Origin: an uncultured Nitrososphaerales archaeon
Lineage (GTDB): Archaea > Thermoproteota > Nitrososphaeria > Nitrososphaerales > Gagatemarchaeaceae
Length of the DNA: 64,000 nucleotides
NCBI GenBank assembly: GCA_963706445.1
Contig: OY970160.1
Location: 1,408,001 to 1,472,000, forward strand
Reading direction: 5' to 3'
Positions 1 through 64,000 of the stretch are shown here, piece after piece. The notes beneath the pieces were generated by a model that had not been told where the DNA came from, did not search any database, and saw only the letters and a program-made list of their open reading frames with translations. A program made the position numbers and the translations under genes. Positions within the stretch are counted from its first letter, which is position 1. Every line of letters starts with the position of its first letter.

Positions 1-225
1 GAGCAGGAACTCTGCTACCTCAATATCTCTCTGGCCACCGACTACGACGCTGGACTCGAGGGGGACCCTAGCGTGAAACCTGTGTCGCATGAGGAGGTCA
101 TCAATGTGTTCAACAGCAAGATGGAGAGCCTGAGGGAGCTGATCGTTGAGGTCGTGAAGGCGCTCCCGGAGAAGAGGACCTGCGAGTGCGGGACGGCACT
201 GAAGCATGCGAGGATGAGCGCCTGA
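1..225 (+). CDS. mtnP: S-methyl-5'-thioadenosine phosphorylase, C-terminal part (5' end outside the window)
   Basis: Frame 1 reads EQELCYLNISLATDYDAGLEGDPSVKPVSHEEVI...CECGTALKHARMSA*, with the MTAP TDYD motif and C-terminal CxC. The stop overlaps the apt start (TGATG). Not in the ORF track. Confidence 0.85.
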   Translation, partial: EQELCYLNISLATDYDAGLEGDPSVKPVSHEEVINVFNSKMESLRELIVEVVKALPEKRTCECGTALKHARMSA

Positions 226-755
226 TGGGGAAGCTCGAGACGGACATCAAGAAGAGCATCAGGACCATCCACGACTACCCGAAGAAGGGGATACCGTTCA
301 AGGACCTCACCACCCTCTGGCGGAACGGGAACCTCACCCATAGGGTCATGGACGCCCTCGTCAGGGAATGGAAGGGGGCCAAGCTCGACAAGATAGTGGG
401 GATAGAAGCGAGGGGGTTCATCGTAGGGGCGCCCATGGCCGACAGGCTCGGCGTCGGGTTCGTCCCCGCGAGGAAGATAGGGAAGCTCCCAGCGTCTAAG
501 GTCAGCCTGAACTACGAATTGGAGTATGGGAGGGCGGGGCTGGAGATGCACACTGACTCGATCTCCAAGGGAGACCGGGTGCTTGTCGTGGACGACCTGC
601 TCGCGACGGGGGGGACGTCCTGGGCGGCGGCGGCCCTAGTCAAGAGGTTGGGAGGCAAGGTGGTGGGCTTCGCCTTCGTCACGGAGCTTAGCAGCCTGAA
701 TGGAAGGAAGAAGCTCAAGGGGTACGAAGTCTACTCCCTGGCGAAGTATGACTAG
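225..755 (+). CDS. apt: adenine phosphoribosyltransferase
   Basis: DYPKKGIPFKD, GIEARGF, ARKIGKLP, LEYG and the PRPP-binding VDDLLATGGT. ATG at 225 is coupled to the upstream stop. Confidence 0.95.
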   Translation: MGKLETDIKKSIRTIHDYPKKGIPFKDLTTLWRNGNLTHRVMDALVREWKGAKLDKIVGIEARGFIVGAPMADRLGVGFVPARKIGKLPASKVSLNYELEYGRAGLEMHTDSISKGDRVLVVDDLLATGGTSWAAAALVKRLGGKVVGFAFVTELSSLNGRKKLKGYEVYSLAKYD

Positions 756-1485
756 GAGCGTCCCCCCTGTCGGGGTCATCACTGGCACCGGGGTTACTGA
801 GCACTTCGACCTCAGCAGGCCCAGACTGGTTAGCACACGCTTTGGAAAGGCGACTGTGTTCTCGCACCAGGGAGGGGACTACCTGATAATCCCGCGGCAC
901 GGAGCAGCCCACAAGTCTCCGCCCCACGGGATCAACTATCGGGCGAACATAGCGGCCTTCGGACATCTCGGGGTCAAGCAGGTGATTGCCACCAGCGCCG
1001 TGGGCTCCATGAACCAGGGGCTCCGGGTTGGGGGGATAGGACTCATAGAGCAGTTTCTGGACTTCACAAAGCGGAGGCAGACGACGTTCTTCGAGGAGAA
1101 GGTGGTGCACACGGACATGACTTATCCGTACAGCAGGCACCTCAATCTGGAGCTGACTGTGGCCGCTCGGAAAATGGGGATTGAGCTCCGGCCCCACATG
1201 GTATACGTCTGCGCGGAGGGCCCGAGGTTCGAGACGGCGGCGGAGATCAAGATGTACAAGATACTCGGCGGGGACGTGGTCGGGATGACAGGGGTGCCGG
1301 AGGTCGTGCTAGCCAACGAGATGAAGCTGGAGTACGCGTCTGTCGTGCTAGCCACCAACTGGGCCGCGGGAATGCAGCCGAAGGTCAGCCATGAGGAGGT
1401 CCTGAAGGTGATGGGGCGCTCCGGGAAGGTAGTCAAACAGCTCATAGAGACCACCATCGCAGGACTGAGGGGGGAGAAGAGTTGA
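748..1485 (+). CDS. MTAP/PNP-family purine nucleoside phosphorylase, probably 6-oxopurine/methylthioinosine type
   Basis: GVITGTG, PRHG, INYRANI, EGPRFETAAE, VGMT. Carries ATNWAAG (Asn) in place of TDYD. Confidence 0.9.
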   Translation: MTRSVPPVGVITGTGVTEHFDLSRPRLVSTRFGKATVFSHQGGDYLIIPRHGAAHKSPPHGINYRANIAAFGHLGVKQVIATSAVGSMNQGLRVGGIGLIEQFLDFTKRRQTTFFEEKVVHTDMTYPYSRHLNLELTVAARKMGIELRPHMVYVCAEGPRFETAAEIKMYKILGGDVVGMTGVPEVVLANEMKLEYASVVLATNWAAGMQPKVSHEEVLKVMGRSGKVVKQLIETTIAGLRGEKS

Positions 1486-2714
1486 CCAAGATCGCCGACC
1501 CGAAGCTGAGCGCGGAGGGGGAGAGGAACTTCCTCTGGGCCAGGGCGCACATGGGCACCCTGACGACCCTCGCCGAGAAGTACGGGAAGTCCAGGCCGCT
1601 GGAAGGGGTCAAGCTGGGTGTCTGCCTGCATGTCACCAAGGAAACGTCGGTGCTCATCGACGCCCTGCTGATGTGTGGCGCGGAAGTAAAACTGGCCGCA
1701 GCGAACCCCCTTTCGACCCAGGATGACGTAGCCGCCTATCTCGCGACAAGGACGGACGTCTGGGCATGGAGGGGGGAGTCGACGAGGGAGTACGGCCGGT
1801 GCATCGGGGAGGTGCTCCGCTCGCGCCCTGACCAGCTCATCGACGACGGCGCTGACCTGCACGTGGCGGCCCACACATCGCGGGCCAGGGGAATCGTCGG
1901 GGGGTCGGAGGAGACGACGACGGGCGTGGTTAGGCTGAAGGCACTCGAGGCCGAGGGGATGCTCGCCTACCCTGTGATAGCGGTCAACGACGCCAAGACG
2001 AAGTATCTGTTCGATAACAGGTATGGGACTGGGCAGAGCACCATGGACGGGATTATGAGGGCCACGGCGCTGCTGCTTGCCGGAGTCAAGACCGTCGTGG
2101 TGGGGTACGGCTGGGTCGGGAAAGGGTTGGCGATGCGGGCCCGCGGGATGGGGGCCAGGGTGACGGTGGTCGAGGTAGACCCAGTAAGGGCCCTGGAGGC
2201 ACACCTGGACGGGTTCGACGTCGAGAACATCGACCGCGCAGCCTCAGATGGGGAGCTGTTCATCACGGCCACAGGGCAGAAGAACGTTGTCCCCTACGGA
2301 GCGATTTCGAAGATGAAGGAGGGAGCGATACTGGCCAACGCCGGGCACTTCGACGTGGAGATCGATGTAAAGACGCTGATGTCGAAGGCGAAAGGAACGA
2401 AGGCGGTCAGGCCCAACGTCGACGAGGTCACCCTTCCGTCAGGAAAGAGGGTCTACCTAATCGCCAAGGGGAGGATCGCAAACCTGGTGGCAGCAGAAGG
2501 GCATCCGCCTGAGGTGATGCAGATGTCGTTCGCGAACCAGATGATGGCGGCGATCAGAATCCACAGAGAACACGGCAGGATGGGGAAGAAGGTGTACGGC
2601 GTCCCGGCGGAGCTGGAGGACGAAGTCGCTCGGGCGGCCCTGAAGTCCATGGGGGTCTCCATCGGCGCCGCCACCAAGGAACAGAAGGATTACGGGAAGA
2701 GCTGGAAAATCTGA
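1482..2714 (+). CDS. ahcY: adenosylhomocysteinase
   Basis: NPLSTQDD, IDDGAD, EETTTGV, KYLFDNRYGTGQS, GYGWVGKG, NAGHFDVEID, GHPPEVM. Confidence 0.97.
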   Translation: MTKIADPKLSAEGERNFLWARAHMGTLTTLAEKYGKSRPLEGVKLGVCLHVTKETSVLIDALLMCGAEVKLAAANPLSTQDDVAAYLATRTDVWAWRGESTREYGRCIGEVLRSRPDQLIDDGADLHVAAHTSRARGIVGGSEETTTGVVRLKALEAEGMLAYPVIAVNDAKTKYLFDNRYGTGQSTMDGIMRATALLLAGVKTVVVGYGWVGKGLAMRARGMGARVTVVEVDPVRALEAHLDGFDVENIDRAASDGELFITATGQKNVVPYGAISKMKEGAILANAGHFDVEIDVKTLMSKAKGTKAVRPNVDEVTLPSGKRVYLIAKGRIANLVAAEGHPPEVMQMSFANQMMAAIRIHREHGRMGKKVYGVPAELEDEVARAALKSMGVSIGAATKEQKDYGKSWKI

Positions 2715-2754
2715 CCCAATCTTTATACTGAAAGGGACGAGGTCGCAGTCAGCC

Positions 2755-4458
2755 GTGGCGAAGAAGTCCAAGGGACGGGTGCTGGTGCTCTGCGCCCTTC
2801 CATACACCAACGCAGTCCCTCATGTCGGGAACTTGGTGGGCTCTCACCTCCCAGCTGACATATTTGCGAGGTACTGCAGGCTCAAGGGCCTTGAGACGCT
2901 ATTCGTCGGAGCGACGGACGAGAACGGGACCCCCACCGAAGTCGCCGCCCTGGAGCTCAAGGTAACGCCGAAGGAGGTGACTGACACTCTCTACAAGGTA
3001 CACAGGGACATCTATTCGTGGTTTGAGATCTCCTATGACAACTTCTCGAGGACGTCTAGCCCTACCCACCACAGGACGACCCGCGAGTTCTTTCTGAAGA
3101 TCTACAAGAAGGGGTTCGTCAGCGAGGGGGAGCAGCGCCTCCCTTACTGCGAGAACGACAAGATCTTCCTCCCGGACAGGTACGTCGTGGGGAAGTGCCC
3201 TGTCTGCGGCTACGAGTTCGCCAGAGGGGACCAGTGCGAAAGGTGCGCCACCCTCCTCGACCCCATCCAACTCATTGAACCCCGGTGTAAGATCGATGGT
3301 AGCGCGCCTGTGTTCAGAGACAGCAAACAGCTTTTCCTTGAGCTGGGGAAGGTGCAGGACCGGCTCGAGAAGTGGATAACCTCCCGGGAGATCTGGCGGA
3401 GCCAGGTGAAGGCCTTGGCCCTTGGATGGATCAAGGAGGGGCTGAAGAAGCGGTCCATCACCCGGGACCTTCGTTGGGGAGTCCCTGTCCCACTGGAGAC
3501 CTTCAAGGACAAGGTGTTCTACGTCTGGTTCGATGCGCCCATCGGCTACATTTCTGCCACGAAGGAGTGGGCCGAGGCCATGGGGAAGCCCAACAAATGG
3601 AAGGAGTTCTGGCTCGACAAGGACTCCCGGATCTACAACTTCCTCGGGAAGGACAACATACCATTCCATACGATATTCTGGCCGGGGATGCTTTTCGCCC
3701 ATGGGGGGATCGACCTCCCCTACGACGTGGTAGGGCTGCAGTTCTGCAACTACGAAGGGGACAAGATATCGAAGAGCAGGAACTGGGGGATATTCTGCGA
3801 GAACGTGCCGCAGGTGGGGCTGGACCCGGACATCTGGAGGTACTACCTAGTCCAGATAATCCCAGAGACAAGGGACACCGAGTTCAAGTGGGAGGAGTTC
3901 AAGAGCAAGGTGAACAACGAGCTCGTCGCCAACATAGGGAACTTCATCCACAGGACATCCACCTTCGCCTGGAACAACTTCGGCGGGGACGTCAGCATGC
4001 ATGCGAGGAACAAGGAGGAGCGGGAGCTGCTCGGGCGCGCCCAGAAGCTGGCCGAGGAGGCGGGAGAGCTCCTCGAGCAGGTGAAGTTCAGGGATGCGAT
4101 GACGAAGATCCTCGCCATATCAGACCTGGGGAACGAATACTTCCAGCGGAGTCAGCCTTGGAAGGTGATCAAGGAAGACAAAGCCGCCTGTCAGCAGATA
4201 ATCCACACCTGCCTTTCGATGTGCGAGATGGTGGGGATACTCCTCCAGCCGTTCCTCCCCGCCTCGTCCGACAGGATACTCGCGATGTACGGCGTGTCCA
4301 AGCCCAGGCTCGAAGACGTCGGAAAGACAAAACGGAGGATCAAGCTCGCAGCCGAGCCCAAGATCCCCTTCAGGAAGCTCGAAGACGAGCAGATAGAGAA
4401 GGCGAAGACGCTGTCGACCAGGAGCCGTCCCGTAAAGGACTACTTCGTGAAGGCCTGA
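2755..4458 (+). CDS. metG: methionyl-tRNA synthetase (no C-terminal tRNA-binding extension)
   Basis: ALPYTN-HVGN (HIGH motif), Zn knuckles CPVC/CERC, YVWFDAPIGY, GKDNIPFH, KISKS. Confidence 0.97.
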   Translation: MAKKSKGRVLVLCALPYTNAVPHVGNLVGSHLPADIFARYCRLKGLETLFVGATDENGTPTEVAALELKVTPKEVTDTLYKVHRDIYSWFEISYDNFSRTSSPTHHRTTREFFLKIYKKGFVSEGEQRLPYCENDKIFLPDRYVVGKCPVCGYEFARGDQCERCATLLDPIQLIEPRCKIDGSAPVFRDSKQLFLELGKVQDRLEKWITSREIWRSQVKALALGWIKEGLKKRSITRDLRWGVPVPLETFKDKVFYVWFDAPIGYISATKEWAEAMGKPNKWKEFWLDKDSRIYNFLGKDNIPFHTIFWPGMLFAHGGIDLPYDVVGLQFCNYEGDKISKSRNWGIFCENVPQVGLDPDIWRYYLVQIIPETRDTEFKWEEFKSKVNNELVANIGNFIHRTSTFAWNNFGGDVSMHARNKEERELLGRAQKLAEEAGELLEQVKFRDAMTKILAISDLGNEYFQRSQPWKVIKEDKAACQQIIHTCLSMCEMVGILLQPFLPASSDRILAMYGVSKPRLEDVGKTKRRIKLAAEPKIPFRKLEDEQIEKAKTLSTRSRPVKDYFVKA

Positions 4459-4459
4459 C

Positions 4460-5506
4460 CTAGTCGCAGGACTGCAGGGCTTCGAGCCCCTCGGGGAGGG
4501 CGAAGTCCATGTCGTCGTCGAGGACCCGGTCTCCGAAGACCTTGTTCAGCGGGTCGTAGTCGTCGTATTTCGTCGAGCTGAACCCAGATGCTAGCACGCA
4601 GACCTGGAGTTGCGAGGAACCGGTGTAATCGACCCCGTACTCCACATCCAGAGCCTGGTTTCCTGTCGCCGTGCCCAGCCTCTCCACGGCCAATGCGACC
4701 TCGGGAGCGGTGAGGCTCGAGTCTCCGTTCAAGCTGACTACAGCCCGCGAGGCTTCCTTGGCGTCGGCGAGCTTCCCCAGGGAGACCACGGCCCCTGCGA
4801 GTGCGTCCTCGGTCTTGTCGGCCGAGGTGCTGCTTGAAAGCCCGAGCAGCGAGTACCCGTCCTGGAGCACCGTGCCAAGGAGCTTGTTCATCCCTATCGG
4901 TTTCGAGCCTTCGGCCGCTCCTGCCAGCAGCGATCCCAGGGCCTTGACTGCGGCTTTGTTGGCGGTGTCATAGATGCCTGCGAGGGTGGAATCCTCGGAG
5001 GACGAGCGCATCAGAGTGTCGTTGTCCACTACGACTACCCCCTTGGATGAAGCCCTGAGTCGCCTGAGCGAGACCCCGGCGTAGAACTTCATCTTCTTCT
5101 CAAAGTCAAAGGGCATTATCGCGACCCCCACGGCCGTGGCCCCACAGGCCTGTGAAAGCGAAGCGACGAGAGGAGCAAGCCCGCTCCCTGTAGCGCCCCC
5201 GAGACCGGCCACGATGAAGACGACTTCGGAACCGCTCACTAGTTCCCTTATGCGCTCCTGGTACCCCATGGCCAGGCCCCGGACCATGGCCGGGGTCAGC
5301 TTCTGCTCCACCGGCGAATCAATCAGCATTGCGTCCTTCAGGTCAACGGTCGAGAAGTCGTTGTCGTCGCAAGAAATGTAGGCGTACCTGTCCACCATCA
5401 ACGATTTTCTGCTCAGGAGGGAGACCACCTTGATCCCCGCACTTCCTATCCCTACTGCCACTGTCTTTGCTCGATTATTGACAACCAATTCTGGGGCGCA
5501 GACCAT
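4460..5506 (-). CDS. ftsZ: divergent FtsZ/tubulin-family protein (thaumarchaeal type)
   Basis: VGIGSAG, VAGLGGATGSG signature, MPFDFE, VVVDND. The T7 loop is degenerate. Start chosen at ATG 5506. Confidence 0.85.
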   Translation of the reverse strand: MVCAPELVVNNRAKTVAVGIGSAGIKVVSLLSRKSLMVDRYAYISCDDNDFSTVDLKDAMLIDSPVEQKLTPAMVRGLAMGYQERIRELVSGSEVVFIVAGLGGATGSGLAPLVASLSQACGATAVGVAIMPFDFEKKMKFYAGVSLRRLRASSKGVVVVDNDTLMRSSSEDSTLAGIYDTANKAAVKALGSLLAGAAEGSKPIGMNKLLGTVLQDGYSLLGLSSSTSADKTEDALAGAVVSLGKLADAKEASRAVVSLNGDSSLTAPEVALAVERLGTATGNQALDVEYGVDYTGSSQLQVCVLASGFSSTKYDDYDPLNKVFGDRVLDDDMDFALPEGLEALQSCD

Positions 5507-5596
5507 GTTAGCGGCGAGAATAAACAAACCCACCACTGAATTTTGTTGACGATGGAGTAGTTTTTGTTTACCCTGCGTCCAATGATATTGCCGGGG

Positions 5597-5911
5597 TCAC
5601 TTTCCGAAGTTCGGCACGGGAGCGTCCTCGTTGACGAGCCTGTTGACTAGGTCGTCCATCATGTGCCCCGAGCACTCGACCCTGACAGCTTGGACTCCGG
5701 CGACAGACAGGGCAACCTGCTTGATGCTCCTCCCCGTGTCCACGGCGATGGGGCTGTAGGCGGAGAGGGGCTGGAATCTGACCCTGATAGAGCCGGTGGC
5801 CATCTCGTTGACATCTGTGACTATGTTTAGCTCCCCGAGCTTCCTCTTAGTCTCCTCGTCGACGATGTCGTTCAATCGCTCGGCGACTCGCATGGAGAGT
5901 TCGCTTGGCAA
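5597..5911 (-). CDS. DUF59/MIP18-like Fe-S assembly (SufT-like) protein
   Basis: LNDIVDEET..LGELNIV, P-x-S-x-Y-S-P-I-A, IKQVALSVAGV and GHM fit the FeS_assembly_P pattern. Confidence 0.7.
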   Translation of the reverse strand: MPSELSMRVAERLNDIVDEETKRKLGELNIVTDVNEMATGSIRVRFQPLSAYSPIAVDTGRSIKQVALSVAGVQAVRVECSGHMMDDLVNRLVNEDAPVPNFGK

Positions 5912-5953
5912 GTTGAGAGACCCCGAAATTCCTGAGCCTATTTGACTTTTGGC

Positions 5954-7429
5954 TCACCAGTGAACCCTGAGAGTCATGGGGTGCGAAGCCTTCACTTCGT
6001 CTATCTTTCCTACGCTGGTGTTCTTGGGGACGGAGCCCAGGGTCCCCTGCCTCATCTCCTTGTAGATCTCGTTCAGGGCGGCCGCGTACTCGTCGAGCAT
6101 CTCGAGCGGCTCGGACTCAGTAGGTTCTATCATTAGGGCTTCGTGGACGATGAGTGGAAAATAGATGGTGGGGGCATGCATCCCATAGTCGAGTATCCCC
6201 TTGGCGATGGTGAGGGCGGACCCGGGGAGCTCGCTCTTCACAGAAACGACCGCCTCGTGCTTCCTGTGCAGGTCCTTGCCGTGGGATGCGGGGAAGGCCT
6301 CGGGGTCGAGGCTCTTCCATAGGTAGTTGGCGGCTAGCACCGCCAGAGATGACACGTCTGCCAGGCCTGATGCGCCCAAGAGCCGGATGTATACGTAGGC
6401 CCTGAGGAGTACGGCCGAGTTTCCCACGAACCCCTTGAGTGGGCCTATGGTGTGTTTCAGGTCGTAGTCCAGCGAGTAGGCATCCTTGGCCTTCGAAACA
6501 ACCGGGACGGGAAGGTATTGGGTGAGCTTCCTGGTGACTCCGACCGGCCCTGCGCCGGGGCCCCCTCCTCCGTGCGGGGTGGCAAATGTCTTGTGCAGGT
6601 TCAGGTGGACTACATCGAACCCCATGTCTCCGGGCCTGGCCCTGCCCAGCAGTGCGTTCATGTTGGCCCCGTCGTAGTACATCAGCCCTCCTGCGGCGTG
6701 TACGGCACTGCACACGTCAGCGACTTCGCTTTCGAATAGACCGAGGGTGTTGGGGACGGTGAACATCATCCCAGCTGTCCTGTCGGAGCAGAGCTCCCTG
6801 ACCGCCGAGGCTCTCACCTGTCCGGACGGGTCAGATGCGACCTTCACGACCTGGAACCCCGCCATGGCGGCGCTCGCCGGGTTCGTCCCGTGGGCGGAGT
6901 CGGGGACAAGGATCTCGTCCCTCTTCCCCTGGCCGTGGTCCCTCAGGTACTTCCTGATCATGAGGACCCCCGCCAGCTCCCCCTGGGCCCCGGCGGCCGT
7001 CGAAAGGGAGAATCGGTGCATGCCTGTCAACTCTTTGAGGTATCTCTCGAGCTCGTAGAATATCGACAGGAGCCCCTGGACCGTGTCCTCGGGTTGGAGG
7101 GGGTGGGCGTTCTTCATCCCGTCTGACCCGGATATCATCTCGGAGACCTTGGGGTTGTACTTCATCGTACAGCTCCCGAGGGGATACATCCCGAGCTCTA
7201 CCGAGAAGTTCATCTGGGACAGGCGGTTGAAATGCCTGAGCACCTGGAGCTCGGAAAGCTCGGGGAGGTTGACGGAGCTCCTCCTCAGGGAGGCCGGGAC
7301 CAGCGAGCCAGGGTCCTTGAACCGGGCAGATATCTTGACGTCGTTCGGGACGGACATCCCGACCCTTCCCGGCCTGCTGAGCTCCTTCAGGAGGGGTTCG
7401 TCCCAGAATGCCTGGGTGAACTTCTTCAC
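5954..7429 (-). CDS. gcvPB: glycine dehydrogenase (decarboxylating) subunit 2
   Basis: YPLGSCTMKYNP, SAHGTNPASA, LNLHKTF (PLP Lys), PHGGGGPG. Confidence 0.97.
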   Translation of the reverse strand: MKKFTQAFWDEPLLKELSRPGRVGMSVPNDVKISARFKDPGSLVPASLRRSSVNLPELSELQVLRHFNRLSQMNFSVELGMYPLGSCTMKYNPKVSEMISGSDGMKNAHPLQPEDTVQGLLSIFYELERYLKELTGMHRFSLSTAAGAQGELAGVLMIRKYLRDHGQGKRDEILVPDSAHGTNPASAAMAGFQVVKVASDPSGQVRASAVRELCSDRTAGMMFTVPNTLGLFESEVADVCSAVHAAGGLMYYDGANMNALLGRARPGDMGFDVVHLNLHKTFATPHGGGGPGAGPVGVTRKLTQYLPVPVVSKAKDAYSLDYDLKHTIGPLKGFVGNSAVLLRAYVYIRLLGASGLADVSSLAVLAANYLWKSLDPEAFPASHGKDLHRKHEAVVSVKSELPGSALTIAKGILDYGMHAPTIYFPLIVHEALMIEPTESEPLEMLDEYAAALNEIYKEMRQGTLGSVPKNTSVGKIDEVKASHPMTLRVHW

Positions 7430-8815
7430 CTAGAGCGCCTCCTCCAAAGCGGCGGAGAGAGCTTCAATGTCTTCCCTGGTGTGGACTTCGGTGACGCAGA
7501 AGAGCCCGGCCTGGGCGCCGACGCCGTAGCCGCTCAACGGGTAGCCTGCGAGAACCCCCTTCTTCGCCAGGCGCCTGTAGACTAGGTCAGCCTTCGACTT
7601 CCGATATGAGACCGTGAACTCCTTGAAGAATGCGCCTCCAAAGTGGGGTGAACGGACCCCGTCGATCCTGGACAGCAGCTTGGCCGCGTAGTGGGAGTTG
7701 GAGATTATCGTCTCCCCCAGCTTCCGGTACCCCTCCTTGCCGAGGAGAGAGAGGTAGCTTGCCGCTGCCACGGCCATGAGGGATTGGTTGGTGCAGACGT
7801 TGGACGTAGCGGCCTCCCTGCGGATGTGCTGCTCCCTTGCCTGCAGGACCATGGCGAATGCCTTCCTGCTCGGGTCGGCGACGGCGTTTGTGATTCCTAT
7901 GAGCCTCCCCGGCATGCTCCTCGCGAGCTTGATGTCTTTGACGGCGAAGATCCCGAGGTGAGGGCCCCCGTAGTTCATGGGGATCCCGAGGGGCTGCCCC
8001 TCCCCCACGGCGACGTCCGCCTCGTAGGCACCCGGCTCCTTGATCAGAGAAAGCGAGATCGGATCGACCCCCACTACAGCGAGCCCGCCAGCGCCATGGA
8101 CCTTCTTCACGATCCTCGGGATCTCTTCCTCGATGACCCCGAAGAAGTTCGGGTTTTCGACGTAGAGGCAGGCTATGTCGTCGGACAGCTTGTGTTCAAG
8201 GTCGGAAAGGTCCACCGTCCCCCGGGACCTGTCGAAGGAGACAGCCTCCAGCTCCATCCCCATGGGCTCGGTATATGTCCTGATGACGGCCAGGCGCTGG
8301 GAGCCTGAATTGGAGGCGATGAGCGCCTTCCTTCTCCCGGTGACCCTCCCGGCCATCCTTACGGCCTCGCCGGCGGCGGAGGCCCAGTCGTAGAGGGAGC
8401 TGTTGCAGACCTCCATCCCCAGAAGGTCGCACATGAGACTCTGGTACTCGAAGAGGGCCTGGAGCATCCCCTGGCTGACCTCTGGCTGGTAAGGGGTGTA
8501 GCTGGTGTAGAACTCCTGTCGGGATGTGATCGACTCGACCGCGGCGGGGATGTAATGGGGCCAGACCCCTCCGCCCAAGAAGCACAACGTTCCCGGCGGG
8601 GTCCTGTTCCTACCGAGCCTCGCCTGGACCTCGCGCCTGATCTCATATTCGGAGGCGCCCTCAGGGAGCCTCAGTTTCCTCTTGAGCCTGACCTTCGGGG
8701 GGATGTCTGAGAAGAGCTCGTCGATGGAGCTGGCCCCTGCCTTCTCAAGCATCTTCGATACGAGGGACTCGTCGAGGTTGGGGAGGAGGGGGTGGCCCTC
8801 GTGAGATGCCTGCAT
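7430..8815 (-). CDS. gcvPA: glycine dehydrogenase (decarboxylating) subunit 1
   Basis: FYTSYTPYQPEVSQG, YGGPHLG, REQHIRREAATSNVCTNQ. The probable start is ATG 8815; the longer ORF-track start overlaps the divergent gene. Confidence 0.96.
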   Translation of the reverse strand: MQASHEGHPLLPNLDESLVSKMLEKAGASSIDELFSDIPPKVRLKRKLRLPEGASEYEIRREVQARLGRNRTPPGTLCFLGGGVWPHYIPAAVESITSRQEFYTSYTPYQPEVSQGMLQALFEYQSLMCDLLGMEVCNSSLYDWASAAGEAVRMAGRVTGRRKALIASNSGSQRLAVIRTYTEPMGMELEAVSFDRSRGTVDLSDLEHKLSDDIACLYVENPNFFGVIEEEIPRIVKKVHGAGGLAVVGVDPISLSLIKEPGAYEADVAVGEGQPLGIPMNYGGPHLGIFAVKDIKLARSMPGRLIGITNAVADPSRKAFAMVLQAREQHIRREAATSNVCTNQSLMAVAAASYLSLLGKEGYRKLGETIISNSHYAAKLLSRIDGVRSPHFGGAFFKEFTVSYRKSKADLVYRRLAKKGVLAGYPLSGYGVGAQAGLFCVTEVHTREDIEALSAALEEAL

Positions 8816-8870
8816 CTTTCGTGGCCGAAAAACGCTTAAAATAAGAACGTAGCGGCGAGGGCTCACTCGT

Positions 8871-10538
8871 TTGAGGCGTTTAGTTTCAGTCGCACTTCTT
8901 TTCTTGCTCCTTCTAGCGGTCATGCCGGCCCTGGGGTCTGCCCATGCCCAGGGGTCTCCGAACATATCGGTCAACAGCCTCTACACCCTGAACAGATACG
9001 GGTTCGCCACCATCACCGAGGCCGTGTTTCTGACAAACAACCAGTCGTCCGCGGTCCAGGCACCGACTCTGACGTTCGGCTTCGGGAACCTTTCTTCCAA
9101 GGTAGTCACAGCCAATTTCACGGGGATTGGGTTCAACTCGGCCCCCGGGGCAGGAGGGATGTACACCATAGCGGGCACCCAGTCCATTGCCGCGAAGGGG
9201 AACGCGAGCTACACGCTGAGCGTCCTGCTCAACGGCGTAGTCACGGAAAGCAGTGGGAACATCACGGTGCTGACCCTTTCGTCTCCCTCCATCAACTCCA
9301 TGGTCAATTCGATCAACAACATCATACAGATGCCAGTCTCCACCAGCTTCGAGACCGCCCACGCACCTGTTGGGCTGACCGCTGACCTCACCGGGTCGAG
9401 CAACACCTACTCCTCGACCAAGACTGATACTACTCCCTCCGCAGTGACTTCAACCGACACGATCGCGTATTCGGCTGCCCAGGACTTCAACCCGCTTCAC
9501 GTATACTCCGCCGTGAGGACGATCTCGACAGACTCCGGCGGGAACCCAGTTGTGACCGACACTGTCGAGTTCCAGAACATGGGTACCACCCCTCTGCAGA
9601 CGCTTTACGTGAACGCCCTCGCAAACTCGGGCGCCGACGTGACAGTGGAGACGGTGACCGAGCCGAGGCTGGTCAGTCCGGTCACATTCCAATTGGTCAG
9701 CGGGTCCATCGACCTCACCCAGTTCGAGTCGGGTTCCCTGAGCAGCGGCGTGCCGCCCGGGGGGAACTTCACCATAACCTACCAGTATTCGCTCTCGGGG
9801 ACCTACTACAGGATCTCCGGGGGTCAGGTGACAGTGAACGTCCCCGAGACCCCTCCTGTCAGCGCGTTCGTCGACCAGTTCACAGTCAACCTCGCTCTCC
9901 CCCATGGAGCGGAGGCGGCCCAGGCAGCTCCGGTCGTCCTGCAATCGGTGGCACCGTGGCAGACCGCGACGACGACATTCGCCTACACCCTTTCGGTCGG
10001 GTGGGCAATCGCTGACGGGGTCCCCCTGGCCACCATCGTGTTCGCACTGTTGCTGATCGGGCTCTTCGTCTCGAGGACGACGACGGCGCAAACGGAGGAG
10101 ACGGAAGAGGAGGAAACCTCCACGGAGCTCGCTTCGAACCTGATCCAGGCCTTCGAGGAGAAGACAAACCTCATCAACGGACTCTGGTCTGAGATTTCGT
10201 CAAAGGACCCCAACGAACTTGACAAGGAGTACTTCGACGAGCTCAGGGGGCGCCTCGACACGTTCAGGAGCAGGGCCCTGCAGAGGCTGAACGAGGTCAA
10301 ACAGAAGGCCACCAGTCAGAGGTTCTCGGAGGTCCTAAACCAGATGCACGTGACAGAGAGGGAGATAGACAGGGCCGCCAAGGACAAGCTCAACCTCTAC
10401 CAGCAGTACTACATGAGACAGATGCGGAAGGAGGTATACGACAGGCTCCTGCCGCAGTACACGAAGAGGCTCGAGAAGGCCCTCAACCAGATCTCCGACG
10501 AGCTCCACACCGTCCAGAGAGAAGCCAAGCTCCTCTAG
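8871..10538 (+). CDS. type I membrane protein, ribophorin I (OST1)-like
   Basis: Signal peptide, two beta-rich extracellular repeats (YTLNRYGFATITEAVFLTN; RTISTDSGGNPVVTDTVEFQNMG), one TM helix and a helical cytoplasmic tail. Confidence 0.6.
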   Translation: MRRLVSVALLFLLLLAVMPALGSAHAQGSPNISVNSLYTLNRYGFATITEAVFLTNNQSSAVQAPTLTFGFGNLSSKVVTANFTGIGFNSAPGAGGMYTIAGTQSIAAKGNASYTLSVLLNGVVTESSGNITVLTLSSPSINSMVNSINNIIQMPVSTSFETAHAPVGLTADLTGSSNTYSSTKTDTTPSAVTSTDTIAYSAAQDFNPLHVYSAVRTISTDSGGNPVVTDTVEFQNMGTTPLQTLYVNALANSGADVTVETVTEPRLVSPVTFQLVSGSIDLTQFESGSLSSGVPPGGNFTITYQYSLSGTYYRISGGQVTVNVPETPPVSAFVDQFTVNLALPHGAEAAQAAPVVLQSVAPWQTATTTFAYTLSVGWAIADGVPLATIVFALLLIGLFVSRTTTAQTEETEEEETSTELASNLIQAFEEKTNLINGLWSEISSKDPNELDKEYFDELRGRLDTFRSRALQRLNEVKQKATSQRFSEVLNQMHVTEREIDRAAKDKLNLYQQYYMRQMRKEVYDRLLPQYTKRLEKALNQISDELHTVQREAKLL

Positions 10539-10596
10539 ACCCGCTCGGCCCGGGGGCAGATTTATGAGGCGGGGAAGGGCCATAACCTCGAACGAT

Positions 10597-11541
10597 ATGG
10601 AAGAGAAAGCCGAGAAACTAGTGATAATTGGGTCGGGGCCGGCGGGCCTCACGGCGGCGATCTACGCCTGCAGGGCGGACCTCGAGCCCCTGGTCTACAT
10701 GGGGACGAAGTACGGTGGCCAGCTCATGCTCACCAGCGAGGTGGAGAACTTCCCTGGGTTCCCGGACCCTGTGCTTGGGCCGGACCTCATCACGAGGATG
10801 AAGTCCCAGGCTGAGAGGCTCGGGGCCAGGCTGGTCCAGGATGACGTGGTGAAGGTCGACTTCAAGACGTATCCGTTCGAGGTGTCCACGAGCTCTGGGG
10901 TCACCAAGGCGCTCTCGGTGATCCTAGCGACGGGCGCCAACCCGAGGAGGCTCAACCTCCAGTCGGAGATGAAGCTCATGGGGAAGGGTGTGTCCAACTG
11001 CGCTGTATGCGACGGCTTCTTCTTCAGGGGGAAGAAGGTCGCGGTCGTCGGAGGGGGGGACACGGCCATGGAGGAGGCGACGTTCCTCACGAAGTTCGCC
11101 TCGACGGTGCAGGTGATACACCGCAGGGACGAACTAAGGGCGAGCGCGGCGCTGAAGAAGGAGGCTGTTGCGAACCCGAAGATCAGCTTCATCTGGGATT
11201 CGGCGGTCACGGAGGTCCTCGGGGAAGGGAAGGTGCAGGGGGTCAGGGTCAAGAACCTGAAGACAGGGAAGGAATCCGACCTCCAGGTCGACGGATTGTT
11301 CGTCGCCATAGGATATGACCCGAACACGGAGATATTCAGAGGACAGGTCGAGCTGGACCCGAAGGGGTACATCGCCGTGAGGAACGGGACCGAGAGCAGC
11401 GTCCCCGGGGTCTTCGTGGCTGGGGACGTCCACGACTTCCGGTACAGACAGGCCATCACAGCGGCCGCGGACGGGTGCAAGGCGCTTCTGGACGCAGAGA
11501 AGTTCGTGAAACAGAAGCTCGAAGTAACAGTCGTCAGCTGA
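10597..11541 (+). CDS. trxB: thioredoxin reductase
   Basis: IIGSGPAG, VENFPGF, CAVC redox motif, GGGDTAMEEA, AGDV, RQAITAA. Confidence 0.97.
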   Translation: MEEKAEKLVIIGSGPAGLTAAIYACRADLEPLVYMGTKYGGQLMLTSEVENFPGFPDPVLGPDLITRMKSQAERLGARLVQDDVVKVDFKTYPFEVSTSSGVTKALSVILATGANPRRLNLQSEMKLMGKGVSNCAVCDGFFFRGKKVAVVGGGDTAMEEATFLTKFASTVQVIHRRDELRASAALKKEAVANPKISFIWDSAVTEVLGEGKVQGVRVKNLKTGKESDLQVDGLFVAIGYDPNTEIFRGQVELDPKGYIAVRNGTESSVPGVFVAGDVHDFRYRQAITAAADGCKALLDAEKFVKQKLEVTVVS

Positions 11542-12652
11542 TCACGGAGACGAACCGGTCTTCGTTGACGGACCTGCTCAGCGGCCCTACTATGGGGGTC
11601 TTGTACCCGCAGGCGGTGCACCTGTTCTTGTCGTCCAAGTTGTATTCCAGGATCTCGTAGCCGTACCGTTTGATCAGGACCGCCTTGCACTCTGGGCAGT
11701 AGGTGCTCTCGTCTGGATGGCCTGGGACGTTGCCGATGTAGACGTAGTTGAGCCCGGCTGCCCTGCCTATCCTGACGTGCTTCTCCAGGGTCTCGACCGG
11801 GGTCCACGGGAAGTCCATCATCTTGTAGTCCGGGTGGAACCTGAGGAAGTGGACAGGGGTGTCTGGCCCGAGGTTGTCGTAGACGAAGCGGCAGAGCTTC
11901 TCGGCCGCCTCCAGGGACTCCCCGACTCTGGGGACGATCAGGTCAGTGATCTCGACGTGCACCTTGGCCCTCTTCTTGATCTCAAGGAGGCTGCTGAAGA
12001 TCGGGTCGGCGTTGGGGATGGAGATGTACTTGCGGACGAAGTTGGTCTCCCCGCTCCCCTTGAAGTCGACGGTGGCGCAGTCGAGGAAGTCGTCCATCAT
12101 CGCGACGGTGTCAGGGGTGTCGTAGCCGTTGGAGACGAAGATGTTGAAGAGTCCCTTGGACCTGGCGATCCTTCCGACGTCCCTCGCGTACTCCATGAAT
12201 ATAGTCGGCTGATTGTAAGTGTAGGCAATCCCTTCGCAGCCGTGCGACAGGGCGTTGTCGACTATCTCGTCTGGGGTGGCTTCGAATCCCTCGATCTTCC
12301 TCAGCTGGCTGATGTCGGAGTTCTGACAGTACGAGCATGCCCATGAGCAGCCGCTGGTGGCGATGGAGAAGATCTTCGAGCCAGGCCTGTAGTGGACGAC
12401 TGGCTTCTTCTCTATGGGGTCGATGTGGCCAGCCATCACCCGGCCGTAGACAAGGAGGTACAGCTTCCCCCCGACGACCCCTCTGACGCCGCAGAAGCCC
12501 ACTTGTCCTTCGCCGATCTGGCAGTTCCTTGCGCAAGCGGTGCACTGGACCCTGCCGTTGGGGAGGTCTCTGTAGAGCTCCGCCTGCTTTCCAGAGGGCG
12601 CGGAAAGCTTGGACCGGAGTGACATCGGAGGTAATGAATGCGACTTGGCCAT
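11534..12652 (-). CDS. amrS: AmmeMemoRadiSam system radical SAM enzyme
   Basis: N-terminal CTAC..C..C, DPIEKKP, CSWACSYC radical-SAM motif, AYTYNQP, RFHPDY, C-terminal CPEC/CTAC. Confidence 0.92.
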   Translation of the reverse strand: MAKSHSLPPMSLRSKLSAPSGKQAELYRDLPNGRVQCTACARNCQIGEGQVGFCGVRGVVGGKLYLLVYGRVMAGHIDPIEKKPVVHYRPGSKIFSIATSGCSWACSYCQNSDISQLRKIEGFEATPDEIVDNALSHGCEGIAYTYNQPTIFMEYARDVGRIARSKGLFNIFVSNGYDTPDTVAMMDDFLDCATVDFKGSGETNFVRKYISIPNADPIFSSLLEIKKRAKVHVEITDLIVPRVGESLEAAEKLCRFVYDNLGPDTPVHFLRFHPDYKMMDFPWTPVETLEKHVRIGRAAGLNYVYIGNVPGHPDESTYCPECKAVLIKRYGYEILEYNLDDKNRCTACGYKTPIVGPLSRSVNEDRFVSVIS

Positions 12653-12723
12653 AAGTCTTGCAGGCCAGAGTCGGTCGTCTCAACAAATGGTTATAACATA
12701 TGTTATTTCCCGCAAGCATCCCA

Positions 12724-13473
12724 ATGGCCGACTTCCTGGAATCAATCATACTTTCAACAGTCATGGGATTCTCGATCTACCTTTCGCTCCCCATCATCTT
12801 GAGCAAGAACCAGAACGAGAGGAGTGTGCGCTTCATGAATGCCGTGGCGATAGGGATACTCATCTTCCTGATAGGAGACGTGTTCCTCGACGCCGCTGGT
12901 TCGCTGTACAACGGGTCACTGTATGGATACGGTTCCTCCCCGAGCTATGACCTGGTTTTCACCCTGTCGATGGCCGCGGGGTTCCTGGTGCTCTTTGTCG
13001 CCGGGTACAGGAGGAAGGTGACATTCACTCACACACAACTCGCCATGGTCATCGCCCTGGGAATAGCCTTCCAGAACCTGACAGAGGGGCTGCTCTTTGG
13101 CGCTCTGAGCGTCGGGATCGGGCTCACCGGGGCCGCCCTGGTGGTGCTCGTCGGATTCATCTTCCAGAACTCTACCGAAGGGTTCCCAATAGCGTCCCCG
13201 TTCCTGGGAGAAACGGAAGGGAAGAAGGGGATAATAGCGGCGGCCCTGCTCGTCGGAGGGCTCCCGACCGTATTCGGGGGTGCAGTCGGTTACTTCTACA
13301 ACGCGACGACTTTCGACCTCGTTTTCTACGGTCTGGCTGTGGGGACCATGCTCTATGTCATCCTCCCGATGCTCAGAAGCCTGCTCGCAGTGTCGGACTC
13401 GGGGAAACTAGGGATCGCCTATGCCGGAGTGTTCGTCGGCTTTGTCCTCGGGTTCGCAGTGAACCTGCTTTAG
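12724..13473 (+). CDS. ZIP-family divalent metal transporter
   Basis: About 8 TM segments, with GIAFQNLTEG and QNSTEG in the position of the ZIP HN.PEG motifs (His replaced by Gln). Confidence 0.8.
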   Translation: MADFLESIILSTVMGFSIYLSLPIILSKNQNERSVRFMNAVAIGILIFLIGDVFLDAAGSLYNGSLYGYGSSPSYDLVFTLSMAAGFLVLFVAGYRRKVTFTHTQLAMVIALGIAFQNLTEGLLFGALSVGIGLTGAALVVLVGFIFQNSTEGFPIASPFLGETEGKKGIIAAALLVGGLPTVFGGAVGYFYNATTFDLVFYGLAVGTMLYVILPMLRSLLAVSDSGKLGIAYAGVFVGFVLGFAVNLL

Positions 13474-13507
13474 GAACTCGAACATCAAAGAGCAGCTCGG
13501 GAGAGAA

Positions 13508-13581
13508 TAGCCCGGCTAGGATTCGAACCTAGGTCGCCGGCTCCAAAGGCCAGCATCCTTGACCAACTAGACGACCGGGCT
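13508..13581 (-). tRNA. tRNA-Gln(TTG)
   Basis: Reverse complement AGCCCGG...CTGGC-CTTTGGA-GCCGG...GGTTCGAATCC...CCGGGCT-A. Has the A1-U72 pair typical of archaeal tRNA-Gln. Confidence 0.97.
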
Positions 13582-13609
13582 GCGGGTTTGCGCACGCGCC
13601 GTAGGTGAT

Positions 13610-14662
13610 TTAGCCTTGATTGGCTGTCTTGGCGATGAACCGGGCAATCTTTGGGACAGGGTCCTCCATGGAATCGAGGGTCCGCTTCGCCTTCTTCGCA
13701 AATGCGGCCCTGAACGTGTCGTCCGTCAGTCGCCTGGCCTTCGAGACGAGTACCTTCGGCGTCAGGGCCTTTTCCATCAGCCCGACGGACTCGAGGTAAC
13801 GGTCGGTGTACAGCGAGCCCTGGAACGCGGAGATCGTCGGGACCCCCATCAAGGCCGCTTCGGCGTTCATTGTCCCTCCCATGCCCACGAAGAGGTCGGT
13901 CTCGGCGAGGAGGTCGTGTCCGCTCACCACCTCGTCGGGGACGATTACCTTCTGTCCGAACTTGCTCCTCACTTCCTCGACCTGGAATTCGTAGCGGCAG
14001 AGCGCGACGATGTTGTGGCCTGGGAAAGCGTCTATCAGTGCCCCAAGCAGTTTGTCGGTCCATGTCATGTCGGCCTTTGCCAGATAGGGGGCGTCGCTCT
14101 CCTGGACCCGAACGGTGATGGTCTTCTTTCCGGGGTCAAGCTGTGGGACCGGTCCGGCGAGGGGCTCCCTCTTCAGCCATGCCGCCGGGTCGAGGGCGCG
14201 GTAGGTGGTGACCTGGTTCCGCCGGATCCCGAAGCGCTCCCAGGCTTTGTATGGGATGACCCATGGGCAGAGCAGGTGATAGCTGAGGGGGATGGACAGC
14301 CTCCCGGCTACCTCGGAGTGCGGCGAGTCGTTGACCGCGATGTGCTTGGTCCCGAGTCCAAAAGCCACCCTTGCGCAGACGGCAGAGGCTATCGAAACAG
14401 CTACGTCAGGCTTGAAATCCTGGATGATGGGGATCATCTCGGCCTGGCGCCTGGTGGCCGCCAGGAGTTGGTCTTCCGGTCCCTTCGTCCCCCTGTCCCC
14501 GACGTAGTTCAGTTTGAGACTCGCCCTCTCGGCGAGCGGCCCCACCTCCCTGTACCTCCGCGAGGTGGCGAGGACGGAAGCGCCCGAGGCTTCCAGTTCG
14601 TCTATTATCGGCTTGAAAAACAGGATTTGTTTCGGAGTGATTAGATCAAACCATGCTCGCAA
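13610..14662 (-). CDS. DUF354 family GT-B-fold protein
   Basis: WFDLITPKQ, NDSPH, GGTMNAEAALMGVPTIS; lies next to sugar-nucleotide genes. Confidence 0.85.
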   Translation of the reverse strand: MRAWFDLITPKQILFFKPIIDELEASGASVLATSRRYREVGPLAERASLKLNYVGDRGTKGPEDQLLAATRRQAEMIPIIQDFKPDVAVSIASAVCARVAFGLGTKHIAVNDSPHSEVAGRLSIPLSYHLLCPWVIPYKAWERFGIRRNQVTTYRALDPAAWLKREPLAGPVPQLDPGKKTITVRVQESDAPYLAKADMTWTDKLLGALIDAFPGHNIVALCRYEFQVEEVRSKFGQKVIVPDEVVSGHDLLAETDLFVGMGGTMNAEAALMGVPTISAFQGSLYTDRYLESVGLMEKALTPKVLVSKARRLTDDTFRAAFAKKAKRTLDSMEDPVPKIARFIAKTANQG

Positions 14663-14783
14663 GACCCTTGGTTCCCTCGCGTTTTCAGACCGCCATTCAG
14701 CATACTAATCCGTTTGCCTCGGCTCGCACTCCGAAAGCTGTTCAAAGTATATCTAGAAACCTCCTCTGAGGCACAAAGAGCTT

Positions 14784-15914
14784 TTGCCAAAGATCAAGGC
14801 CGCGATGTACGGGTTCACCAGCGAGGCATACAGGCTGGCTGCGGCCCTAGTCGACAAAGCTCAGGTGACTATCGTCGATGAAACACTTCAGATGGCTATG
14901 GACGTCGACGCTCCGTTTCTGAAGAGGAACCCGAACCTGCAGGAGCTCATGGCCGAGGAGCCACTCCTTTCGTTTAAGCCGCTAGAGCAGGAGCTGGGGG
15001 ACGCCCAGGTGATCTTCTTCACCCCAAAGCTCAGGAGGCCCTCTGACGAGACCCTGATTGAGGCGAGTTCTAAGCTCAGGGACCTGGCCAGGTACCTTTC
15101 GAAGGGGGTGACCCTGGTCAACTCCCTTCCGACGGGGCCCGGAGGGAACTCCGACAACATCATGATTGTGGAGAAGGCGACGGGGCTACAGGTGGGCGGG
15201 GGTCTGACCTACGCGTACATGCCGCTGAGGCCAGGGGAGTCGAAGCCTGCCGTGGTCTCGGTCGCAGGGCCCGAGGAGAAAGGACAGCTGGCGGTATTGG
15301 GTTTCGTTCCGAATTCCCAGAACGTGTTTTCGGCTGAACTCGAGTACGCTTCCAGCGTTATGGAGACTGCGGTGGTCTCGGTCACCGAAATCGAGATGGC
15401 GAGGAGGGCGAGAGAAGCCAAAGTCTCTCTCCAGAAGCCGTCGAGCGCCTACCTGGACGAGTTCTCGAAGTACCTCTATGAGCTGAAGGCGATCCAGTCG
15501 AGCGAGGAGACCGGGGAGGCCATCGCGTACCTTGCCGGTGCGGCCCTCAAGAGCTTCGACAACTACGTCCGGTATGTGGTCGACGAGACCCGGGAGGTGT
15601 TGAAGGAGAAGCAACTCAAGGCGAGCAGGACCAAAATCTCCTTGCTGTGGAACCTGGACAAATACGAGATCCGGGGGGAGAGGCTGCAGGTCGCCGAGAG
15701 CATACAGCAGCGCCTGAGGGACTACGTGACCGACGTGGACATCGTATCGCGCCAGAAGGGGAAAGGTGGGGCTGACCTTCTCGACCCGCTCAAGCACAAC
15801 GTGGTGATCGTCTGCTCCAAGGACGACTGGGACCTCATGAAGTCAGCCAAGAAGGACCAGAGGAGCGCTGAGACGACTGTGATCTTTGCGACGCCAAGCC
15901 TCAGCAAGGAGTGA
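14784..15914 (+). CDS. degenerate nucleotide-sugar dehydrogenase-like protein (WecC/WbpA fold)
   Basis: LSKGVTLVNSLPTGPGG, IVEKATGLQVG, LTYAYMP and a C-terminal domain resemble UDP-GlcNAc/ManNAc 6-dehydrogenases. GxGxxG and GGxC are absent. Confidence 0.55.
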   Translation: MPKIKAAMYGFTSEAYRLAAALVDKAQVTIVDETLQMAMDVDAPFLKRNPNLQELMAEEPLLSFKPLEQELGDAQVIFFTPKLRRPSDETLIEASSKLRDLARYLSKGVTLVNSLPTGPGGNSDNIMIVEKATGLQVGGGLTYAYMPLRPGESKPAVVSVAGPEEKGQLAVLGFVPNSQNVFSAELEYASSVMETAVVSVTEIEMARRAREAKVSLQKPSSAYLDEFSKYLYELKAIQSSEETGEAIAYLAGAALKSFDNYVRYVVDETREVLKEKQLKASRTKISLLWNLDKYEIRGERLQVAESIQQRLRDYVTDVDIVSRQKGKGGADLLDPLKHNVVIVCSKDDWDLMKSAKKDQRSAETTVIFATPSLSKE

Positions 15915-15957
15915 GCCGCATAACCCTATATCGACTTCGCAGCGGGAGGCGGCCGCA

Positions 15958-16896
15958 TTGACCCGGGTAGCCGTGGTCGGCACGGGGGGGTGGGGGAAGA
16001 ACCACGTCAGGGTCCTCAACGAGCTGCAGAGCCTCGCGGCAGTCTGCGACATGAACGAGGAGAGGGCGAACGCGTTCTCCAAGAATTTCCACGTTCCAGC
16101 CTACAACTCGCTCGAGACGATGCTGAAGAAGGAGAAGTTGGACGGCGTCACCATCTGCACGCCTGCTTCGACCCACTTCTCGATGGCCTCCAAGGCCCTG
16201 GAGGCTGGAGTCAACACCTTCGTGGAGAAGCCGATGACGACCACCCTGAAGGACGGGGAGCTGCTAATGGAGGCGGCGAAGAGGGCGAACCGGAGCCTCA
16301 CGGTGGGGTTCATCGAGAGGTTCAACCCCCCGATAACCGACCTCAAACAGATGATCAAGGAGGGGAAGATGGGGGAGCCGATTCTCATGGAGTTCCACAG
16401 AGAGAACAGGCGCGGGGAGAACATAAGCGACGTTGGGATTGTAAAGGACGCGTCGGTCCACGACATAGACACTGCCTGCTGGCTCTTCGGGGAGGCCCCG
16501 AAGGTGGTCTACGCCAGGGTGGGGGTCATGTACGTCCCCCTGGAGCATGAGGACTTCGCGGCAATCCTTCTAGGGTTCTCAGGCCAGAAGACGGCATTCC
16601 TGGTGACCAACTGGATCACCCCCAACAGGGTCAGGACGCTGAGCGCAGTGTTCTCCGGGGGGGTTGTAGACGTGGACTTCGTCACCCAGAAGACAAGCAT
16701 ACACGAAGGCGCGGCCACGACGGTCCCCACGACGACCTATCAGGAGCCGCTGATGCTCGAACTTCGCGAGTTCGTCACGGCCATCCAGGAGAAGAGGCAG
16801 CCCCTGGTGACTGGGAAGGACGGGCTCAACGTGACGAGGGTCGCGGAAGCGGTGCTGGCGTCAAGCTCGTCGGGGACCCCGATCTACCTTGGTTGA
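15958..16896 (+). CDS. Gfo/Idh/MocA oxidoreductase (WbpB-like UDP-sugar 3-dehydrogenase)
   Basis: [36 protein letters not shown]; adjacent to an acetyltransferase. Confidence 0.88.
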
Positions 16897-17386
16897 GAAG
16901 ATGAAGGTCACCAACTTCGTCGCCCCGGACGCCAAGCTGGGGAAGAACGTCAGGATCTGGAATTTTGCGTATGTGGGCTCGAAGACTACGATAGGGGACA
17001 ACGTGAAGATCGGTTCCCTGGCGCATGTGGACTACGACGTGAAGATAGGCAGCGGGACCAAGATCGAAGGACTCGTCTACATCCCGCCGATGTCGAGGAT
17101 CGGAAGGAACGTCTTCATTGGGCCGGCCGCCGTGCTGACGAACGACCCGTACCCCCCGAGCAAGAAGATGATCGGAGTGGTCGTCGAGGATGACGCTGTG
17201 ATAGGAGCCAGGGCCGTCATCAGGGCCGGAGTGAGGATCGGCAAGGGAAGCGTCGTAGCCATGGGGGCGGTGGTCACCAAGGACGTGCCGCCAGGCAAAG
17301 TCGTCATGGGGGTCCCCGCGAGGGTGAAGTACACCCGGAAAGAGTTTGACGCTAAGTTGAAGGCTTGGGAGCGGTCGCGATCCTAG
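16889..17386 (+). CDS. hexapeptide-repeat N-acetyltransferase (WbpD-like)
   Basis: Left-handed beta-helix repeats, [29 protein letters not shown]. Confidence 0.9.
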
Positions 17387-17603
17387 ACCTGACGTAGAGC
17401 CTCGTCAGGCCGACCATCACGACGAACCAGAGCGCGACCAGGGCTATGATCAGGATAAGTTTCAGCAGCGCCAGACCGGTGTAGTCTGTCAGAGAGTGAG
17501 GTATCGGGCCGAGGGGGACCACGAAGTCGAAGAAAAGTACAGTCTCCGCTATTATCAACAGGAATGCGACCGCTTCAATCCCGATGAGAGGAGCTAGTTT
17601 CAT
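17352..17603 (-). CDS. small two-TM membrane protein
   Basis: Two hydrophobic helices; starts 1 nt after the upstream GPT gene stop. Confidence 0.6.
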
Positions 17604-17604
17604 C

Positions 17605-18639
17605 TTATTGCACCCAGGTCAGGGCGGAGATTGCGAAGGAGAACAGGCAGGCGACGACCGTCAGGTAGATGATGCTCTTCACCAGGTCCTTCTCCGACAG
17701 GGCCCCTCCGAGCAGGATGAGTCTGATCAGGGTATTCGGAGCGTTTGGCTCGGTGGACGGATAGAGAAGGCCGTCGCCCCCTATGTAGGTGGGCCTGGAC
17801 AGCATCTTCCGCCTTTCGACAAACCCTCGTATGCTTGACAGTGTGTAGAATGAGTTCAGTATGGCCGGGACGATGGCGATTATCGCCGCTATCTCGACGC
17901 CCCCGGTTATCGCGAGGCCTGCGAACATGGCCCCCAGCATCAGGCTCCCGCTGTCACCGTCGAAGGCCCTCGACGGGTATCGGTTGAAGATGAGGAATCC
18001 CGCTGCCACTGCGACGAGTGGGAGGGTGGCGGCCACCCTCGCAAGTGAAAAGCCCGAAGTGTATGCGGCATGCAGGACCACCCCTACGAGCAGAGCCAAC
18101 GACGTGAGGAGGGCGAACCAAGAGATCTCGCCGTTGAATGCGTCCATCATATTGAACGCGTTCGCCACAACTGGGAAGGCGACCACCGCAAGAACGGTGT
18201 AGATGATGGAGTGGGGGGCCGTATCCCCGAGGATTGGAAACGTCAGGACGGGCTGGTAGAGGTCCGGCCTGATGGCGATGACTCCGACGAAGGCGAACCC
18301 GGCCAGAAGGAGCAGCAGTGGCTTGGCTTTCCCCCCTAGGACGAAGAGGTCGTCTGTCAGTCCGACCAAGAACGCGACACCGGCCCCCAGCATGACGGCC
18401 ACCGGGATCCAGGAATGGAAGCCCGCGGCGACGAGGGCCTCGCCCACCAGGGCGGCGGCGAATAGCATCGGCCCGGCAGGCTCAGGAACCTTTGAGGGAG
18501 GGCGCTTGTGGACGTCGTCGGAGACCTTCCCCATCCGGGTCAGGAGCCTGAGGAAGGGAGGGAGTCCGAAAATCAGTATCAGGAAGGGGACAATGAATGA
18601 AAGCAGAAGGAGGCCCACGTCGGCCAGCCCCATTGGCAA
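17605..18639 (-). CDS. UDP-GlcNAc:dolichyl-phosphate GlcNAc-1-phosphate transferase (AglH/GPT, MraY family)
   Basis: DVHK..VPEPAG, GLTDD, NAFNMMDAFNG, FNRYPSRAFDGDSGS; multi-TM. Confidence 0.88.
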   Translation of the reverse strand: MPMGLADVGLLLLSFIVPFLILIFGLPPFLRLLTRMGKVSDDVHKRPPSKVPEPAGPMLFAAALVGEALVAAGFHSWIPVAVMLGAGVAFLVGLTDDLFVLGGKAKPLLLLLAGFAFVGVIAIRPDLYQPVLTFPILGDTAPHSIIYTVLAVVAFPVVANAFNMMDAFNGEISWFALLTSLALLVGVVLHAAYTSGFSLARVAATLPLVAVAAGFLIFNRYPSRAFDGDSGSLMLGAMFAGLAITGGVEIAAIIAIVPAILNSFYTLSSIRGFVERRKMLSRPTYIGGDGLLYPSTEPNAPNTLIRLILLGGALSEKDLVKSIIYLTVVACLFSFAISALTWVQ

Positions 18640-18736
18640 CGGTGTCGGCCGGCGATTTCTTTCTGATTAAACGGTTTCCAGAGGGCGCTTTCGCGCGTTC
18701 AATGTTAAATAATGCCATCCGGCGACCGTCCCTCGT

Positions 18737-19030
18737 ATGAACGTAGCCGACTTGCGGGACGGTATGAGAAGGGTCGACGCCGAAGGGGAGATAGTCGAGA
18801 TGTCAGAGCCGAGGAACGTCAACCTCAGGACAGGCGGAGAGGCGAGGGTGGCGGACTGCATGCTGAAGGACGACAGCGGACAGATCAAGCTCTCCCTCTG
18901 GGACGACCAGATCGACATGGTCAAGCAGGGCTCAAAGGTCAGGGTGACCAACGGTTACACCAACAGCTTCAGGGGCGAAATGCGCCTGAATGTTGGAAAA
19001 TATGGAAAGCTCGAGGTCGTCCAAGCCTAA
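18737..19030 (+). CDS. ssb: single OB-fold ssDNA-binding protein (crenarchaeal/thaumarchaeal type)
   Basis: LKDDSGQIKLSLWD, VTNGYTNSFRGE, LNVGKYGKL. Confidence 0.88.
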   Translation: MNVADLRDGMRRVDAEGEIVEMSEPRNVNLRTGGEARVADCMLKDDSGQIKLSLWDDQIDMVKQGSKVRVTNGYTNSFRGEMRLNVGKYGKLEVVQA

Positions 19031-19070
19031 AGCTTCTAAAGCACACCTCAAACAATAATCCTGAAGGTTT

Positions 19071-19568
19071 TTGGGCACCGGCGGAATCTTTCTGAGGAAG
19101 CTAAGGGCCAAGGTATCTGACGAGCCGACGGGGTTCGTATGGGTGGAGAAGGCAAAGCTCGCGGGGACAGGGTACCCCTCATCAAGGGGACAGGTGGAAT
19201 GGCTCGTCGCCCAAGGCATAGCTTCGATACTGACACTCACTCCAGACCCACTGCCGCGCGAATATACCGAAGGCCTCCGTCTGGATTTGGGGCACGTCCC
19301 AATGCTTGACCACGCCGCTCCCCCTGTCGCTGCACTTGACAAAGCCGTGGAGTTCATCAGGGAGCAGCTGGAGGATGGGAAGCCAGTTGCGGTCCACTGC
19401 CTGGCAGGAGAAGGCAGGACCGGATGCGTGTTGGCTGCTTACCTGATTTCAGAGAGGCACATCGGGGCTGACGAGGCTCTGCGCACGCTGAGGGAGGTCA
19501 AACCTCAATTCGTCGAACGGGCCCAAGAAAAGGCAGTATACGACTACGCCGCGGCTAGAAAGTTATAG
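19071..19568 (+). CDS. dual-specificity protein phosphatase
   Basis: HVPMLDHAAP and the CX5R loop VHCLAGEGRTG. Confidence 0.92.
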   Translation: MGTGGIFLRKLRAKVSDEPTGFVWVEKAKLAGTGYPSSRGQVEWLVAQGIASILTLTPDPLPREYTEGLRLDLGHVPMLDHAAPPVAALDKAVEFIREQLEDGKPVAVHCLAGEGRTGCVLAAYLISERHIGADEALRTLREVKPQFVERAQEKAVYDYAAARKL

Positions 19569-20087
19569 CGGCTGTCGGCTCGAAGACGTCCTAGCCTTGA
19601 CCACCAGATAGGAACCAAGCACCAGGGCGGTGAATACTGCGACGGCTAGGGCCCCAAGTGGGAACTCGGGGACCGCAGTAGCCGTGGTCGAGGATGTAGA
19701 AGTTGATGGAGCTCCGAGAACTATCACCGTCCCTTTGATGTAGGTGTGAATCGAGCAATGGTAGGCGTAGGTCCCGGCGGTCGTGAAAGTGAATGTGAAA
19801 GTCTTTCCCGGCGGGAGTGTACCGCCGAATGTCCCGTTATTGGAGGTGACAGTGTGGGTCACGGCATCATTGTTCGTCCAAGTCACAGTGTTGTTGACGC
19901 CAATAACCACGGTGAAGCTTGCGGGGTTGTAGGCGTAGTTCTTGATGGTCACATTTGTGGTGCTTTGCGCCGTCGCAACAGGGGTCGCGAAGACGGCAAA
20001 GACCCCCGCCGACACAAGGAGCGCGAGTAATGCCAATGTGCGGCCCCTCGCGGAATGCGTCTTGACAGTTCCTCGTGTGTTTGGCAA
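19563..20087 (-). CDS. surface cupredoxin (plastocyanin-like) with PEF-CTERM sorting signal
   Basis: Signal peptide, VTWTNND..HTVT, YHCSIH, Ser/Thr linker, then VPEFP + TM + basic tail. Start TTG 20087 was chosen from the TATA position. Confidence 0.88.
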   Translation of the reverse strand: MPNTRGTVKTHSARGRTLALLALLVSAGVFAVFATPVATAQSTTNVTIKNYAYNPASFTVVIGVNNTVTWTNNDAVTHTVTSNNGTFGGTLPPGKTFTFTFTTAGTYAYHCSIHTYIKGTVIVLGAPSTSTSSTTATAVPEFPLGALAVAVFTALVLGSYLVVKARTSSSRQPL

Positions 20088-20120
20088 CGTAACTTCTTGA
20101 CGCTGTTTTCCTCTTTGCAG

Positions 20121-20150
20121 ATATGAAGGTTCTTCCAAATCTCCTCCATA
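20121..20150 (-). promoter_or_regulatory. TATA-like box preceded by 12-bp motif ATTTGGAAGAAC (copy 1)
   Basis: GTTCTTCCAAAT at 20129-20140 is identical to 20502-20513. Both lie directly upstream of A/T boxes on the minus strand. Confidence 0.5.
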
Positions 20151-20178
20151 TTCGGACAGGAAGGAAAGCTCAGGGGGT

Positions 20179-20463
20179 TCAGAGCGTGACCCGGAGGAGG
20201 ATCAGAAGGCCCGCGAACTCGAGGATGGATAATGCGGCGAAGTAGGTGGAAAGCGTCGAGTTGTAGGAGTAGTCGGTGAGGAAGCCGCACACGTACACCA
20301 TGCCTGAATTCTGCGCCAGCAGGAGACCTGAGAAGCCCAACAGCCCGTAGGAAAATCCTGCGTGAGTCTTGCTGGCCACCCTTCCATAGAGGTAGATCAG
20401 CCCGACCAGGAGGACTACGTTCAGGACTGACATTCCCGTTGCGATCGTGGCGTATGTGTCCAT
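20179..20463 (-). CDS. small three-TM membrane protein, divergent partner of a wHTH regulator
   Basis: MDTYATIA..NVVLL..Y..GL..F..LL.QN..E..GL. A hydrophobic family I recall beside ArsR-like genes in archaea. Confidence 0.7.
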   Translation of the reverse strand: MDTYATIATGMSVLNVVLLVGLIYLYGRVASKTHAGFSYGLLGFSGLLLAQNSGMVYVCGFLTDYSYNSTLSTYFAALSILEFAGLLILLRVTL

Positions 20464-20493
20464 GCGGATATGAGCCGAATCTTGCCCCAGGAC

Positions 20494-20513
20494 TAATAAC
20501 AGTTCTTCCAAAT
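20494..20513 (-). promoter_or_regulatory. TATA-like box preceded by 12-bp motif ATTTGGAAGAAC (copy 2)
   Basis: Minus strand reads ATTTGGAAGAAC-TG-TTATTA, about 30 nt upstream of ATG 20463. Confidence 0.5.
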
Positions 20514-20564
20514 GTTGAGAGGCCGACCAAGCCCTAAATAGAATCGGAACCTCAGCGTGGGCAG

Positions 20565-20891
20565 ATGCAAGAGGATCCCGAGCTTCGCAGGACCCTCTGG
20601 TTCCTCCTCGGCGGGAAGCGGGGAGGAGAGAACAGGGCCAGGATCATCTGGAGCCTGCGGAAGAAGCCCAGCAACATCAACCAGCTGGCGACCGAGCTGA
20701 ACCTGCAGTACAAGGCGGTCCAGCACCACATGAAGATCCTCGTAGGGAGCTCGCTCTTGGCGCCAGCCGGGGAGGGGTATGGCGCTGTCTATCTACTTAC
20801 TCAATGGTTCGAATTTCATTTCGAGTCTTTCGAGCTGATATGCGGCAAGCTTGGATTCGGGGACGGTCCCAAGCCAACCGGGACGTCTTAG
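20565..20891 (+). CDS. ArsR-like winged-HTH transcriptional regulator
   Basis: LWFLLGGKRGGENRARII, NINQLA..L..YKAVQHH..L, YGAVY. Confidence 0.88.
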   Translation: MQEDPELRRTLWFLLGGKRGGENRARIIWSLRKKPSNINQLATELNLQYKAVQHHMKILVGSSLLAPAGEGYGAVYLLTQWFEFHFESFELICGKLGFGDGPKPTGTS

Positions 20892-20906
20892 AATATGGGT
20901 TGGCGC

Positions 20907-21779
20907 CTAATTCGGGTGTTTGGCTAAGAAGGTCAGGACCCTCTTCATGAAGGATTCCCTTTCTTCCCAGAATGCTAGATGAGAACTGTTCGGGAAGATG
21001 GTAAGCTCTGAGCCCTTGATGTGCTTGTGGAGGTCCCTGGCGACAACGGGGGAGACCTCGTCGTACCTGCCCCCGAGCACAAGCGTGGGCACACGTAGGT
21101 TCTTCAATTTGGGTGTCACGTTCCAGTAGCGTGTGTTGCCGATTATCGTGAATTCGTTTGGACCGTTCATGGTCCCGTAAACGGGCTTGCTCAGGTGCTC
21201 CAAGGAGTAGGTAAGTTCGGACGGCCATGGCGACAGTCTGCATAGGTGTTTGTTGTAGAAGACCATGACCGCTTTGACGTATTCGGGGTTCTCGTAATCC
21301 CCGTCCGACTCGTATCTTGCCATCGTCTTCTGCGTTTCAGCGGGGAGACCGCGTTTCATTCTTTGCATCTCCTGAATGGTCAGCGGGACGCTGTGGAGTC
21401 CGCCCACAGTCGTCATCGTCGCCATGTTCCTTTGATACTTGAGGGCGTAGGCGATGGAAAGCATCCCTCCCCAGCTCGAGCCGATGAAGTGGGCCCTTCC
21501 GAGCTTCATCTTCCGCCGGAATGCTTCGACTTCCTCGACGTAGCGCTCGGGGACGAAAAGGGTGACGTCCTTGGGGACTCGCGAGCGGCCGCACCCCAGC
21601 TGATCGTAGAAGGTGACCCGATACCCATGCTTGGAGAGATCGGACATTGACAGGAGGTAGTCGTGGGTGGCGCCGGGACCTCCGTGGAGGCAGAGTATCT
21701 CCCCTTTTTCGGGCTCGCCGAACTGCTTGTAGAAGAGGTCGAAGCCCAGGACGCTAACAAAGCCTTCAGTGGGCTTCAC
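20907..21779 (-). CDS. pip: proline iminopeptidase (tricorn-interacting factor F1-like)
   Basis: LHGGPG, YDQLGCGRS, GSSWGG nucleophile elbow, MNGPNEF, GRYDEV, SSH. Start estimated at GTG 21779. Confidence 0.92.
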   Translation of the reverse strand: MKPTEGFVSVLGFDLFYKQFGEPEKGEILCLHGGPGATHDYLLSMSDLSKHGYRVTFYDQLGCGRSRVPKDVTLFVPERYVEEVEAFRRKMKLGRAHFIGSSWGGMLSIAYALKYQRNMATMTTVGGLHSVPLTIQEMQRMKRGLPAETQKTMARYESDGDYENPEYVKAVMVFYNKHLCRLSPWPSELTYSLEHLSKPVYGTMNGPNEFTIIGNTRYWNVTPKLKNLRVPTLVLGGRYDEVSPVVARDLHKHIKGSELTIFPNSSHLAFWEERESFMKRVLTFLAKHPN

Positions 21780-21822
21780 AGACAGCCGGTTGGTGGTCCG
21801 AGGGAGATAAGATTTGATTCGA

Positions 21823-22116
21823 TCATTGCCCGAAGGTCGATGAATCAACCAGATTCAGCTCTGGCTTGCAGACTTTGCATCGCCTGGCTTGGAACTCGCG
21901 GGCGGCCGTCGCTATGTTGTCGACCCAGAAGTAGCTCCCCTCCTTGCGACCATCGATGGTCACCTTGAGGTTGAAGCTGTCGACTTTGATGCATGTCGCG
22001 TTGACCTTGTGGATGATGGCGGGGCGGACCGAGTCGGTGATCACGAAGTATCCTTCGTCCGCAAGTCGGAGGTTGCGCAACTCGTCGAAGGTCTCGATTT
22101 CCTTTGCTTCTGCCAT
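21823..22116 (-). CDS. hypothetical protein with H-x5-C and CxxC (possible Zn binder)
   Basis: IIHKVNATC ... ARRCKVCKP; ATG start within a co-oriented gene run. Confidence 0.65.
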   Translation of the reverse strand: MAEAKEIETFDELRNLRLADEGYFVITDSVRPAIIHKVNATCIKVDSFNLKVTIDGRKEGSYFWVDNIATAAREFQARRCKVCKPELNLVDSSTFGQ

Positions 22117-22136
22117 GTGGTGTTCCGCAGTGGTTA

Positions 22137-22499
22137 CTACTTCTTGCCCTTGCCGTATTCGACCATGCCCTGGAAGTCGATAACGGTCACCGGCTCAACT
22201 CCGACCACCCAGGCGTCATGACCAGGTGGGAGCATGGAGACTTCCCCGGGCCCAACGTCGAACTCCGCTCCATCGTCCATTTTGACGTGGAGGACTCCTG
22301 TCACGTGGTACTGAAAATGCGGGGCCTCGCAGCTCTTTGTCTTGGCCATGGGCTTGAGGTGCTTGGACCACTTCCATCCCGGCTCGAACACTGCCCTGCC
22401 CACAGCCGCTCCTCCAAACTTGACTAGCTGCAACTTACCCTTCTCAAACTTCCTTGTCTCGTCGGGCGCTCCGAACTTCTTGACCTTTGCCTTGGCCAT
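22137..22499 (-). CDS. cupin-domain protein
   Basis: FEPGWKWS, CEAPHFQY, PPGHDAWVVG. Confidence 0.88.
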   Translation of the reverse strand: MAKAKVKKFGAPDETRKFEKGKLQLVKFGGAAVGRAVFEPGWKWSKHLKPMAKTKSCEAPHFQYHVTGVLHVKMDDGAEFDVGPGEVSMLPPGHDAWVVGVEPVTVIDFQGMVEYGKGKK

Positions 22500-22576
22500 G
22501 CACCTGACGAACACTATTTGTTAGATAAAGGCTTCAGTGGGAGTCATCCACGTTCCAATTCGCTCAGCAGCAGGCA

Positions 22577-22661
22577 TGCGGGGGGAGGGATTCGAACCCT
22601 CGAACCCCTAAGGGATGGGAGCCTCAGTCCCACGCCGTTGACCATGCTGGGCGACCCCCGC
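22577..22661 (-). tRNA. tRNA-Leu(GAG)
   Basis: Reverse complement GCGGGGG...TGGGA-CTGAGGC-TCCCA, long variable arm, GGTTCGAATCC, CCCCCGC-A. Confidence 0.96.
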
Positions 22662-22748
22662 GCGCAAACTCACGCCCTTTGAGACAATTCTAAAACCCTT
22701 TCCGCGAGCACAAGGATTTAACGCCCAGTGGGGTCGGGTCGAGACCAA

Positions 22749-22840
22749 GCCGGCGTAGCTCAGCCTGGTAGAGCACACCCAAGTTGGGGCTCAGACGCCT
22801 CGTAAGCGTGGGGTCCCGCGATCAAAGCGCGGCGCCGGCT
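22749..22840 (+). tRNA. tRNA-Thr(CGT) with 18-nt intron (22777-22794) at position 27/28
   Basis: Acceptor stem GCCGGCG/CGCCGGC. Removing ACCCAAGTTGGGGCTCAG restores the stem-loop CACGC-CTCGTAA-GCGTG. BHB-like fold GAGC/GCTC with ACA and AGA bulges. Confidence 0.9.
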
Positions 22841-22845
22841 CGCTT

Positions 22846-23337
22846 TTACTTTGACGACCTGGTGCTGGTTTCTCGGAGCCTGCTCATCTCGGTCAGCTCG
22901 AAGGGGAAGACGACCCACTTGTCAACCACTTCTAGGTAGTATTCGGGCTCGAACTTGCTCCATGGTTTCTTGAACAGGACGGCCGTCTCAAGAAGTTTCG
23001 GGTTCTGTCCATTGAGGTACTTCTTCACAGTCTCCATCGTGTCACCCTGGTCGACAAGATCATCGACCACTAGGATGTTCTTTCCCGCTACACCCTCGCT
23101 GAGAGTCGAGAGGATTTTGGGACTGTTTCTCTGGCCTATCCCTTCATATGATTTCACGTTGATGAAATCGATTGTAACCCCCAGGTGGTCAGAGACCACC
23201 ATGGCAACGGGCATCCCTCCTCTGGCGATCCCGATGACGATATCAAATTTCACTCCTCTGGAACGTACCTTCTCCGCCAAGGCCTGGGCGAGGTTGCCGT
23301 ACTCGGGCCAGCTGATGTACCTGAACTCGGTCAACAA
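22846..23337 (-). CDS. type I purine phosphoribosyltransferase (hypoxanthine/guanine/xanthine type)
   Basis: IGIARGG, VVDDLVDQGDT, KPWS..PEYY, WVVFPFE. Confidence 0.9.
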   Translation of the reverse strand: MLTEFRYISWPEYGNLAQALAEKVRSRGVKFDIVIGIARGGMPVAMVVSDHLGVTIDFINVKSYEGIGQRNSPKILSTLSEGVAGKNILVVDDLVDQGDTMETVKKYLNGQNPKLLETAVLFKKPWSKFEPEYYLEVVDKWVVFPFELTEMSRLRETSTRSSK

Positions 23338-23523
23338 TCAACCGAGCGGGGTCTTTGTAGATAACCATTCGAATGGGGATTCGCACGAGGTTGCAAAGTC
23401 GGAATGATTCAAGAAGAAATCACGAACACTTAAATCACGATTTTCTCTCGTTGGTTTTGACGTTCAAGGTCTTCTGTTTGTCAATGAGACACACCCGGAG
23501 CTCGCACGAGTAGGCGCGGAGGA

Positions 23524-24477
23524 TTGTCTGGAGAACTCGTCGTCGTAGCCCTCGGAGGGAACGCCCTTCTTCAGCGTTCGCAGAAGGGTACATTCGATGA
23601 TCAGTATGCCAACGTCAAAAGGACGGCGGAGAAGATCGCCGACCTGGTCCAGGGCGGGTATGAGATCGTGCTCACCCATGGCAACGGCCCTCAGGTCGGG
23701 GCGACGCTCCTGAGGCACGAAGCCGGCAAAGGGCTCGTCCCCCCGCTCCCTCTCGACGCATGCGGTGCCGAAACCCAGGGCTTCATCGGCTACATGATCC
23801 AGCAAGCGCTCAGGAACGTGCTGAAGTCTCGTGGAGTGGACAAGTACGTGGTCACAGTCGTGACGAGGGTCATTGTCGACAAGCATGATCCCGCGTTCGA
23901 GCATCCGACGAAGCCCGTCGGGCCCTTCTACACGAAAGAGGAAGCCGTCCGTCTGAGCCAGAGCATGCCAAACATGACGATCAAGGAAGACGCAGGACGC
24001 GGATACAGAAGGGTTGTACCTTCCCCCGACCCGAAGGTGATAGCCGAGAGGTCTGCCATTCGGACTCTCGTGGACGCGGGCTTCGTGGTAGTGTCGACGG
24101 GGGGCGGAGGGATTCCGATAGTCGAGGAAGATTCGCAAGCAAGGGGGGTAGAAGCGGTGATCGACAAGGACCTTGCCGGCCAGCGCCTCGCCACCTTGAT
24201 CCACGCGAACATCTTCGTGATACTCACGGACGTCGACGGGGCTTACTTGGGTTTCGGAACCCCAAGGCAGGAGCTCATCAAAGAGGTGACGACCGGGAAG
24301 CTGCAAAGATACTTAGACGAAGGACAATTCAAGGAAGGGAGCATGGCACCCAAGGTGCTCGCCGCGATACGTTTCGTCGAAAGCGGCGGAGAAAGGGCGA
24401 TAATAGCAGAGCTTGGAAAGTTGCCTGAAGCGTTGGCGGGCAAGTCAGGTACGCAGGTGGTAGGTCCAGGGGCTTGA
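23524..24477 (+). CDS. arcC: carbamate kinase
   Basis: VALGGNAL, THGNGPQVG, PTKPVGPFY, RRVVPSPDP, GGGGIP, VIDKD, GSMAPKV. Confidence 0.97.
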   Translation: MSGELVVVALGGNALLQRSQKGTFDDQYANVKRTAEKIADLVQGGYEIVLTHGNGPQVGATLLRHEAGKGLVPPLPLDACGAETQGFIGYMIQQALRNVLKSRGVDKYVVTVVTRVIVDKHDPAFEHPTKPVGPFYTKEEAVRLSQSMPNMTIKEDAGRGYRRVVPSPDPKVIAERSAIRTLVDAGFVVVSTGGGGIPIVEEDSQARGVEAVIDKDLAGQRLATLIHANIFVILTDVDGAYLGFGTPRQELIKEVTTGKLQRYLDEGQFKEGSMAPKVLAAIRFVESGGERAIIAELGKLPEALAGKSGTQVVGPGA

Positions 24478-24486
24478 CCTTTCGCC

Positions 24487-25863
24487 TTGGCCGACCCTAG
24501 CTCCGTTCTGATCGAAGACGCCATAATAGTCACCATGGACCCTCGACGGAGGGTCATCGAAGGGGGGCATGTCCTCGTCGAAGGGGGAAGGATATCCGCA
24601 ATCGCTGGGCCGGGTTCGAAGGCGAGACTCAAGGCAGAGCAGACGATCTCGGCGAAAGGGATGGCCGTGATACCGGGACTGATTGACACTCACATCCATC
24701 TGGCCCAGAGCCTCCTGAGAGGGTGCGCAGACGACCTCTCTCTGGTCGACTGGCTGAAGAAAAGGGTCTGGCCCATCCAGGGGTGCTTCACCACGAGCGA
24801 CGGAAGGGTTAGCGCCGAACTCTCGATGCTGGAGATGGTCAAGAGCGGGACCACTTCGTTCGTCGGGGTCGATGTCGTGTCAAGGTATGGGTTCGACGGG
24901 ATAGCGGACGCGGTGGTCGGGGCTGGGATGAGAGGGGCGCTGGCCAAGACGATCATGGACAGCCCAGGATACGGGAGGAAAGGGAGCATGATGCCCGCGG
25001 GGCTCGTGGAAGAGAAAGACGAATGCATCAGAGAAGCGAAATCAATGATCAGGAAGTGGAACAGAATCAAAGGGGGCCGGGTAAGGACCTGGGTAGCCCC
25101 GAGATCCCTTGGCGGGTGCAGCAGGGAGCTCTATGAGGAGGTAGCCGAGCTCGCAAATGAACAGGATACGAGGGTGACGATGCACCTGGCAGAGGTGAGC
25201 GAGGACGTCAAATACGCGAAGGAGAACTTCGGGCTGACTCCTTTCGGGTTCATCGAGAAGGTGAGTCTGGCGGGCCCCCGCTCGCTCTTCGCCCACATGG
25301 TCTGGCTCAGCGACGGCGACGTTGGGAAGGTGGGAAAGACGAAGTCCAACGTGGCGCACTGCCCTTCGTCCAATCTCAAGCTTGCGTCAGGCATTCCAAA
25401 GGTGCCCGAACTGTTGCGGGCGGGGGCGAACCTCGGGCTCGGGTGCGACGGCGCCCCGTGCAACAACTCCCACGACATGATAAGGGAGATGAAACTCGCG
25501 GCAGTGATACAGAAGGGGAGGCTACTCGACCCGCTCACGATGCCCGCCGCGACGGTACTGGAGATGGCGACCCTTGGGGGAGCCCGGGCCATGGGGATGG
25601 AATCGGATGTGGGGTCCATCGAAGTCGGGAAGAGGGCGGACCTGGTGCTCATCGACCTGAAGAAACCCCATCTTGTCCCATACAGAGACATCGTGTCGAA
25701 CTTGGTCTACTCCGCCATGGGGAGCGACGTCGACAGCGTGATGGTGGACGGCAAGCTCCTTCTCCGGCGAGGGAGGGCCCTGACCCTCGACGAAGAGAAG
25801 ATCATGGGTGAGGCGCAGAAGCGGCAGGACGAGCTTATCTCAAGGTCAGGCGTCGGTGCCTAG
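24487..25863 (+). CDS. amidohydrolase, MtaD/DadD-like nucleoside or nucleobase deaminase
   Basis: PGLIDTHIH, MHLAE, AHCPSSNLKLASG, GCDGAPCNN. Confidence 0.88.
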   Translation: MADPSSVLIEDAIIVTMDPRRRVIEGGHVLVEGGRISAIAGPGSKARLKAEQTISAKGMAVIPGLIDTHIHLAQSLLRGCADDLSLVDWLKKRVWPIQGCFTTSDGRVSAELSMLEMVKSGTTSFVGVDVVSRYGFDGIADAVVGAGMRGALAKTIMDSPGYGRKGSMMPAGLVEEKDECIREAKSMIRKWNRIKGGRVRTWVAPRSLGGCSRELYEEVAELANEQDTRVTMHLAEVSEDVKYAKENFGLTPFGFIEKVSLAGPRSLFAHMVWLSDGDVGKVGKTKSNVAHCPSSNLKLASGIPKVPELLRAGANLGLGCDGAPCNNSHDMIREMKLAAVIQKGRLLDPLTMPAATVLEMATLGGARAMGMESDVGSIEVGKRADLVLIDLKKPHLVPYRDIVSNLVYSAMGSDVDSVMVDGKLLLRRGRALTLDEEKIMGEAQKRQDELISRSGVGA

Positions 25864-25875
25864 GAAGTCCGGGCA

Positions 25876-27249
25876 GTGGATCTCCTGGTTACGAACGCTA
25901 GAGTAGTCACCGGCTCCCAGGTCGTCGAGGCAAACATAGGGGTAGAAGACGGGAAAATCGCCTCGGTTTCCCCCAGCCTCCAAGCCACGGGGGCCAGGGT
26001 CATCGATGCGGAGGGGATGATAGTCGTCCCCGGGGGGATAGATGCCCACACCCACATGGAGCTCCCTGTCACTAACACCTCGTCGGCGGACGACTTCTAC
26101 TCGGGGACCGTAGCCGGGGCCTGCGGCGGAATAACGACGATAGTAGATTACGTCGACCCCCAGGCAGGTCAGACGATGCTCGAAGCAGTAGCCGATTACA
26201 GACTGAGGGCGGACAGCAAGGTGGCGGTCGACTACGGCCTGCATATGATGTTCAAGGGGCAGCAACTTCCCGAAATCGACAGGATCCCCGACCTGGTCGA
26301 GGAGGGGATCCCGAGCTTCAAGGTCTACACGGCGTACAGGAAGCGGGGGTTGATGCTGGAAGATCAAGACATCTCAAGGGTGATGAAGAGTGTGGCGTCG
26401 ACCGGGGGGCTGGTAGCCGTGCACGCCGAGAGCGAGGGGATGATCGAGCGCCTGACCAAGGAGAACCTGGCTGTTGGAAACGTGGGGACGAGGTACCATG
26501 CGCTGAGCAGGCCTCCGGCTGCCGAGGCAGAAGCGATATCCAGGGTCACCCGGCTGGCGGACGAAGCCGGGGCGAGGATCTACATCGTCCACCTTTCTAG
26601 CAGGGCGGGGAAGGAGGAGGTCGAGGGGGCGAGGAGGCGCGGGACGAATGTGTTCGCCGAGACATGCCCTCACTACCTGGTCCTCACTGACGATGTCTAC
26701 GAAAGGGAGGACGGACGGAACTTCGTCATGTCACCGGCACTGAAGAAGCCAGAAGATCGCGCCGCCCTCTGGGAAGGGCTGAAGGCAGGTGGGGTCATCG
26801 AGACTGTCGGGAGCGACCACTGCCCGTTCCCGAGCTCGCAGAAGGACTGGGGGATGGACGATTTCACGAAGATACCTAACGGGGTTCCCGGGACGGAGGC
26901 TATCATCCCCATCCTGTACTCAGAAGGGGTGAGGAAAGGGCGAATCTCGATCTACGATATGGTCAGGGTGATATCGGAGGGGCCTGCGAGGCGCTTCGGG
27001 CTCACCCCGTCGAAGGGGTCCATCGCCGTCGGTTCGGATGCAGATTTCGTAGTCATCGACCCGAACAAGCGCGTGAGGATGACCGCGGAGGTGATGCACA
27101 GCAACATCGACTACAGCATCTACGCCGACGTCACGACCGAGGGGTACCCGGTCCTGACGGTGAGCAGGGGGGAGGTCGTGATGGAGGACGGCGAGTTCGT
27201 CGGGAAGAAGGGATGGGGCAGGTTCGTTCCTAGAAGGGCCGCGTCGTAG
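25876..27249 (+). CDS. hydA: dihydropyrimidinase/D-hydantoinase (HyuA-like)
   Basis: PGGIDAHTH, SFKVY (carbamylated Lys), VHAE, IVH, ETCPHYL, GSDHCPF, IPNGVPG. Confidence 0.93.
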   Translation: MDLLVTNARVVTGSQVVEANIGVEDGKIASVSPSLQATGARVIDAEGMIVVPGGIDAHTHMELPVTNTSSADDFYSGTVAGACGGITTIVDYVDPQAGQTMLEAVADYRLRADSKVAVDYGLHMMFKGQQLPEIDRIPDLVEEGIPSFKVYTAYRKRGLMLEDQDISRVMKSVASTGGLVAVHAESEGMIERLTKENLAVGNVGTRYHALSRPPAAEAEAISRVTRLADEAGARIYIVHLSSRAGKEEVEGARRRGTNVFAETCPHYLVLTDDVYEREDGRNFVMSPALKKPEDRAALWEGLKAGGVIETVGSDHCPFPSSQKDWGMDDFTKIPNGVPGTEAIIPILYSEGVRKGRISIYDMVRVISEGPARRFGLTPSKGSIAVGSDADFVVIDPNKRVRMTAEVMHSNIDYSIYADVTTEGYPVLTVSRGEVVMEDGEFVGKKGWGRFVPRRAAS

Positions 27250-27288
27250 CGCCCGCTCAGGTGGACTGGTCAGATGAGGAGCCGAACC

Positions 27289-28653
27289 CTAGCCCAGGGG
27301 CTCCACAGCTTCCGACGGAGATGACCCAAGCCTGCGCCAGAGACCGTCCATGGCCTTCAGCACTTTCGCTTCGGATTTCTGAAGGTCGACCCTCAGGACC
27401 TGCTTGCTTCTCATAATCAATTCGCCGTCCACCACCACGTCCCTCACGTTCGGCCCCTTCAGGCCGTTCACAATGTAGCCGTAGACAGAACCGGCGTAAG
27501 GCGTGGCCAGGAACGACGGACGCACCACGATCAGGTCGGCCCGCTTGCCAGCTTCGAGGGACCCGAGGGACTTCAGCTCATAGGCTTTCGCCGCGTTGAC
27601 GGTGCACATCTCGACGACTTCCTGGGGAGACGGCCTGTTCGGATTCCTCCTCGCCACCCTCTGCAGGAGGAAGGCGGCGCGCATGTTCTCGAACATGTCG
27701 AAGATGTACCCGTCGTTGCCGGCACAGACGTTCACCCCCTTGTCAAGCATCTCCAGAAGGGGAGCGACGCCGACGGCGTTGAGCATGTTGCTCATGGGGT
27801 TGTGGGCAATGCTTGCCGATGAGGCGGCAATCAGATCAATCTCCTCCTCGCTCAGATGGACGCAGTGGGCGAGTACAGACCTCGACGACAGGAGGCCTAC
27901 GTCCTTCAGCCTCTCGACGGACCTCTTGCCATAGCGCTCCATGTTGTGGTAGCCGTCGTTGGGTCCCTCCGAGACGTGGATGGTGAGCGGGACCCTGTGC
28001 TTCTCACTGGCCTCCGCCCCCCGCGAAAGCAGGTCGTCCGAGACGGTGAACGATGCGTGGAGGCTTACCATCCCCATGGCCCTCCCCTTGTCTTTCTTCG
28101 CGATGAACCTCAGACTCTCCTTCAGCCCCCTTCTCCCTTCCTCGATGCTCCTCCTCTCCGTCGCCTCGAATGAGATTATGCCCCTGATGCCAACTTCGTT
28201 CGAAGCCTTCGCGATTTCGTCGAGGGAGCCTTCTATCGAGTTGGGGGCGGAGTATGTGTCCGCAAAGCAAGTCGTCCCGTTCATCAGCGACTCGACGGAC
28301 GCCGACAGGGTCGTCGCATAGGCGTCGGCGTTGGTAAGCGCCTCGTCCACGGGCCACCACACCCTCTGGAGGATCTGAAGGAAGTCTGACGGGGGCTTCA
28401 CGTTCAGCGCTGACCCCCTGAGGGCTATCCCGTACAGATGGGTATGGCCGCAGATGAGCCCCGGCATCACAATGCACCCCCTCGCGTCGATCACCTCGTC
28501 GGGCCCGAAACCCCGGGCGACTCTGTCTGACGGTCCCACGGCAAGTATCCGGCCGTCTTCGATGGCTACGGCTGAATCGTAGATGACTCTCCTGTGTTCG
28601 TCCATGGTCACCACGGTGCCCCCCTTCACGAGGAGTTTGCTTGACAAGGGCAA
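27289..28653 (-). CDS. SsnA-like amidohydrolase
   Basis: PGLICGHTHLY..LRG, FLQILQRVWWPVD (like SsnA LWWRLD), LHASFTVSD, HVSEG, HNPMSNM, GNDG. Confidence 0.85.
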   Translation of the reverse strand: MPLSSKLLVKGGTVVTMDEHRRVIYDSAVAIEDGRILAVGPSDRVARGFGPDEVIDARGCIVMPGLICGHTHLYGIALRGSALNVKPPSDFLQILQRVWWPVDEALTNADAYATTLSASVESLMNGTTCFADTYSAPNSIEGSLDEIAKASNEVGIRGIISFEATERRSIEEGRRGLKESLRFIAKKDKGRAMGMVSLHASFTVSDDLLSRGAEASEKHRVPLTIHVSEGPNDGYHNMERYGKRSVERLKDVGLLSSRSVLAHCVHLSEEEIDLIAASSASIAHNPMSNMLNAVGVAPLLEMLDKGVNVCAGNDGYIFDMFENMRAAFLLQRVARRNPNRPSPQEVVEMCTVNAAKAYELKSLGSLEAGKRADLIVVRPSFLATPYAGSVYGYIVNGLKGPNVRDVVVDGELIMRSKQVLRVDLQKSEAKVLKAMDGLWRRLGSSPSEAVEPLG

Positions 28654-28667
28654 TCACCGACTCTTCG

Positions 28668-29681
28668 CTACGCCAGCGACTTGACCACGTATTCGATGTT
28701 GCCACTGAGTGGAAGGAGTAGTGGGGACTTGCACCCGGCGGCCATGTACTCCTCGATCTTGGCTCTGCACTCTTGAGGCGTCCCCGACGCGGTGAGCATG
28801 CGGACGATCTCGTCTGGCACGATCTTCGTCGCTCTCTCGATGCCCCCTGGCTTGGCTGGCCACCCGCCCATCTCCTTCTGGACGGCGGCAATCAGGTCCT
28901 CGGCCACCCCACTCGCCCTCATGATGTGCGGCTGCTGCCCCAGGGTCATGGTTACATGGCTCTTGGCAAGCTTCACGGCCTTGTCGGAATCCTCGTCCAT
29001 CGAGCATGCGATGAGTTGAGGGGAATCAATCTTGTCGGGGTCCCTTCCAGCCTTCTGAGCCCCGCGCCTGATGCTCTCCCAGGCCTTCTTGTTGTATTCC
29101 GGAGATACGAGGTAGTTCAGCAGGACGCCGTCGGCTATCTCGCCTGCGAGCTCGAGCATCTGGAATCCAGTCCCGCCGATGTATATGGGGACAGCTCTCG
29201 GACCCGCCCCAGTCCCGTGCAGGGTGTCGAGGCTCACGCCGTCCATCTTGACGAACTCCCCCTGGAAGGTGACCTCTTCGGCGTTGAACAGTCGTTTGAT
29301 TACCTGTACGTACTCTCTCATGCACAGTAGGGGCTTGGTCCTGTCTATCCCCACCTTCTTCGCGAGTGGGTCCCACCATGCCCCGAGACCCAGGATGGCC
29401 CTCCCCGCTGAGAGCTCGTCGAGGGTGGCCCAGGTCTGGGCGATTAGGGCGGCGTTCCTAGTCCAGGTGTTTATGACGCCGGCCCCCACCTTGATCCTCT
29501 TTGTGTCCGTCGCGATGGCGGTTACGGGGACGACTGCGTCCCTTGCCAGCCTCGACTCTGCAATCCAGACAGAATCGAACCCATGGTCTTCCGCCACCTG
29601 TGAGAACCTGACCATCTCCCGGACGTGCATGTCCTGGAGGTACAGTCCCAGCCTGCTCAACGAGCCTGGAGCTTTGGACAA
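28668..29681 (-). CDS. LLM-class (luciferase-like, Mer-like, probably F420-dependent) oxidoreductase
   Basis: GFDSVWIAE, GVINTWTRN, ATLDELSAGRAILGLG, PIYIGGTG..MLELAGEIADG. Confidence 0.88.
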   Translation of the reverse strand: MSKAPGSLSRLGLYLQDMHVREMVRFSQVAEDHGFDSVWIAESRLARDAVVPVTAIATDTKRIKVGAGVINTWTRNAALIAQTWATLDELSAGRAILGLGAWWDPLAKKVGIDRTKPLLCMREYVQVIKRLFNAEEVTFQGEFVKMDGVSLDTLHGTGAGPRAVPIYIGGTGFQMLELAGEIADGVLLNYLVSPEYNKKAWESIRRGAQKAGRDPDKIDSPQLIACSMDEDSDKAVKLAKSHVTMTLGQQPHIMRASGVAEDLIAAVQKEMGGWPAKPGGIERATKIVPDEIVRMLTASGTPQECRAKIEEYMAAGCKSPLLLPLSGNIEYVVKSLA

Positions 29682-29844
29682 CCGTTTCGCCTCAATCGCA
29701 GGCCTTCACATTCGATTTAAAGCAATTCCCTATCTGGGCCTGCAGTCCGAGCCTCCGGTAGGTCCCAAGTCCACATTGGGCGAATCTCTTTTCTTTGCAT
29801 GGACAATACTTATAGAATATCGTCGGTCCGTTAAATTTTCCAAA

Positions 29845-31194
29845 TTGGGAGAGATAACTGCAATCGCCAATGGGGTAGTCATTACAGTCGATCGTAGCGA
29901 CACAATCTACGGAGACGGCGCGGTAATAGTCGAAGATGGAAGGATAATCGATGTTGGTAAGACGGACGAAATCCTGCCAAAGTATAGAAAGGATATTGTC
30001 ATTGATGCGAAGAAGTGCGCAGTGCTACCTGGTTTTGTGAATGCTCACTTTCACTCTGGCACCATCCGAGGAATTGCCGAAGACCTTCCACTGTGGGAGT
30101 GGCTTAGAAGATACATTGATCCGAAGCACCGTGTTCTGACCCCAAGCGATGCCCATGCTTCATCCAGGCTTTGCTACACAGAATCCATCAAAGCGGGCGT
30201 AACCACTGTGCTCGACATGGAGAGGTTCATGGATAGATGTGCTGATTCGGCCGAAGAGGTCGGGCTTAGGGCGGTTCTCGCACCATATGTTTCTGATAAA
30301 TTCGAAGGCTTCGAAAAGCCGGAGGACAACTACAGGCTATTGGCCGAGAGAAATGGCTCGGCGAACGGCAGGGTCAACGTCTGGCTCGGCATGGAGCATC
30401 TGATGTATTGCAGCGAAGAACTCTACAGAAAAGGGGCCGAGCTCGCAAGAAAATACAACGTCGGGATACACACCCACGGGGAAGAGTCAAAAGAGATGGC
30501 AGAGAGGATAACAAAAGAACACGGCGGAAGAAGACCCACGAAGGTTCTGCGCGACTACGGAATCCTAGGGCCACGTACCGTCTTGGCTCACTGCGTCTGG
30601 CTGGATGACGAAGAGATGGGAATAATAGCCGAAACCAAAACCTCCGTAGCTCATTGTCCGGTGAGCAATTTCAAGCTTGCAAGTGGAGTTGCAAGGGTTC
30701 CGGAAATGCTAGGTCTAGGGATAGTAGTGGGCCTTGGAAGTGACGGCATTGAGGAAAACAACAGGATTGACCTCATGCAGGAGATGAAGATGGCTGGACT
30801 GATTCAGAAGGGAACGCATAGAGACGCAACTCTCATGCCCGCGAAAAAGCTGCTTAGGATGGCAACAATCGATGGTGCGACAGCGCTTGGGCTCGGAGGC
30901 GAGGTCGGGTCTTTAGAGAGAGGAAAGAAGGCGGATATCTCGATCCTAGATCTAAATCAACCCCATTTGACACCCGCGCTCACCGGAGAGTTCTTCAATG
31001 TGGTAAGCAACATAGTGTACGCTGCGCAATCTGATGACGTACAAACGGTAATGGTCGACGGTAGAGTGATAATGGAGAATAGAAAGATTGCTCACCTGAA
31101 CGAGCAGGAAATCATTGATGAAGCAACAAAAGCTTCCGTTGGAGTTCTTGAGAGAATAAAGGAACTCGTCCCGCCTGATATCAAGTCGAAGTAA
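29845..31194 (+). CDS. amidohydrolase-family deaminase (low-GC gene)
   Basis: PGFVNAHFH, HTHGEE, HCPVSNFKLASG, GSDG. Real start probably TTG 29845; the ORF-track extension is antisense to the LLM gene. Confidence 0.88.
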   Translation: MGEITAIANGVVITVDRSDTIYGDGAVIVEDGRIIDVGKTDEILPKYRKDIVIDAKKCAVLPGFVNAHFHSGTIRGIAEDLPLWEWLRRYIDPKHRVLTPSDAHASSRLCYTESIKAGVTTVLDMERFMDRCADSAEEVGLRAVLAPYVSDKFEGFEKPEDNYRLLAERNGSANGRVNVWLGMEHLMYCSEELYRKGAELARKYNVGIHTHGEESKEMAERITKEHGGRRPTKVLRDYGILGPRTVLAHCVWLDDEEMGIIAETKTSVAHCPVSNFKLASGVARVPEMLGLGIVVGLGSDGIEENNRIDLMQEMKMAGLIQKGTHRDATLMPAKKLLRMATIDGATALGLGGEVGSLERGKKADISILDLNQPHLTPALTGEFFNVVSNIVYAAQSDDVQTVMVDGRVIMENRKIAHLNEQEIIDEATKASVGVLERIKELVPPDIKSK

Positions 31195-31284
31195 CCGCGA
31201 TTCGCTTAGGTCGACTAACGAGTTAGACGCCTACAACCGGAGAACTGCGACCCTGCGTCAAATATTAAAACCAATCAATTCCGC

Positions 31285-32625
31285 GTGACTGATATGACTC
31301 GGGAAGTGGATCTGCTAATCAAGGGTGCAGACATCCTTACTTTGGACCCTAGCCGCCCCGAGCTGCGCAACCATGACGTCGCCATTAAGGATGGGAAAAT
31401 CGTCGAAGTCCAGGCAGGCCTAAGATACGATTCTAAACTTGATGTGGCAGGGAAAGGAAAGGTCGTTCTGCCCGGTCTTGCCGACTGTCACACCCACTGT
31501 TTTCAGATTTTTCTTAGAGGCTCGCTTTCCGCAAGAGACAGAACCATACATCCGATCTGGTTGAAGGTCCTGATGCCGTTTGAAGCGGATATGCAAGAGG
31601 ACGAGGCGCAGGTCAGCGCAGAACTCGCATGCCTTAACATGATTAGAAAAGGGATAACCGCCTTCGCCGACGCAGGAGGGCCCTATCCTCAGACCCTTGC
31701 CAGGGTGGCCGAGGACGCAGGACTCAGGGCAAGGATAACCCACTCGACCATGGACAAAGGACCTGAGAACTACAACCGAGGAATCAAGTACAACAAAAAG
31801 CTGGTCAGCCAACTCAAGGGTCCAAGGGTCAAGGGCTGGTATTCGATTCGACAGATCATGGTCTCGAGCGACGAGCTCATCGAAGAAACCATCGCGGAAG
31901 CGAGGAAGGACGATGTGGGAATCCACATCCATCTTAATGAGGAAACATCTGAAATCGAACATTCGATGACTCGTTGGAACGAAAGACCATTCGAACACTT
32001 CCATTCGAAGGGTTATCTTGATAGCAGAATTTTGGCCGCACACTGCGCTTTCCTCTCCGACAACGAAACGAAGATCATAGCACAAGACTCGCCCAGCATT
32101 GTGCACTGCCCAAAAATCAACATGACCTACATGACTTTCCCCAAGGTTCCAAGGCTCTTGGAACTAGGAGTGAATGTTGCCCTCGGGTCGGACGGGGGGA
32201 GCTATACGGGGCTTGACCTGTTTACGGAGATGAATATCGCGTTAGCAGCCCACGTTGCCAGCTTTGGAGCCCCATATCATGATTACGAAGTAATAACGCC
32301 ACTCGAACTGTTGAAGATGGCTTCGACGAACGGCTACAAGGCCATCAGGCAGATGGATGGGGGGGTTATCAGAACAGGGGCGCTCGCCGACCTAGTCCTG
32401 ATAGACAGGAACCAGGCGCACTTGAGGCCGCTACATGACCTGTCTAACCTGCCACTCTATGCGACGGGTAATGATGTGGTGGATGTGGTTATCGACGGTC
32501 AGGTCATAATGAGAGATGGTCAGGTATTGACCATGGATGAAGAGTCGGTCCTGAAGAGAGCAGAGGATATGGAGCCAGAGGTGCATGAGAGGATAGACCG
32601 TTTCAAACGGAAAAAAGTCGGCTGA
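31285..32625 (+). CDS. amidohydrolase-family deaminase (low-GC gene)
   Basis: PGLADCHTH, HIHLNE, AHC, HCPKIN, GSDGG. Confidence 0.88.
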   Translation: MTDMTREVDLLIKGADILTLDPSRPELRNHDVAIKDGKIVEVQAGLRYDSKLDVAGKGKVVLPGLADCHTHCFQIFLRGSLSARDRTIHPIWLKVLMPFEADMQEDEAQVSAELACLNMIRKGITAFADAGGPYPQTLARVAEDAGLRARITHSTMDKGPENYNRGIKYNKKLVSQLKGPRVKGWYSIRQIMVSSDELIEETIAEARKDDVGIHIHLNEETSEIEHSMTRWNERPFEHFHSKGYLDSRILAAHCAFLSDNETKIIAQDSPSIVHCPKINMTYMTFPKVPRLLELGVNVALGSDGGSYTGLDLFTEMNIALAAHVASFGAPYHDYEVITPLELLKMASTNGYKAIRQMDGGVIRTGALADLVLIDRNQAHLRPLHDLSNLPLYATGNDVVDVVIDGQVIMRDGQVLTMDEESVLKRAEDMEPEVHERIDRFKRKKVG

Positions 32626-32893
32626 AGAAGACACTCAGAACTTGGGCGAAGAAGGAAAACCAGGTCTGGCCGGATTCCAATCTCCAGAATTGTGGGCTGA
32701 ACAAGGCTGATTTCCACCTTGGTGAAGAAAGAGCCTGCGCGCGAAACATTCACACGATGGCTGTCATGGGTTGCCGTGGGCGGCATCGGACCTTCGGCTG
32801 AAAATACCGCGGGGCTTTTTTCCGGACTGCTGCACCGTGGTGTCTGAAATAGGCGCTTACCAAAGCCAGCTGATTGACCAAGCGCCCAGAGAG

Positions 32894-33691
32894 CTATGGA
32901 GCAACAGCCCCGCTTGTTGAAGAGGAGGTCGAGTGTACGACCTCTTTGTCGGCCTCGGGAAGTTCGTACCACTTCTTCCTCTCTCCGACAGCGGCCCTCA
33001 TCTTCCAACCCATGCTCTTCGGGGCTGCCCTCGATAGACTTCTTCAGGTTCTCCGCTTGCTCCGGATGCTCTCTTCTTCTGTTCCTCTTCGAGGCCGACC
33101 TTCGTTCGCGAATTCAGGGATTTTCGCCAGGTTCGTGGTGAACGTCTTGTAGATCCCCCAGTCCTCGGCGCAGAGCCTAGCGATGTAGCTGCCGTTGATC
33201 TTGTCCTGGGAGTCTTCCGTCCGAGGTCGTGGTCTAGCAGTATTGCCATGACGTCCTTCATGTCCTTCTCGTTGATCTCCACAATCTGAAGCTTGGTCGA
33301 GAGGACAGGTCCGCAAGTGGGAGCGTCTCCCGTTCTCGAGGTCAATCCGCTTCTTGAAGTCAAACTTGTGGCACATTTCGAAGACGTCCAGGAAGACGTC
33401 CACCCGCCTGCGTGTTCGCAGGTCGTTGAAGATCAGCCTGGTGACCTGAAATGCGTTGAATCTCTCTCTCGGCGTGTACCCGAGTTCTTTGAAGAGTTGG
33501 CTGATCTTAGCGGTCTCCTTCCGGTGGCCGATCACGTCGATGTCGACCTCGCGCCTAGCAGCGGAGGCTTCCTGCGGAAGGGCACCGCGTAACCACGGCG
33601 ACCCCCCCGATGAGGCGGAGGGTGATGCCGTTCTCATCGGCGGCTCGAATTATCCGTGTCGGCTTCGTCTTCGAGGTGACTCTAGTGGCAT
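32894..33691 (-). pseudogene. nucleotidyltransferase-like hypothetical gene, multiply frameshifted
   Basis: Fragments in different frames: ITLRLIGG, DIDVIG, FNAFQVTRL, VDVFLDVFEMCH, TKLQIVEINEKDMKD, CAEDWGIYKT, WKMRAAVGERKKWYELPE. Confidence 0.7.
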
Positions 33692-33922
33692 GAGGGAGCG
33701 CTCAGGTTGAATTTCACGAGTCCAAACATGCCGGTCAGTCGAACATGTCTAAGAATGTTTTCGCATCGCCTGGCTGACGTCCGATGGTCTGCCGCATCCC
33801 CGAATTGGCCACTGTGATTGACATCATTGCTAACCCGAACATGTTAGGTAAGCACGGAACTAACAAGGAATTAGTGGAGCTTAAATAACAAATTCCCCGA
33901 TGCTGGACTGCGAAACCTAGCC

Positions 33923-35625
33923 TTGAGCGAGAAGGAGAGGCAAGCGGTGGTACGCACCGGGTAATGCGACGGGGACGGGCAGCCGGTTCACTCCGCGGTT
34001 TTTGTCAGAGACGCAACCGGTCTGGTCAAGAACGTCTCCTTCATCGACACCATCGCCCTGAACCTGAGCAACATGTCGATCGGGGCACTGCTCGGTGTGA
34101 TCGGCATATCCGGGCTCCTCCCGATGCTCTTCGCGGGCCAGGACCTGACAGGGGTGAACCTGGAGTACCTTTGCATCATTGCGTTCCTCGTTTCAGTGCC
34201 CCAGATTGTGATCTACACCATCCTGACGCAGACGCTATCCACGCGCCGGAGGCGACTACGTCTTCGTATCCAGGAATCTCGGCGGATTCGTAGGCAGCGT
34301 AGCCTCTTTCGTGGGATACACGTCGGAAACGACCGCCTATCTTGCGCTGATTGCACTATCGACGGTGTTTGCCATAGGGACGGTGGGGCTCTTCTTCAGC
34401 TCGTCAAGCGTCTTCTACCTGGGTCTCGCGACCCCCCAGGGTGCATATCCAGGTGCGCCGGCTACGCCCGACTGGCAGTTCCTGATCGGCATACTGATCT
34501 TTGCAGTCCTGATCGGCATAAACATCGTGAGGCCGAAGGCAGGGTACAGGCTCGTTTCGATACTGACGATATAGGAATAATCGCGCTGCTCATCGCCATC
34601 GGCACCTATCTCGTCGCTGGCTCCACAGGGGTCCAGAACTACATCAACGGGGTCAGCGGCAACGGTCTCTTCACAAACTCCATCGCCGCCTCACGACCTA
34701 TGCCAACATGGTCGCAGGGAGTCACACCGGAGGACCTGGTGGCTCTACTGGTTTCGCCTTGGGCCCGACGATCTTCCTCCTCCCGCTGATAGCAGCTTTC
34801 ACCTTTCCTTGGCTTAACGCAGCCCAGCTGTCGCAGGCGAAATCAAGGGGAAGAGCGCCGTGAGGTGGAACGTGCCAATCTCGGCGGTTCTGGCGTTCGG
34901 CTTCCTCATCAGCAGCATCTGCTGTCATGTACTGGGCAGGAGGTCAGGCGTTCATCAACGGAGCCTTCTCCACCCCATGCCTACGTGTACGGAAGTCCGG
35001 TCGGGTTCAACTTCTGGACTCTCGCGATGGGGATTTCGGGCAATTCAGTAGTTGCCGCGTTCATAGGCCTCGGCTGGGTCCTGGCGAACCTTGGCGTCCT
35101 CGCATACGGCATCATCGTGATCTCCAGGTACCTGCTGGCCCAATCCTTCGACAGGTTCCTCCCGTCGACGATCTCCGATGTCAACCCGAGATTCGGTTCG
35201 CCGGTAAAGGCGTTCCTCATCTCGTTGGTCGTGACGGTGGTGCTCGTCGGGATCGCCGCCTACAACTACACGACTTCGAGCCTCGGTGCAGGGACGAATC
35301 CTTTGTTCGGGGCAATTCTGGCCTCGATGATCTACTTCATGATCGTTGGAGCCGCGGCTATCGTGCATGCGCATAAAGAAGGAAGACGGCATCACGAGAT
35401 CGATACTGGCGCTGGCGGGCAATCGGAAACATCGTGGTCTTCGGGTTCATCTCCTACCAGTTCCTGACCTATCAGAGCATGTGGTCCATCAATTCGTTCA
35501 CCGTTCAGCTGGCTGGTAGGATGCCTCGTTCTGGGCCATCCTCCTGTTCGTCGGTTCCTACTACTACCACAAGGCGACGCGGGGTCAACATCAACCTGGC
35601 GTACAAGGAAATCCCGCCAGAGTAG
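33923..35625 (+). pseudogene. APC-family amino acid/amine permease, multiply frameshifted
   Basis: N-terminal VFVRDATGLVKNVS, SRYLLAQSFDRFLP..VNPRFGSP and C-terminal AYKEIPPE*, split over at least 5 frame segments. TATA-like TTAAATAA at 33881. Confidence 0.8.
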
Positions 35626-35629
35626 TCTT

Positions 35630-36594
35630 CTAGCCCGACGTCAGCAGGTAGGACCTTATCCTGTCTCCATCTAGCTGAGCCAGGAACCCTCGGAGAATCC
35701 CTTCGCCGTATTCGCTCCCAGGGTTGGCGCAGAGCGTCCTCCCTATCTTGACGATTCCCTTGGACTCGTGGATGTGCCCGTGGATCCCAAGCAGGGGCTG
35801 GTGCGTCTCGATGGCCTTTCTGCACGGCGGAACTCCCGGCCGAGGTCATCTGCACCTGGTTCCCCTTGACGACCACCTTCAGATTCGGCGTCGACCATCG
35901 GCGCCTTGTCGATGAGGGTGTCTGATGGGGGGGACGTGGATGTTGAAGATCGCGGACTTCATGTTCTTCACTCCGGATGCCATTCCTTCGATCTTCTTAC
36001 CCAGTTCGTCCTCGTCGACTTCCCTGGGGCTGTTCCAGGGGGTGTGGTTGGTGTACCCCAGGGTTATCATCTCGTGGTCGCCGTCGATGGACACCACCCT
36101 CCCTTCAGGGTTGACGACGTAGCTTGAGGAGCTCGAGGATCGGGTCGATGTCGAATATGTCGTCGTTCCCGGGCGAGATGTAGCACGTCACGCCGGTCTT
36201 CGCCTAGCCTCTCCTCGGCGAGCTGGACCCAGCTCGCCGACGCGGTCAACCATCGCTTTGTTGAAGGCCGCCTTCACGTTCTTCGGGTCCGCCGAGATCT
36301 CATCGTACTCCTTCTTGGTCATGAGCTGGGTGTAGAAGTCCCGAGTCGCTCGCCTTGGCGACCAGGTCCGTCAACGTCCGCCTTGTTCTTGAGCGTGAGC
36401 TCGTTGCCCTTCGTAACGTGCACCTGTAGGTCCCGTTCCCTTGCTCGACAATCGGAATCGAGCACCTTCCCGGTCACGTCGCCCCCGAGGACGAGCACGT
36501 TGGCGTTGTAGAATTTCGCGGCGTTCAGGAACTTCTTGAAGCATCTGGTCGAGCCGTGGACATCGGTGATGAAGAAGACCCGGGACGTAGCCAC
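35630..36594 (-). pseudogene. Icc-like metallophosphoesterase, multiply frameshifted
   Basis: TDVHGS, GGDVTGK, PGNDD, TPWNSPRE, HVPP, HGHIHES, NPGSEY and YLLTSG* occur in shifting frames. Confidence 0.8.
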
Positions 36595-36650
36595 GCCGAA
36601 CGGCGCCTGTCCGCGAGTAGATTAAGGTGAGGCCTAGTCGGTAGGACTGG

Positions 36651-37676
36651 CTACTTTGCCGTGCCCGCCAGGAGGGCCAGCACCGCCGCCCTGATGTAGA
36701 GGAGGTTCTCCGCCTGGTCGTAGATGACGCTCCGGGGGCCGTCCATGACCTCGTCGTCCGCCTCCTGACCCCTGAAGACCGGGAGGACGTGAGTGACCAC
36801 CCCTCCCTTGCTCATGGTGTCGGCCAGTTTCTTTGTCAGGCGCCAGTCCTTGTGCCTGTTGTGCAGCTCCACCTCTTTCTCCTTGGTGAACCTGTTCATC
36901 CCCGTCATGACGCAGTCGTGGCTGGCCCAGCTCCTTGGGAAGACGACGTCGGCGCCTTTCATCGCCTCTTCGGGGCTGTGGCTGATCTCGAGGCTCCCCC
37001 CTGCGGCTTTGGCGTTGCTCCGGGCCTGCTGGACGAGCTTGTCGTCGAGGTCGAATCCTTCTGGATACGCGAGGACGGTGTCCATGCCGTACTTTGTCGA
37101 AATGAGCATCTCGTCCTGCATGCTCCCCCAGCTCCTGATGTGGTCGCTGTAGGTCCACAGGAGTGCGTACTTCTTCTTCTGAAGGTTCCCCCCGAGCTTC
37201 TCTTTGAGGGTGAGCATGTCTGTTATTGCCTGAGTGGGGTGATAGACGTCGTCGGCCATGTTCACCACCGGAATGTCAGCGTACTTCGCGTACTCCCTGA
37301 TCGCGGCGTTGCCCCTGCCGTAGACGTAGTCGACGGCGGACTCGAGGATCCTCACGCCGAGAGCGTGCCCCATCCGCTCGTACATCTTCGCCATGTCCTT
37401 GATTGACTCCCCCTCGGAGCCCCTCGTGGTCGCGAAGTCGATGAACTGCGAATGTCCCCCGAGAATCGTGGAGGCGGCTTCGAAGCTCGACCGAGTCCTG
37501 GTGGAGGTGTTGTAGAAGAGCATGAAGAAGGTCCTGTTCTTGAAGAGCTCTGGAACGCCGCCGGCCTTGTACTTCCGCTTTATGTCGGTCGCGAAATCCA
37601 TCAGGTAATCGATTTCGTCTCTGGTCCACTCCTGCGTCGATATGAGGTCCTTTCCGCGAAGGTCTTGGGGTCGCAT
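36651..37676 (-). CDS. transcarbamylase (OTC superfamily, YgeW/AOTCase-like) no. 1
   Basis: STRT, HPTQ, FPRSW, HVLP, QAEN. Lacks the DxxxSMG ornithine-binding loop. Confidence 0.88.
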   Translation of the reverse strand: MRPQDLRGKDLISTQEWTRDEIDYLMDFATDIKRKYKAGGVPELFKNRTFFMLFYNTSTRTRSSFEAASTILGGHSQFIDFATTRGSEGESIKDMAKMYERMGHALGVRILESAVDYVYGRGNAAIREYAKYADIPVVNMADDVYHPTQAITDMLTLKEKLGGNLQKKKYALLWTYSDHIRSWGSMQDEMLISTKYGMDTVLAYPEGFDLDDKLVQQARSNAKAAGGSLEISHSPEEAMKGADVVFPRSWASHDCVMTGMNRFTKEKEVELHNRHKDWRLTKKLADTMSKGGVVTHVLPVFRGQEADDEVMDGPRSVIYDQAENLLYIRAAVLALLAGTAK

Positions 37677-37700
37677 GATGGCGGGCCGACGTTTTTCCGC

Positions 37701-38195
37701 TTATGAACGTATCAGCCGGTGCGCGAGGGCGACCCCCAGAGCGGTCCTGAGCGCTGCGATCTGCTGCTGGTAGCCGGTGCACCTGCAGAGGTTCCCGGAC
37801 ATCAGCCGCCTGATCTCCGCATCCGAAGCCCCCGGGACGTGCTCGAGGATCCACGACAGGGTGACTATCATCCCTGGAATGCAGTAGCCGCACTGCACGG
37901 CGTCGTGCTCCACGAACGCGCGCTGGACCGGGTTCGGGTCAGACGTCTTCCCCAGCCCTTCCACCGTGACCACTTCGCGCCCGTCTATCTGGGGAGCTAG
38001 GACAAGACAGGAGGTGACAGGCATCCCGTCCAAGAGGACTGTGCAGGCACCGCACTCGCCGGTGTCGCACCCCTTCTTCACCCCCGTCGTCCCCGCGACA
38101 TCATGCAGGTAGTCGCAGAGGGTCTGGTTCGGTTCGATCTCGTCGTTTCTCTTCGCGCCGTTGAGCTTGAAGCTCAACCTCAACCTGCCCTTCAA
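37701..38195 (-). CDS. Xdh/Cox-family 2Fe-2S small subunit
   Basis: GCDTGECGACTV..SC, QCGYC, NLCRCTGY. Confidence 0.95.
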   Translation of the reverse strand: MKGRLRLSFKLNGAKRNDEIEPNQTLCDYLHDVAGTTGVKKGCDTGECGACTVLLDGMPVTSCLVLAPQIDGREVVTVEGLGKTSDPNPVQRAFVEHDAVQCGYCIPGMIVTLSWILEHVPGASDAEIRRLMSGNLCRCTGYQQQIAALRTALGVALAHRLIRS

Positions 38196-39085
38196 CGGGT
38201 CCTATCCTCCGAGAGCAACTGGATGATGAGCCTCCTGGTCAGCACGTGGACGAGGCGCTTTCGGTAACGCGCGCTGGCCCTGATGTCGGATATCGGCTTC
38301 GCATCTTCTCCGGCGAGAGCAGCTACCTTCTCTGCTTGCTCAGCGTTCGCTTCGCTCCCTGCCATCGCCCCCGACGCGGTCTCGGCCAGAATGGGGGTGG
38401 GGGCCACGGCGCCAAGCGCGACCCTGCCGGCCCCGAACCTTCCGTCGTGGAGGGTGGCCACGACAGCCACGGAGACCGCGGAGAGCACGTTCTCGTTCCT
38501 CACGGCGGCCCTAGTCCAGACGCTCCGGACCTCCTCGATGGCGGGGATCTCCACCGATGAGATGATCTCGCCGACCTGGAGGGAGTTCCTTTTCGGACCG
38601 GTGAAAATGCTCTGGACCGGCAGAGTCCTCTTCCCCGACCTGCTGAGAATGGTGACGTCTGCGCCCAGCGCAATAAGCGGAGGAGCGGAGTCGGCCGCAG
38701 GGGACGCCGTCGCGAGGTTGCCTCCCAGGGTCGCTATGGTCCTGATCTGGAGGGTCCCTACGTTCGCCGACGCTTCACGAAGAGCGTTGGCGTACCTTCG
38801 CACCAGGGGGCTTTCCTCGATCTCCGAGAAAGTGGCCAAGGCGCCGATGCACAGGACTCCATTGCCGACGCTGATTCCTCCAATATCGCTCCTGAGGTGG
38901 CGCAGGTCGATCACCACCTTGGGTGCTACAGTCCGCTCCTTGAGCGCGACGGTGAGATCGGTGCCTCCGGCTATGATCGCCGCGTCCTTGCCGTGAACCG
39001 CGAGAACCTCGAACACCTCGGAGAGGGTCGTCGGGGCAAGATACTCGAACCGAGGGATGGGAGCCAGGTACTGGAATGATTTCAA
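38192..39085 (-). CDS. Xdh/Cox-family FAD-binding subunit
   Basis: AGGTDL, QIRTIATLGGNL, ASPAADS, PISDIRASARYR. Confidence 0.95.
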   Translation of the reverse strand: MKSFQYLAPIPRFEYLAPTTLSEVFEVLAVHGKDAAIIAGGTDLTVALKERTVAPKVVIDLRHLRSDIGGISVGNGVLCIGALATFSEIEESPLVRRYANALREASANVGTLQIRTIATLGGNLATASPAADSAPPLIALGADVTILSRSGKRTLPVQSIFTGPKRNSLQVGEIISSVEIPAIEEVRSVWTRAAVRNENVLSAVSVAVVATLHDGRFGAGRVALGAVAPTPILAETASGAMAGSEANAEQAEKVAALAGEDAKPISDIRASARYRKRLVHVLTRRLIIQLLSEDRTR

Positions 39086-41373
39086 GTCCGGCCGGACCTC
39101 TCATCAATCGCTTCAGATACCCTTTCGGGCGTGAAGGGGAATCGGCGGATGGGGAACCCAAGTGCGTTGTATATTGCGTTCCCGACCGCGCCTGCCACGG
39201 GCTCAATCCCCGCTTCGCCGACCCCCTTGGCGCCGAACGGCCCGAACTCGTCCGGCGCTTCGACGATTATGGTCTTGATCGTCGGCACGTCTGCCGCCGT
39301 GGGGATGTGGTAGTCCAGGAACGTCTTGTTCCTGATCACCCCGTCTTTCAGAATCAGTTCCTCCATGAGGGCGTAGCCAAGACCCTGCGCCACTCCCCCG
39401 ATAATCTGGCTCTCGTATTGCTCCCGCACCACGACGGTCCCGGAATCGTGCGCGGCGATATAGTTGATGACGTCCACCTTGCCGAGCTCTGTGTCCACCT
39501 CCACCTCCGCCACGTGGACTCCGAACGCGTATGAGGGCGCCAGGTCGCCGTGGCCGGCACTCATGTCCCAGAGGGGAAGGGGCTTGAACACCTTCCCTTC
39601 CTCCTTGAGGCTCATCCTCCGTCTTTGGCACTCCGCCACGAGCTCGGCGAACCCGACCCGCTCGTTCTTGTGCCCCAGGCGAACGGCCGAGTCTTCTTCG
39701 AAGGAGATCTCCTCGGCTGGGCACGACAGCATGTCAGAGGCGACCAGCGAGAGCTTTTGCCTGAGCTTCTCTGCCGCCAGGAGTATCGCCTTGCCCCCGA
39801 ACACAGTGCTCCTGGAGGCCACCGTTGGACCTGAATCTGGGACGAGGTCGGTGTCCGGCAGGATGACCTCAGCCCTGTCCGGTCTGGTCCCCAGAACCCG
39901 GGAGACTATGCTCACGAAGCCGGTGTGGATCCCCTGCCCGTACTCGGTCAGGCTCGATTTGACCAGCACACGGCCTTCTTCCGTTATCTCAACAGACGCC
40001 GTGGCGGCGTCAGCTTCGCCGTTCAGACCCTCGGGGTGGATGGTGCATGCCATGCCGATCCCGCGCCTCTTCGTCCCCGTCCCTGGCCCAGCCCTCCGTT
40101 TCGATTCCCACCCCGAAGCTTCACTGGCCTTGATGATGCACTCCTCCAAGCCTACTCCTCCTGGAAGAATCTGTCCCGTCGGCGTGATCGCCCCTTCCCT
40201 GAGGACGTTGAGGAGCCTGAACTCAACCGGGTCTATCCCGATGGATTCCGCCGCCTCGTCCATCTGTAGCTCCGCCGCGAACGACGCCTGAGGCTTACCG
40301 AACCCCCTGAAGGCTCCGGTGGGCACGTTGTTGGTGTACGCCACCTCTCCCTCGACGTGCACGTTCGGCACGACATAGGGGCCGGCTGCCACGATGACCG
40401 CGACGAAGAGGACCCGCTCGCTAAGGGAGGCGTAGGCGCCCCCGTCTCCGAGTATCCGGGCCCTGACTGCAATTATCTTCCCATTGGATGTCACTCCCAT
40501 CTCCCGTTCGAATGTCATCGGGTGACGCTTAGGATGGAACGCGGCCGACTCTTTCCTTGAGAATGCCAAAAGTGCAGGCCTCTTGGTAAGCCAGGCCCCA
40601 AGCGCGGCCATGGCGCAGACTTCGTCTGGGGCGTCCTGCTTCGCTCCGAACCCGCCCCCGGTGGGCGCCTGTATGATGCGGACGTTCGGGGCCGCACCCC
40701 CCATGACGGTGGACACCGCCTTCTTGACCATGAATGGGTTCTGCATCGAGCCGAGGACGACGACGCCGTCCTTCTTTGGGTAGGCGAGCGCAGCTTCGGT
40801 CTCCAGGTACGCGTGCTCCTGGACTGGAGTCCTGTAGACCCCCCTTACCACCGAGTCTGCTTTCGCAAGTCCCTTCGGGGCGTCTCCGAAGTTCACAAGG
40901 TGCCTCGCGGTGAGGTTCCCTGAGACATGAATGGCGGGGGCGCCCGGTCGCAGCGCCTCCTCTGGGGTGAAGACGGCTGGGAGCTGTTCGTAGTCCACCC
41001 TGACCGCCTGGACGCCAAGTTCGGCGGACTCCGGCGTGTCAGCGACGACGAGCGCCACCGAATCTCCGACGAATCTCACCTTGTCGGGGCAGAGCAGCGG
41101 CCTGTCCTGGACGACGTAACCGATGTAGTTGGACCCAGGAACGGACCTGGCCGTCGCGACCTTCACGACCCCCTGGACTCGTTCTGCAGCGGAGACGTCG
41201 ATGCGTCTAATCAGGGCGTGAGGGTGTGGGGACCTGACAACACGGACGTAGAGGGCATCCTCATGGATGTTGTCCGTCGTGTACTTGGTTTCGCCCGTCG
41301 CTTTCTCGAGGGCGTCGATCCTCGTCACCCCCTTGGAGCGGAGGAGGGACTCTTCGAGCCTCTGCTCGGTCAT
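39082..41373 (-). CDS. Xdh-family molybdopterin-binding large subunit no. 1
   Basis: QEHAYLE, GGGFGAK, AFRGFG, EYGQG, TVASRS, AKGVGE. Confidence 0.95.
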   Translation of the reverse strand: MTEQRLEESLLRSKGVTRIDALEKATGETKYTTDNIHEDALYVRVVRSPHPHALIRRIDVSAAERVQGVVKVATARSVPGSNYIGYVVQDRPLLCPDKVRFVGDSVALVVADTPESAELGVQAVRVDYEQLPAVFTPEEALRPGAPAIHVSGNLTARHLVNFGDAPKGLAKADSVVRGVYRTPVQEHAYLETEAALAYPKKDGVVVLGSMQNPFMVKKAVSTVMGGAAPNVRIIQAPTGGGFGAKQDAPDEVCAMAALGAWLTKRPALLAFSRKESAAFHPKRHPMTFEREMGVTSNGKIIAVRARILGDGGAYASLSERVLFVAVIVAAGPYVVPNVHVEGEVAYTNNVPTGAFRGFGKPQASFAAELQMDEAAESIGIDPVEFRLLNVLREGAITPTGQILPGGVGLEECIIKASEASGWESKRRAGPGTGTKRRGIGMACTIHPEGLNGEADAATASVEITEEGRVLVKSSLTEYGQGIHTGFVSIVSRVLGTRPDRAEVILPDTDLVPDSGPTVASRSTVFGGKAILLAAEKLRQKLSLVASDMLSCPAEEISFEEDSAVRLGHKNERVGFAELVAECQRRRMSLKEEGKVFKPLPLWDMSAGHGDLAPSYAFGVHVAEVEVDTELGKVDVINYIAAHDSGTVVVREQYESQIIGGVAQGLGYALMEELILKDGVIRNKTFLDYHIPTAADVPTIKTIIVEAPDEFGPFGAKGVGEAGIEPVAGAVGNAIYNALGFPIRRFPFTPERVSEAIDERSGRT

Positions 41374-41435
41374 TTCTGATGAGAAGAGCCGGCGGGGCTT
41401 TAAATCCTATATGTCAGATCGGCGTCTTGCAGCCA

Positions 41436-42689
41436 TCACCGGTGCTGGGTCCGGCTTGGGTTTTTTCCGTCACCCCGGCCTTTTCCCTCGAACATCTCGA
41501 TGACTCTGTCGGGCTCCTTGAGCCCGGAGCCTGTCACGAATACCGCCACCGTGTCGTCTTTGGCGATGTCCCCATCGGATAGCATCCGTTCCAGTCCGGC
41601 AAGCCCAGCGGCCCCCGAGGGTTCGGCGAAGACCCCTTCGTAGGCGGCGAGCTCGCTGACCGCCCCGAGTATCTCACTGTCGCTCACTGAAACTCCGGCC
41701 CCCCCTGTCTTCCTCACCCCCGTCATGGCCGCATCTCCGTCCCACGGATACGGGTCCAGAAGGCCCCCCGCCACCGACGCCGGGTATGGTTCGGGGACGA
41801 GTTTGTCCAGACTGACGCCGTCCTGAATCGCCTTGACCAGAGCCTGGTTTCCGGAGGGTTGGACGGCGACGATCCTCGGGTAGGACTTGATCAGGTCGAG
41901 CTCCTTGAAATCGCGGAGGCCCTTCCAGATGCCGGTGAGCAGGCAGCCGGACCCCGTCGGGACGAAGACCGCGTCCAGTCCCTTCCATTCCATCTGCTCG
42001 TAGAGCTCGTAGGCCATGGTCTTCGGCCCTTCCACCTGATATGGGTTGAATGGCCCGAAGCTTGGGCAGGGGTAGTACCCGAACTTGTCGACGGCGGCGA
42101 GCATCGCCTGGACCGTGGCGTCCTCCCCCTCCTTCTCCTGTTCACATCTGGTTATCGTGGCTCCGTAGAGGAGGAGCTGGGCGATCTTGCCAGCGGCCGC
42201 GTCGGGGGGGACGAAAGCGTGGCACTTCATCCCTGCTCCTGCTGAGTAGGCGGCGAGGGAGGCGGCAGCGTTGCCGCTGGACGCGATTGCGACGTCTGTC
42301 TTCTTCAGCTCGATGGCCTTCGCCGAACCCACGGCCATGGCCCGGTCCTTGAAGGACGCAGTGGGGTTCCTTGTATCGTCCTTCAGGAAGAGGTTCTTCA
42401 TCCCGAGCCTCTCGCCTAGCCGACGGGAGTGGATCAGCGGGGTCCCCCCCTCCCCCAATCTGACGGCGAAACCGGAGGAGACGGGGAGGAGCTCTTCATA
42501 TCTCCAGATGTCCCTGGAGGTACGTTCAGCCAGTGTCCTGCGACCGAGCCTGTCCGACACCGCGTCGTAGTCGTAGACGACGTCGAGTCTCCCCAGGTCC
42601 CTGTTGCGGCACATCACCTGGTTCTCGCTGGGCTTGTATTTCGTCCCGCACTTCGAGCAGACCAGTCTTTCTACGAAGGACAAGAGCAC
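41436..42689 (-). CDS. threonine synthase-like PLP enzyme (fold type II)
   Basis: N-terminal CSKC, LGEGGTPL, NPTASFKDR, ASSGNAA, PTGSG, AEPSGA, TGSGLK. Confidence 0.85.
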   Translation of the reverse strand: MLLSFVERLVCSKCGTKYKPSENQVMCRNRDLGRLDVVYDYDAVSDRLGRRTLAERTSRDIWRYEELLPVSSGFAVRLGEGGTPLIHSRRLGERLGMKNLFLKDDTRNPTASFKDRAMAVGSAKAIELKKTDVAIASSGNAAASLAAYSAGAGMKCHAFVPPDAAAGKIAQLLLYGATITRCEQEKEGEDATVQAMLAAVDKFGYYPCPSFGPFNPYQVEGPKTMAYELYEQMEWKGLDAVFVPTGSGCLLTGIWKGLRDFKELDLIKSYPRIVAVQPSGNQALVKAIQDGVSLDKLVPEPYPASVAGGLLDPYPWDGDAAMTGVRKTGGAGVSVSDSEILGAVSELAAYEGVFAEPSGAAGLAGLERMLSDGDIAKDDTVAVFVTGSGLKEPDRVIEMFEGKGRGDGKNPSRTQHR

Positions 42690-42705
42690 CGGATCCGGAT
42701 CGCGC

Positions 42706-43737
42706 CTACTCTACTATGTCGAAGCCCTTCTGGTACTTCGCGAGCTGCTCCATGGTGTAAGGGTCGAGCTGCTTGCTAGTGCGAGTTACGACCTGCTTCT
42801 TCTTTATCCCGAACACCTCGGTGGAGAGGTACCTTCCTCCGGAGTCGTTGATTACAGTCGCGATCCTTCCAAGCTCCGGGTGCGTCTTTGACAGCTTCAC
42901 GGCAGCCACAACATTGCATCCTGAGGAGATCCCACAGAAGATCCCTTCCGCCCTCGCCAGCCGCTTGGTCATTTCGATGGCTTCGTCTGAGGTCGTGGTG
43001 ACAACGCCGGTCAGGAGGCTGAGGTCGAGGTTCATTGGCACGAAACCGTCGCCGATTCCCTCTATCTTGTGGGTCCCCCACTTGGCGTGGGCGAGTATCG
43101 GCGCCTCCGATGGCTCGACGGCGTAGAGCTTCACCTTCGGGTTCTTCTCCCGAAGATACCTGCCGATCCCGGAAAGGACTCCGCCGGTCCCCTGGGATGC
43201 TACAAAGGCGTCGACCTTGCCACCCATCTGGCTCCACAGCTCGGGCCCCGTGGCCTTGTAGTGCGCCATGGGGTTGTCAGGGTTTGAGAACTGCGAAGGG
43301 ACCCAGTACTTCCCTCTGCTCTTCTTGAGGATCTCCTCGATCTTGTCCAGGCAGAGGTCAACGTCGCTCTCGGCCCCGGGAGTGAGGATGAGCTCCCCGC
43401 CGAACGCCTTGATCATCTTCTTCCGCTCGTCGCTCATCCCTTCGGGCATGACGATGGTCACCTTGTATCCCATCCTGGTGCCGATGAAGGCGCAGGCGAT
43501 CCCCGCGTTCCCTGTCGAGGCCTCAAGGATCTCCATCCCGGGCTTGAGGTCTCCCCGGTTGATGGCCCCCAGTATCATCTCCTTGTAGATCCGGTCTTTC
43601 AGGCTCTCTGTGGGGTTGAACGCCTCCAGTTTAGCGAAGACCTCCGCCTTGATCTTCTCCTCGGCAGGGATTTTCGAGAGGCGGACGGTGGGGGTGTCCC
43701 CTATGATGTCCAGTATGGAGTTATCCTTTCCGAGCAA
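42706..43737 (-). CDS. cysteine synthase-like PLP enzyme (divergent)
   Basis: IGDTPTV, KLEAFNPTESLKDR, ASTGNAG, QFSN, SQGTGG, IEGIG, GISSG, DSGGRYLST. SD GGAGG precedes the TTG. Confidence 0.88.
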   Translation of the reverse strand: MLGKDNSILDIIGDTPTVRLSKIPAEEKIKAEVFAKLEAFNPTESLKDRIYKEMILGAINRGDLKPGMEILEASTGNAGIACAFIGTRMGYKVTIVMPEGMSDERKKMIKAFGGELILTPGAESDVDLCLDKIEEILKKSRGKYWVPSQFSNPDNPMAHYKATGPELWSQMGGKVDAFVASQGTGGVLSGIGRYLREKNPKVKLYAVEPSEAPILAHAKWGTHKIEGIGDGFVPMNLDLSLLTGVVTTTSDEAIEMTKRLARAEGIFCGISSGCNVVAAVKLSKTHPELGRIATVINDSGGRYLSTEVFGIKKKQVVTRTSKQLDPYTMEQLAKYQKGFDIVE

Positions 43738-43752
43738 CGATGTCTCCTCCGA

Positions 43753-44829
43753 CTATCTCCCGCGTTTGGAGCCCATGACCATGGCCATGACCGCCTTCTG
43801 GACGTGCAGCCTGTTCTCCGCCTGCTCGAAGTAGAGGGAGTACTTCGGGCTGTCGATGACCTCGTCGGTGGCCTCCTGTCCTCTGTCCGCAGGACCGCAG
43901 TGCATGTACTTCCCCCTGTTGGTCAGGTCCATCATCTCCTGGGTGCACTTCCAGTCGGTGAACTTGTTCTGGTACTCCGACGCCGCGTCCTTGTTCACGG
44001 TCTTGCTGTATGGGGGGACGAACCCCTTTGGAGACCAGGCCTTGGGGTAGACGAAGTCTGCCCCTTCGAACGCCTCCTTCATGTCGTTCGAGACCTTGAA
44101 GCTCCCGCCGTACCTGTCGGCGTTCTCCTCGCACGCCTTGATGACGTTGTCTTCGAGCTCGAACCCCTTCGGGTGGGCTAGGACGACGTCCATGCCGAAC
44201 TGGGTGCCGATCAGGACACAGCTCTGCGGGACCGCGAGGGGCTTCAGCCCTCCCGAGTAGGCGTAGGAGACGACGAACTTCTTCTTCTTCGGTCTTGGCG
44301 CGACATCGACAATGGCCTTCATGTCTGCCAGAGCCTGAAACGGGTGGTAGATGTCGTCCTCCATGTTGAGGACCGGGATGTCGGCCCATTTGGCGAACTC
44401 CTGGATTATCCTGTGACCCCTACCGATTATCCACTTGGCGGCGTCCCCGTAGCACCTGATCGCTATCGAGTCCCCGTACCTGGAAAGCACCCTGCCTACG
44501 TCTGCTATGGCCTCTGTCTGGTATGGGACCATGTCCTCTGGGAGGGACGGGGTATACACGTCGCTGGGGCTCAGGAAGTGCGCGTGGCCACCAAGCTGAT
44601 AGATCCCGGCTTCAAATGAATTCCTTGTCCTGAGGGACCTGTTGTAGAACATCATGAACAGGGTGTTCCCGGGGAGATAGGGGGTGTTGGCCCTCTTTCG
44701 GAACTTCACCTTGAGGTCCTCGGCCGCCTTGAGGATCCCGGCTATCTTCTCCTGAGGATAGTCGTTCGTGTTCAGGAAGTCTTTGCCCGCCATTGAACCG
44801 ACATAGGATGGTGCTTTCATGACAGGCAT
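43753..44829 (-). CDS. transcarbamylase (YgeW-like) no. 2
   Basis: SLRT, HPFQ, YAYS..LKPLAVPQ (YgeW has WAYS..KPLSVPQ), VYPKAW, HCGPAD, QAENR. Confidence 0.88.
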   Translation of the reverse strand: MPVMKAPSYVGSMAGKDFLNTNDYPQEKIAGILKAAEDLKVKFRKRANTPYLPGNTLFMMFYNRSLRTRNSFEAGIYQLGGHAHFLSPSDVYTPSLPEDMVPYQTEAIADVGRVLSRYGDSIAIRCYGDAAKWIIGRGHRIIQEFAKWADIPVLNMEDDIYHPFQALADMKAIVDVAPRPKKKKFVVSYAYSGGLKPLAVPQSCVLIGTQFGMDVVLAHPKGFELEDNVIKACEENADRYGGSFKVSNDMKEAFEGADFVYPKAWSPKGFVPPYSKTVNKDAASEYQNKFTDWKCTQEMMDLTNRGKYMHCGPADRGQEATDEVIDSPKYSLYFEQAENRLHVQKAVMAMVMGSKRGR

Positions 44830-44874
44830 CCCCAGAAATCCTGATTAATACGTGGTTCCCCTGATAGGCTCAAC

Positions 44875-45759
44875 TTGTCGTCTGTCGAGCTCTACTCACC
44901 CACTGACCTCGCAGACGCACTCAGGTTCATCGAGCACAAGGGAGAGGAAGTCGCGGTGATCGCCAGCGGGACGGACCTAATCCCGCGGATGCGGAAGAGG
45001 CAGGTCTCGCCGTCGGTGCTTCTTGACATATCGTCGTTCCAGAGCGACCTAAGGTATGTCCGCCAGTCGGACGGAGGAGTTAGCCTGGGGGCGCTGACCA
45101 CCCTCACCGACGTTTTGGAATCGTCCCTTTTCAACGGAAAGCTTTCGGTCATTCACGAAGCGGCTGAGATATTCGGCGCCCCCCAGGTCCGCAACGTCGC
45201 CACGGTCGGGGGGAACGTCTGCTCCGCTGCGTCTTCCGAAGACCTGATCCCTGTCCTCATGGCCCTCGGCGCCCGGCTCAAGGTCATAAGCTCCGGAGGG
45301 GAGCGCACGGTCCCCATCAAAGATTTCGTCGTAGGGAAGCGCGAGACGGCGTTGAAGCCGTCGGAGATCCTGGCTGAGGTCCGCTTCGACTATCCGAAGG
45401 GGAAGTACTGGACGGGGTTCGAGAAGCTCGGGCGCAGGAACATGCTCATCATCTCTCTTGTCAGCATGGCCATGCGCCTGACCCTGGAAGACGACCTGAG
45501 CACGGTCCGTTCGGCGAGCATCGCCCTCAACAGAGTGTCGGGGAGGGTCCCGGCCCTGGCGTCGAAGACGGAAGAGTTCCTAGTGGGGAGCAAGCTCTCC
45601 GAGAAGACGATCGTGGAAGCCCAGAAGGTTCTGGCCACGGAGCTGGCTCTGACGAGCGACTTCCGGAGCTCGGCGGCTTACCGCATGGAGATCGCCCAGG
45701 TCTATCTGAAGAGGCTGCTGCTCAGATGCTCCGAGAGGATCAGGAGAGAGACAGAATGA
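44875..45759 (+). CDS. Xdh/Cox-family FAD-binding subunit
   Basis: ASGTDL, QVRNVATVGGN, SDFRSSAAYR. Confidence 0.93.
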   Translation: MSSVELYSPTDLADALRFIEHKGEEVAVIASGTDLIPRMRKRQVSPSVLLDISSFQSDLRYVRQSDGGVSLGALTTLTDVLESSLFNGKLSVIHEAAEIFGAPQVRNVATVGGNVCSAASSEDLIPVLMALGARLKVISSGGERTVPIKDFVVGKRETALKPSEILAEVRFDYPKGKYWTGFEKLGRRNMLIISLVSMAMRLTLEDDLSTVRSASIALNRVSGRVPALASKTEEFLVGSKLSEKTIVEAQKVLATELALTSDFRSSAAYRMEIAQVYLKRLLLRCSERIRRETE

Positions 45760-46229
45760 CGAGAAGGGTGATCTCGCTGAACGTCAACGGAGCCGAGCGG
45801 TCGGTGCAGGTCGGCCCCCTGGAGAGACTGATCGATGTGCTAAGGGATGAATTGTGGTTGAAGTCGGTGAAGGAGGGGTGCAGTACGGGCGACTGCGGAA
45901 TCTGCGCCGTCATGGTGGACGGGAAGTTGGTGAATAGCTGTCTTATGCTCGCAGCCCAGTGCGATGGAAGAAGGGTGCTGACCCTTGAAGGGCTGCAGAA
46001 CGACCTGACCATGAAGAGGCTGCAGGGGAGCTTCATCGCCAACAACGCCGCCCAGTGCGGCTTCTGCACCCCGGCGATGCTGATGGCATCCTGGGACCTG
46101 GCCAGGCACTCGTCGAAGCCGTCGACCGAGGAGGTCAAGGTGGCCATGAGTGGGATACTCTGCAGGTGCACGGGGTACTATCAGATCATAGATTCGGTCA
46201 AGCAGGGGTGCAGGGAGGAGAGGCGTTGA
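45756..46229 (+). CDS. Xdh/Cox-family 2Fe-2S small subunit
   Basis: GCSTGDCGIC..SC, QCGFC, LCRCTGY. ATGA overlap with the upstream gene. Confidence 0.95.
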   Translation: MTRRVISLNVNGAERSVQVGPLERLIDVLRDELWLKSVKEGCSTGDCGICAVMVDGKLVNSCLMLAAQCDGRRVLTLEGLQNDLTMKRLQGSFIANNAAQCGFCTPAMLMASWDLARHSSKPSTEEVKVAMSGILCRCTGYYQIIDSVKQGCREERR

Positions 46230-48571
46230 GCGAGCAGGTCTCTCAGCTTCTCGACTCGCTCAGGGAGAAGGCGGCGAAGGGGGAGCTCCTATACATAGGG
46301 GAGAACATAGCCAGGGTCGACTCCCTGGAGAAGGTCCTGGGGAAGCCGGTCTACACCGCCGACCTCATCCCCAAGGGGACCCTGTACGCGAAACTCTTCC
46401 ACTCCTCGGTGCCCCATGGGACGATCAGGGCGATGGAGCTGGGCGCCGCGAAGGCCTACCCGGGGGTCCTTGGGGTGCTGACCTGGAGGGACATCCCTGG
46501 GCTCAACCAGTCCTCGGCCGTGCTCCCTGACAGGCAGCTCTTCGCCGAGCCGGTGGTGCGTTCGACGGCAGACATTCTGGGGGCTGTAGTTGCGGAGACG
46601 TTACCTGCGGCCACGGAGGCGGCGTCGAGGGTCAGGGTCGAGTACACCCCGATCCCTGCCAACTACGACCCGATGGAAGCGCTGAGGCCGGACGCCTACA
46701 AGATCCATCCGAAGGGGAACATAGCGAGGCAGATGAAAATCAGGAAGGGGAACGTCGAAGACGGGTTTGCGAAGTCAGATGTGATCATCGAGAAGACGTA
46801 CAAGACGCAGTTCCAGGACGCGACCCCCCTGGAGCCAGAGGTGGGGCTCGCCATCCCCGAGGACGGCGGGGTCAAGGTCATAGGCTCGATGCAGAGCCCT
46901 CATCACACTCAGGCTGCGGTCGCCAAGGTCATCGGCCTCCCCCCGGAGAAGGTGCACGTTATACAGGCCATCACCGGGGGAGCCTTCGGGCCGAAGTCGG
47001 ACGAGACGCCCTTCGACGTGTGTTCCACGGCAGCCCTCGCGGCGATGAAGTACAGGCGTCCGGTCTTCTGCGGCCTGGACAGGGAGGACTCCATGGTCAT
47101 GCACACCAAGAGGCACCCCTTCGTCATCAGCCACAAGACAGGGGTGACGTCTGATGGGATGCTGGTGGCCGATGAGTCCATGATAGTCGGAGACACCGGA
47201 GCCTATGCGTCCCTGGGGGTGTTCGTGATCGTGCGTGCGACGTTCCACACGGTGGGGGCCTACGAAGTCCCCAACGTAAAGGCGGACTCCTACCTCGTCT
47301 ACACCAACAACACCTACACTGGGAGCCTGAGGGGGTTCGGAGGGCCCCAGGCGCTGTTCGCCATTGAGAGCCAGATGGAGGAGCTGGCCCGCAAGCTCGG
47401 GATGGACCCGCTGGAGTTCAGGCTGAGGAACATGCTGGTCCCCGGGAAGAAGAACGCTACTTCGGCGGTCATGGACGCCAGCTGCGGACTCCCCGAGTGC
47501 GTCGAGAAGGTGGTAGCATCGAGCAACTATTGGGAGAAGGCAGCGAGGTACCGCGATCAGACGGGGAGCGTCAGGCGGGGGCTGGGCATCGCGCTTCTGA
47601 TGCACGGCAACTCGCTCGGACCAGAGGGGAACGACTACGGGGCGGTCCACATGGAAATCGAATCTGACGGGACAGTGTCGGTCGGGACAGGGCTCACCGA
47701 ATACGGGACTGGTGCGATCTCCGGGCTGATGCAGGTCGCTTCCAGCATACTGGGGGTGCCGCTGACAAGGTTCAAGCTCGAGCGTCCGGACACCACCAAG
47801 CACAGGGAGAGCGGCCCGACCGTCGCGTCCAGAGTGGTCGTGATAGGTGGGAACGCCGCCATGAAAGCTGCCGAGAAGCTGAAGGGCACCCTGATGCCCC
47901 TTGCGGCGCAGATGCTGAAAGCAAGCCCCGGGGACGTGGCGTTGGTAGACGGGGTCGCCTTCGACCGACAGAATCCATCCGCGACCCTGGCCTGGAATGA
48001 CCTCGTCGCGGAAGCGTACAGGAGGGGGCTGAACCTGAAGGAGGAGGGGTTCTACATGGCTCCGGCGGCGCCATGGGACACGGAGTCGGGCCAGGGGACC
48101 CCCTACGTGCAGTACACCTGGGGAGCCCTGATTGCGGAGGTGGAGGTGGACACAGAAACTGGCTACTACAAAGTGGTGGGGGTCCACACTGCCTACGACG
48201 TCGGCAAGGCGGTCAACCCCGCTGGCGTCCTGGGCCAGATATACGGCGGCACCGTGCAGGGGCTCGGTTACGCCATGATGGAGGAGCTCATCCACAAGGA
48301 CGGGTTCGTGGTGAACCCCAACCTGGGGGACTACTACATCCCCACGTCGATGGACATCCCTGCAGAGTTCAAGGCGTTCATAGTGGAGGTGCCCGGCCCG
48401 CTGGGACCCTTCGGTGCCAAAATAATCGCCGAGCCCCCCATCGTCCTCCCTGGACCTGCGATCCGGAACGCCGTGCTCAACGCGACAGGCGTCTCCGTGG
48501 ACGAGCTGCCGGTGACCTCCGAAAAGGTCCTGATGGGGTCCAAGGCAAGGCCGTCACCATTGGCGGTTTAG
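46226..48571 (+). CDS. Xdh-family molybdopterin-binding large subunit no. 2 (atypical motifs)
   Basis: GGAFGPK, SLRGFGGPQ, EYGTG, TVASR, AKIIAEPP. TTGA overlap start at 46226. Confidence 0.93.
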   Translation: MSEQVSQLLDSLREKAAKGELLYIGENIARVDSLEKVLGKPVYTADLIPKGTLYAKLFHSSVPHGTIRAMELGAAKAYPGVLGVLTWRDIPGLNQSSAVLPDRQLFAEPVVRSTADILGAVVAETLPAATEAASRVRVEYTPIPANYDPMEALRPDAYKIHPKGNIARQMKIRKGNVEDGFAKSDVIIEKTYKTQFQDATPLEPEVGLAIPEDGGVKVIGSMQSPHHTQAAVAKVIGLPPEKVHVIQAITGGAFGPKSDETPFDVCSTAALAAMKYRRPVFCGLDREDSMVMHTKRHPFVISHKTGVTSDGMLVADESMIVGDTGAYASLGVFVIVRATFHTVGAYEVPNVKADSYLVYTNNTYTGSLRGFGGPQALFAIESQMEELARKLGMDPLEFRLRNMLVPGKKNATSAVMDASCGLPECVEKVVASSNYWEKAARYRDQTGSVRRGLGIALLMHGNSLGPEGNDYGAVHMEIESDGTVSVGTGLTEYGTGAISGLMQVASSILGVPLTRFKLERPDTTKHRESGPTVASRVVVIGGNAAMKAAEKLKGTLMPLAAQMLKASPGDVALVDGVAFDRQNPSATLAWNDLVAEAYRRGLNLKEEGFYMAPAAPWDTESGQGTPYVQYTWGALIAEVEVDTETGYYKVVGVHTAYDVGKAVNPAGVLGQIYGGTVQGLGYAMMEELIHKDGFVVNPNLGDYYIPTSMDIPAEFKAFIVEVPGPLGPFGAKIIAEPPIVLPGPAIRNAVLNATGVSVDELPVTSEKVLMGSKARPSPLAV

Positions 48572-48608
48572 CCGCTAGCGCTGCCGGGTCTCGGATGCTT
48601 TCCAGTCT

Positions 48609-50378
48609 TTATGAAGCGAAGGGCGGGACGAACTTCTGTCCGTCTACGTCGAACATCCCCTTGTCTGTTATCCTGGCGTGAGGGATCACGGAGAGGGGGA
48701 GCAGGTTCGGGAGGGGCATGTAGGGGTGGTCGAGGACTCCCATCCTCCTGAAAGCGCCGCGCAGCCGGACGACCTCCTTTGAGACCCTCGTGACGCTGTG
48801 CTCTGAAATCAGGCCGGCGATCGGGAGCTCCACTAGGGCCAGGGTCTTGAGGTCGAGGACAGCCGCGATGCCTCCGCGGCTCTTAATCACCAGGTTCGCC
48901 GCTGCCCGCATGTCTTCCACGTCCGTCCCCACCACGAGGAGGTTGTGGGAATCGTGGGCTACGGTCGTCGCCATGGCTCCCCGGCGGATAAGATTCCTGA
49001 CGAAGCCGAAGGACCTCCCGCCGTTCCTCCCGTGCCTCTCGAAGACGAAGACTAGTGCGACTTCGCCCAGAGACAGCTTCCCCTTTCTGACCCGCACCTT
49101 CGCTCTGTTCAGTTTGGTCAGGATCATTCTTGCGAAGGCTTCTCCCTTGTCTTCGCGCTTCCCGAAGCCGCTGAAATCTATGGTGTTGACGTCGACAACG
49201 CCGTCGCTAACGGGGGGCCGGACCTCGAAGTCCTTCAGGCTCAGGGGGTTCAGTTTCATCGTCTCTTTGGTCGCAGGATCAAACTCCCTGTCCCCGAGGC
49301 TGACGAGCATCCTCCCGTTTCTCGCGACCAGCGCCCCGTTCGCCACGACGGCCTTGACGTTGAACTTCTTCACGTCGTCGAGGAGGACTATGTCGGCGAC
49401 TTTGCCTGGGGAGATGGAGCCGATGTCGTACCTCCTCATGTGAAGGGCAGGCCTCAGGGTCACGCTCCTCACCGCCTCCACCGGGTCCATGCCAGCCTGG
49501 ATGAACGACCTGCAGACATAGTCGAGATGCCCGAACCTCGTGAGGTTATCGGGGAGGACGTCGTCGGTGCATAGGATCAGGTTGTACGGGTGCGGGATGC
49601 CACGGAGCGCTTTGACGAACTTCCTCGGTTCTAGGATGTAGGGCCCCCTCAGCTTGACGTACAGCCCCAGCCTCAGCTTCTCCAGCATGGCCTCCACGGT
49701 GAAGTTCTCGTGGTCTGCTTCGGCCCCGGACGCGACGTATGCGTTGAGTTCGAGCCCCGTGAGGAGTGGAGCATGGCCGTCCACGACCGCCCCGTGCTCT
49801 TCGCCGACCTGGAGTATCCTCATCATCTTCTCGCCCCCGTTCAGCACCGCTGTGTAGTCCATCACCTCACCAAGGCCCCACACGCCCTTCCAGCCGAGCA
49901 TCTCCTCGATGTCGCCGGGGGTGAGCTCAGCACCGGCGGTCACCGCATCCGACTCGGGGACGCAGGTCGGGGCGAAATAGAACTGCTTCTGAGGGAGTCC
50001 CCGGCTGTCTTTGATCATCGCCTTCACCCCCTCCTTTCCCATTACGTTCGCGATTTCATGAGGGTCGGCGAAAGCCGTCGTAAGGCCGTGCGGGAGGGTG
50101 GCCGCGGCGAACTTCGAGGGAGTCACCATGCTGCTCTCGATGTGTAGGTGAGAGTCGATGAGCCCGGGAACCGCGACCTTGCCTCTGCCATCTATCGAGC
50201 GGGCGGCGGGGGGGCATCCCGAAGGGTTGCCTACGTAGACGATTCTGTCCCTGTATACCCCGATCGATGCGTCCTGCATCTCGCCTGTGAAGACGTTGAA
50301 CAGGGTCGTGTTGCGGATGGCGAGCGTTAGCTCTTTCTTTCCTAACGCGGCAGAGATGTAATCGATACGGGCCGACAT
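48609..50378 (-). CDS. ade: adenine deaminase (AdeC type)
   Basis: PGLIDSHLHIESS, DPHEIANV, GEVM, DGHAP, DHE, CTDD, ERHG, VAHDSHN. Confidence 0.95.
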   Translation of the reverse strand: MSARIDYISAALGKKELTLAIRNTTLFNVFTGEMQDASIGVYRDRIVYVGNPSGCPPAARSIDGRGKVAVPGLIDSHLHIESSMVTPSKFAAATLPHGLTTAFADPHEIANVMGKEGVKAMIKDSRGLPQKQFYFAPTCVPESDAVTAGAELTPGDIEEMLGWKGVWGLGEVMDYTAVLNGGEKMMRILQVGEEHGAVVDGHAPLLTGLELNAYVASGAEADHENFTVEAMLEKLRLGLYVKLRGPYILEPRKFVKALRGIPHPYNLILCTDDVLPDNLTRFGHLDYVCRSFIQAGMDPVEAVRSVTLRPALHMRRYDIGSISPGKVADIVLLDDVKKFNVKAVVANGALVARNGRMLVSLGDREFDPATKETMKLNPLSLKDFEVRPPVSDGVVDVNTIDFSGFGKREDKGEAFARMILTKLNRAKVRVRKGKLSLGEVALVFVFERHGRNGGRSFGFVRNLIRRGAMATTVAHDSHNLLVVGTDVEDMRAAANLVIKSRGGIAAVLDLKTLALVELPIAGLISEHSVTRVSKEVVRLRGAFRRMGVLDHPYMPLPNLLPLSVIPHARITDKGMFDVDGQKFVPPFAS

Positions 50379-50507
50379 TATGGACTTTTGAGGTGGCTGT
50401 CTAATAAGAATTGGGAGAAAATCGGCAATTCCGTGGCCCTCTGATAGTTCACGTCGGGGTCATAGGGGACGATTGGAGGATTGTACGCGTCGGCCAGCTG
50501 CGGATGC

Positions 50508-50675
50508 CTAGTATCCGATTTCAGAACTGGGTCGCAGATGGCGCATCGATTTGACCCGGCCGCACCGCTTGCACTTGTACAACCCCCTTCCTCGCGGGTT
50601 GTAGTCCCTGGTGTCCACTATCGCCTCGTGCTCGGTCCGCATCATGCATTTTTCGCAGTAGCGATAGTCTGACAT
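50508..50675 (-). CDS. 55-aa zinc-ribbon micro-protein
   Basis: Manual translation gives MSDYRYCEKCMMRTEHEAIVDTRDYNPRGRGLYKCKRCGRVKSMRHLRPSSEIGY*. Two CxxC motifs; below the ORF-track cutoff. Confidence 0.7.
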   Translation of the reverse strand: MSDYRYCEKCMMRTEHEAIVDTRDYNPRGRGLYKCKRCGRVKSMRHLRPSSEIGY

Positions 50676-50745
50676 GAACAGAGTTCCGCGAATATCCCAG
50701 TGAAAAAACCTTTATCGAGAATTCAGGCGTTCTGCCTGCGTCAGA

Positions 50746-50949
50746 GTGAACCGCAAGAATTTCCAGATAGGCCTCCTAATGATCATAATTGGGATTCTGC
50801 TCAACTTTGTGGTCTATCTGATTGACCCTTCAGTCTTGTTTGATCAAAACTACTACAATCCTTTCTCCGTAACGGATATTGGGATAATTGCGATTGGAGC
50901 GCTTACTATGGCGTTTTCGTATCATGGGCGACCATCGACCGCGGCTTGA
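50746..50949 (+). CDS. small two-TM membrane protein
   Basis: Two hydrophobic helices; AAAAAACCTTTATC BRE/TATA-like element upstream; AT-rich. Confidence 0.6.
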   Translation: MNRKNFQIGLLMIIIGILLNFVVYLIDPSVLFDQNYYNPFSVTDIGIIAIGALTMAFSYHGRPSTAA

Positions 50950-51095
50950 CGGCGGCCCGGTTCTGTTAACTTGACTGGTGTTCAAGGTTCTCCCCTGTTA
51001 ACTCGCTGGTGCCGAAGGAGTCGGCTCTCGGTAAGTTAACAGAACCGGCGGCCCCCAAGAAAGTATTAAATAGAAAGATTCCAACATTCAGAATA

Positions 51096-51443
51096 ATGCA
51101 AAAATTGCAACCGCTGGTCATGTTCACTCCTCTCGCGAGGCAGAAGATAGGAGAGGTGCTTGAAGAGGAGAAGGCCACTGACCAGTATCTGAAGATAGAG
51201 GTCTATCAGGGCGGGGGATGCGCATGCAGCGGAGGATACCGCTACGCGCTCAGCCTCGAGAAAGAGGCAGCCGAATCGGATGTGGTCGAAGAGGTAAACG
51301 GCCTCAAGATCATGGCCGCAAAGTCGGACGCCGACATGCTCAGGGGCTCGAAGATAGACTTCGTCGACAGCCTCCAGAAGACAGGGTTCAAGATTGAGAA
51401 CCCCAACGTCCACGTAGAAGCCTGCGGCTGCGGCGGACACTAG
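51096..51443 (+). CDS. HesB/IscA-family Fe-S carrier protein
   Basis: GGGCACSGGYRY, GSKIDF, GFKIENPN, ACGCG. TATTAAATA about 25 nt upstream of ATG 51096. Confidence 0.92.
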   Translation: MQKLQPLVMFTPLARQKIGEVLEEEKATDQYLKIEVYQGGGCACSGGYRYALSLEKEAAESDVVEEVNGLKIMAAKSDADMLRGSKIDFVDSLQKTGFKIENPNVHVEACGCGGH

Positions 51444-51501
51444 GCCTTACCGATAGCCTTCGGACAAGAGCTTAAGAGCAGACGGGAATCCGCACATCTC
51501 A

Positions 51502-52827
51502 ATGAAGTACGTGGAAGGCTCGAAGAGAGTCTTTCTCAGTACTGGGACGCGGTTCCCACGAGAGGTTATCTGGGCAGTTGGTGCAATAAAATTCGCGGCG
51601 GCGAAGTCTAACGTTCAGCTCGGACTACTGGACAGGGAAGTCGGGAAAGCGATACAGGCGAAGGCAAAGGAGTTGATGAGGGGTAAGCTTGATTCTCTGG
51701 TCGAAGTGGACGTCTTTCAGACCGGATCCGGCACCGGCCTGAACATGAACGCCAACGAGATTCTAGCAGAGCTAGCATCGAAGGAACTGGGGAAGAAGGT
51801 CCATCCCAACGATCATGTCAACATGAGCCAGTCGTCCAACGATGTGGGGCCGACTGCAATCCGGGTCGCGGCGGCCATGGCTGTGAGCAGGGACCTGGTC
51901 CCAGCGCTCGAGGGAATGAGCAAGAGTTTGAACGCGCTGTCGAGGAAGACTTCGACGGTATACAAGTCAGGTAGGACGCACCTGCGGGATGCGCTCCCGG
52001 TCACCATGGGGCAGGAATTTGGAGCCTATGCGGATGAGTTTACGAGAGATGCTGAACTCGTGGAGAAGACGATGGAGTATCTGCTTGACCTGCCGATCGG
52101 AGGGACGGCGGTCGGGACCGGGCTGAACGCGGACCCGAAGTTCGGAGGGATGGTGGCGAAGGAAGTAGCAGGACTCTCCGGGCTGAAGTTCAGGAGTGCG
52201 AAGAACAAGTTCAGGCCGACGAGGCTCCTGACCGACATGTCCTCCCTCAGCGGCACCATGAGGTCCGTGAGCATCGACCTCTACAGGCTTTGTCAAGACC
52301 TCAGGCTGATGTTCTCAGGACCGCGGACGGGCCTCGGAGAGATAGACATCCCTACCCAGGAGGAGGTTGCAGGGAGCAGCATCATGCCGGGGAAGACGAA
52401 CCCGGTGACTGTCGAGAGCGCGCTGCTCGCCTCCGCGGAAGTGATAGGGCTCGATGGGGCGAACGCCTTCGCGGCATCCCTCGGAGAATTCGAGCTCACC
52501 ATGGGCGTGCCTTTGATGGGATACAATATGGTGCTGCAGGCCAAGCTCTTGTCAGAGGCTCTCCGGAAGCTCTCCTCGCTGGTCATCGATCATGTCGTCC
52601 CCAACAGGCCCAGAGCAAGGGAGTATGCGGAGACAAGCCCTGCGCTCATCACTTTGGTCGCCCCCAAGATAGGATATGACAAGGCCACCCTGTTGGGGAA
52701 GCACATGGCCAAGGGGCTGTCGATCAGGACCGCCCTGAAGAAGCTGGGATTCAGCCAGACCGAGATTGACGACGTGCTCAACCTGGCCCATCTTGTCGAG
52801 CCCGGGATACCCGCGAAGAAGCTGTAG
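51502..52827 (+). CDS. fumC: class II fumarate hydratase / aspartase-family lyase
   Basis: FQTGSGT, HPNDHVNMSQSSND, GRTHLRDA, GGTAVGTG, GSSIMPGKTNP. Confidence 0.9.
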   Translation: MKYVEGSKRVFLSTGTRFPREVIWAVGAIKFAAAKSNVQLGLLDREVGKAIQAKAKELMRGKLDSLVEVDVFQTGSGTGLNMNANEILAELASKELGKKVHPNDHVNMSQSSNDVGPTAIRVAAAMAVSRDLVPALEGMSKSLNALSRKTSTVYKSGRTHLRDALPVTMGQEFGAYADEFTRDAELVEKTMEYLLDLPIGGTAVGTGLNADPKFGGMVAKEVAGLSGLKFRSAKNKFRPTRLLTDMSSLSGTMRSVSIDLYRLCQDLRLMFSGPRTGLGEIDIPTQEEVAGSSIMPGKTNPVTVESALLASAEVIGLDGANAFAASLGEFELTMGVPLMGYNMVLQAKLLSEALRKLSSLVIDHVVPNRPRAREYAETSPALITLVAPKIGYDKATLLGKHMAKGLSIRTALKKLGFSQTEIDDVLNLAHLVEPGIPAKKL

Positions 52828-52855
52828 ACCCGTTTTCAGGCGAAAACTGCCGTAT

Positions 52856-53353
52856 TCAGCGCCGTGCCTTGACCCCGATCTTCTCTATGAGCTTGCCTAG
52901 CTCGGAGTCGTCGGCGGCATCCAGCCTGAGATACCTCAGTATCTCATCCTCTTCCATGCCGAGACGTCTCGCCTCGCCGACTGTCGTCCTGTACGCTTCA
53001 AGCTCCGTCGGCCTGTCGACGTACTCGAAGGCTTGGTCGTAAAGTTCCTTCCCTTCGAGGAACTGCCTGACATGGACGAGGACATGGATCACATCGAGGT
53101 AGAGGAAGTCGCTCTTGGCCGAGGTCAGATGCTTCGAGCCTATGCAGATGGTGCCCGTGTTCCTGTCGAGCCAGAGCCCGGAGTCGCTGCGCTCCACCCT
53201 GAGCTTGAGGTGCTTCATTATCTTGGTCATCTCGGACTTCGAGCCGAAGACCTTGATCATGGCGGAGGAGGATTCGAGGCCGGCGAAGACCTCAGACAGC
53301 TTGTACTCTCCGACCGCCGAGCTCCGCTTGACGTGGAATGACTTCGCACGCAA
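52856..53353 (-). CDS. hypothetical zincin-like protein with degenerate HExxH (HVLVH)
   Basis: YLDVIHVLVHVRQ..G..L....YVDRPTELEAY. Confidence 0.7.
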   Translation of the reverse strand: MRAKSFHVKRSSAVGEYKLSEVFAGLESSSAMIKVFGSKSEMTKIMKHLKLRVERSDSGLWLDRNTGTICIGSKHLTSAKSDFLYLDVIHVLVHVRQFLEGKELYDQAFEYVDRPTELEAYRTTVGEARRLGMEEDEILRYLRLDAADDSELGKLIEKIGVKARR

Positions 53354-53504
53354 TACGAACCTGTGAGAGGGCCAGAGTATCCAAAAGAGCCGAACTCAAA
53401 AAGTAGTATTGCCACGGTGAAGATTGGTTCACACGAGAGGCTGCTTCGGTCGTCCGCAATCCGCGACCACCGTTTTTTAGTGCGTGTGACCCCGGCAGGC
53501 TCCG

Positions 53505-54080
53505 TTGACCCTGGAAGAAGCGTTCAGACAGCTCCCCTCGTTCACCACTAGTCGACTGTTGCTGAGGCCTTTGCAAGAATCTGACGCTGTGGCGATGTTC
53601 GCAATCAAGAGCAACTCGCTGGTGACCACCCCCTACGGAACGGAGCCCCATACTACGCTCGACCAATCGAAGAAATGGATAGGCGAAGTGATCTCGGACT
53701 ATAGGAGAGGGGGCTCGATGACTTGGGTCGTAAGCTTGCGGGGGGCGGACAGGGTGATTGGAAGTTGCTGCTACTGGCATATCGACAAGGAATCTCTGTG
53801 CGCGGAAGTTGGATACGAGCTTTATGCGGAGTACTGGCGAAAGGGGGTGATGTCCGAGGCGCTGGCGCCCGTGCTGGCCTACGGATTCGACGGACTGGGA
53901 TTGCATAGAATCGAAGCGTGCCCCCTCGCAGACAACGCGGCGTCGAACACCCTCCTAGTCAGGTTCGGGTTCAGGCTCGAAGGTACCCTGAGGGAGCGGG
54001 TCCAGTTCAGGGGCCGTTTCATTGATCAGCGATGCTACAGCCTGTTGAATGGAGAACTCAAGTCTGCTCCGCCCCCTTAG
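53505..54080 (+). CDS. RimJ/RimL-type GNAT acetyltransferase
   Basis: TSRLLLRPL, AEVGYEL..YWRKGVMSEA, LHRIEA, NAAS, GFRLEG. Confidence 0.92.
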   Translation: MTLEEAFRQLPSFTTSRLLLRPLQESDAVAMFAIKSNSLVTTPYGTEPHTTLDQSKKWIGEVISDYRRGGSMTWVVSLRGADRVIGSCCYWHIDKESLCAEVGYELYAEYWRKGVMSEALAPVLAYGFDGLGLHRIEACPLADNAASNTLLVRFGFRLEGTLRERVQFRGRFIDQRCYSLLNGELKSAPPP

Positions 54081-54119
54081 TTTATCAGGCATTAGGCGGA
54101 GAAACGCGGGGCGGTCCCA

Positions 54120-55421
54120 TTGATAGCCTCCCTTTCTGGAATCAGAGGGATACCGAACGTAGACATTACATATTCTGACGCTTCAAGATTCGCCGCCAAC
54201 TTCGGAAGGGCGACAGGCTCCAAGGAGTTCCTGATAGCCAGAGATTCGCGGAGCACCGGGCCGGCGATGAGCAGGGCGGCTGCGTCGGGACTGATGTCGT
54301 TGGGAGCCACGGTCTTTGACTACGGGATAATTTCTACTCCGGCGCTTTTCAGGGAGAGCAGGACCAAGAACCTCCCGGCAATAATGGTCACTGCATCACA
54401 CAATGAGCCGGAGTACAACGGTTTGAAGTTCTTGACGAACGGTGCCGGGATTGGAAAGGAGGTCTTTGACAAAGTGACCGCGGAGGAGAAGCCAAGGCAA
54501 GTCGCCTTTGGGCGCGGGACCTCGAAGGCCGCGCCGCGCCCGTCCTACGTGGAGGACCTGCTCGCCCGGTTCGGGGAAGGCTCCTGTGAAGGGGTCAGGG
54601 TGGCGGTCGACATGGGAGGGGGAGCCGCTATCACCCATGCCGTCCCGCTCTTGACGAAGCTCGGGTGCGAAGTCTCGTCCATCAATGATTCTTATGGCGT
54701 CTTCTGCAGGAGGATCGACCCGGTCGCGGACGACCTTGAGATGCTGCGGAACGTGGTCAAGCGGAAGGAGTGTGAAATCGGGCTGGGGTTCGACTGCGAC
54801 GGAGACAGGCTCGTGATCGTCGACGCTGCTGCCAAGAAGAGGACAGGAGACTTCATGCTGGCGCTGGCCCTTTCGGTAATCTTCGCAGATACGGGCGAGA
54901 AGAAGGTCGTGGTCTCCATGGATACGACTCAGGCCATTGACGACGTCGCCAAGAAGTCTGGGGGAGTGGTCTATCGGTCCAAGGTGGGGGAGGCCAACGT
55001 GGTGGCCAAGATGAAAGAGGAAGATGCGAGGCTAGGAGGGGAGGGAAGCAGCGGGGGCCTCATCGACGGCTCGTTCAACTATTGTCGCGATTCCATGCTT
55101 GCTGCGCTTTCGATAATCAGGGCCCTGAAGAGGAAGGGGAGGGGGTTCTACGACTCGGTTCCACTCTACCAGCAGGAGAGGGTGGCGCTCCGTATTCCGA
55201 AAGCCAAGGCGCTCCGGGGGATCAGTAAGCTGGCTGGCAAGTACGAGGGGGCCGACACCACAGATGGGCTCAAGGTGATTCTCCCCCGCAAGTCGTGGGT
55301 GCTTATCCGGCCCTCGGGGACGGAGGATCTGGTCCGGGTTTCGGCGGAGTCAACGACGTCGGAGAAGGCGGGCCAGCTCGCGAGGAGCTTCTCCCAGAAG
55401 CTGAAGGAGCTGAGCGTCTAG
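54120..55421 (+). CDS. phosphohexomutase (PMM/PGM family)
   Basis: SGIRG, TASHN, DCDGDR, GGEGSSGG, RPSGTE. Confidence 0.92.
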   Translation: MIASLSGIRGIPNVDITYSDASRFAANFGRATGSKEFLIARDSRSTGPAMSRAAASGLMSLGATVFDYGIISTPALFRESRTKNLPAIMVTASHNEPEYNGLKFLTNGAGIGKEVFDKVTAEEKPRQVAFGRGTSKAAPRPSYVEDLLARFGEGSCEGVRVAVDMGGGAAITHAVPLLTKLGCEVSSINDSYGVFCRRIDPVADDLEMLRNVVKRKECEIGLGFDCDGDRLVIVDAAAKKRTGDFMLALALSVIFADTGEKKVVVSMDTTQAIDDVAKKSGGVVYRSKVGEANVVAKMKEEDARLGGEGSSGGLIDGSFNYCRDSMLAALSIIRALKRKGRGFYDSVPLYQQERVALRIPKAKALRGISKLAGKYEGADTTDGLKVILPRKSWVLIRPSGTEDLVRVSAESTTSEKAGQLARSFSQKLKELSV

Positions 55422-56384
55422 ACGCCGGACGAGCTTGGCGTGATACGGTCCATAGTGGCCATGGCCGGGAAGACTCCGAGAGGGTATCTGATGAACGGAG
55501 ACGACGTCGCCCTGATTCCCGCGGGACGGGGAAAGCTCGTCGTCAAGGTGGACATGCTCGTGGAACACACCGACGTCCCATTGGGGATGAGCTACAGGCA
55601 GGCCGCCCGAAAGGCTGTCGCCATGTGTGTCAGCGACTTCGCTGCCAAGGGAGCAAGACCTGATTCGTTCATGATTTCTTTGGGGTTGAAGAAGGGTGTG
55701 ACCCAGGAGCAGGTGGACGAGCTCGGGCTCGGGTTCAGCGACGCCGAAAGGAAGTGGGGGGTCCACCTGGTAGGTGGGGACACGAATGAGGCGATGGAAT
55801 TGATCGTCGACTGCGCCATGGTCGGGTTCGCAGAGCGGGTGGTGTCGAGGGGGGGCGCCTCCCCGGGAGATGCCCTGGTGGTTACTGGGCGGTTCGGCCT
55901 CCAGCCCGCAGGGCTGAAGATACTTTCAGGCGAAACCGTTGCAGATCAGGGGTTCGGGGAGAGGGCGAAACGGAGCGTCCTGAATCCGACACCGGACCTC
56001 GCGGTGGGGCTCGCTCTGGGTCCGTACCTGTCCTCCGCCATGGACTCCAGCGACGGACTGGCGAGGAGCCTTCACTCTCTGGCGAAAGAGAGCAGGGTCG
56101 GGTTTGAGGTGACAGGCCTCCCGATGGCCAACGGCGTGGAGAAGTTTGCGATGAAGAACGGTCTGAGCGCCGAGGACCTCGTACTAAATGGGGGGGAGGA
56201 ATATGTCGTCGTGGGGACCGTCAAGAGGTCAAGGCTCAAGGCGGCCAGGTCAGCGGCGGTGAGGGCAGGCGGTGACCTCTTGCAGATAGGAGAAGCTACG
56301 GCTTCGAAAAGGGTTGTCCTAAGGAGAGATGGAAAGGCCGAGCCAATCAGGGACTCGGGGTGGACCCACCTATCGGGACGCTGA
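55422..56384 (+). CDS. thiL: thiamine-monophosphate kinase (start uncertain: ACG 55422 or GTG 55440)
   Basis: GDDVA, KVDMLVE, SDFAAKGA, GGDTN, DSSDGL, GGEEY, GWTH. Confidence 0.92.
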   Translation, partial: TPDELGVIRSIVAMAGKTPRGYLMNGDDVALIPAGRGKLVVKVDMLVEHTDVPLGMSYRQAARKAVAMCVSDFAAKGARPDSFMISLGLKKGVTQEQVDELGLGFSDAERKWGVHLVGGDTNEAMELIVDCAMVGFAERVVSRGGASPGDALVVTGRFGLQPAGLKILSGETVADQGFGERAKRSVLNPTPDLAVGLALGPYLSSAMDSSDGLARSLHSLAKESRVGFEVTGLPMANGVEKFAMKNGLSAEDLVLNGGEEYVVVGTVKRSRLKAARSAAVRAGGDLLQIGEATASKRVVLRRDGKAEPIRDSGWTHLSGR

Positions 56385-57737
56385 TCTTACGACCTTCGAG
56401 AACTTACTGACCAGCTGGTCCGCCCTTTCCTGGGTCTCCGACTCCGCGAATATTCTGATGATCGGCTCCGTGCCGCTGGGCCTGACGAGGACCCATGAGC
56501 GTTCATCGGTCCAAATCTTGATGCCGTCTATCTTTTCCACTTCCCCCTTGGCCTGACGTTCGACGGCGCGCATGACAAGGTCGACCCCTTTCTTGCCCAC
56601 CTCGAGCTTCGTCTTCGACTGATAGAACCGCGGCACGACGAAGGAGAAGGCCTTGGAGAATGACATTCCTCTGCTCGCCAGGCATTCGAGCATCAAAGCG
56701 GTCGTCATCCCGCCGTCCCTCACGGGAATGTGTGGTTGGTAGAGGCACCCTCCGTTCTCCTCGAATCCAAAGACGGCGCCCCTCTCAATGATCATCCTGG
56801 ATATCTCGACGCTGCCTACCCTGGTCCGGAGGACCTTGGCGCTGTGCTTCTTCGCCACTGCGTCGATGGCCTGTCCAGACGAGACGGATGTCACGATGGT
56901 GCCCCCTTTGTGCTTGTCAAGGACGAAGTCGGCCAGCAGGCACCCGCTCTGGTCTCCCCAGAGCACCCTCCCGTCCTCGCCGCAGAAGATGGACCTGTCG
57001 CCGTCGCCGTCATAGGCGACCCCCAGGTCTGCGCCTACGGCCTTGACCGACGCCGAGAGGTCCTTCAGTGTGTCGGGGGTCGGCTCGGGACCGCGGCCTG
57101 GGAAGTTGCCGTCGACGACCGAGTTGATTGTTATCAGCTTGCACCCCAAAGTTTCGACGAGGTATGGTGCGGCGACCGACTGCGCGCCGTTCCCAAGGTC
57201 CATAACCACTGTGAACTCCCTTTCCGCTATCGCCTTGGCGTTTACCTTGGAGAGGATCCCTTTCAGATATGCGCGGACGATCGAAGGTTCCTTCCTCGCG
57301 ACTCCGATGGATTTCCAGTCCGCCTTCGACTGAGATTTGTCGAAGTAGATCTTCTCTATCCTCTGCTCGTCGAGGTGCGGTATCTCGACCCCGTCGTTCC
57401 CTGACACCTTGAGCCCGTTGTACTGCGGGGGGTTGTGTGAAGCGGTCACCATCACCCCCCCGCGGAATCCCAGAGCTTTGACGCCGTACTGGAGGGCAGG
57501 GGTCGGGACAAGCCCTGCCTCGGCCACATCTCTCCCGGAACTCAGGAGGCCTGAGGCTGCGGCGTTCGCAAGGGCGGGGCTGGAGAGGCGCCCGTCATTC
57601 CCCAAGAGAACCTCTCCATTCCCGAAGTAGGTGCCTATGGCCTCGCTGAGGCTGATAACGAAATCGAGGTCGTGTGAGACGCCCGGGACGAACCTAACGC
57701 CGTTGGTCCCGAAGAGTCGCTGTTGAGGCGCGGCCAA
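56370..57737 (-). CDS. glmM: phosphoglucosamine mutase
   Basis: LFGTNGVR, TASHNP, PEP, DGDGDR, GFEENGG, RPSGTEP. Confidence 0.88.
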   Translation of the reverse strand: MAAPQQRLFGTNGVRFVPGVSHDLDFVISLSEAIGTYFGNGEVLLGNDGRLSSPALANAAASGLLSSGRDVAEAGLVPTPALQYGVKALGFRGGVMVTASHNPPQYNGLKVSGNDGVEIPHLDEQRIEKIYFDKSQSKADWKSIGVARKEPSIVRAYLKGILSKVNAKAIAEREFTVVMDLGNGAQSVAAPYLVETLGCKLITINSVVDGNFPGRGPEPTPDTLKDLSASVKAVGADLGVAYDGDGDRSIFCGEDGRVLWGDQSGCLLADFVLDKHKGGTIVTSVSSGQAIDAVAKKHSAKVLRTRVGSVEISRMIIERGAVFGFEENGGCLYQPHIPVRDGGMTTALMLECLASRGMSFSKAFSFVVPRFYQSKTKLEVGKKGVDLVMRAVERQAKGEVEKIDGIKIWTDERSWVLVRPSGTEPIIRIFAESETQERADQLVSKFSKVVRSASR

Positions 57738-57853
57738 GGGCCGACGATTCGTGTCGGACAGGATAAAACCTTCCGATTTTTGCCTCTCTCACGGCGCGAA
57801 TGGAAGAATTCTGGTCTGCAAAGCTTATCTTGAAACCTCGGACGACGGCGATA

Positions 57854-57946
57854 GGGCCCGTAGCGCAGTACGGATAGCGCGGCAGCCTTCTAAGCTGTAG
57901 GGAGCCAAGCTCGCAGAGGTCGTGCGTTCAAATCGCACCGGGCCCG
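57854..57946 (+). tRNA. tRNA-Arg(TCT) with 18-nt intron (57901-57918) at position 45/46
   Basis: Acceptor stem GGGCCCG/CGGGCCC; anticodon arm GCAGC-CTTCTAA-GCTGT. Removing GGAGCCAAGCTCGCAGAG restores variable loop AGGTC. BHB-like CTGT/GCAG helix with two AGG bulges. Confidence 0.92.
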
Positions 57947-58051
57947 CAGTTTTCAACGCTCGATTCCTCAATTCAGCAGGGCCGCCTGTGTGATTCTCAC
58001 AACTGGGAAAGGACTTCGGGGCTTAAACGAGCCAGCCTCGTCCAACCGAGC

Positions 58052-58534
58052 ATGGGCAAGACAGGAAAGAAGATCGTAAAAGCAAACATCAACGCGGTCC
58101 TGAAGGATCTGAACGCGGCATATTCCGACGAGTGGCTCGCACATTTCCAATACTGGTATATGGCGAAGTGGATCAAAGGCATGGACGCAGACACCTTGAG
58201 GCCCATCCTCGAGGAACAGTCGGCGGACGAGCTGGGCCACGCGGGGAAGATAGCGGACAGAATCCTCCAGCTAGGAGGCCGGCCGGTCGCCCATCCGGCT
58301 CAGCTCCTAGAGAAGTGCGGCTGTGGATTCAAGGAACCTACCAATGACCCTACCAACCTCAAGCAGGTGGTGCAGGACGTTCTGGCGGCCGAAGCCTGCG
58401 CCATAGAGTTCTACAACAAGATGACGGAGAAATACCGGGGCACAGACATCATCACCCACGAGCTCTTCGAGGACCTGCTGAAAGATGAGATCTCTGACGA
58501 AGAAGAATGGGAGCGCTTCCTGCCTGGTCTCTAG
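58052..58534 (+). CDS. ferritin-like DpsL/bacterioferritin-related protein
   Basis: AYSDEWLA..QYW, DELGHA..RI.QLGG, AEACAI..Y, DEISDE; Cys pair typical of DPSL proteins. Confidence 0.9.
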   Translation: MGKTGKKIVKANINAVLKDLNAAYSDEWLAHFQYWYMAKWIKGMDADTLRPILEEQSADELGHAGKIADRILQLGGRPVAHPAQLLEKCGCGFKEPTNDPTNLKQVVQDVLAAEACAIEFYNKMTEKYRGTDIITHELFEDLLKDEISDEEEWERFLPGL

Positions 58535-58583
58535 CCGGTAGCATCAATCAGCATAAATATCGAAGACGCGTCCACTTTCTCGG

Positions 58584-60773
58584 TTGGACCGGGCTAGCGG
58601 TCTCGAGAAACCAGTCAACGTAGCATTCGTCGTACTTCTTTTCTTCCTTTTCGCAAGCTCCCTTGGGTCGTTTTCGTCCCCGGCCCATGGACAGACTCCG
58701 GCTGTGAACGGGGTCGGCCCGTGGGTCCAGCAGGACAATTATGGCTCATCGTCGACGTCAGGGGGGATCCTCATTCTGGGGGTGTCGTGCGTCGCCTACT
58801 CGGGCTACGAGTACTGTGTCGGAGGGCAAAACCTGCAGAAGCTGACGAATCCCGACATCAGCGACGTCTTCTACGCTTCGGTATCGTCGACCGGCTCGCT
58901 CGGGCCCTGGACTGAGACGACGGACTACGGCGCGACATCTGGTACCTCTGGGAGCGGAGGCTTGGGAATCGAGTGGCCGTCATGCGTTCAATACAACGGT
59001 TACGTATACTGCGTGGGCGGCGCCACCAACAGCGGCACCACGAGTCAGGTGTTCTTCGCACAGCTATCCTCGTCTGGTGTGGGGGCCTGGAAGGAGACCA
59101 CGGACTACGGCGCCGCATCCGGGCACACGGGGTCCGGGGGCGTCTCCATCTCCTCCCAAGCGTGTGTTGACGACAGCGGCACCATGTTCTGCATCGGAGG
59201 GACGGTTGGTTTCTCTCCCGTAAGCGATGTGTTCTACGCCAATCTCACGTCATCAGGGGTGGGTCCATGGACGGAGACGACCGACTATGGGGCGTCCTCT
59301 GGTAATACCGGGAGCGGAGGGGTCCCGATCTATGGGACCACCTGCGTCGCCTACCTGTCCACTCTCATATGCGTGAACGGGGACACGACGGGTAATACTG
59401 GCACGAGCGGAGTCTACTACGCCAAGGACCCGGTGGACCTCAAGTGGATTCAGGTGGCCCCGTTCCCAGGCGCAGGGTATTGGGAGTTCTGCAATGTCCC
59501 GGCGGCATCCTCGCCTAAGATGCTATGCTCCGGGGGCGGGTCCAACGGCGTTGAGTCAGGCACCATCCAGACGACGGAGTCGACTACGAGCACCACCACG
59601 TCGTCGACTACAACCACAACTTCGACCGCTCCGACGACCAGCACGCCTACAACTCCGCCTACCTCGACCACCACGACGACTACATCGACAACCGGCGCCT
59701 CGAGCACAACCGAGACATCGGAGTCGACTGCGGGCGTTACTACAACGCCCACTTCGTCGTCGAACAACAGTCTGCTCTTGGGTGGGATTGTGGTTGCTCT
59801 CTTGATTGTTGGCCTCCTCGGGTACCTGTTCTGGAGAAGGACGAAAAAACCTGAAGTCCCACCCGTAGTCCCGCCCATGGCAACTGAAAAGCCGCCGCCT
59901 CCGAAGGAGACCCCCACGGGGACGACCCCGCCCGATAACACGCCGTGCTGCGGTCCAGACATTACCGACAACGTTCTCGCCGGGATGTTGAAGCTAATGC
60001 AAGACTTCTTCACCTGGAACAGCGCGACCCAGTCAACGGAGTTTGGCTATCTGACGGCGGTGACCGGCGAACCAAGCTACAACAACGCCTGGGACATCGA
60101 GGAACTGGCCCCGTCCGGTGGGAGGTCAAGCATCTGGGAGTTCAACAAGCCAGGAGTCACCTACCAGAACGCAAAAGATGGTTACATGAAGACCCTGGCG
60201 CCGTACGTGGGCCGCTGCATGAAGCCGCCCTACCCTTGCGACCCTTCAGTCATGTTCCTCAACAACTGCCATCACCCCCAGGTGGTGAACTACGTGGAGT
60301 GGGGCGTGCTCGCGCGTCTAAGGGAATGGTACGAAGAAAACGAAGCGCACAAGATGAAGATGCAAGACACGAGCACCGGAATCGCCAACGATGCTGCCGC
60401 CACATCCTCGACCTACACACCGGTCACCAGCTATGGTGACACCACCTACGGCGACTTCCACAAGGCCCGGAGCGGGACCGTCCCTGGCCTTACCGACCCT
60501 CACTATCAGGACCAGGTCGCCATGTGCAACGTGGGCTGGCGGCTTGCCGAAGATTACATCACGCGGATGAAGAGCGGGGGGTTCATGTCCACCTACAAGC
60601 TAGGCCAGGTGAACAGGCTCGCCCTGCAGGCTATCCTGGAGATGTACGAGGACAAATCGAGGCCGACCGCCAATTGCAAGAATGGTTGCGGCAAATACAG
60701 TCCGCCGAACGCGTTCAGATACGTCTTCGGTGACAAGCAGCCTTTGCGGGCGGGCTTGGTCTCAGACTACTGA
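58584..60773 (+). CDS. single-pass membrane protein: kelch-like Cys repeats, Ser/Thr stalk, TM, Pro-rich linker, cytoplasmic toxin-like domain
   Basis: Signal peptide, 4-5 repeats, TM at 59772-59834 followed by RRTKK, and a C-terminal domain of about 275 aa. Confidence 0.8.
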   Translation: MDRASGLEKPVNVAFVVLLFFLFASSLGSFSSPAHGQTPAVNGVGPWVQQDNYGSSSTSGGILILGVSCVAYSGYEYCVGGQNLQKLTNPDISDVFYASVSSTGSLGPWTETTDYGATSGTSGSGGLGIEWPSCVQYNGYVYCVGGATNSGTTSQVFFAQLSSSGVGAWKETTDYGAASGHTGSGGVSISSQACVDDSGTMFCIGGTVGFSPVSDVFYANLTSSGVGPWTETTDYGASSGNTGSGGVPIYGTTCVAYLSTLICVNGDTTGNTGTSGVYYAKDPVDLKWIQVAPFPGAGYWEFCNVPAASSPKMLCSGGGSNGVESGTIQTTESTTSTTTSSTTTTTSTAPTTSTPTTPPTSTTTTTTSTTGASSTTETSESTAGVTTTPTSSSNNSLLLGGIVVALLIVGLLGYLFWRRTKKPEVPPVVPPMATEKPPPPKETPTGTTPPDNTPCCGPDITDNVLAGMLKLMQDFFTWNSATQSTEFGYLTAVTGEPSYNNAWDIEELAPSGGRSSIWEFNKPGVTYQNAKDGYMKTLAPYVGRCMKPPYPCDPSVMFLNNCHHPQVVNYVEWGVLARLREWYEENEAHKMKMQDTSTGIANDAAATSSTYTPVTSYGDTTYGDFHKARSGTVPGLTDPHYQDQVAMCNVGWRLAEDYITRMKSGGFMSTYKLGQVNRLALQAILEMYEDKSRPTANCKNGCGKYSPPNAFRYVFGDKQPLRAGLVSDY
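58710..59540 (+). repeat. intragenic ~60-aa (180-bp) tandem repeats
   Basis: Trp codons of GPWxETTDYG lie at 58908, 59088 and 59268 (exact 180-bp period), plus 58722. Each unit has C-x8-C, mostly followed by (V/I)GG, and V(F/Y)(Y/F)A. Confidence 0.85.
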
Positions 60774-60783
60774 ACCGTCAAAC

Positions 60784-61656
60784 CTACTTCCAGGTGGAAA
60801 TCGCCACAGCCACCAGCATCAGACCTCCCCCCGCAACTACAGAAAGGGTGACCGGTTCGCCCAACAGAAGCGCTCCGCCAACGACGCTGACCACTGGTAT
60901 GAGATAGAGTTGGATGGATAGCCTGGTGACGGCGCCCCGGCTCACCATGGCATAGAACATCAGTTACCCGAAGACTGTGCTGAGGAGGGCGAGGTAGAGC
61001 ACGCTGGTCCAACCGAGGATCGAGAGTGTGGAGACCTGGGCAAAGAAGCTCCCTGACAAGAGTGGGAGCAGCATAGCGGTCCCGACCAGTCCGGCCATGA
61101 TGGTGGTGGATGCTGAACCGTACTTGTGGACCAACGGCTTTCCGAGCACTGTGAAGAGAGCGTAGCAGAGCGCGGTGATCAGAGCTTCGGCGACCCCTAC
61201 ATAGGAGGAGAGGTTGTTCACAGATATCGACCCAGCCGAAAGTATGGCGGTGCCCACGAAGGCCAAGGCCAGCCCGAAGAGTACCCTCCGACCGACCCGC
61301 TCTGAAAGAAGAAGGTAAGACAAGATCGCTATGAAGATCGGTCCGAAGGCGATGATGAGGGCCGAGAGTCCTGCCGAAAGAGTCGTCTCAGCGTAGTTCA
61401 GCGAGACGTGATAACCCATTACGTTCGCAAAGGCCACCACGAGCAGGCGGGGGAGGTCCCTCCGTTCGAACCTGATCTTCGGCCTTCCGATGATGGGGAG
61501 GAGGACCAGGAACGGGACGCCGGCGAGTAACCATCGCAAGAGCGCGAGGTTCACGGGGGAGAGCTCGGTGTCTGCCTGTTTGATGGCGACGAACGCCATT
61601 CCCCAGATAACGCTAAGGACTGCAAGCCCCGCGTAGGCTGTGATGCTTTTTCTCAT
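60784..61656 (-). pseudogene. DMT/EamA transporter interrupted by in-frame TAA at 60964-60966
   Basis: After VFG* the same frame continues LMFYAMVSRGAVTRLSIQLYLIPVVSVVGGALLLGEPVT...TWK*, the normal EamA C-terminus. Confidence 0.85.
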
Positions 61657-61671
61657 TTGATGCTGTTGCTC

Positions 61672-62535
61672 TCAGTTGCGGCGGGCGGCCGCAAGTCTGC
61701 GCTCGGTGGATAGGAGGACTTCCTTTCGGTTGATGCCCAGACCATAACCTCCGAGGCTCCCGTCCTTTCTGATCACCCTGTGGCATGGGATTATCAGAGG
61801 GACCGGGTTCGAGGCGCAGGCGTTGGCGACGGCCCTCACCGCCCTCGGCTCCCCGATCATCTCCGCGACGTCGCTGTATGACCTCGTCTCTCCAAGAGGG
61901 ATGTCGCTCAGGGCAGCCCAGACCCTAAGCTGGAAGTCAGTCCCCCGCACTTCGACTGGGAGCTTGACCTCCTGGCCGTTCAGGTGGTCGTTCAGGGCCT
62001 CCAAGAATTGGCTGGCTTTCCGTCCCCTGGCGAACTGTGCCTTTGGGAACTCTTTCTTGAGCGCCTTAATCAGGTCTTCATCTTTTGTCCCCGCCTTCAC
62101 CGAACAGATTCCGTGTTCTGTTGTGGCGACGAGGATCCTTCCGATAGAAGAGTCCCCGGTGGCGTAGGTGATGAAGGTCCCCGGCGCGCCGTTCCTGTAG
62201 GTCCCTGGAGTCATGCCCAGCCTGGTCCGGGAGTCCTCGTACAGCCAGCTTTGCGCGGAATATCCCGTGCCTCTTAGAGCGGTAATCACAGGTTCCCCCT
62301 TTGTCAATCGGGACCTGAGGTCGTTCAACCTGCATTCCTCCAGGTATTTGCGGGGGGACATTCCCATCACATCAGAGAACGTCCTCTGAAGGTGGAAGGG
62401 GCTCAAGCCGAACTCCCGGCCCAGGCCCTCGAGTGTGATCTTCGATTTTGAATTGGCCCGGATATAATCGCAGATGTTCCGCACAAGTTCGGCGTTCTTC
62501 GCTGAACTGCCTGACTCCGAGACGACTCGTTGCAA
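61672..62535 (-). CDS. Ada-like protein: AraC HTH plus O6-methylguanine-DNA methyltransferase, without the Zn-binding N-domain
   Basis: LSPFHLQRTF..GMSPRKY, LGMTP, GTDFQ..VW, AVRAVANAC, IPCHRV. Confidence 0.9.
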   Translation of the reverse strand: MQRVVSESGSSAKNAELVRNICDYIRANSKSKITLEGLGREFGLSPFHLQRTFSDVMGMSPRKYLEECRLNDLRSRLTKGEPVITALRGTGYSAQSWLYEDSRTRLGMTPGTYRNGAPGTFITYATGDSSIGRILVATTEHGICSVKAGTKDEDLIKALKKEFPKAQFARGRKASQFLEALNDHLNGQEVKLPVEVRGTDFQLRVWAALSDIPLGETRSYSDVAEMIGEPRAVRAVANACASNPVPLIIPCHRVIRKDGSLGGYGLGINRKEVLLSTERRLAAARRN

Positions 62536-62592
62536 GTCTTGTCGAGTTGGTGGCCGCCGTTCGGTAATAAGCCGTTTTGTCGCTTTCTTGCG

Positions 62593-63492
62593 CTAGAAGA
62601 CCTTGATGCCTGGGAACTCGTAGCTGACTATTGCGCCCAGCGCGAAGACCAGGGCAGTCGTGGCAAAGAGTATCACTAGGATTTCTGTGAAGTCCCTGAA
62701 GAAGCGTTTTTCCGAAATTACCACGCTGTACCAAGTCGTGATCGCGAGGATGACGACGGCGAGGGTGAGGGAGGAGGACAGGGCCAGTATCATGTTCGAA
62801 GTCAGGAAATAGGGGGTAGCGAGGATTATTGCTGTCACGAAGTATGAGATGCCTGTATAGGCCGCGCTGAGCCTTGCGGACCCTTGGAAGCCCTGCTTTG
62901 CCTGTGCGAAAGCGGCGGAAGCCATCGCCATAGAAGCTGCGCCCCCTGCGATGACACCGGCGAGGCCAGCGATTTCGGTCTTATCGAAGAGGCCGAGCCA
63001 CCCCGCATGGATCCCTGAGATCTCCACGAGGGCGTCCGCGAGACCGAGCACGACGAATGAGATGTACCTTACTGCGGAGCTTTCCACCTTGAGCTCGAAC
63101 GCCTTCTCGTGCTCCCGCTCGTCGGCGACCATCGCGTCGAAGGCGGGCTTGTCCGATTCGGGTATCAGCTCGGCGAGCCCTTGGTACTCTTTGACGACGT
63201 TCTCCTCGTGCCTGTCGAGATACCTTGTGGCAAAGGTGAGGCCGAAGAACCTTCTCAGGAAGAGGACCCAGTAGAGTTTCAGCTTTGCCAGCTTGGGTTC
63301 CTCGTCGGGAACGTACTTCCTCCAGAATTCGTAGTGACCATGTTCAGTATCGGAGAGCGTCTTTAGGACTGAGACGAAGGGGCTGTCGGACTCTACAGTC
63401 CTTGAGAGCCTGTCGTAGAGCGTGTAGTCGGACCATTCGTCGGACATCCGCACGCGGGCGACCTTCTGAAGGGCAGGACCGGCCGACGACAT
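62593..63492 (-). CDS. rubrerythrin-like ferritin domain fused to VIT1/CCC1 iron transporter
   Basis: DE..DY..Y, E.GH, DEREHE di-iron helices, then VLGLADALVE and multiple TMs. Start estimated at ATG 63492. Confidence 0.88.
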   Translation of the reverse strand: MSSAGPALQKVARVRMSDEWSDYTLYDRLSRTVESDSPFVSVLKTLSDTEHGHYEFWRKYVPDEEPKLAKLKLYWVLFLRRFFGLTFATRYLDRHEENVVKEYQGLAELIPESDKPAFDAMVADEREHEKAFELKVESSAVRYISFVVLGLADALVEISGIHAGWLGLFDKTEIAGLAGVIAGGAASMAMASAAFAQAKQGFQGSARLSAAYTGISYFVTAIILATPYFLTSNMILALSSSLTLAVVILAITTWYSVVISEKRFFRDFTEILVILFATTALVFALGAIVSYEFPGIKVF

Positions 63493-63610
63493 CTGATGAT
63501 TTTCGCGAGATTGAGAGTCGTATTTGAACCCTGAGGGCGGTTTCTTGGCCATGAAAGCGGCCAAAGTGTGGGTTTATAGCGGGAAGTGACAATGACAAGA
63601 TTGACGGCTA

Positions 63611-63781
63611 ATGAAGGCCAACAAGGGGTCAACTTGGCACACTCTCAAGGCAAGGGAAACCATTGAGGAACGCGTGAACCATTTCAAGCAATTCGGGTTT
63701 GACACACTCGTGATTTGGCAGGACGAACTCAGAGACGAGGTTCAAGTTGCTGCGAAGATAAAGTCATTCGGAGGTGAATAG
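63611..63781 (+). pseudogene. C-terminal fragment of a Vsr/DUF559-like endonuclease
   Basis: Manual translation gives MKANKGSTWHTLKARETIEERVNHFKQFGFDTLVIWQDELRDEVQVAAKIKSFGGE*. GxxWH and GFxTLVIW motifs are present; the catalytic N-terminus is absent. Confidence 0.55.
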
Positions 63782-63783
63782 AA

Positions 63784-63924
63784 ACGACAAGTGGATATTG
63801 CGTGAAATGCAAAGCCTCGCGGGAAATGAAGAACCCGCAAAGCATCACAATGAAGAACGGCAGGCATGCGATAAAGGGGACGTGCCCTGTCTGCGGGACG
63901 AAGATGTTCAGGATTGGCGCCTAG
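63784..63924 (+). CDS. DUF5679-type zinc-ribbon micro-protein (apparent ACG start)
   Basis: (T/M)TSGYCVKCKASREMKNPQSITMKNGRHAIKGTCPVCGTKMFRIGA*. Perfect SD GGAGGTGA at 63770-63777. Confidence 0.8.
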   Translation, partial: TTSGYCVKCKASREMKNPQSITMKNGRHAIKGTCPVCGTKMFRIGA

Positions 63925-64000
63925 AGTGCGTACCTAGACGCCGCCGCCCGTTTTTGTGCCTGACTATTCCAAGTAGAATGCGGGCTTCGTAGGTAACGCA

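Follow-up and report, generated by a model that had tools for sequence, protein, structure and literature searches.

A conserved gene island in a Nitrososphaeria archaeon as a candidate for oxygen-independent, reductive purine-ring degradation

The window, a 64,000-nucleotide stretch of DNA, belongs to the 1.82-Mb genome of a soil-type archaeon of the Nitrososphaeria, a relative of ammonia oxidisers. It contains a gene island of about 27 kb, in which an earlier note had recognised a putative cluster for purine or urate fermentation. Family models confirmed that every gene named there exists, between positions 22846 and 50378:

22846..23337, minus strand: purine phosphoribosyltransferase (PRTase)-like gene at the left island edge (weak xanthine/hypoxanthine PRTase matches, 72 bits, under cutoffs)
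23524..24477, plus strand: carbamate kinase (CK), the YqeA/ArcC counterpart (TIGR00746, 426 bits; cutoff 358)
24487..25863, plus strand: AH1, a TRZ/ATZ-type amidohydrolase (best model 5'-deoxyadenosine deaminase, 448 bits, under the cutoff of 522)
25876..27249, plus strand: D-hydantoinase/dihydropyrimidinase (Hyd), the HyuA counterpart (TIGR02033, 489 bits; cutoff 393)
27289..28653, minus strand: SsnA-like amidohydrolase (best model NF005540 (SsnA), 376 bits, under the cutoff of 444; a second SsnA model, 351, also under cutoff)
28668..29681, minus strand: Mer-like LLM oxidoreductase (PF00296; best NCBIfam matches all F420-class LLMs)
29845..31194, plus strand: AH2, an extra TRZ/ATZ amidohydrolase (GC 0.51 versus about 0.60)
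31285..32625, plus strand: AH3, an extra TRZ/ATZ amidohydrolase (family match; comparison with relatives' clusters)
32936..33656, minus strand: NTP_transf_5-like pseudogene (one frameshift)
33923..35613, plus strand: APC-family permease pseudogene (pieces in frames 2, 3, 2 and 1)
35633..36585, minus strand: pseudogene of a conserved 316-aa protein with no assigned family (compared with relatives' intact orthologs)
36651..37676, minus strand: CT1, a carbamoyltransferase of non-OTC type that branches as sister to the YgeW clade (motifs STRTR, HPTQ, HVLP and YgeW-like PRSWA; no DxxxSMG)
37701..38195, minus strand: Xdh trimer 1, [2Fe-2S] subunit (PF01799, PF00111)
38192..39085, minus strand: Xdh trimer 1, FAD subunit (PF00941, PF03450)
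39082..41373, minus strand: Xdh trimer 1, Mo subunit (PucD/XdhA-like, 533 bits, under the cutoff of 784)
41436..42689, minus strand: ThrC-like PLP enzyme (NF006050, 305 bits; cutoff 303; PDB matches to threonine synthases)
42706..43737, minus strand: CysK-like PLP enzyme (TIGR01136, 355 bits; cutoff 344)
43753..44829, minus strand: CT2, a second non-OTC carbamoyltransferase (motifs SLRTR, HPFQ, HCGP; no DxxxSMG)
44875..45759, plus strand: Xdh trimer 2, FAD subunit (domain match)
45726..46229, plus strand: Xdh trimer 2, [2Fe-2S] subunit (domain match)
46226..48571, plus strand: Xdh trimer 2, Mo subunit (TTG start, GGAGG-like motif upstream)
48609..50378, minus strand: adenine-deaminase-like gene at the right island edge (TIGR01178, 431 bits, under the cutoff of 472)

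The genes for CK, AH1 and the hydantoinase, all on the plus strand, are followed on the minus strand by those for the SsnA-like protein and, 14 nt upstream of it, the LLM. Within the groups CK-AH1-Hyd, LLM-SsnA and CT2-CysK-ThrC-Mo-FAD-FeS-CT1, neighbouring genes are spaced by 9–24 nt or overlap by 4 nt, which is operon-tight. AH2 and AH3 are a recent, strain-specific insertion; AH2 is missing from the clusters of the congeners G429 and G018 and of a further relative, L079. Since they are frameshifted and share about 50% identity with intact orthologs of relatives, the permease gene and both of its neighbours are pseudogenes here. The intact L079 ortholog of the NTP_transf_5-like gene matches in two frames with 52–62% identity (tblastn), and this gene is also intact in G429 and G018. 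The 541-aa ortholog of the permease is intact in all three. The permease that the earlier note had counted as part of the cluster is present, but as a gene remnant.

The whole island is collinear in the two congeners (70–91% identity) and likewise in metagenome contigs of relatives. A compact version in Ca. Caldarchaeum comes with a Bmp/ABC nucleoside-type transporter and adenine deaminase. Conserved synteny, which the earlier note had proposed as a check, is therefore present, and the core set also occurs together in Caldarchaeales, Bathyarchaeia, Haloarcula, Chloroflexota and Actinomycetota. Chance does not account for this arrangement, as relatives and other phyla have it as well. At the island edges, the PRTase-like gene (one paralog elsewhere in the genome, 70%) adjoins CK in G429, G018, L079 and L085, and the adenine-deaminase-like gene adjoins the LLM in Caldarchaeum and Bathyarchaeia loci too. 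Among 400 Nitrososphaeria genomes, SsnA occurs in 24, the LLM in 24, CK at the tier of at least 64% identity in 23, and CT2 in 22. These four genes are confined to one union of 26 genomes, with all four in 17, and their shared distribution extends to genomes in which they are not linked. None of the 26 genomes is that of an ammonia oxidiser; the two large families of the host's own order that we take to be ammonia oxidisers score 0/223 and 0/78. The host genome contains no match to amoA.

An oxygen-independent pathway for uric acid in gut bacteria was elucidated in 2025. In E. coli and Clostridium, this reductive uric-acid/2,8-dioxopurine ("yanthine") route employs XdhD-YgfM or XdhAC, YgfK or UacX, SsnA, HyuA, YgeW or UacY, YqeA, YgeY and YgeX (Li et al. 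2025, PMC12507026; Liu et al. 2025, bioRxiv 10.1101/2025.04.24.650524). The island shares with it an SsnA-family hydrolase, a HyuA-type hydantoinase, a carbamate kinase, a YgeW-side carbamoyltransferase and Xdh-family Mo enzymes, tightly clustered with purine deaminases in both cases. Two of these counterparts are clear: the hydantoinase aligns with E. coli HyuA across 460 aa at 40% identity, and the carbamate kinase, a single-copy gene, is 46% identical to YqeA. In contrast to the reference pathway, the island lacks YgfK/UacX, YgeY and YgeX; for YgfK, YgeY and YgeX, this absence, noted earlier for the window, extends to the whole genome. In their place we find the Mer-like LLM, a second, archaea-specific carbamoyltransferase and the ThrC-like and CysK-like pair.

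The SsnA-like protein falls, together with E. coli SsnA, into an SsnA clade of 57 rows (support 99) to which the paralogs AH1–3 do not belong, the outcome that the earlier note had expected from a phylogeny. E. coli SsnA belongs to the bacterial branch and the window protein to the archaeal one; the window protein has each of the 16 SsnA-specific columns that the two branches have in common. This gene most likely encodes a ring-opening amidohydrolase of the archaeal SsnA branch. AH1 resembles MTA/SAH deaminase (4f0r) and 8-oxoguanine deaminase among PDB entries, is the best match in the genome to E. coli GuaD (26%), and is kept at about 80% in G429, G018, L079 and L085. It probably deaminates bases or nucleosides and so supplies the pathway.

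The closest PDB match of the LLM is F420-dependent Mer (1z69, 166 bits). Its ortholog group (52–85% identity, at least 566 loci) adjoins SsnA and Xdh genes in Chloroflexota, Actinomycetota, Acidobacteriota, Haloarcula and Caldarchaeales. SsnA lies within 10 kb of the LLM at 41/62 bacterial, 6/8 Nitrososphaeria and 3/4 haloarchaeal loci, usually with Xdh genes present. The host genome encodes CofD and two Fno; CofG and CofH were not found there, so the supply of F420 is uncertain.

The two transcarbamylases had been called YgeW-like. CT1, 72% identical to the Caldarchaeum copy, does join the YgeW clade weakly (SH-aLRT 80), but CT2 lies outside, in a clade found only in archaea (support 99), and it is distributed across genomes as SsnA and the LLM are. 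The best models for both are N-acetylornithine/ornithine carbamoyltransferases, and with the YgeW model TIGR03316 they reach 146 and 143, where the cutoff is 500; we therefore rejected both as YgeW equivalogs. A phosphorolytic carbamoyltransferase with carbamate kinase also forms ATP at substrate level in arginine deiminase-type systems. CT1 and CT2 differ from these by lacking the ornithine-binding DxxxSMG and by carrying HVLP and HCGP instead of HCLP, and the island contains no arginine deiminase.

The Mo subunit of Xdh trimer 1 keeps the catalytic Glu motif AKGVGE. That of trimer 2, 46–49% identical to the sole Xdh of the Caldarchaeum cluster, keeps the equivalents of R880, F914 and E1261 of bovine XO, with Ser for E802 and Leu for F1009. 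The CysK-like protein matches cysteine synthases and O-ureido-L-serine synthase in the PDB and has a paralog elsewhere in the genome (37%). Only relatives that carry the cluster have orthologs of the ThrC-like protein at 61% or above. Since its score passes the cutoff for threonine synthase and the genome has no other ThrC homolog, this enzyme may simply make threonine.

From these observations, we propose that the island encodes an oxygen-independent, reductive degradation of the purine ring that follows the logic of the urate/2,8-dioxopurine pathway (reduction, two ring openings, harvest of carbamoyl phosphate) with several enzymes replaced, a reading to which we assign a probability of about 0.65. 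Purine specificity is suggested by gene context. Adenine deaminase and TRZ/ATZ deaminases would channel bases to oxopurines, which the Xdh-family trimers would interconvert, probably to 2,8-dioxopurine or a similar substrate. The LLM may then take the place of YgfK and dearomatise the purine with F420H2, recharged by Fno from NADPH. Ring opening would start with the SsnA-like hydrolase, whose gene is presumably co-transcribed with that of the LLM; the hydantoinase would then cleave the other ring to leave a diureido acid. CT1 and CT2, the latter as proposed stand-in for YgeY, would release the ureido groups phosphorolytically, producing carbamoyl phosphate from which carbamate kinase would make ATP. 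Two ATP per purine could be gained in this way, provided that both transcarbamylases are active. In the least certain step, the ThrC-like and CysK-like enzymes might replace YgeX in disposing of a three-carbon amino acid. The end products would most likely be ammonia, CO2, a three-carbon unit and ATP.

Several findings count against purine breakdown. An XdhD/DOPDH-type enzyme is missing: Mo and FeS subunits are unfused, the XdhD-specific 11-residue insertion with E606 is absent, and the genome contains no SelD. The type of Xdh beside the core varies among relatives, the island's transporter is dead in this host, the SsnA-like protein, CT1 and CT2 all score under the curated SsnA and YgeW cutoffs, and in one family (f26) SsnA-like and LLM orthologs lie amid housekeeping genes. 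The earlier interpretation of the whole pathway is partly supported; most of the comparisons that the note had proposed came out in its favour. Its term "fermentation" finds no support and is doubtful because the genome encodes two haem-copper oxidases; this host is not a gut anaerobe like those that carry the reference pathway.

The same enzyme logic, in which a Mo-hydroxylase and a reductase are joined by a pair of ring hydrolases and carbamoyl phosphate is harvested, could serve another N-heterocycle, such as pyrimidines/hydantoins, pterins/lumazines or oxopurines that bypass 2,8-dioxopurine. The lack of an XdhD-type enzyme would fit, the hydantoinase meets the dihydropyrimidinase model, the closest solved LLM relative works on a pterin (methylene-H4MPT), TRZ/ATZ amidohydrolases include pterin and 8-oxoguanine deaminases, and the closest SsnA-like protein outside Nitrososphaeria adjoins a methenyl-H4MPT cyclohydrolase and a creatininase-family gene. 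We nevertheless consider a different substrate unlikely, given the purine-related genes flanking the core (with the nucleoside transporter in Caldarchaeum), the SsnA-specific residues shared with the branch of the characterised E. coli enzyme, and the bovine XO equivalents kept in trimer 2.

In allantoin fermentation, a transcarbamylase is known to work together with carbamate kinase. A classical allantoin/oxalurate route, with the hydantoinase as allantoinase and one carbamoyltransferase as an oxamate transcarbamylase feeding carbamate kinase for ATP, would fit that pairing, and the hydantoinase also matches allantoinase models (288–293 bits, under cutoffs). It scores far higher as a D-hydantoinase (489 versus 288), however; the genome has no uricase family match, and the conserved LLM-SsnA pair, second transcarbamylase and PLP pair would be left unexplained, which makes this route very improbable. 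We give equally little credence to a third reading, in which genes without a common pathway became neighbours by chance: deaminases for salvage, Mo-hydroxylases of a generic kind, and threonine synthase, cysteine synthase and transcarbamylases of the arginine type as enzymes of biosynthesis. The ThrC-like and CysK-like proteins do reach biosynthetic cutoffs, the island sits where congeners keep thrC, and it contains recent insertions and three dead genes. Against this stand the recurrence of the core set, the co-distribution of four genes, the tight spacing and the lack of the ornithine-binding motif in both transcarbamylases.

Our literature search found no description of such a pathway in archaea, in agreement with the earlier note, but the idea that an LLM replaces YgfK is not new: an F420/"luciferase-family" variant of the uricolytic cluster has been suggested from genome neighbourhoods, for Chloroflexota only (Li et al. 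2025, PMC12507026, Fig. 3c and Discussion). The island LLM is 52–57% identical to LLMs adjoining SsnA in Chloroflexota, Actinomycetota and Acidobacteriota and shares with them the motifs GAWW[DE]PLA and GGWPAKPG; ThrC-like and CysK-like genes are often close by in the bacterial clusters as well. Compared with this variant, itself predicted from neighbourhoods, the archaeal SsnA forms its own branch and the CT2 clade is found only in archaea. The gene order also differs, with the LLM preceding SsnA in Nitrososphaeria and SsnA preceding the LLM in bacteria.

Every gene class that the earlier note had named was recovered by ORF listing and Pfam/NCBIfam scans within an island at 22846-50378 of the window. 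The parts of this region that are discussed below by position are as follows.

Features of the island and its flanks (window coordinates)
20907-22841: left flank; abhydrolase gene with tRNA-Leu and tRNA-Thr genes
27289-28653, minus strand: SsnA-like amidohydrolase
28668-29681, minus strand: Mer-like gene of the luciferase family (LLM)
29845-32625: two TRZ/ATZ amidohydrolases (AH2 and AH3)
32936-36585: three frameshifted genes between AH3 and CT1; an NTP_transf_5-like protein, an APC permease and a conserved 316-aa protein
51009-52827: right flank; Fe-S assembly gene and AspA-like gene

Carbamate kinase, a further TRZ/ATZ amidohydrolase (AH1) and a D-hydantoinase follow one another on the plus strand with intergenic gaps of 9 and 12 nt. 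Convergent to them on the minus strand lie LLM and then the SsnA-like gene, separated by 14 nt, and AH2 and AH3 come after this pair. A seven-gene operon, also on the minus strand, encodes a carbamoyltransferase (CT2), a CysK-like and a ThrC-like PLP enzyme, the Mo, FAD and FeS subunits of Xdh trimer 1, and a second carbamoyltransferase (CT1), with gaps of 15-62 nt and a 4-nt overlap at two junctions. Xdh trimer 2 (FAD, FeS, Mo) is divergent from CT2, and an adenine-deaminase-like gene is the last of the island. The stretch with AH2 and AH3, which has a GC content of 0.51 against about 0.60 and is missing from the clusters of congeners, is probably a recent insertion.

The permease had been counted among the working parts of the cluster, and this assignment had to be given up. 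It and its two neighbors are spread over two to four reading frames and share about 50% identity with the orthologs of relatives. In two congeners and one metagenome relative the same three genes are intact and 69-94% identical to each other, and the other island genes of these relatives are 70-91% identical to those of the window. An assembly error was rejected as the cause, since the frameshifts are confined to three adjacent genes that are also about 50% diverged, while some 20 neighboring genes are intact. We read the three as pseudogenes. Because the permease gene is frameshifted and diverged, yet intact in relatives, the dedicated transporter of the island seems to be dead in this genome.

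The reference for the remaining genes is the reductive urate pathway, which was not solved until 2025, and then for gut bacteria alone. In E. coli and Clostridium, urate is reduced to 2,8-dioxopurine by XdhD-YgfM or XdhAC, YgfK (or UacX) dearomatizes this intermediate, and ring opening by SsnA and HyuA yields 2,3-diureidopropionate. YgeW with phosphate and then YqeA lead to ATP, the other ureido group is taken off by YgeY, and YgeX finally releases pyruvate and ammonia (PMC12507026; bioRxiv 10.1101/2025.04.24.650524). In Chloroflexota, gene neighborhoods alone have suggested that a putatively F420-dependent gene of the luciferase family replaces YgfK (Li et al., PMC12507026). Archaea are mentioned in neither 2025 study. 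Further literature searches gave no archaeal description either, which agrees with the statement of the earlier note that no description of such a pathway in this lineage was known to it.

The reading that we consider would make the island part of a distinct archaeal reductive purine catabolism in non-ammonia-oxidizing Nitrososphaeria, Bathyarchaeia and Haloarcula. In this scheme an F420H2-dependent Mer-like enzyme would dearomatize the purine. Two different transcarbamylases would phosphorolyze both ureido groups, so that the ATP yield would double to two per purine. The ThrC-like/CysK-like pair would take the place of diaminopropionate ammonia-lyase, and the C3-N skeleton would possibly end in an amino acid instead of pyruvate. 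Finally, the route would run in oxygen-respiring soil and hot-spring archaea. Taken with all of these parts together, this reading of the sequences is tentative, and we assign it a probability of roughly 0.3.

Two clearly recognizable parts are the D-hydantoinase (TIGR02033, 489 bits, cutoff 393) and the carbamate kinase (TIGR00746, 426 bits, cutoff 358), both of which exceed their model cutoffs as expected for counterparts of HyuA and YqeA. The best genome matches of E. coli HyuA, YqeA and SsnA in tblastn searches all fall into the island, with identities of 40%, 46% and 32%. YgfK, YgeY and YgeX had been noted as missing from the window, and this absence extends to the whole genome. The best score for YgfK (TIGR03315) is 245 bits against a cutoff of 835, from a GltD-like part only, 1.06 Mb away; that for YgeY is 124 bits against 321.5, from a DapE/ArgE-type gene 230 kb away; and that for YgeX is 35 bits against 532. 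Searches by tblastn with the E. coli proteins agree. Uricase families gave no match above cutoff in this genome.

Assignment of the SsnA-like protein to the SsnA family, as proposed from the sequence, is well supported. Its best models are two SsnA models, some 90 bits ahead of the next family, although both scores fall short of the curated equivalog cutoffs (376 versus 444 and 351 versus 455 bits). A tree built from the 150 best cluster representatives joins the protein and E. coli SsnA in one supported clade, with AH1-3 and GuaD outside. In a second tree, to which the SsnAs adjoining bacterial LLM orthologs were added, the SsnA clade has a support of 99 and again contains the SsnA-like protein and E. 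coli SsnA without AH1-3. This clade splits into a bacterial branch (support 100) of E. coli SsnA with proteins from Actinomycetota and Chloroflexota, and an archaeal branch (support 81) of Nitrososphaeria and Haloarcula. Conservation reaches at least 90% in each of the two branches at 16 positions at which the paralogs differ, and the protein carries the SsnA-specific residue at all 16, in addition to the general metal and catalytic residues. The gene context of its nearest SsnA relatives outside Nitrososphaeria (P0122 and P0123) held nothing informative for purines.

The LLM protein, the proposed substitute for YgfK, belongs to PF00296. Its top NCBIfam matches are all F420-class LLMs, and its closest solved relatives are F420-dependent methylene-H4MPT reductases. 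An ortholog-alignment scan with one genome per species returned at least 566 loci. Among the best 80 of these, proteins from Caldarchaeales are 71-75% identical to that of the window, and those from Bathyarchaeia, Haloarcula, Chloroflexota, Actinomycetota, Acidobacteriota and others 52-57%; the latter range also holds for the SsnA-adjoining LLMs of the three named bacterial phyla. At the best of these 566 or more loci, many of which are cut by contig ends, SsnA lies within 10 kb of LLM in 41 of 62 bacterial, 6 of 8 Nitrososphaeria and 3 of 4 haloarchaeal cases. Xdh Mo subunits occur at 37 of the 62 bacterial loci, YgeY-like genes at 6 loci and a YgeX-like gene at 1, again among the best of the at least 566. 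ThrC-like and CysK-like genes repeatedly adjoin the LLM-SsnA pair. From LLM orthology and the SsnA, Xdh and PLP neighborhoods we therefore infer that the island represents the LLM variant in an archaeon; like the Chloroflexota clusters of Li et al. (2025), it has an orthologous PF00296 gene next to SsnA. As for the cofactor, the genome encodes CofD, which scores 303 bits against a cutoff of 257, and two copies of Fno, the F420H2:NADP oxidoreductase, which score 182 and 152 bits against a cutoff of 150. Searches of this genome, rated 95% complete, did not recover the FO-synthase genes CofG and CofH; either F420 is made from salvaged FO or these proteins are too divergent for detection.

Both transcarbamylases had been described as YgeW-like, which is a loose label. 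CT1 and CT2 score 146 and 143 bits with the YgeW model TIGR03316, below its cutoff of 500. Both retain the carbamoyl-phosphate motifs and have in common the YgeW-like P[KR]SWA motif. The ornithine-binding DxxxSMG loop and the HCLP motif of ornithine carbamoyltransferase are absent from both; CT1 instead has FPRSWASH and HVLP, and CT2 YPKAWSPK and HCGP. The CT1 clade, which includes copies from Caldarchaeum and Bathyarchaeia, is sister to a YgeW clade of E. coli YgeW and bacterial LLM-cluster transcarbamylases, with an SH-aLRT of only 80. CT2 falls outside the YgeW clade, in a separate, archaea-only clade (support 99). Because CT2 tracks the pathway genes across genomes and YgeY is missing, it is reasonable to propose that CT2 would phosphorolytically remove the second ureido group. 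The best genome match of E. coli YgeW (36%, tblastn) is a third, AOTC-like carbamoyltransferase 226 kb away and outside the window (contig positions 1674700-1680900; NF003384, 305 bits, cutoff 288). This gene is flanked by two genes of the ornithine cyclodeaminase family, with an aldehyde dehydrogenase nearby.

The entry into the pathway departs from the bacterial model. The FeS, FAD and Mo subunits of the island trimers are encoded separately, with no FeS-Mo fusion, and the 11-residue insertion of XdhD that carries E606 is missing from the Mo subunits of trimers 1 and 2 and from all aligned archaeal relatives. The XdhD model TIGR03313 gives 299-308 bits with the island Mo subunits against a cutoff of 1102, and the best SelD match in the genome is 55 bits against 125. 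An Mo enzyme of the XdhD/DOPDH type is thus not present. Trimer 1 retains the catalytic Glu. In an alignment with bovine xanthine oxidase, the residues equivalent to R880, F914 and E1261 are conserved in trimer 2, but E802 is replaced by Ser and F1009 by Leu. A third Xdh-type trimer is encoded outside the window (contig positions 1643800-1653300), with 4-hydroxybenzoyl-CoA reductase and XdhA as its nearest models. Next to it lie an adenine-deaminase-like gene of reduced length and an XdhC-type maturation factor, and it may mark a second purine-related locus. None of the three Mo subunits could be accepted as an XdhD ortholog; all are XdhA/PucD-like, lack the insertion and stay under all curated cutoffs. 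Because no trimer is XdhD-like and the Xdh type adjoining the same core varies among relatives, the entry chemistry and the role of the PLP pair are the points at which the model is weakest.

For the PLP pair, the ThrC-like gene of the island could be a plain threonine synthase. The genome has no other thrC homolog, and island-free congeners carry a housekeeping thrC between the same flanking genes. We considered whether cluster-linked ThrC-like proteins of archaea and bacteria share a clade separate from housekeeping ThrC. The tree did not resolve at its backbone, and its sole supported group unites Haloarcula, Chloroflexota and Acidobacteriota (98), so the proposed orthology was not adopted.

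Comparison across genomes shows the neighborhood to be conserved. Two congeners (G429 and G018) and soil metagenome contigs are collinear with the window over the entire island. A more compact form in Ca. Caldarchaeum comprises a Bmp/ABC transporter, adenine deaminase, LLM, SsnA, an Xdh trimer, a CT1-type transcarbamylase, carbamate kinase and two PLP enzymes. Few members of the genus have the island: 1 of 36 congeners (G018) has an SsnA ortholog, and G429 came from a second genome draw outside this set. The abhydrolase and AspA-like flanks are 29.7 kb apart in the window, beside two tRNA genes, and 4-10 kb apart in island-free congeners. Given its rarity and its absence between the same flanks in congeners, the island behaves like a block that is acquired or lost as a whole.

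Among 400 Nitrososphaeria genomes, orthologs of SsnA occur in 24, LLM in 24, carbamate kinase (at the tier of at least 64% identity) in 23 and CT2 in 22. All lie inside one union of 26 genomes, and 17 genomes have all four; because the genomes are related to one another, these numbers only describe the sample and do not amount to a statistical test. Two large families of the same order, which we take to be ammonia oxidizers, have none of the four (0 of 223 and 0 of 78 genomes). In another Nitrososphaeria family, 16 of 17 genomes encode SsnA and LLM, with the genes dispersed among housekeeping genes. Clustering of the SsnA-like genes of 50-55% identity in family f26 was not borne out, as their neighbors are housekeeping genes. 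We dropped this scatter as an argument against the pathway, since the joint distribution of SsnA, LLM, carbamate kinase and CT2 shows the set to be present but dispersed.

Related loci were also seen in other archaea. LLM orthologs occur with SsnA, hydantoinase and ThrC-like genes at L105, at L110 and, in the cultured Haloarcula salina YGHS18, at L112; L105 and L110 also carry a transcarbamylase, a carbamate kinase and a YgeY-like gene. The locus of H. japonica DSM 6131 (L113) showed no more than LLM and a UacT-like transporter gene. Three Bathyarchaeia loci (L090, L095 and L100) combine LLM with adenine deaminase, an AH1-like amidohydrolase (51-53%) and Xdh-family genes, with no SsnA or hydantoinase within 10 kb of LLM. 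L090 and L100 have two Mo subunits each; L095 additionally has CT1-type and CT2-type transcarbamylases and carbamate kinase.

An archaeal counterpart of the urate pathway is thus supported by comparison, but without an XdhD-type enzyme and not as a fermentation trait of an anaerobe, and its LLM/F420 variant had already been hinted at for Chloroflexota. If the full scheme is true, the pathway would reach into a second domain and into soil and hot-spring habitats, and a higher-yield variant with a double harvest of carbamoyl phosphate would be suggested. The widespread Mer-like LLM family and the archaeal SsnA branch would gain a function. Nucleobases would then be a significant source of nitrogen and energy for these archaea, and thus a concrete heterotrophic one for the poorly understood non-ammonia-oxidizing relatives of ammonia-oxidizing archaea. 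Haloarcula species that are in culture have a related locus, which makes the idea open to direct testing.

The host genome is a single contig of 1.82 Mb with an archaeal SSU rRNA, and its closest named homologs come from "Nitrososphaerales archaeon" assemblies. No match to AmoA was found in this genome, in a search whose controls contained no ammonia oxidizer. Two genes encode subunit I of haem-copper oxidases, and the designation of the island as a fermentation trait of an anaerobe was not upheld. GC content and lifestyle fit the non-ammonia-oxidizing soil Thaumarchaeota of Sheridan et al. (PMC10640624), a paper that does not mention purine catabolism. Two tRNA genes of note were predicted by ARAGORN in the window: a tRNA-Thr of 93 nt (22749-22841), which Rfam did not confirm at gathering score, and a tRNA-Arg of 94 nt (57854-57947). 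Their lengths suggest introns.

Follow-up and report, generated by a model that had tools for sequence, protein, structure and literature searches.

A luciferase-family oxidoreductase encoded beside ssnA in a Nitrososphaerales archaeon, a predicted F420H2-dependent replacement of the purine-ring reductase YgfK

Studies of the reductive purine pathway have so far been carried out in gut bacteria. The purine-ring reductase YgfK reduces 2,8-dioxopurine, and its detectable turnover requires SsnA. For SsnA clusters of Chloroflexota, a luciferase-family, F420-dependent reductase of 2,8-dioxopurine ("yanthine" or isoxanthine) was proposed to replace YgfK and UacX (Li et al., 2025, Life Metab, PMC12507026); this was a prediction, and the network on which it was drawn comprised bacteria only. 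Beyond that paper, no literature joining F420 with 2,8-dioxopurine or isoxanthine was found. Searches for literature joining LLM, F420, XDH, and carbamate kinase also returned none, and Barba et al. (2013) made no mention of LLM proteins or of the archaeal clusters described below. The idea of an F420/LLM swap is thus already in print for Chloroflexota, and the initial annotation of this locus, which had presented a new activity for the family, was anticipated in that respect.

A 64,000-nt stretch of DNA from an uncultured Nitrososphaerales archaeon (hereinafter referred to as the window) was analyzed. It contained a gene for an LLM-class, Mer-like oxidoreductase (337 aa; 28668 to 29681, minus strand), predicted to be an F420H2-dependent purine-ring (2,8-dioxopurine) reductase, followed on the same strand by a gene for an SsnA-type amidohydrolase (454 aa; 27289 to 28653, minus strand), predicted to hydrolyze the purine ring once it is reduced. 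Since the LLM stop codon TAG was located at 28670 to 28668 and the TTG start codon of the SsnA-type gene at 28653, the intergenic gap was 14 nt (28654 to 28667, minus strand); ORF coordinates and sequence thus confirmed the spacing given in the initial annotation. An alternative in-frame TTG at 28647 would give a gap of 20 nt. The spacer, as read from the sequence, contained a Shine-Dalgarno-like GGTGA element (28658 to 28654), and GAGG was present before the LLM start (29693 to 29690). The sole promoter-like element was found 5' of LLM, approximately 37 nt from its start, and consisted of TTTAAAT (29721 to 29715, minus strand), a putative archaeal TATA box. The shortness of the gap suggests that LLM and ssnA are co-transcribed.

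The gene pair was located inside a purine-catabolism island of approximately 28 kb, and E. coli SsnA, HyuA, and YqeA each had their best match in the genome within this island. On the plus strand, genes were identified for a YqeA-like carbamate kinase (23524 to 24477; TIGR00746, 426 bits, above the cut-off; 46% identity to E. coli YqeA), a TRZ/ATZ-family amidohydrolase that is a probable purine deaminase (AH1; 24487 to 25863), and a HyuA-type D-hydantoinase/dihydropyrimidinase convergent with ssnA (25876 to 27249; TIGR02033, 488.8 bits against a cut-off of 393; 39.6% identity to E. coli HyuA). Two more TRZ/ATZ-family amidohydrolase genes, divergent from LLM and assigned by profile matches and the tree, followed on the same strand (29854 to 31194 and 31285 to 32625), giving three deaminase-like genes of this family, and one XDH set (set 2; FAD, 2Fe-2S, and Mo subunits; 44875 to 48571) was also encoded there. 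The minus strand carried genes for a purine phosphoribosyltransferase (22846 to 23337), a transcarbamylase of the OTCase fold with 32% identity to E. coli YgeW (36651 to 37676), a further XDH set (set 1; 2Fe-2S, FAD, and Mo subunits; 37701 to 41373), ThrC-like and CysK/SbnA-like PLP enzymes (41436 to 43737), a second transcarbamylase of the OTCase fold (43753 to 44829), and adenine deaminase (48609 to 50378). E. coli YgeX gave no match in the genome, and the two PLP enzymes are candidate substitutes for it.

Among NCBIfam families, the SsnA-type protein matched SsnA best (NF005540, 375.6 bits; TIGR03314, 350.9 bits), with the next family approximately 90 bits behind at 285 bits, although both scores were under the curated cut-offs of 444 and 455.5 bits, respectively. 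When E. coli SsnA was used as the query, this protein was the best match in the genome (31.6% identity; 192 bits vs. 94 bits for the next paralog). In addition, it formed a clade with E. coli SsnA (support 99, read with a long-branch caveat) apart from AH1 and the other two TRZ/ATZ paralogs (AH1-3). The SsnA tree, like the LLM tree described below, was built with FastTree only.

The LLM protein matched the Pfam family Bac_luciferase (PF00296; E-value 7.7e-71, 239.5 bits); public assemblies held no record of an exact match to it. Its 16 best NCBIfam matches were all F420-class LLM families, with F420_mer at the top (207.6 bits), and the closest solved sequence was that of Mer, the F420-dependent methylene-H4MPT reductase, bound to F420 (E-value 8e-48). 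The AF2 model (pLDDT 87.4) had the TIM-barrel fold of bacterial luciferase, and its best Foldseek match was jMer bound to F420 (8qpl; TM 0.86, 32% identity). The top 30 or so Foldseek matches were all F420 LLMs, and the top matches in NCBIfam, PDB, and Foldseek were F420 enzymes throughout. In a gap-free alignment, G68-V69 of the LLM stood opposite jMer G61-V62, the Gly-Val/Ile pair after β3 that provides a non-prolyl cis-peptide backstop under F420 (Gehl et al.); both residues were invariant in 12 family members. Further, N189 aligned with jMer N178, a residue at the end of β6 that contacts the deazaflavin, inside a conserved ADGVLxN segment, and was likewise invariant in the family. In contrast, the C1-carrier residue Asp96 of Mer corresponded to Trp103 within an invariant GAWW[D/E] motif, and Phe233 of Mer had no counterpart, facing a gap next to an invariant GQQPH motif. 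Glu6 of Mer fell outside the aligned block, and its equivalent by strand register was Leu13 or Tyr14, probably Tyr14. The LLM thus appears to keep the F420 contacts but not the pterin-binding residues, the loss of Glu6 being only probable. Identity as Mer itself was rejected, as the C1-carrier residues Asp96 and Phe233 were not kept and the scores were below the equivalog cut-offs (207.6 vs. 348.7 bits and 204 vs. 276 bits for TIGR03555 and NF002619, respectively). Binding of F420 and hydride transfer are predicted for this protein, and the activity of its orthogroup is likewise a prediction drawn from sequence, fold, and context.

This orthogroup was tight (52-86% identity) and ranged over Nitrososphaeria, Bathyarchaeia, Halobacteria, Chloroflexota, Actinomycetota, and Acidobacteriota, with 52-57% identity across domains and many invariant pocket residues; its archaeal and bacterial members came from soil, hot-spring, hypersaline, and subsurface habitats. 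The window LLM and the LLMs of the Chloroflexota clusters (53-57% identity) formed one clade with a support of 99, from which the other five of the six LLM genes in the genome were distant. Among the 80 best LLM loci, from at least eight phyla, SsnA was encoded within 10 kb in 46 and directly adjacent in 19, with both gene orders occurring; the remaining 34 were without SsnA in reach, and contig ends interrupted many. When only the 39 loci having full flanks were counted, SsnA was within 10 kb in 27. XDH was found in 37/80 loci, HyuA in 10/80, and ThrC-like and CysK-like PLP genes in 20/80 and 19/80, respectively. Caldarchaeales-type loci had the order LLM-ssnA-xdh, with a gap of 3 nt in one of them (L014), whereas LLM and ssnA were adjacent in reverse order in Actinomycetota.

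In the family to which the window belongs, both genes were present and adjacent in 6 of 81 genomes, and neither was present in 72. The five family relatives carrying either gene all had the two side by side, 8-33 nt apart. In a sample of the class Nitrososphaeria, LLM was detected in 23 genomes and SsnA in 23, of which 21 had both, and in Halobacteriales LLM was on the same contig in all 14 genomes with SsnA. The topologies of the LLM and SsnA trees were parallel. In other Nitrososphaeria families, the two genes co-occurred without linkage (genome G092, for instance, had them at a distance of 193 kb), and in one locus (L016) LLM lay beside DNA polymerase and ribosomal genes. The pairing is no chance event, since adjacency recurs in relatives and in other phyla. 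The initial annotation had regarded an adjacency unique to this genome as contrary to its proposal; its presence in the five family relatives, Caldarchaeales-type archaea, and Actinomycetota shows otherwise.

YgfK was not found in the genome, where the best match was a GltD-like partial one (245 bits; cut-off, 835 bits), nor in 301 Nitrososphaeria genomes. Neither YgfK nor DHO_dh was detected in 82 LLM loci, with the DHO_dh query being the PyrD of this genome alone, such that a distant PydA could escape. The only DHO_dh gene of the genome was at 89 kb, far from the island, and presumably encodes PyrD, and no PydA/PreA-type gene was present in the island. The island and the rest of the genome were therefore without an alternative candidate ring reductase. 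The LLM is not a YgfK homologue, as its fold is unrelated; only functional analogy is claimed.

Genes for the F420 tail and for F420 recycling were identified above cut-offs in the genome, comprising cofC, cofD, cofE, a second cofE, and two Fno genes. The initial annotation had regarded a lack of F420 synthesis genes as contrary to its proposal, and no such lack was observed. Its premise that Nitrososphaerota make F420 held only in part, because no FO synthase gene (cofG or cofH) was found in the closed 1.82-Mb contig, either by HMM or by tblastn with CofG and CofH of relatives, and cofG was present in only 1 of 18 other genomes of the genus searched. The F420 supply of this genome would therefore rest on presumed Fo uptake, and the host probably scavenges this deazaflavin head group. 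A link between LLM and F420 was also seen in other carriers. In Chloroflexota, at least two genes of the series Fno-CofE-nitroreductase-CofD-CofC were directly 5' of LLM in 27 of 33 loci, and in the loci containing ssnA this series occupied the interval from ssnA to LLM. Moreover, cofD was over the cut-off in all five diverse LLM-carrier genomes.

In the Caldarchaeales-type operons used for comparison, LLM-ssnA is followed by an XDH to which set 2 of the window was nearer (47-51% identity) than set 1 (40-41%). The insertion carrying Glu606 in E. coli XdhD, which has been linked to the formation of 2,8-dioxopurine (Li et al., 2025), was missing from the XDH large subunits of both window sets, and was possessed by the XDHs of Chloroflexota and haloarchaea. 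The reduced substrate in the archaeon may therefore differ.

The reading that we favor, with a probability of roughly 0.65, is that the LLM is an F420H2-dependent 2,8-dioxopurine-type reductase acting beside SsnA as a predicted replacement of YgfK. It would be a hydride transferase that dearomatizes a purine formed as an intermediate in reductive uric-acid breakdown, and the co-expressed SsnA would hydrolyze the reduced ring. Electrons would pass from NADPH via Fno to F420H2 and from there via the LLM to the purine. Tight coupling to SsnA may pull a thermodynamically unfavorable reduction, as reported for YgfK/SsnA. If the LLM reduces the purine for SsnA, it would therefore be a non-homologous functional replacement of YgfK and of clostridial UacX. 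Cofactor use and reaction direction are predicted, F420 being almost certain as the cofactor, and we infer 2,8-dioxopurine as the most likely substrate. The comparative tests that were run all came out in favor of the F420H2-dependent purine-ring reductase displacing YgfK that was originally suggested, with the substrate as the part that stays inferred.

The substrate is also the point at which the nearest competing explanation departs, according to which an F420-dependent LLM does work in the purine pathway, though on another compound or step, such as xanthine, urate, 6,8-dioxopurine, or a later intermediate. Because both window XDH large subunits lack the XdhD-type insertion, 2,8-dioxopurine formation is not established in the archaeon; XDH set 2, the one nearest to the XDH of the Caldarchaeales-type LLM-ssnA loci, shares this lack, and the three additional TRZ/ATZ amidohydrolases of the island are of unassigned specificity. 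This explanation is nevertheless fairly unlikely in view of the tightness of the orthogroup across domains and its invariant pocket residues, its occurrence in Chloroflexota and haloarchaea whose XDH has the XdhD-type insertion, and its most constant partner, SsnA, the known substrate of which is the YgfK product. A pyrimidine substrate, with the LLM taking the place of PydA as uracil or thymine reductase and ring opening left to the HyuA-type dihydropyrimidinase, would involve analogous chemistry and would suit both the match of the HyuA-type gene to the dihydropyrimidinase/D-hydantoinase model and the lack of a PydA/PreA-type gene in the island. We consider it improbable, since SsnA and XDH are constant partners of LLM whereas HyuA is not (46/80 and 37/80 vs. 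10/80), adenine deaminase and a purine phosphoribosyltransferase are encoded in the island, and no beta-ureidopropionase-type gene was seen.

The two other alternatives concern the enzyme class. A RutA/SsuD-type monooxygenase that depends on FMN and uses O2 for oxidative ring cleavage or hydroxylation would share the Pfam superfamily PF00296 with the LLM, RutA acts on a pyrimidine ring, and a genome without FO synthase would be in keeping with it. The best FMN-type family, however, scored 55 bits compared with 208 bits for Mer, and RutA structures matched the model less well (TM 0.69-0.70, 16-17% identity) than Mer bound to F420 did; a RutA-like identity was rejected as very unlikely on these scores. 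The invariant Gly-Val backstop and Asn, the F420 tail genes and Fno adjoining the Chloroflexota orthologue, and the failure to see a flavin reductase partner adjoining LLM argue in the same direction. Finally, the LLM could be Mer or another housekeeping F420 enzyme, with its adjacency to ssnA functionally meaningless, as might be supposed from its best named match and from the orthologues found among housekeeping genes in some Nitrososphaeria. The low score relative to the Mer cut-off and the replacement of Asp96 and Phe233 and probably of the catalytic Glu6 speak against this. The conserved linkage and the patchy distribution, which in two independent lineages strictly matches that of SsnA, do so strongly, and this alternative is extremely unlikely.

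Tentatively, the LLM-SsnA pair of Nitrososphaerota could mark a distinct archaeal reductive purine pathway. It would use F420 made from scavenged Fo, as no FO synthase is encoded in the genome, and an XDH without the Glu606 insertion, and therefore the entry intermediate or the formation of 2,8-dioxopurine would differ from that in E. coli. Both ureido groups may become carbamoyl phosphate via the two transcarbamylases, and the ThrC-like and CysK-like PLP enzymes may replace YgeY and YgeX.

If the favored reading is correct, nucleobase catabolism would gain its first F420-dependent enzyme, and the LLM would be, after YgfK and UacX, the third unrelated solution to the difficult dearomatizing step of anaerobic urate breakdown. 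The reductive purine pathway would then handle nitrogen-rich purines in a broad range of environments, and purine use by this archaeon would be tied to external Fo. Being small, without an Fe-S cluster, and probably oxygen-tolerant, the LLM may be of use in urate-degrading strains, in hosts also provided with F420.

Several known systems can be compared with the window. Mer (PDB 8qpl, 1z69) has the closest fold, and its Gly-Val backstop and β6 Asn are kept in the LLM; unlike Mer, the LLM falls under the equivalog cut-off and has replaced the pterin-binding residues. UacX, the PydA-type reductase (DHO_dh, PF01180) of the uricolytic clusters of C. difficile, is similarly a non-homologous YgfK replacement near the SsnA pathway, but it is an FMN enzyme of a different fold for which ferredoxin is the proposed donor. 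YgfK (DOPOR, NADPH:2,8-dioxopurine oxidoreductase, of E. coli and C. sporogenes) resembles the LLM in the position of its gene directly 5' of ssnA and in the two-electron purine-ring reduction, predicted for the LLM, that SsnA hydrolysis draws forward. The two are not homologous: YgfK is a 1032-aa Fe-S/FAD/FMN protein using NAD(P)H, whereas the LLM, a TIM barrel of 337 aa without Fe-S, is predicted to use F420H2. The closest counterpart is the reductase predicted in Chloroflexota by Li et al. (2025). As in those clusters, genes for a PF00296 protein and an SsnA-family protein lie no more than 15 genes apart in the window, and neither YgfK nor UacX is encoded in this neighborhood. The window differs in its archaeal host, in an XDH partner without the XdhD-type Glu606 insertion, and in gene order: the Chloroflexota LLM is parted from ssnA by Fno-CofE-NTR-CofD-CofC, whereas the window LLM adjoins ssnA in a predicted operon.

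The gene for a luciferase-like (LLM) protein (28668-29681, minus strand; 337 aa) lay directly upstream of a gene encoding an SsnA-type amidohydrolase (27289-28653, minus strand; 454 aa). Read from the sequence, the LLM stop codon (TAG, 28670-28668) and the TTG start codon of SsnA (28653) were separated by a spacer of 14 nt with GGTGA inside, or of 20 nt if an in-frame TTG at 28647 is the true start. The ORFs and the sequence bear out the initial annotation on this point, which had placed the end of LLM 14 nt before an SsnA-like gene on the same strand. Because a TTTAAAT resembling an archaeal TATA box (29721-29715) preceded the LLM start by about 37 nt and the gap between the genes was short, LLM and SsnA are probably co-transcribed. 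The LLM protein matched PF00296 in Pfam (7.7e-71), and its top 16 NCBIfam families were all F420-class LLMs, with Mer first (207.6 bits, under the cut-off of 348.7). The best NCBIfam matches of the SsnA-type protein were SsnA NF005540 (375.6 bits) and TIGR03314 (350.9 bits), whose scores were under the curated cut-offs, yet 90 bits over the next family. In FastTree phylogenies, this protein shared one clade with E. coli SsnA, outside which fell the three TRZ/ATZ paralogs of the surrounding island (support 99), and all 83 LLMs formed one short-branched clade remote from the five other LLMs of the genome. The main groupings were common to the LLM and SsnA trees.

Similarity searches pointed to F420 as the cofactor. 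Among solved sequences, F420-bound Mer was nearest to LLM (1z69, 8e-48); FGD, Adf, and fHMAD came next, and the first FMN enzyme was SsuD (1.5e-11). The AF2 model (pLDDT 87.4) was best superposed by Foldseek on jMer with F420 (8qpl; TM 0.86, 32% identity); roughly the top 30 matches were F420 enzymes, and RutA gave TM 0.69-0.70 at 16-17% identity. Active sites were compared by gap-free alignment to jMer, with residue roles taken from Gehl et al. The cis-peptide backstop of jMer, Gly61-Val62 (Gehl et al.), corresponded to G68-V69 of LLM, and jMer Asn178 to N189, both of which were invariant among LLM family members. In contrast, jMer Asp96 was opposite W103, part of an invariant GAWW[D/E] motif, Phe233 was opposite a gap beside an invariant GQQPH motif, and Glu6 probably corresponds to Tyr14. 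This pattern of kept and lost residues is as expected for an F420 enzyme with a substrate other than that of Mer.

LLM homologues at 56-96% identity were abundant in metagenomes and Nitrososphaerota MAGs. When 185,579 species genomes were scanned, relatives numbered more than 592; the 80 best (52-85% identical) were distributed among Nitrososphaeria, Bathyarchaeia, and Halobacteria as well as Chloroflexota, Actinomycetota, Acidobacteriota, Armatimonadota, and Methylomirabilota. Within these best 80 loci, an SsnA homologue was present within 10 kb of LLM in 46 (27 of the 39 with full flanks), directly adjoining on the same strand in 19; an XDH Mo subunit occurred in 37, and at least one pathway gene in 57. 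The adjacency was not unique to this genome: five relatives in the same family, Caldarchaeales-type MAGs, and Actinomycetota shared it, the last in the order SsnA-LLM instead of the LLM-SsnA order of Nitrososphaeria. In Caldarchaeales-type MAGs, LLM, ssnA, and three xdh genes followed in succession (LLM-ssnA gap of 3 nt in locus L014), and then genes for transcarbamylase, carbamate kinase, and two PLP enzymes.

In the family of the source organism (81 genomes), high-identity orthologues of both genes were found in the same five other genomes and no more, always adjoining with gaps of 8-33 nt; 72 genomes had neither gene, and three had only a 49-51% identical LLM. In a class-wide sample of 301 genomes, LLM and SsnA were each detected in 23, and both in 21. 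The genes were unlinked in other Nitrososphaeria families (f20, f15, and f19) despite their co-occurrence in genomes; in G092, a comparison genome, they were 193 kb apart (C2:76399-77724 and 269404-270387), and at locus L016 LLM adjoined genes for a DNA polymerase small subunit and ribosomal protein L40e. In the independent lineage Halobacteriales (201 genomes), all 14 genomes with SsnA had an LLM of at least 74% identity on the same contig, and LLM occurred without SsnA in one fragmentary genome. Haloarchaeal genomes without SsnA (G404, G428, G451, G510, G520, G541, G544, and G553) encoded a second LLM subgroup, which shared about 50% identity with the cluster LLM and may have a paralogous function inside the same LLM lineage. 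Co-occurrence is given as counts without P-values, since related genomes are non-independent observations.

The reductive (2,8-dioxopurine) urate pathway was worked out in two 2025 studies, including Li et al. (2025; PMC12507026): XdhD/DOPDH reduces urate to 2,8-dioxopurine, YgfK (DOPOR) reduces this compound with NAD(P)H, and SsnA then opens the ring. YgfK and SsnA were needed together for product, and thermodynamic coupling was suggested (Li et al., 2025). The genome studied here, a single contig of 1,817,757 bp, lacked YgfK, the best match being a GltD-like domain (245 bits vs. a cut-off of 835). Its sole DHO_dh gene, presumably PyrD, was at 89 kb, remote from the island. YgfK was absent from all 301 Nitrososphaeria genomes, including the 23 with SsnA, and neither YgfK nor DHO_dh (one probe sequence) had a match in 82 LLM loci.

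The F420 synthesis genes expected in the genome were partly present. A cofC-cofD-cofE operon was identified outside the window (G000:C1:965275-967521, in the source genome), and a second cofE, two Fno genes (all over cut-offs), and six LLM genes were also encoded, but FO synthase (cofG/cofH) was not detected in the closed 1.82-Mb contig by HMMs or by tblastn with CofG and CofH of relatives. The organism can thus be predicted to extend and recycle F420 and, because FO synthase is missing, probably imports Fo. Among 18 other genomes of the genus searched, just one had cofG, which suggests a lineage building F420 from scavenged Fo. CofD was over the cut-off in all five diverse LLM-carrier genomes; cofG was present in the Haloarcula and one actinobacterial MAG carrier, and was not found in the Thermoflexus, Bathyarchaeota, and HR01 carriers (MAGs of unknown completeness). 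In Thermoflexus (Chloroflexota), the 3.8 kb separating ssnA and LLM (L068:6193-9953) encoded Fno, CofE, a nitroreductase-family protein, CofD, and CofC, and at least two of these genes were directly upstream of LLM in 27 (all within L050-L109) of 33 Chloroflexota loci. This operon constitutes an F420 tail-building and recharging module without cofG/cofH, and is not mentioned in the text of Li et al. (2025; PMC12507026) on Chloroflexota clusters. Downstream of LLM in the Thermoflexus locus, an 864-aa protein without Pfam match was encoded before the xdhD-like gene (L068:11532-14126); eight other Chloroflexota loci had a conserved counterpart (34-61% identity) in the corresponding place.

The pair was embedded in a purine-catabolism island (approximately 22.8-50.4 kb of the window). 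Its left part encoded purine phosphoribosyltransferase, carbamate kinase, a TRZ/ATZ amidohydrolase, a HyuA-type D-hydantoinase (TIGR02033, 488.8 bits, over the cut-off), SsnA, and LLM; the middle, two further TRZ/ATZ amidohydrolases, a transcarbamylase, and XDH set 1 (2Fe-2S, FAD, and Mo); and the right part, ThrC-like and CysK/SbnA-like PLP enzymes, a second transcarbamylase, XDH set 2, and adenine deaminase. When E. coli K-12 reference proteins were searched against the genome, the top matches of SsnA (31.6%), HyuA (39.6%), and YqeA (46% identity) were all within the island, YgeX had no match anywhere, and YgeY had only a weak match outside the island. The ThrC-like and CysK/SbnA-like genes (41436-43737) occupied the place expected for YgeX; they occurred in 20 and 19 of the best 80 LLM loci (of more than 592 relatives), respectively, across Chloroflexota, Actinomycetota, Halobacteria, and Nitrososphaeria. 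The two OTCase-fold transcarbamylases (36651-37676 and 43753-44829) shared 36% identity with each other and 30-32% with YgeW, and no YgeY-type M20 peptidase was encoded within the island. Possibly, phosphorolysis splits both ureido groups and supplies carbamate kinase with two carbamoyl phosphates. Between the third amidohydrolase and the first transcarbamylase (32900-36600), only short broken ORFs were observed, one of them a piece of an amino-acid permease gene (34865-35467); they resemble genes disrupted by frameshifts or by faulty assembly. GC content fell to 0.51-0.55 at 30-34 kb.

As for the substrate, formation of 2,8-dioxopurine has been tied to Glu606 of XdhD (Li et al., 2025). In an alignment of XDH large subunits (loci L068, L065, and L067 among those compared), this residue was inside an insertion that was present in Chloroflexota and haloarchaeal cluster XDHs and missing from E. 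coli XdhA, both window XDHs (39082-41373 and 46055-48571), and Caldarchaeales and actinobacterial cluster XDHs. XDH set 2 was the closer (47-51% identity) to the XDH following LLM-ssnA in the compared Caldarchaeales-type operons. Either insertion-less XDHs form 2,8-dioxopurine by another way, or the LLM substrate differs in those lineages; that the LLM orthogroup is so tight favours one substrate throughout.

Given the observed gene arrangement, protein family, fold, and linkage, and with alternative reductases absent, the reading of LLM as an F420-dependent purine-ring reductase is well supported on genomic grounds. The predicted cofactor use, substrate, direction, and coupling would combine as follows: NADPH would reduce F420 via Fno, LLM would pass hydride from F420H2 to an electrophilic carbon of the oxopurine (C6 of 2,8-dioxopurine, by analogy with YgfK), and co-translated SsnA would hydrolyse the reduced ring, drawing the reaction toward product; completion of the route would fall to HyuA, the transcarbamylases, carbamate kinase, and the PLP enzymes. 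The replacement of YgfK by such a reductase, put forward in the initial annotation as a new activity, is not new as an idea, having been proposed for Chloroflexota by Li et al. (2025; PMC12507026), whose network comprised bacteria only and whose text is silent on archaea and cof genes; our literature search found no later paper testing it. New here are the missing FO synthase, the LLM-SsnA co-inheritance counts in two archaeal lineages, a Nitrososphaerales member of the predicted F420/LLM reductase group, and the residue-level comparison of LLM with Mer.

Follow-up and report, generated by a model that had tools for sequence, protein, structure and literature searches.

Two distinct transcarbamylases in an archaeal purine island that may release carbamoyl phosphate in a putative variant of the reductive urate pathway

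Among the described routes of purine breakdown, the closest to the present locus is the reductive urate (2,8-dioxopurine) pathway of Escherichia coli and Clostridium sporogenes, which comprises XdhD-YgfM, YgfK, SsnA, HyuA, YgeW, YqeA, and YgeY as well as YgeX and in which YgeW and YqeA derive ATP from 2,3-diureidopropionate. According to the papers of 2025, YgeW phosphorolyzes one ureido group of this compound and YgeY hydrolyzes the second, in agreement with what the sequence-only reading of the locus had given as established. The replacement of YgfK by an F420-type LLM enzyme has already been predicted in print for Chloroflexota. In the present study, we analyzed a window of 64,000 nucleotides from a Nitrososphaerales archaeon of peat soil (positions 1408001-1472000 of its single-contig genome), and the purine island within it appeared, as judged from its gene families, to be a new, putative variant of the 2025 pathway. 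Our main reading, to which we give a probability of about 0.5, is that two transcarbamylases of this island, CTaseA and CTaseB, form the carbamoyl-phosphate-yielding end of an archaeal version of that pathway.

CTaseA (P0001; 43753-44829, 358 aa) and CTaseB (P0002; 36651-37676, 341 aa) were found on the minus strand, exactly where the sequence-only reading had placed its no. 2 and no. 1, respectively, and they occupy the two ends of a seven-gene operon. CTaseA, a YgeW/AOTCase-like transcarbamylase, is the first gene and is followed, all on the minus strand, by a CysK-like fold-type II PLP enzyme with a PALP domain (P0244; 42706-43737, 343 aa), a ThrC-like fold-type II PLP enzyme with a Cys-rich N-terminal stretch (P0243; 41436-42689, 417 aa), and a xanthine-dehydrogenase-family trio. 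The Mo subunit (39082-41373) and the 2Fe-2S subunit (37701-38195) of this trio were recognized by profile matches, and the FAD subunit between them (38192-39085) overlaps each neighboring gene by four bases. CTaseB, a distinct transcarbamylase, is the final gene. The successive intergenic gaps are 16, 16, 62, -4, -4, and 24 bases. Contigs from peat metatranscriptomes with at least 99% identity spanned six of the seven genes and bridged the CTaseA/CysK-like and CysK-like/ThrC-like junctions; for CTaseA, such RNA-library contigs came from four peat runs.

Both proteins are transcarbamylases of the aspartate/ornithine type, with Pfam scores for OTCace_N and OTCace of 121 and 124 bits for CTaseA and 128 and 112 bits for CTaseB against cut-offs of about 29-30. 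The superfamily binds carbamoyl phosphate through the motifs SxRT, HPxQ, and HxLP, and the alignment indicated that each paralogue retains the complete set. CTaseA carries SLRTR, HPFQ, VVSYAYSGGLKPLAVPQ, YPKAW, and HCGP together with the proline-rich loop KPLAVPQ, and CTaseB carries STRTR, HPTQ, WTYSDHIRSWGSMQ, FPRSW, and HVLP; the motifs quoted in the earlier reading were thus present. In HCGP, a clade-invariant Gly replaces the Leu of HxLP. HCGP, KPLAVPQ, and YPKAW showed no variation across 40 CTaseA homologues, while every one of 42 CTaseB homologues had H-V-x-P and F-x-R-x-W, and at least 90% of them also had the Pro of FPRSW. The alignment with E. coli YgeW upheld the proposed likeness of CTaseA, which has the YgeW loop (WAYSPSYGKPLSVPQ in YgeW) and YPK(A/S)W. 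The second-substrate loop of YgeW (KPLSVPQ/YPKSW) was matched by CTaseA only, the corresponding segments of CTaseB being IRSWGSMQ and FPRSW.

Three known identities were considered for the pair and rejected; the first two, ornithine and acetylornithine carbamoyltransferase, had been named in the sequence-only reading as findings that would refute a double harvest. The ornithine loop DxxxSMG and the canonical HCLP were absent from both proteins, as had been claimed, and the ornithine carbamoyltransferase model TIGR00658 gave 223 bits for CTaseA and 207 bits for CTaseB against a cut-off of 281. The N-acetylornithine model NF003384 gave 263 and 225 bits, respectively, below its cut-off of 288. 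The scores for YgeW proper (TIGR03316/NF005538) were 143-153 bits against cut-offs of 500 and 453; identity to E. coli YgeW was 30% for CTaseA and 32% for CTaseB, and the insertions and tails found only in YgeW were missing from both paralogues (358 and 341 aa against 396). The genome encodes five transcarbamylases in total rather than two, the others being a canonical ArgF, a canonical PyrB, and CT3. ArgF, with SMG and HCLP, adjoins LysK elsewhere in the genome, and arginine is made through these two enzymes. CT3, a third non-OTC paralogue 230 kb away, passed the acetylornithine model with 305 bits.

By sequence, the closest solved structure to CTaseA was the Xanthomonas N-acetylornithine transcarbamylase (PDB 3kzc and related entries), and that to CTaseB was the Pyrococcus furiosus OTC, followed by the Xanthomonas AOTCase. 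The CTaseA sequence combines the proline-rich loop with an extended 120's loop, and its predicted model was poor over residues 64-106. CTaseB has a long 120's loop, a short 80's loop, and no prolines in the other loop; its AlphaFold2 model (pLDDT 89.8) fitted the knotted AOTCase and the unknotted P. furiosus OTC equally well. In the phylogeny, CTaseA belonged to a clade of 78 sequences with a support of 100, and CTaseB to a clade of 56 sequences with a support of 98. These are two distinct, well-supported, and previously unstudied clades.

The remainder of the island supplied further family matches to the reductive pathway. On the plus strand, a single-copy carbamate kinase (23524-24477; TIGR00746, 426 bits against 358) heads a run continued by Amh1, a TRZ/ATZ-type amidohydrolase that is probably a purine deaminase (24487-25863), and by a HyuA-like D-hydantoinase/dihydropyrimidinase (25876-27249; TIGR02033, 489 bits against 393; 40% identity to E. 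coli HyuA). On the minus strand lie an SsnA-like ring-opening amidohydrolase (27289-28653; 32% identity to E. coli SsnA) and an LLM-class F420-type oxidoreductase (28668-29681), which occupies the position of YgfK. Of the markers of the reductive urate cluster, the HyuA-type enzyme and carbamate kinase therefore scored above their cut-offs, and SsnA was the best family for its protein, although the 376 bits fell short of the cut-off of 444. A second xanthine-dehydrogenase trio runs divergently from the CTaseA operon on the plus strand (44875-48571; FAD 44875-45759, FeS 45726-46229, Mo to 48571), followed on the minus strand by an adenine deaminase (48609-50378; TIGR01178, 431 bits, below the cut-off of 472.5). 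In Bathyarchaeia and Desulfurococcales, the Amh1 type is again a neighbor of CTaseA and CTaseB.

Several bacterial parts were missing. YgfK had zero matches in the genome, the best match to YgeX scored 35 bits against a cut-off of 532, and the best match to YgeY scored 124 bits against 321.5. A co-conserved ygeY was the other finding that would have refuted a double harvest, and none scored above the cut-off in the 51 genomes comprising the present one and 50 others that bear CTaseA. The absence of M20 hydrolases and arginine deiminase from the window was borne out: all six M20 matches of the genome lay outside 1408001-1472000, and the arginine deiminase family had zero matches genome-wide. 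Urease was likewise not found in the genome.

The large carbamoyl-phosphate synthetase subunit CarB was not found in this 95%-complete genome or in any of the four CTaseA genomes of the genus. Carbamate kinase was present in eight of nine CarB-less genus members, the exception being a 67%-complete genome (G009), and five of them lack both CTaseA and CTaseB. An anabolic share in the work of this kinase is therefore possible in the present genome, which counts against the main reading. The same facts would suit a module that is partly or wholly anabolic, in which carbamoyl phosphate from carbamate kinase would be used by CTaseA and/or CTaseB to carbamoylate an amine and so build a ureido compound instead of degrading one. 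We regard this as improbable, since xanthine dehydrogenase, the SsnA-like hydrolase, hydantoinase, and adenine deaminase, all of them degradative, are the constant neighbors, carbamate kinase is embedded within the CTase module in other phyla, and YgeW, the closest characterized analogue, is catabolic.

We surveyed 80 related loci, drawn from five archaeal lineages, for genes lying no more than 10 kb from CTaseA. The commonest neighbor was the ThrC-like enzyme (45 of 80), followed by CTaseB (42), carbamate kinase (40), SsnA/amidohydrolase (32), and the CysK-like enzyme (28), and M20 was found at none of the 80 loci. Where at least 8 kb was available on both flanks, CTaseB was present at 30 of 43 loci, and in 13 more genomes an off-cluster transcarbamylase grouped in the CTaseB clade. 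In Nitrososphaerales, Caldarchaeales, Bathyarchaeia, and Desulfurococcales, the two CTases are accompanied by carbamate kinase and the ThrC-like enzyme, and synteny in several archaeal classes joins both CTases and carbamate kinase to purine-ring enzymes. The order in Desulfurococcales is CTaseB, CTaseA, carbamate kinase, SsnA-like hydrolase, a UacX-type DHO_dh+4Fe4S protein, and ThrC-like enzyme. At the genus level, CTaseA, CTaseB, and the CysK-like and ThrC-like enzymes were jointly present or jointly absent. Three Hadarchaeia genomes carry CTaseA and the ThrC-like enzyme next to AOR-type enzymes, with no M20 and no CTaseB-type match among the matches listed; CTaseB therefore appears dispensable in some lineages, which weakens the case for a double harvest. 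In Desulfurococcales, CTaseB occurred together with a YgeY-like M20 (211-262 bits, below the cut-off), which speaks against a strict either/or relation.

The survey also bears on how the two enzymes might work together. A mixed trimer, in which the two proteins would share one activity, is very improbable: the active sites of transcarbamylases are located between subunits and the two genes co-occur, but each paralogue has its full carbamoyl-phosphate-binding set, Hadarchaeia have CTaseA alone, and in many cases the genes diverge, converge, or lie on separate contigs, as in Calditenuaceae-like and some Desulfurococcales genomes. A tentative alternative, which we consider unlikely, gives both enzymes a catabolic role in supplying carbamate kinase but has CTaseB acting on a ureido compound other than the mono-ureido product of CTaseA, such as 3-ureidopropionate from pyrimidines, ureidomethyl-hydantoin, 5-ureido-dihydrouracil, or, from a xanthine branch, a ureido-imidazole. 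The single DHO_dh gene and single hydantoinase of the genome leave no separate pyrimidine reductase evident, no beta-alanine aminotransferase lies in the island, and the two CTases are gained and lost jointly in the genus. Such a division of labor would nevertheless fit the gene order, in which CTaseB consistently comes last, after the xanthine-dehydrogenase trio, and CTaseA is placed with the PLP enzymes. It would also fit the hydantoinase, which passes the dihydropyrimidinase model too, the DHO_dh+4Fe4S protein of Desulfurococcales, which is equally of the PreA (pyrimidine dehydrogenase) type, the Hadarchaeia, which do without CTaseB, and a beta-alanine transcarbamylase with a catabolic role, which has been postulated in print.

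The two PLP enzymes of the operon stand, as we infer, in the place of YgeX. The CysK-like enzyme scored 355 bits for the cysKM subfamily; its closest solved structures were cysteine synthases, its matches included O-ureido-L-serine synthase, and its orthologues in the genus (84-85% identity) solely adjoined CTaseA. The ThrC-like enzyme scored 176 bits, compared with 300-354 for true ThrC of related families. Matches above the thrC cut-off occurred in five genus genomes and lay beside CTaseA in three of them (G000, G001, and G018). The presence of two PLP enzymes in one operon is unaccounted for by the proposed pathway and counts against it. In a distinctly unlikely alternative, only one carbamoyl phosphate would be formed, the second ureido group would be lost through PLP-dependent elimination (of the beta-ureido group of albizziin, by the CysK-like or ThrC-like enzyme) or through an unrecognized hydrolase, and CTaseB would be redundant or have a side role. 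CysK relatives such as O-ureido-L-serine synthase act on ureido groups, the minimal conserved pair in Hadarchaeia is CTaseA with the ThrC-like enzyme, and in Clostridioides difficile the amidohydrolase-superfamily enzyme UacY acts on a ureido group. Hydrolases that could take the second ureido group, and that thereby weaken the main reading, are three further amidohydrolases of the island and, elsewhere in the genome, two M20s of the ArgE/DapE type and a CN-hydrolase resembling carbamoylputrescine amidase. The three spare amidohydrolases, however, are TRZ/ATZ deaminase-like rather than D-aminoacylase-like, the CN-hydrolase showed no linkage to the island within the genus, and released urea would be unusable in a genome that lacks urease. 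This alternative also leaves unexplained a highly conserved CTaseB clade linked to carbamate kinase across classes.

According to the main reading, a purine would be converted to 2,3-diureidopropionate by the xanthine-dehydrogenase-type enzymes, the F420-type reductase, the SsnA-like hydrolase, and the hydantoinase, as their family matches suggest. CTaseA, with its YgeW-type proline-rich loop and the lysine of YPKxW, would perform the YgeW reaction and phosphorolyze one ureido group. CTaseB, with an arginine at the position of that lysine, would replace YgeY and phosphorolyze the residual ureido group of the mono-ureido product, which would be albizziin or 3-amino-2-ureidopropionate. Carbamate kinase might convert both carbamoyl phosphates to ATP, or carbamoyl phosphate might pass to ArgF and PyrB. 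The ThrC-like and CysK-like enzymes could convert 2,3-diaminopropionate irreversibly to pyruvate and ammonia, thereby pulling the unfavorable phosphorolyses. Since there are two CTases and no bacterial-type hydrolase gene, the gain from each purine may be two ATP rather than one. We observed the gene content, motifs, clades, synteny, the lack of YgeY, YgeX, and YgfK orthologues, and the coverage by RNA-library contigs; from these, we infer all substrate assignments and the yield of two ATP. Collectively, the double carbamoyl-phosphate harvest proposed in the sequence-only reading is partly supported, and the support comes from genomic context.

Compared with the pathway of E. coli and C. sporogenes, the archaeal module shares a xanthine-dehydrogenase-family enzyme, an SsnA-type hydrolase, a D-hydantoinase, carbamate kinase, and a transcarbamylase with the YgeW-type proline-rich loop and YPKxW; the gain of ATP from a ureido group, known for the bacterial pathway, is putative here. 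The archaeal module lacks YgfK (with an F420-type LLM enzyme instead), YgeY, and YgeX, and it adds the CTaseB family and the ThrC-like and CysK-like PLP enzymes. Its CTaseA has only 30% identity with YgeW and, at 358 against 396 aa, falls about 40 residues short of it, and the host is an archaeon. With the Xanthomonas N-acetylornithine transcarbamylase (PDB 3kzc), CTaseA has similar loop lengths and CTaseB has its best fold match, whereas both scored under the cut-off of the acetylornithine model, which CT3 passes. The 2,3-diaminopropionate transcarbamylase that serves in making viomycin and zwittermicin, compared by description only, joins diaminopropionate and carbamoyl phosphate to albizziin, the reverse of the reaction proposed for one paralogue; in contrast to the catabolic role proposed here, that enzyme is anabolic, and its place is in the unknotted OTC branch. 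In Rubrobacter xylanophilus, the ureidoglycine transcarbamylase (Rxyl_2847) replaces a purine-pathway amidohydrolase beside carbamate kinase, but it is of the ATCase branch and acts on allantoate in an oxidative pathway. Finally, the C. difficile variant uses UacX (DHO_dh), a type shared by the Desulfurococcales relatives, and UacY (Amidohydro_3), indicating that the reductase and the first ureido-cleaving steps are interchangeable modules. In that variant, hydrolysis replaces phosphorolysis and less ATP is gained; the archaeal module appears to be the opposite and, if our reading is true, would exchange hydrolysis for a second phosphorolysis.

The sequence-only reading had proposed that both ureido groups of 2,3-diureidopropionate leave as carbamoyl phosphate (a double harvest), through two transcarbamylases, CTaseA (358 aa) and CTaseB (341 aa). 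The motifs that it quoted were all found in the two paralogues. The DxxxSMG loop was absent from both, and CTaseA carried HCGP and CTaseB HVLP, neither being the canonical HCLP. Alignment with E. coli K-12 YgeW confirmed the likeness of CTaseA to this enzyme in the proline-rich loop (KPLAVPQ versus KPLSVPQ) and in YPK(A/S)W, and the aligned positions of CTaseB read IRSWGSMQ and FPRSW. Both proteins scored below every curated NCBIfam cut-off. The acetylornithine transcarbamylase model gave 263 for CTaseA and 225 for CTaseB (cut-off 288), the ornithine carbamoyltransferase (OTC) model TIGR00658 gave 223 and 207 (cut-off 281), and the YgeW models NF005538 and TIGR03316 gave 147 and 143 for CTaseA and 153 and 146 for CTaseB (cut-offs 453 and 500). 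These cut-offs, the motifs and a separate ArgF in the genome ruled out a plain OTC or acetylornithine transcarbamylase as the identity of either paralogue, the outcome that the sequence-only reading had named as contrary to its proposal. The ESM Atlas label was only "ornithine carbamoyltransferase family". The predicted model of CTaseB (pLDDT 89.8) had similarly good matches in acetylornithine transcarbamylase and Pyrococcus OTC, so that the knotted and unknotted folds were not separable; that of CTaseA had pLDDT below 50 at residues 64-106, a stretch that includes both the 80's loop and the carbamoyl-phosphate site.

CTaseA (43753-44829) and CTaseB (36651-37676) are the first and last genes of a seven-gene operon on the minus strand, and in each protein both transcarbamylase domains were well over the Pfam cut-offs. 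Between them lie a CysK-like PLP enzyme (42706-43737), a ThrC-like PLP enzyme (41436-42689) and a xanthine-dehydrogenase-type trio of Mo (39082-41373), FAD (38192-39085) and 2Fe-2S (37701-38195) subunits, all on the minus strand, with intergenic gaps of 16, 16, 62, -4, -4 and 24 bases. The window is a purine-breakdown island, which also holds a carbamate kinase (23524-24477) and a D-hydantoinase, both over cut-off, a TRZ/ATZ-type amidohydrolase, an SsnA-like hydrolase, an LLM F420-type oxidoreductase, two further amidohydrolases, an adenine deaminase and a second xanthine-dehydrogenase trio, oriented divergently to CTaseA. Just past the adenine deaminase, at 51502-52827, we observed an aspartase/fumarase-family lyase, whose best family was the aspartate ammonia-lyase subfamily with a score below cut-off; it was syntenic with the island in at least one related locus (L033).

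The homologues of CTaseA and CTaseB were archaeal and very conserved. The best 120 matches of CTaseA were 73-91% identical to it, and those named by source came from Nitrososphaerota, Nezhaarchaeales, Hadarchaeota and Conexivisphaerales archaea, plus one MAG labelled bacterial. In a FastTree phylogeny of 149 sequences, CTaseA (n = 78, support 100) and CTaseB (n = 56, support 98) formed separate clades, with ArgF, YgeW and CT3, a third non-OTC transcarbamylase of the source genome, outside both. Within the source genus, CTaseA occurred in 4 of 19 genomes, and CTaseB-type matches were confined to those genomes.

We then surveyed 80 genomic loci with a CTaseA homologue, both by mapping the window proteins on them and by clustering all their ORFs without prior labels. 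Within 10 kb of CTaseA, the ThrC-like enzyme was found at 45 loci, CTaseB at 42, carbamate kinase at 40, SsnA or amidohydrolase at 32, the CysK-like enzyme at 28, xanthine dehydrogenase at about 21 and adenine deaminase at 18, and no M20 family was among the recurrent families. CTaseB was present at 30 of the 43 loci having at least 8 kb on each side, and in 13 genomes without CTaseB near CTaseA an extra transcarbamylase located elsewhere grouped in the CTaseB clade. The lineages differed in gene order, but the recurrent parts were the same. In Caldarchaeales, CTaseA, CysK-like, V4R protein, ThrC-like and carbamate kinase genes were convergent with SsnA-like, xanthine-dehydrogenase trio and CTaseB genes; in Bathyarchaeia, amidohydrolase, CysK-like and ThrC-like genes were followed by CTaseB, divergent from carbamate kinase and CTaseA; and the Desulfurococcales order was CTaseB, CTaseA, carbamate kinase, SsnA-like, a DHO_dh plus 4Fe-4S protein of the UacX/PreA type, and ThrC-like. 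The small V4R-domain protein, which has a small-molecule-binding domain and might serve the module as sensor or regulator, lay between the CysK-like and ThrC-like genes (L047:12122-12598 and nine other Caldarchaeales loci). The Desulfurococcales DHO_dh and 4Fe-4S dicluster protein (402 aa; L079:13711-14919, with the same place in seven other loci), between the SsnA-like and ThrC-like genes, occupies the place of the window's F420 LLM enzyme.

The PLP enzymes could have been housekeeping genes placed there by chance. Within the genus, CysK-like orthologues (84-85% identity) solely adjoined CTaseA, and a ThrC-type match over cut-off adjoined CTaseA in the source genome and in two relatives (G001 and G018). 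The ThrC-like enzyme scored 176 bits, about half of the 300-354 bits of true ThrC of related families. This CTaseA-linked distribution and the low ThrC score ruled out chance placement; therefore, both enzymes are parts of the module.

Two papers of 2025 confirmed the bacterial chemistry that the sequence-only reading had taken as established: one ureido group of 2,3-diureidopropionate undergoes phosphorolysis by YgeW, which yields ATP with YqeA, YgeY hydrolyses the other, and YgeX completes the route to pyruvate. In reported variants, a putative F420 enzyme or UacX takes the place of YgfK, and the hydrolase UacY that of YgeW; YgeY is retained in both characterised clusters, those of E. coli and C. 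difficile. As the sequence-only reading had stated, the window contained neither an M20 peptidase nor an arginine deiminase, and the whole genome had no member of the latter family. The sole match of E. coli YgeY in the genome was a 24%-identical ArgE/DapE-type protein, far from the island. The expectation that no YgeY is co-conserved with the module held at the model's cut-off. Neither this genome, where the best score was 124, nor 50 other genomes with CTaseA had a protein above the 321.5 bits of the YgeY model, but Desulfurococcales, which also carry CTaseB, had a YgeY-like M20 protein of 211-262 bits in 11 of the 12 genomes searched (G064, G067, G069-G071, G074-G077, G079 and G080); in other lineages the scores were at most 158 bits, far below these. 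The Desulfurococcales protein was mostly off the module's contig, and in G077 it lay about 13 kb from the transcarbamylase module. Because these archaea hold CTaseB together with a YgeY-like M20, CTaseB and YgeY are not a clean either/or.

Further evidence was counted against a simple double harvest. In three Hadarchaeia genomes, genes for aldehyde:ferredoxin-oxidoreductase-type enzymes and ferredoxins flanked a pair made up of CTaseA and the ThrC-like gene. Each had only three transcarbamylase matches (ArgF-type, CTaseA and a weaker presumed PyrB) and no M20 candidate; therefore, the minimal unit is CTaseA plus the ThrC-like enzyme. At L065:6957-15215, an AFOR_N/AFOR_C gene with a 4Fe-4S ferredoxin gene stood on each side of this pair, and a SAICAR-synthetase-like gene on one flank; ferredoxin and SAICAR-synthetase-like genes of the same sequence clusters lay beside CTaseA at L064:7922-13249, and neither xanthine dehydrogenase nor CTaseB was seen at these two loci. 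The three spare amidohydrolases of the island were also counted against it, and they resemble TRZ/ATZ deaminases, not the D-aminoacylase-type UacY. A carbamoylputrescine-amidase-like CN-hydrolase at genome position 902139, 500 kb from the island, was examined as a hidden ureidohydrolase; its distribution in the genus was unconnected with the island, though the enzyme itself may have such an activity. A urease route was ruled out, the sole "urease" match in the genome being the N-terminal domain of an amidohydrolase, and this absence argues weakly against the second ureido group leaving as urea.

The source genome (1.82 Mb, one contig, 95% complete) encodes five transcarbamylases: ArgF, PyrB, CTaseA, CTaseB and CT3. 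The canonical ArgF carries SMG and HCLP and adjoins a LysK-type deacetylase. CT3 (G000:C1:1678645-1679724; L019:14645-15724), 230 kb from the island, has the motifs HCLP and YAKSW and is the genome's top match to YgeW (36%); it passed the acetylornithine model (305 bits versus 288), which CTaseA and CTaseB did not. Two ornithine-cyclodeaminase/mu-crystallin genes flank it, with FAA hydrolase, aldehyde dehydrogenase and ABC transporter genes nearby. CTaseA and CTaseB shared 36% identity with each other, 45% and 43% with CT3, and 30% and 32% with YgeW. Despite ArgF and PyrB, no CarB, the large subunit of carbamoyl-phosphate synthetase, was found in this genome, and all four CTaseA genomes of the genus lacked it. 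Carbamate kinase was present in eight of the nine CarB-less genomes of the genus (the exception, G009, is 67% complete), five of which have neither CTaseA nor CTaseB. This near-constant presence suggests that carbamate kinase makes carbamoyl phosphate, as in Thermococcales. Its occurrence in relatives without CarB or these transcarbamylases was likewise counted against a simple double harvest, because the enzyme could work here in that direction too. Harvested carbamoyl phosphate could pass directly to ArgF and PyrB.

Metagenomes of peat and soil contained the operon DNA. Contigs of at least 99% identity from four metatranscriptome runs on peat covered CTaseA, both PLP-enzyme genes, the Mo and FAD subunits and CTaseB, and spanned the CTaseA/CysK-like (42873-43899 and 43565-44294) and CysK-like/ThrC-like (42524-42749) junctions. 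These assembled RNA-library contigs, silent on level and strand, suggest that the operon is transcribed. Parts of it and the second xanthine-dehydrogenase trio had no contig in the four runs, which does not imply silence. In all four runs contigs ended at 44807, 22 bases inside the CTaseA ORF (ATG at 44829), although contigs cannot define ends; the first in-frame ATG beyond 44807 is Met13 (MAGKD...), and the N-terminal PSYVG of CTaseA is kept in homologues.

We infer every substrate assignment from context. In the proposed mechanism, CTaseA would carry out the YgeW reaction on 2,3-diureidopropionate, and CTaseB would phosphorolyse the remaining ureido group. Carbamate kinase would convert both carbamoyl phosphates to ATP, or they would enter biosynthesis. 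Irreversible deamination of diaminopropionate would fall to the ThrC-like enzyme, with the CysK-like enzyme as its helper or complement. We give these four steps as a whole an even chance. The joint reading has a probability of roughly 0.4: both ureido groups would become carbamoyl phosphate through two dedicated families, CTaseB being a new catabolic diaminopropionate-type transcarbamylase and the ThrC-like enzyme a new diaminopropionate ammonia-lyase drawing the reactions onward, with two ATP per purine and, in CarB-less archaea, a direct carbamoyl phosphate source for making arginine and pyrimidines. If true, this reading would assign roles to two archaeal clades, both large, highly conserved and mis-annotated as "ornithine carbamoyltransferase", as well as to a family of ThrC-like PLP enzymes. 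Purine fermentation would be an added energy option for Bathyarchaeia, Caldarchaeales and non-ammonia-oxidising Nitrososphaerales.

In our literature search, no two-transcarbamylase or archaeal form of the pathway was found, and nothing relevant on archaeal purine degradation with carbamate kinase. Under the joint reading, archaea of soil, peat and hot springs would also use the reductive urate pathway that was reported from gut bacteria in 2025, and would gain twice the ATP by substrate-level phosphorylation. The reading also touches a point on which the two 2025 papers disagree, namely the ureido group at which YgeW-type enzymes begin. The reaction proposed for CTaseB would be the known diaminopropionate transcarbamylase reaction run backwards, and diaminopropionate deamination would supply the thermodynamic pull that YgeY hydrolysis gives in bacteria. 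E. coli YgfK and YgeX had no match in the source genome. The archaeal island and the E. coli pathway have HyuA-, YqeA- and SsnA-related genes in common, with identities of 40%, 46% and 32%, respectively.
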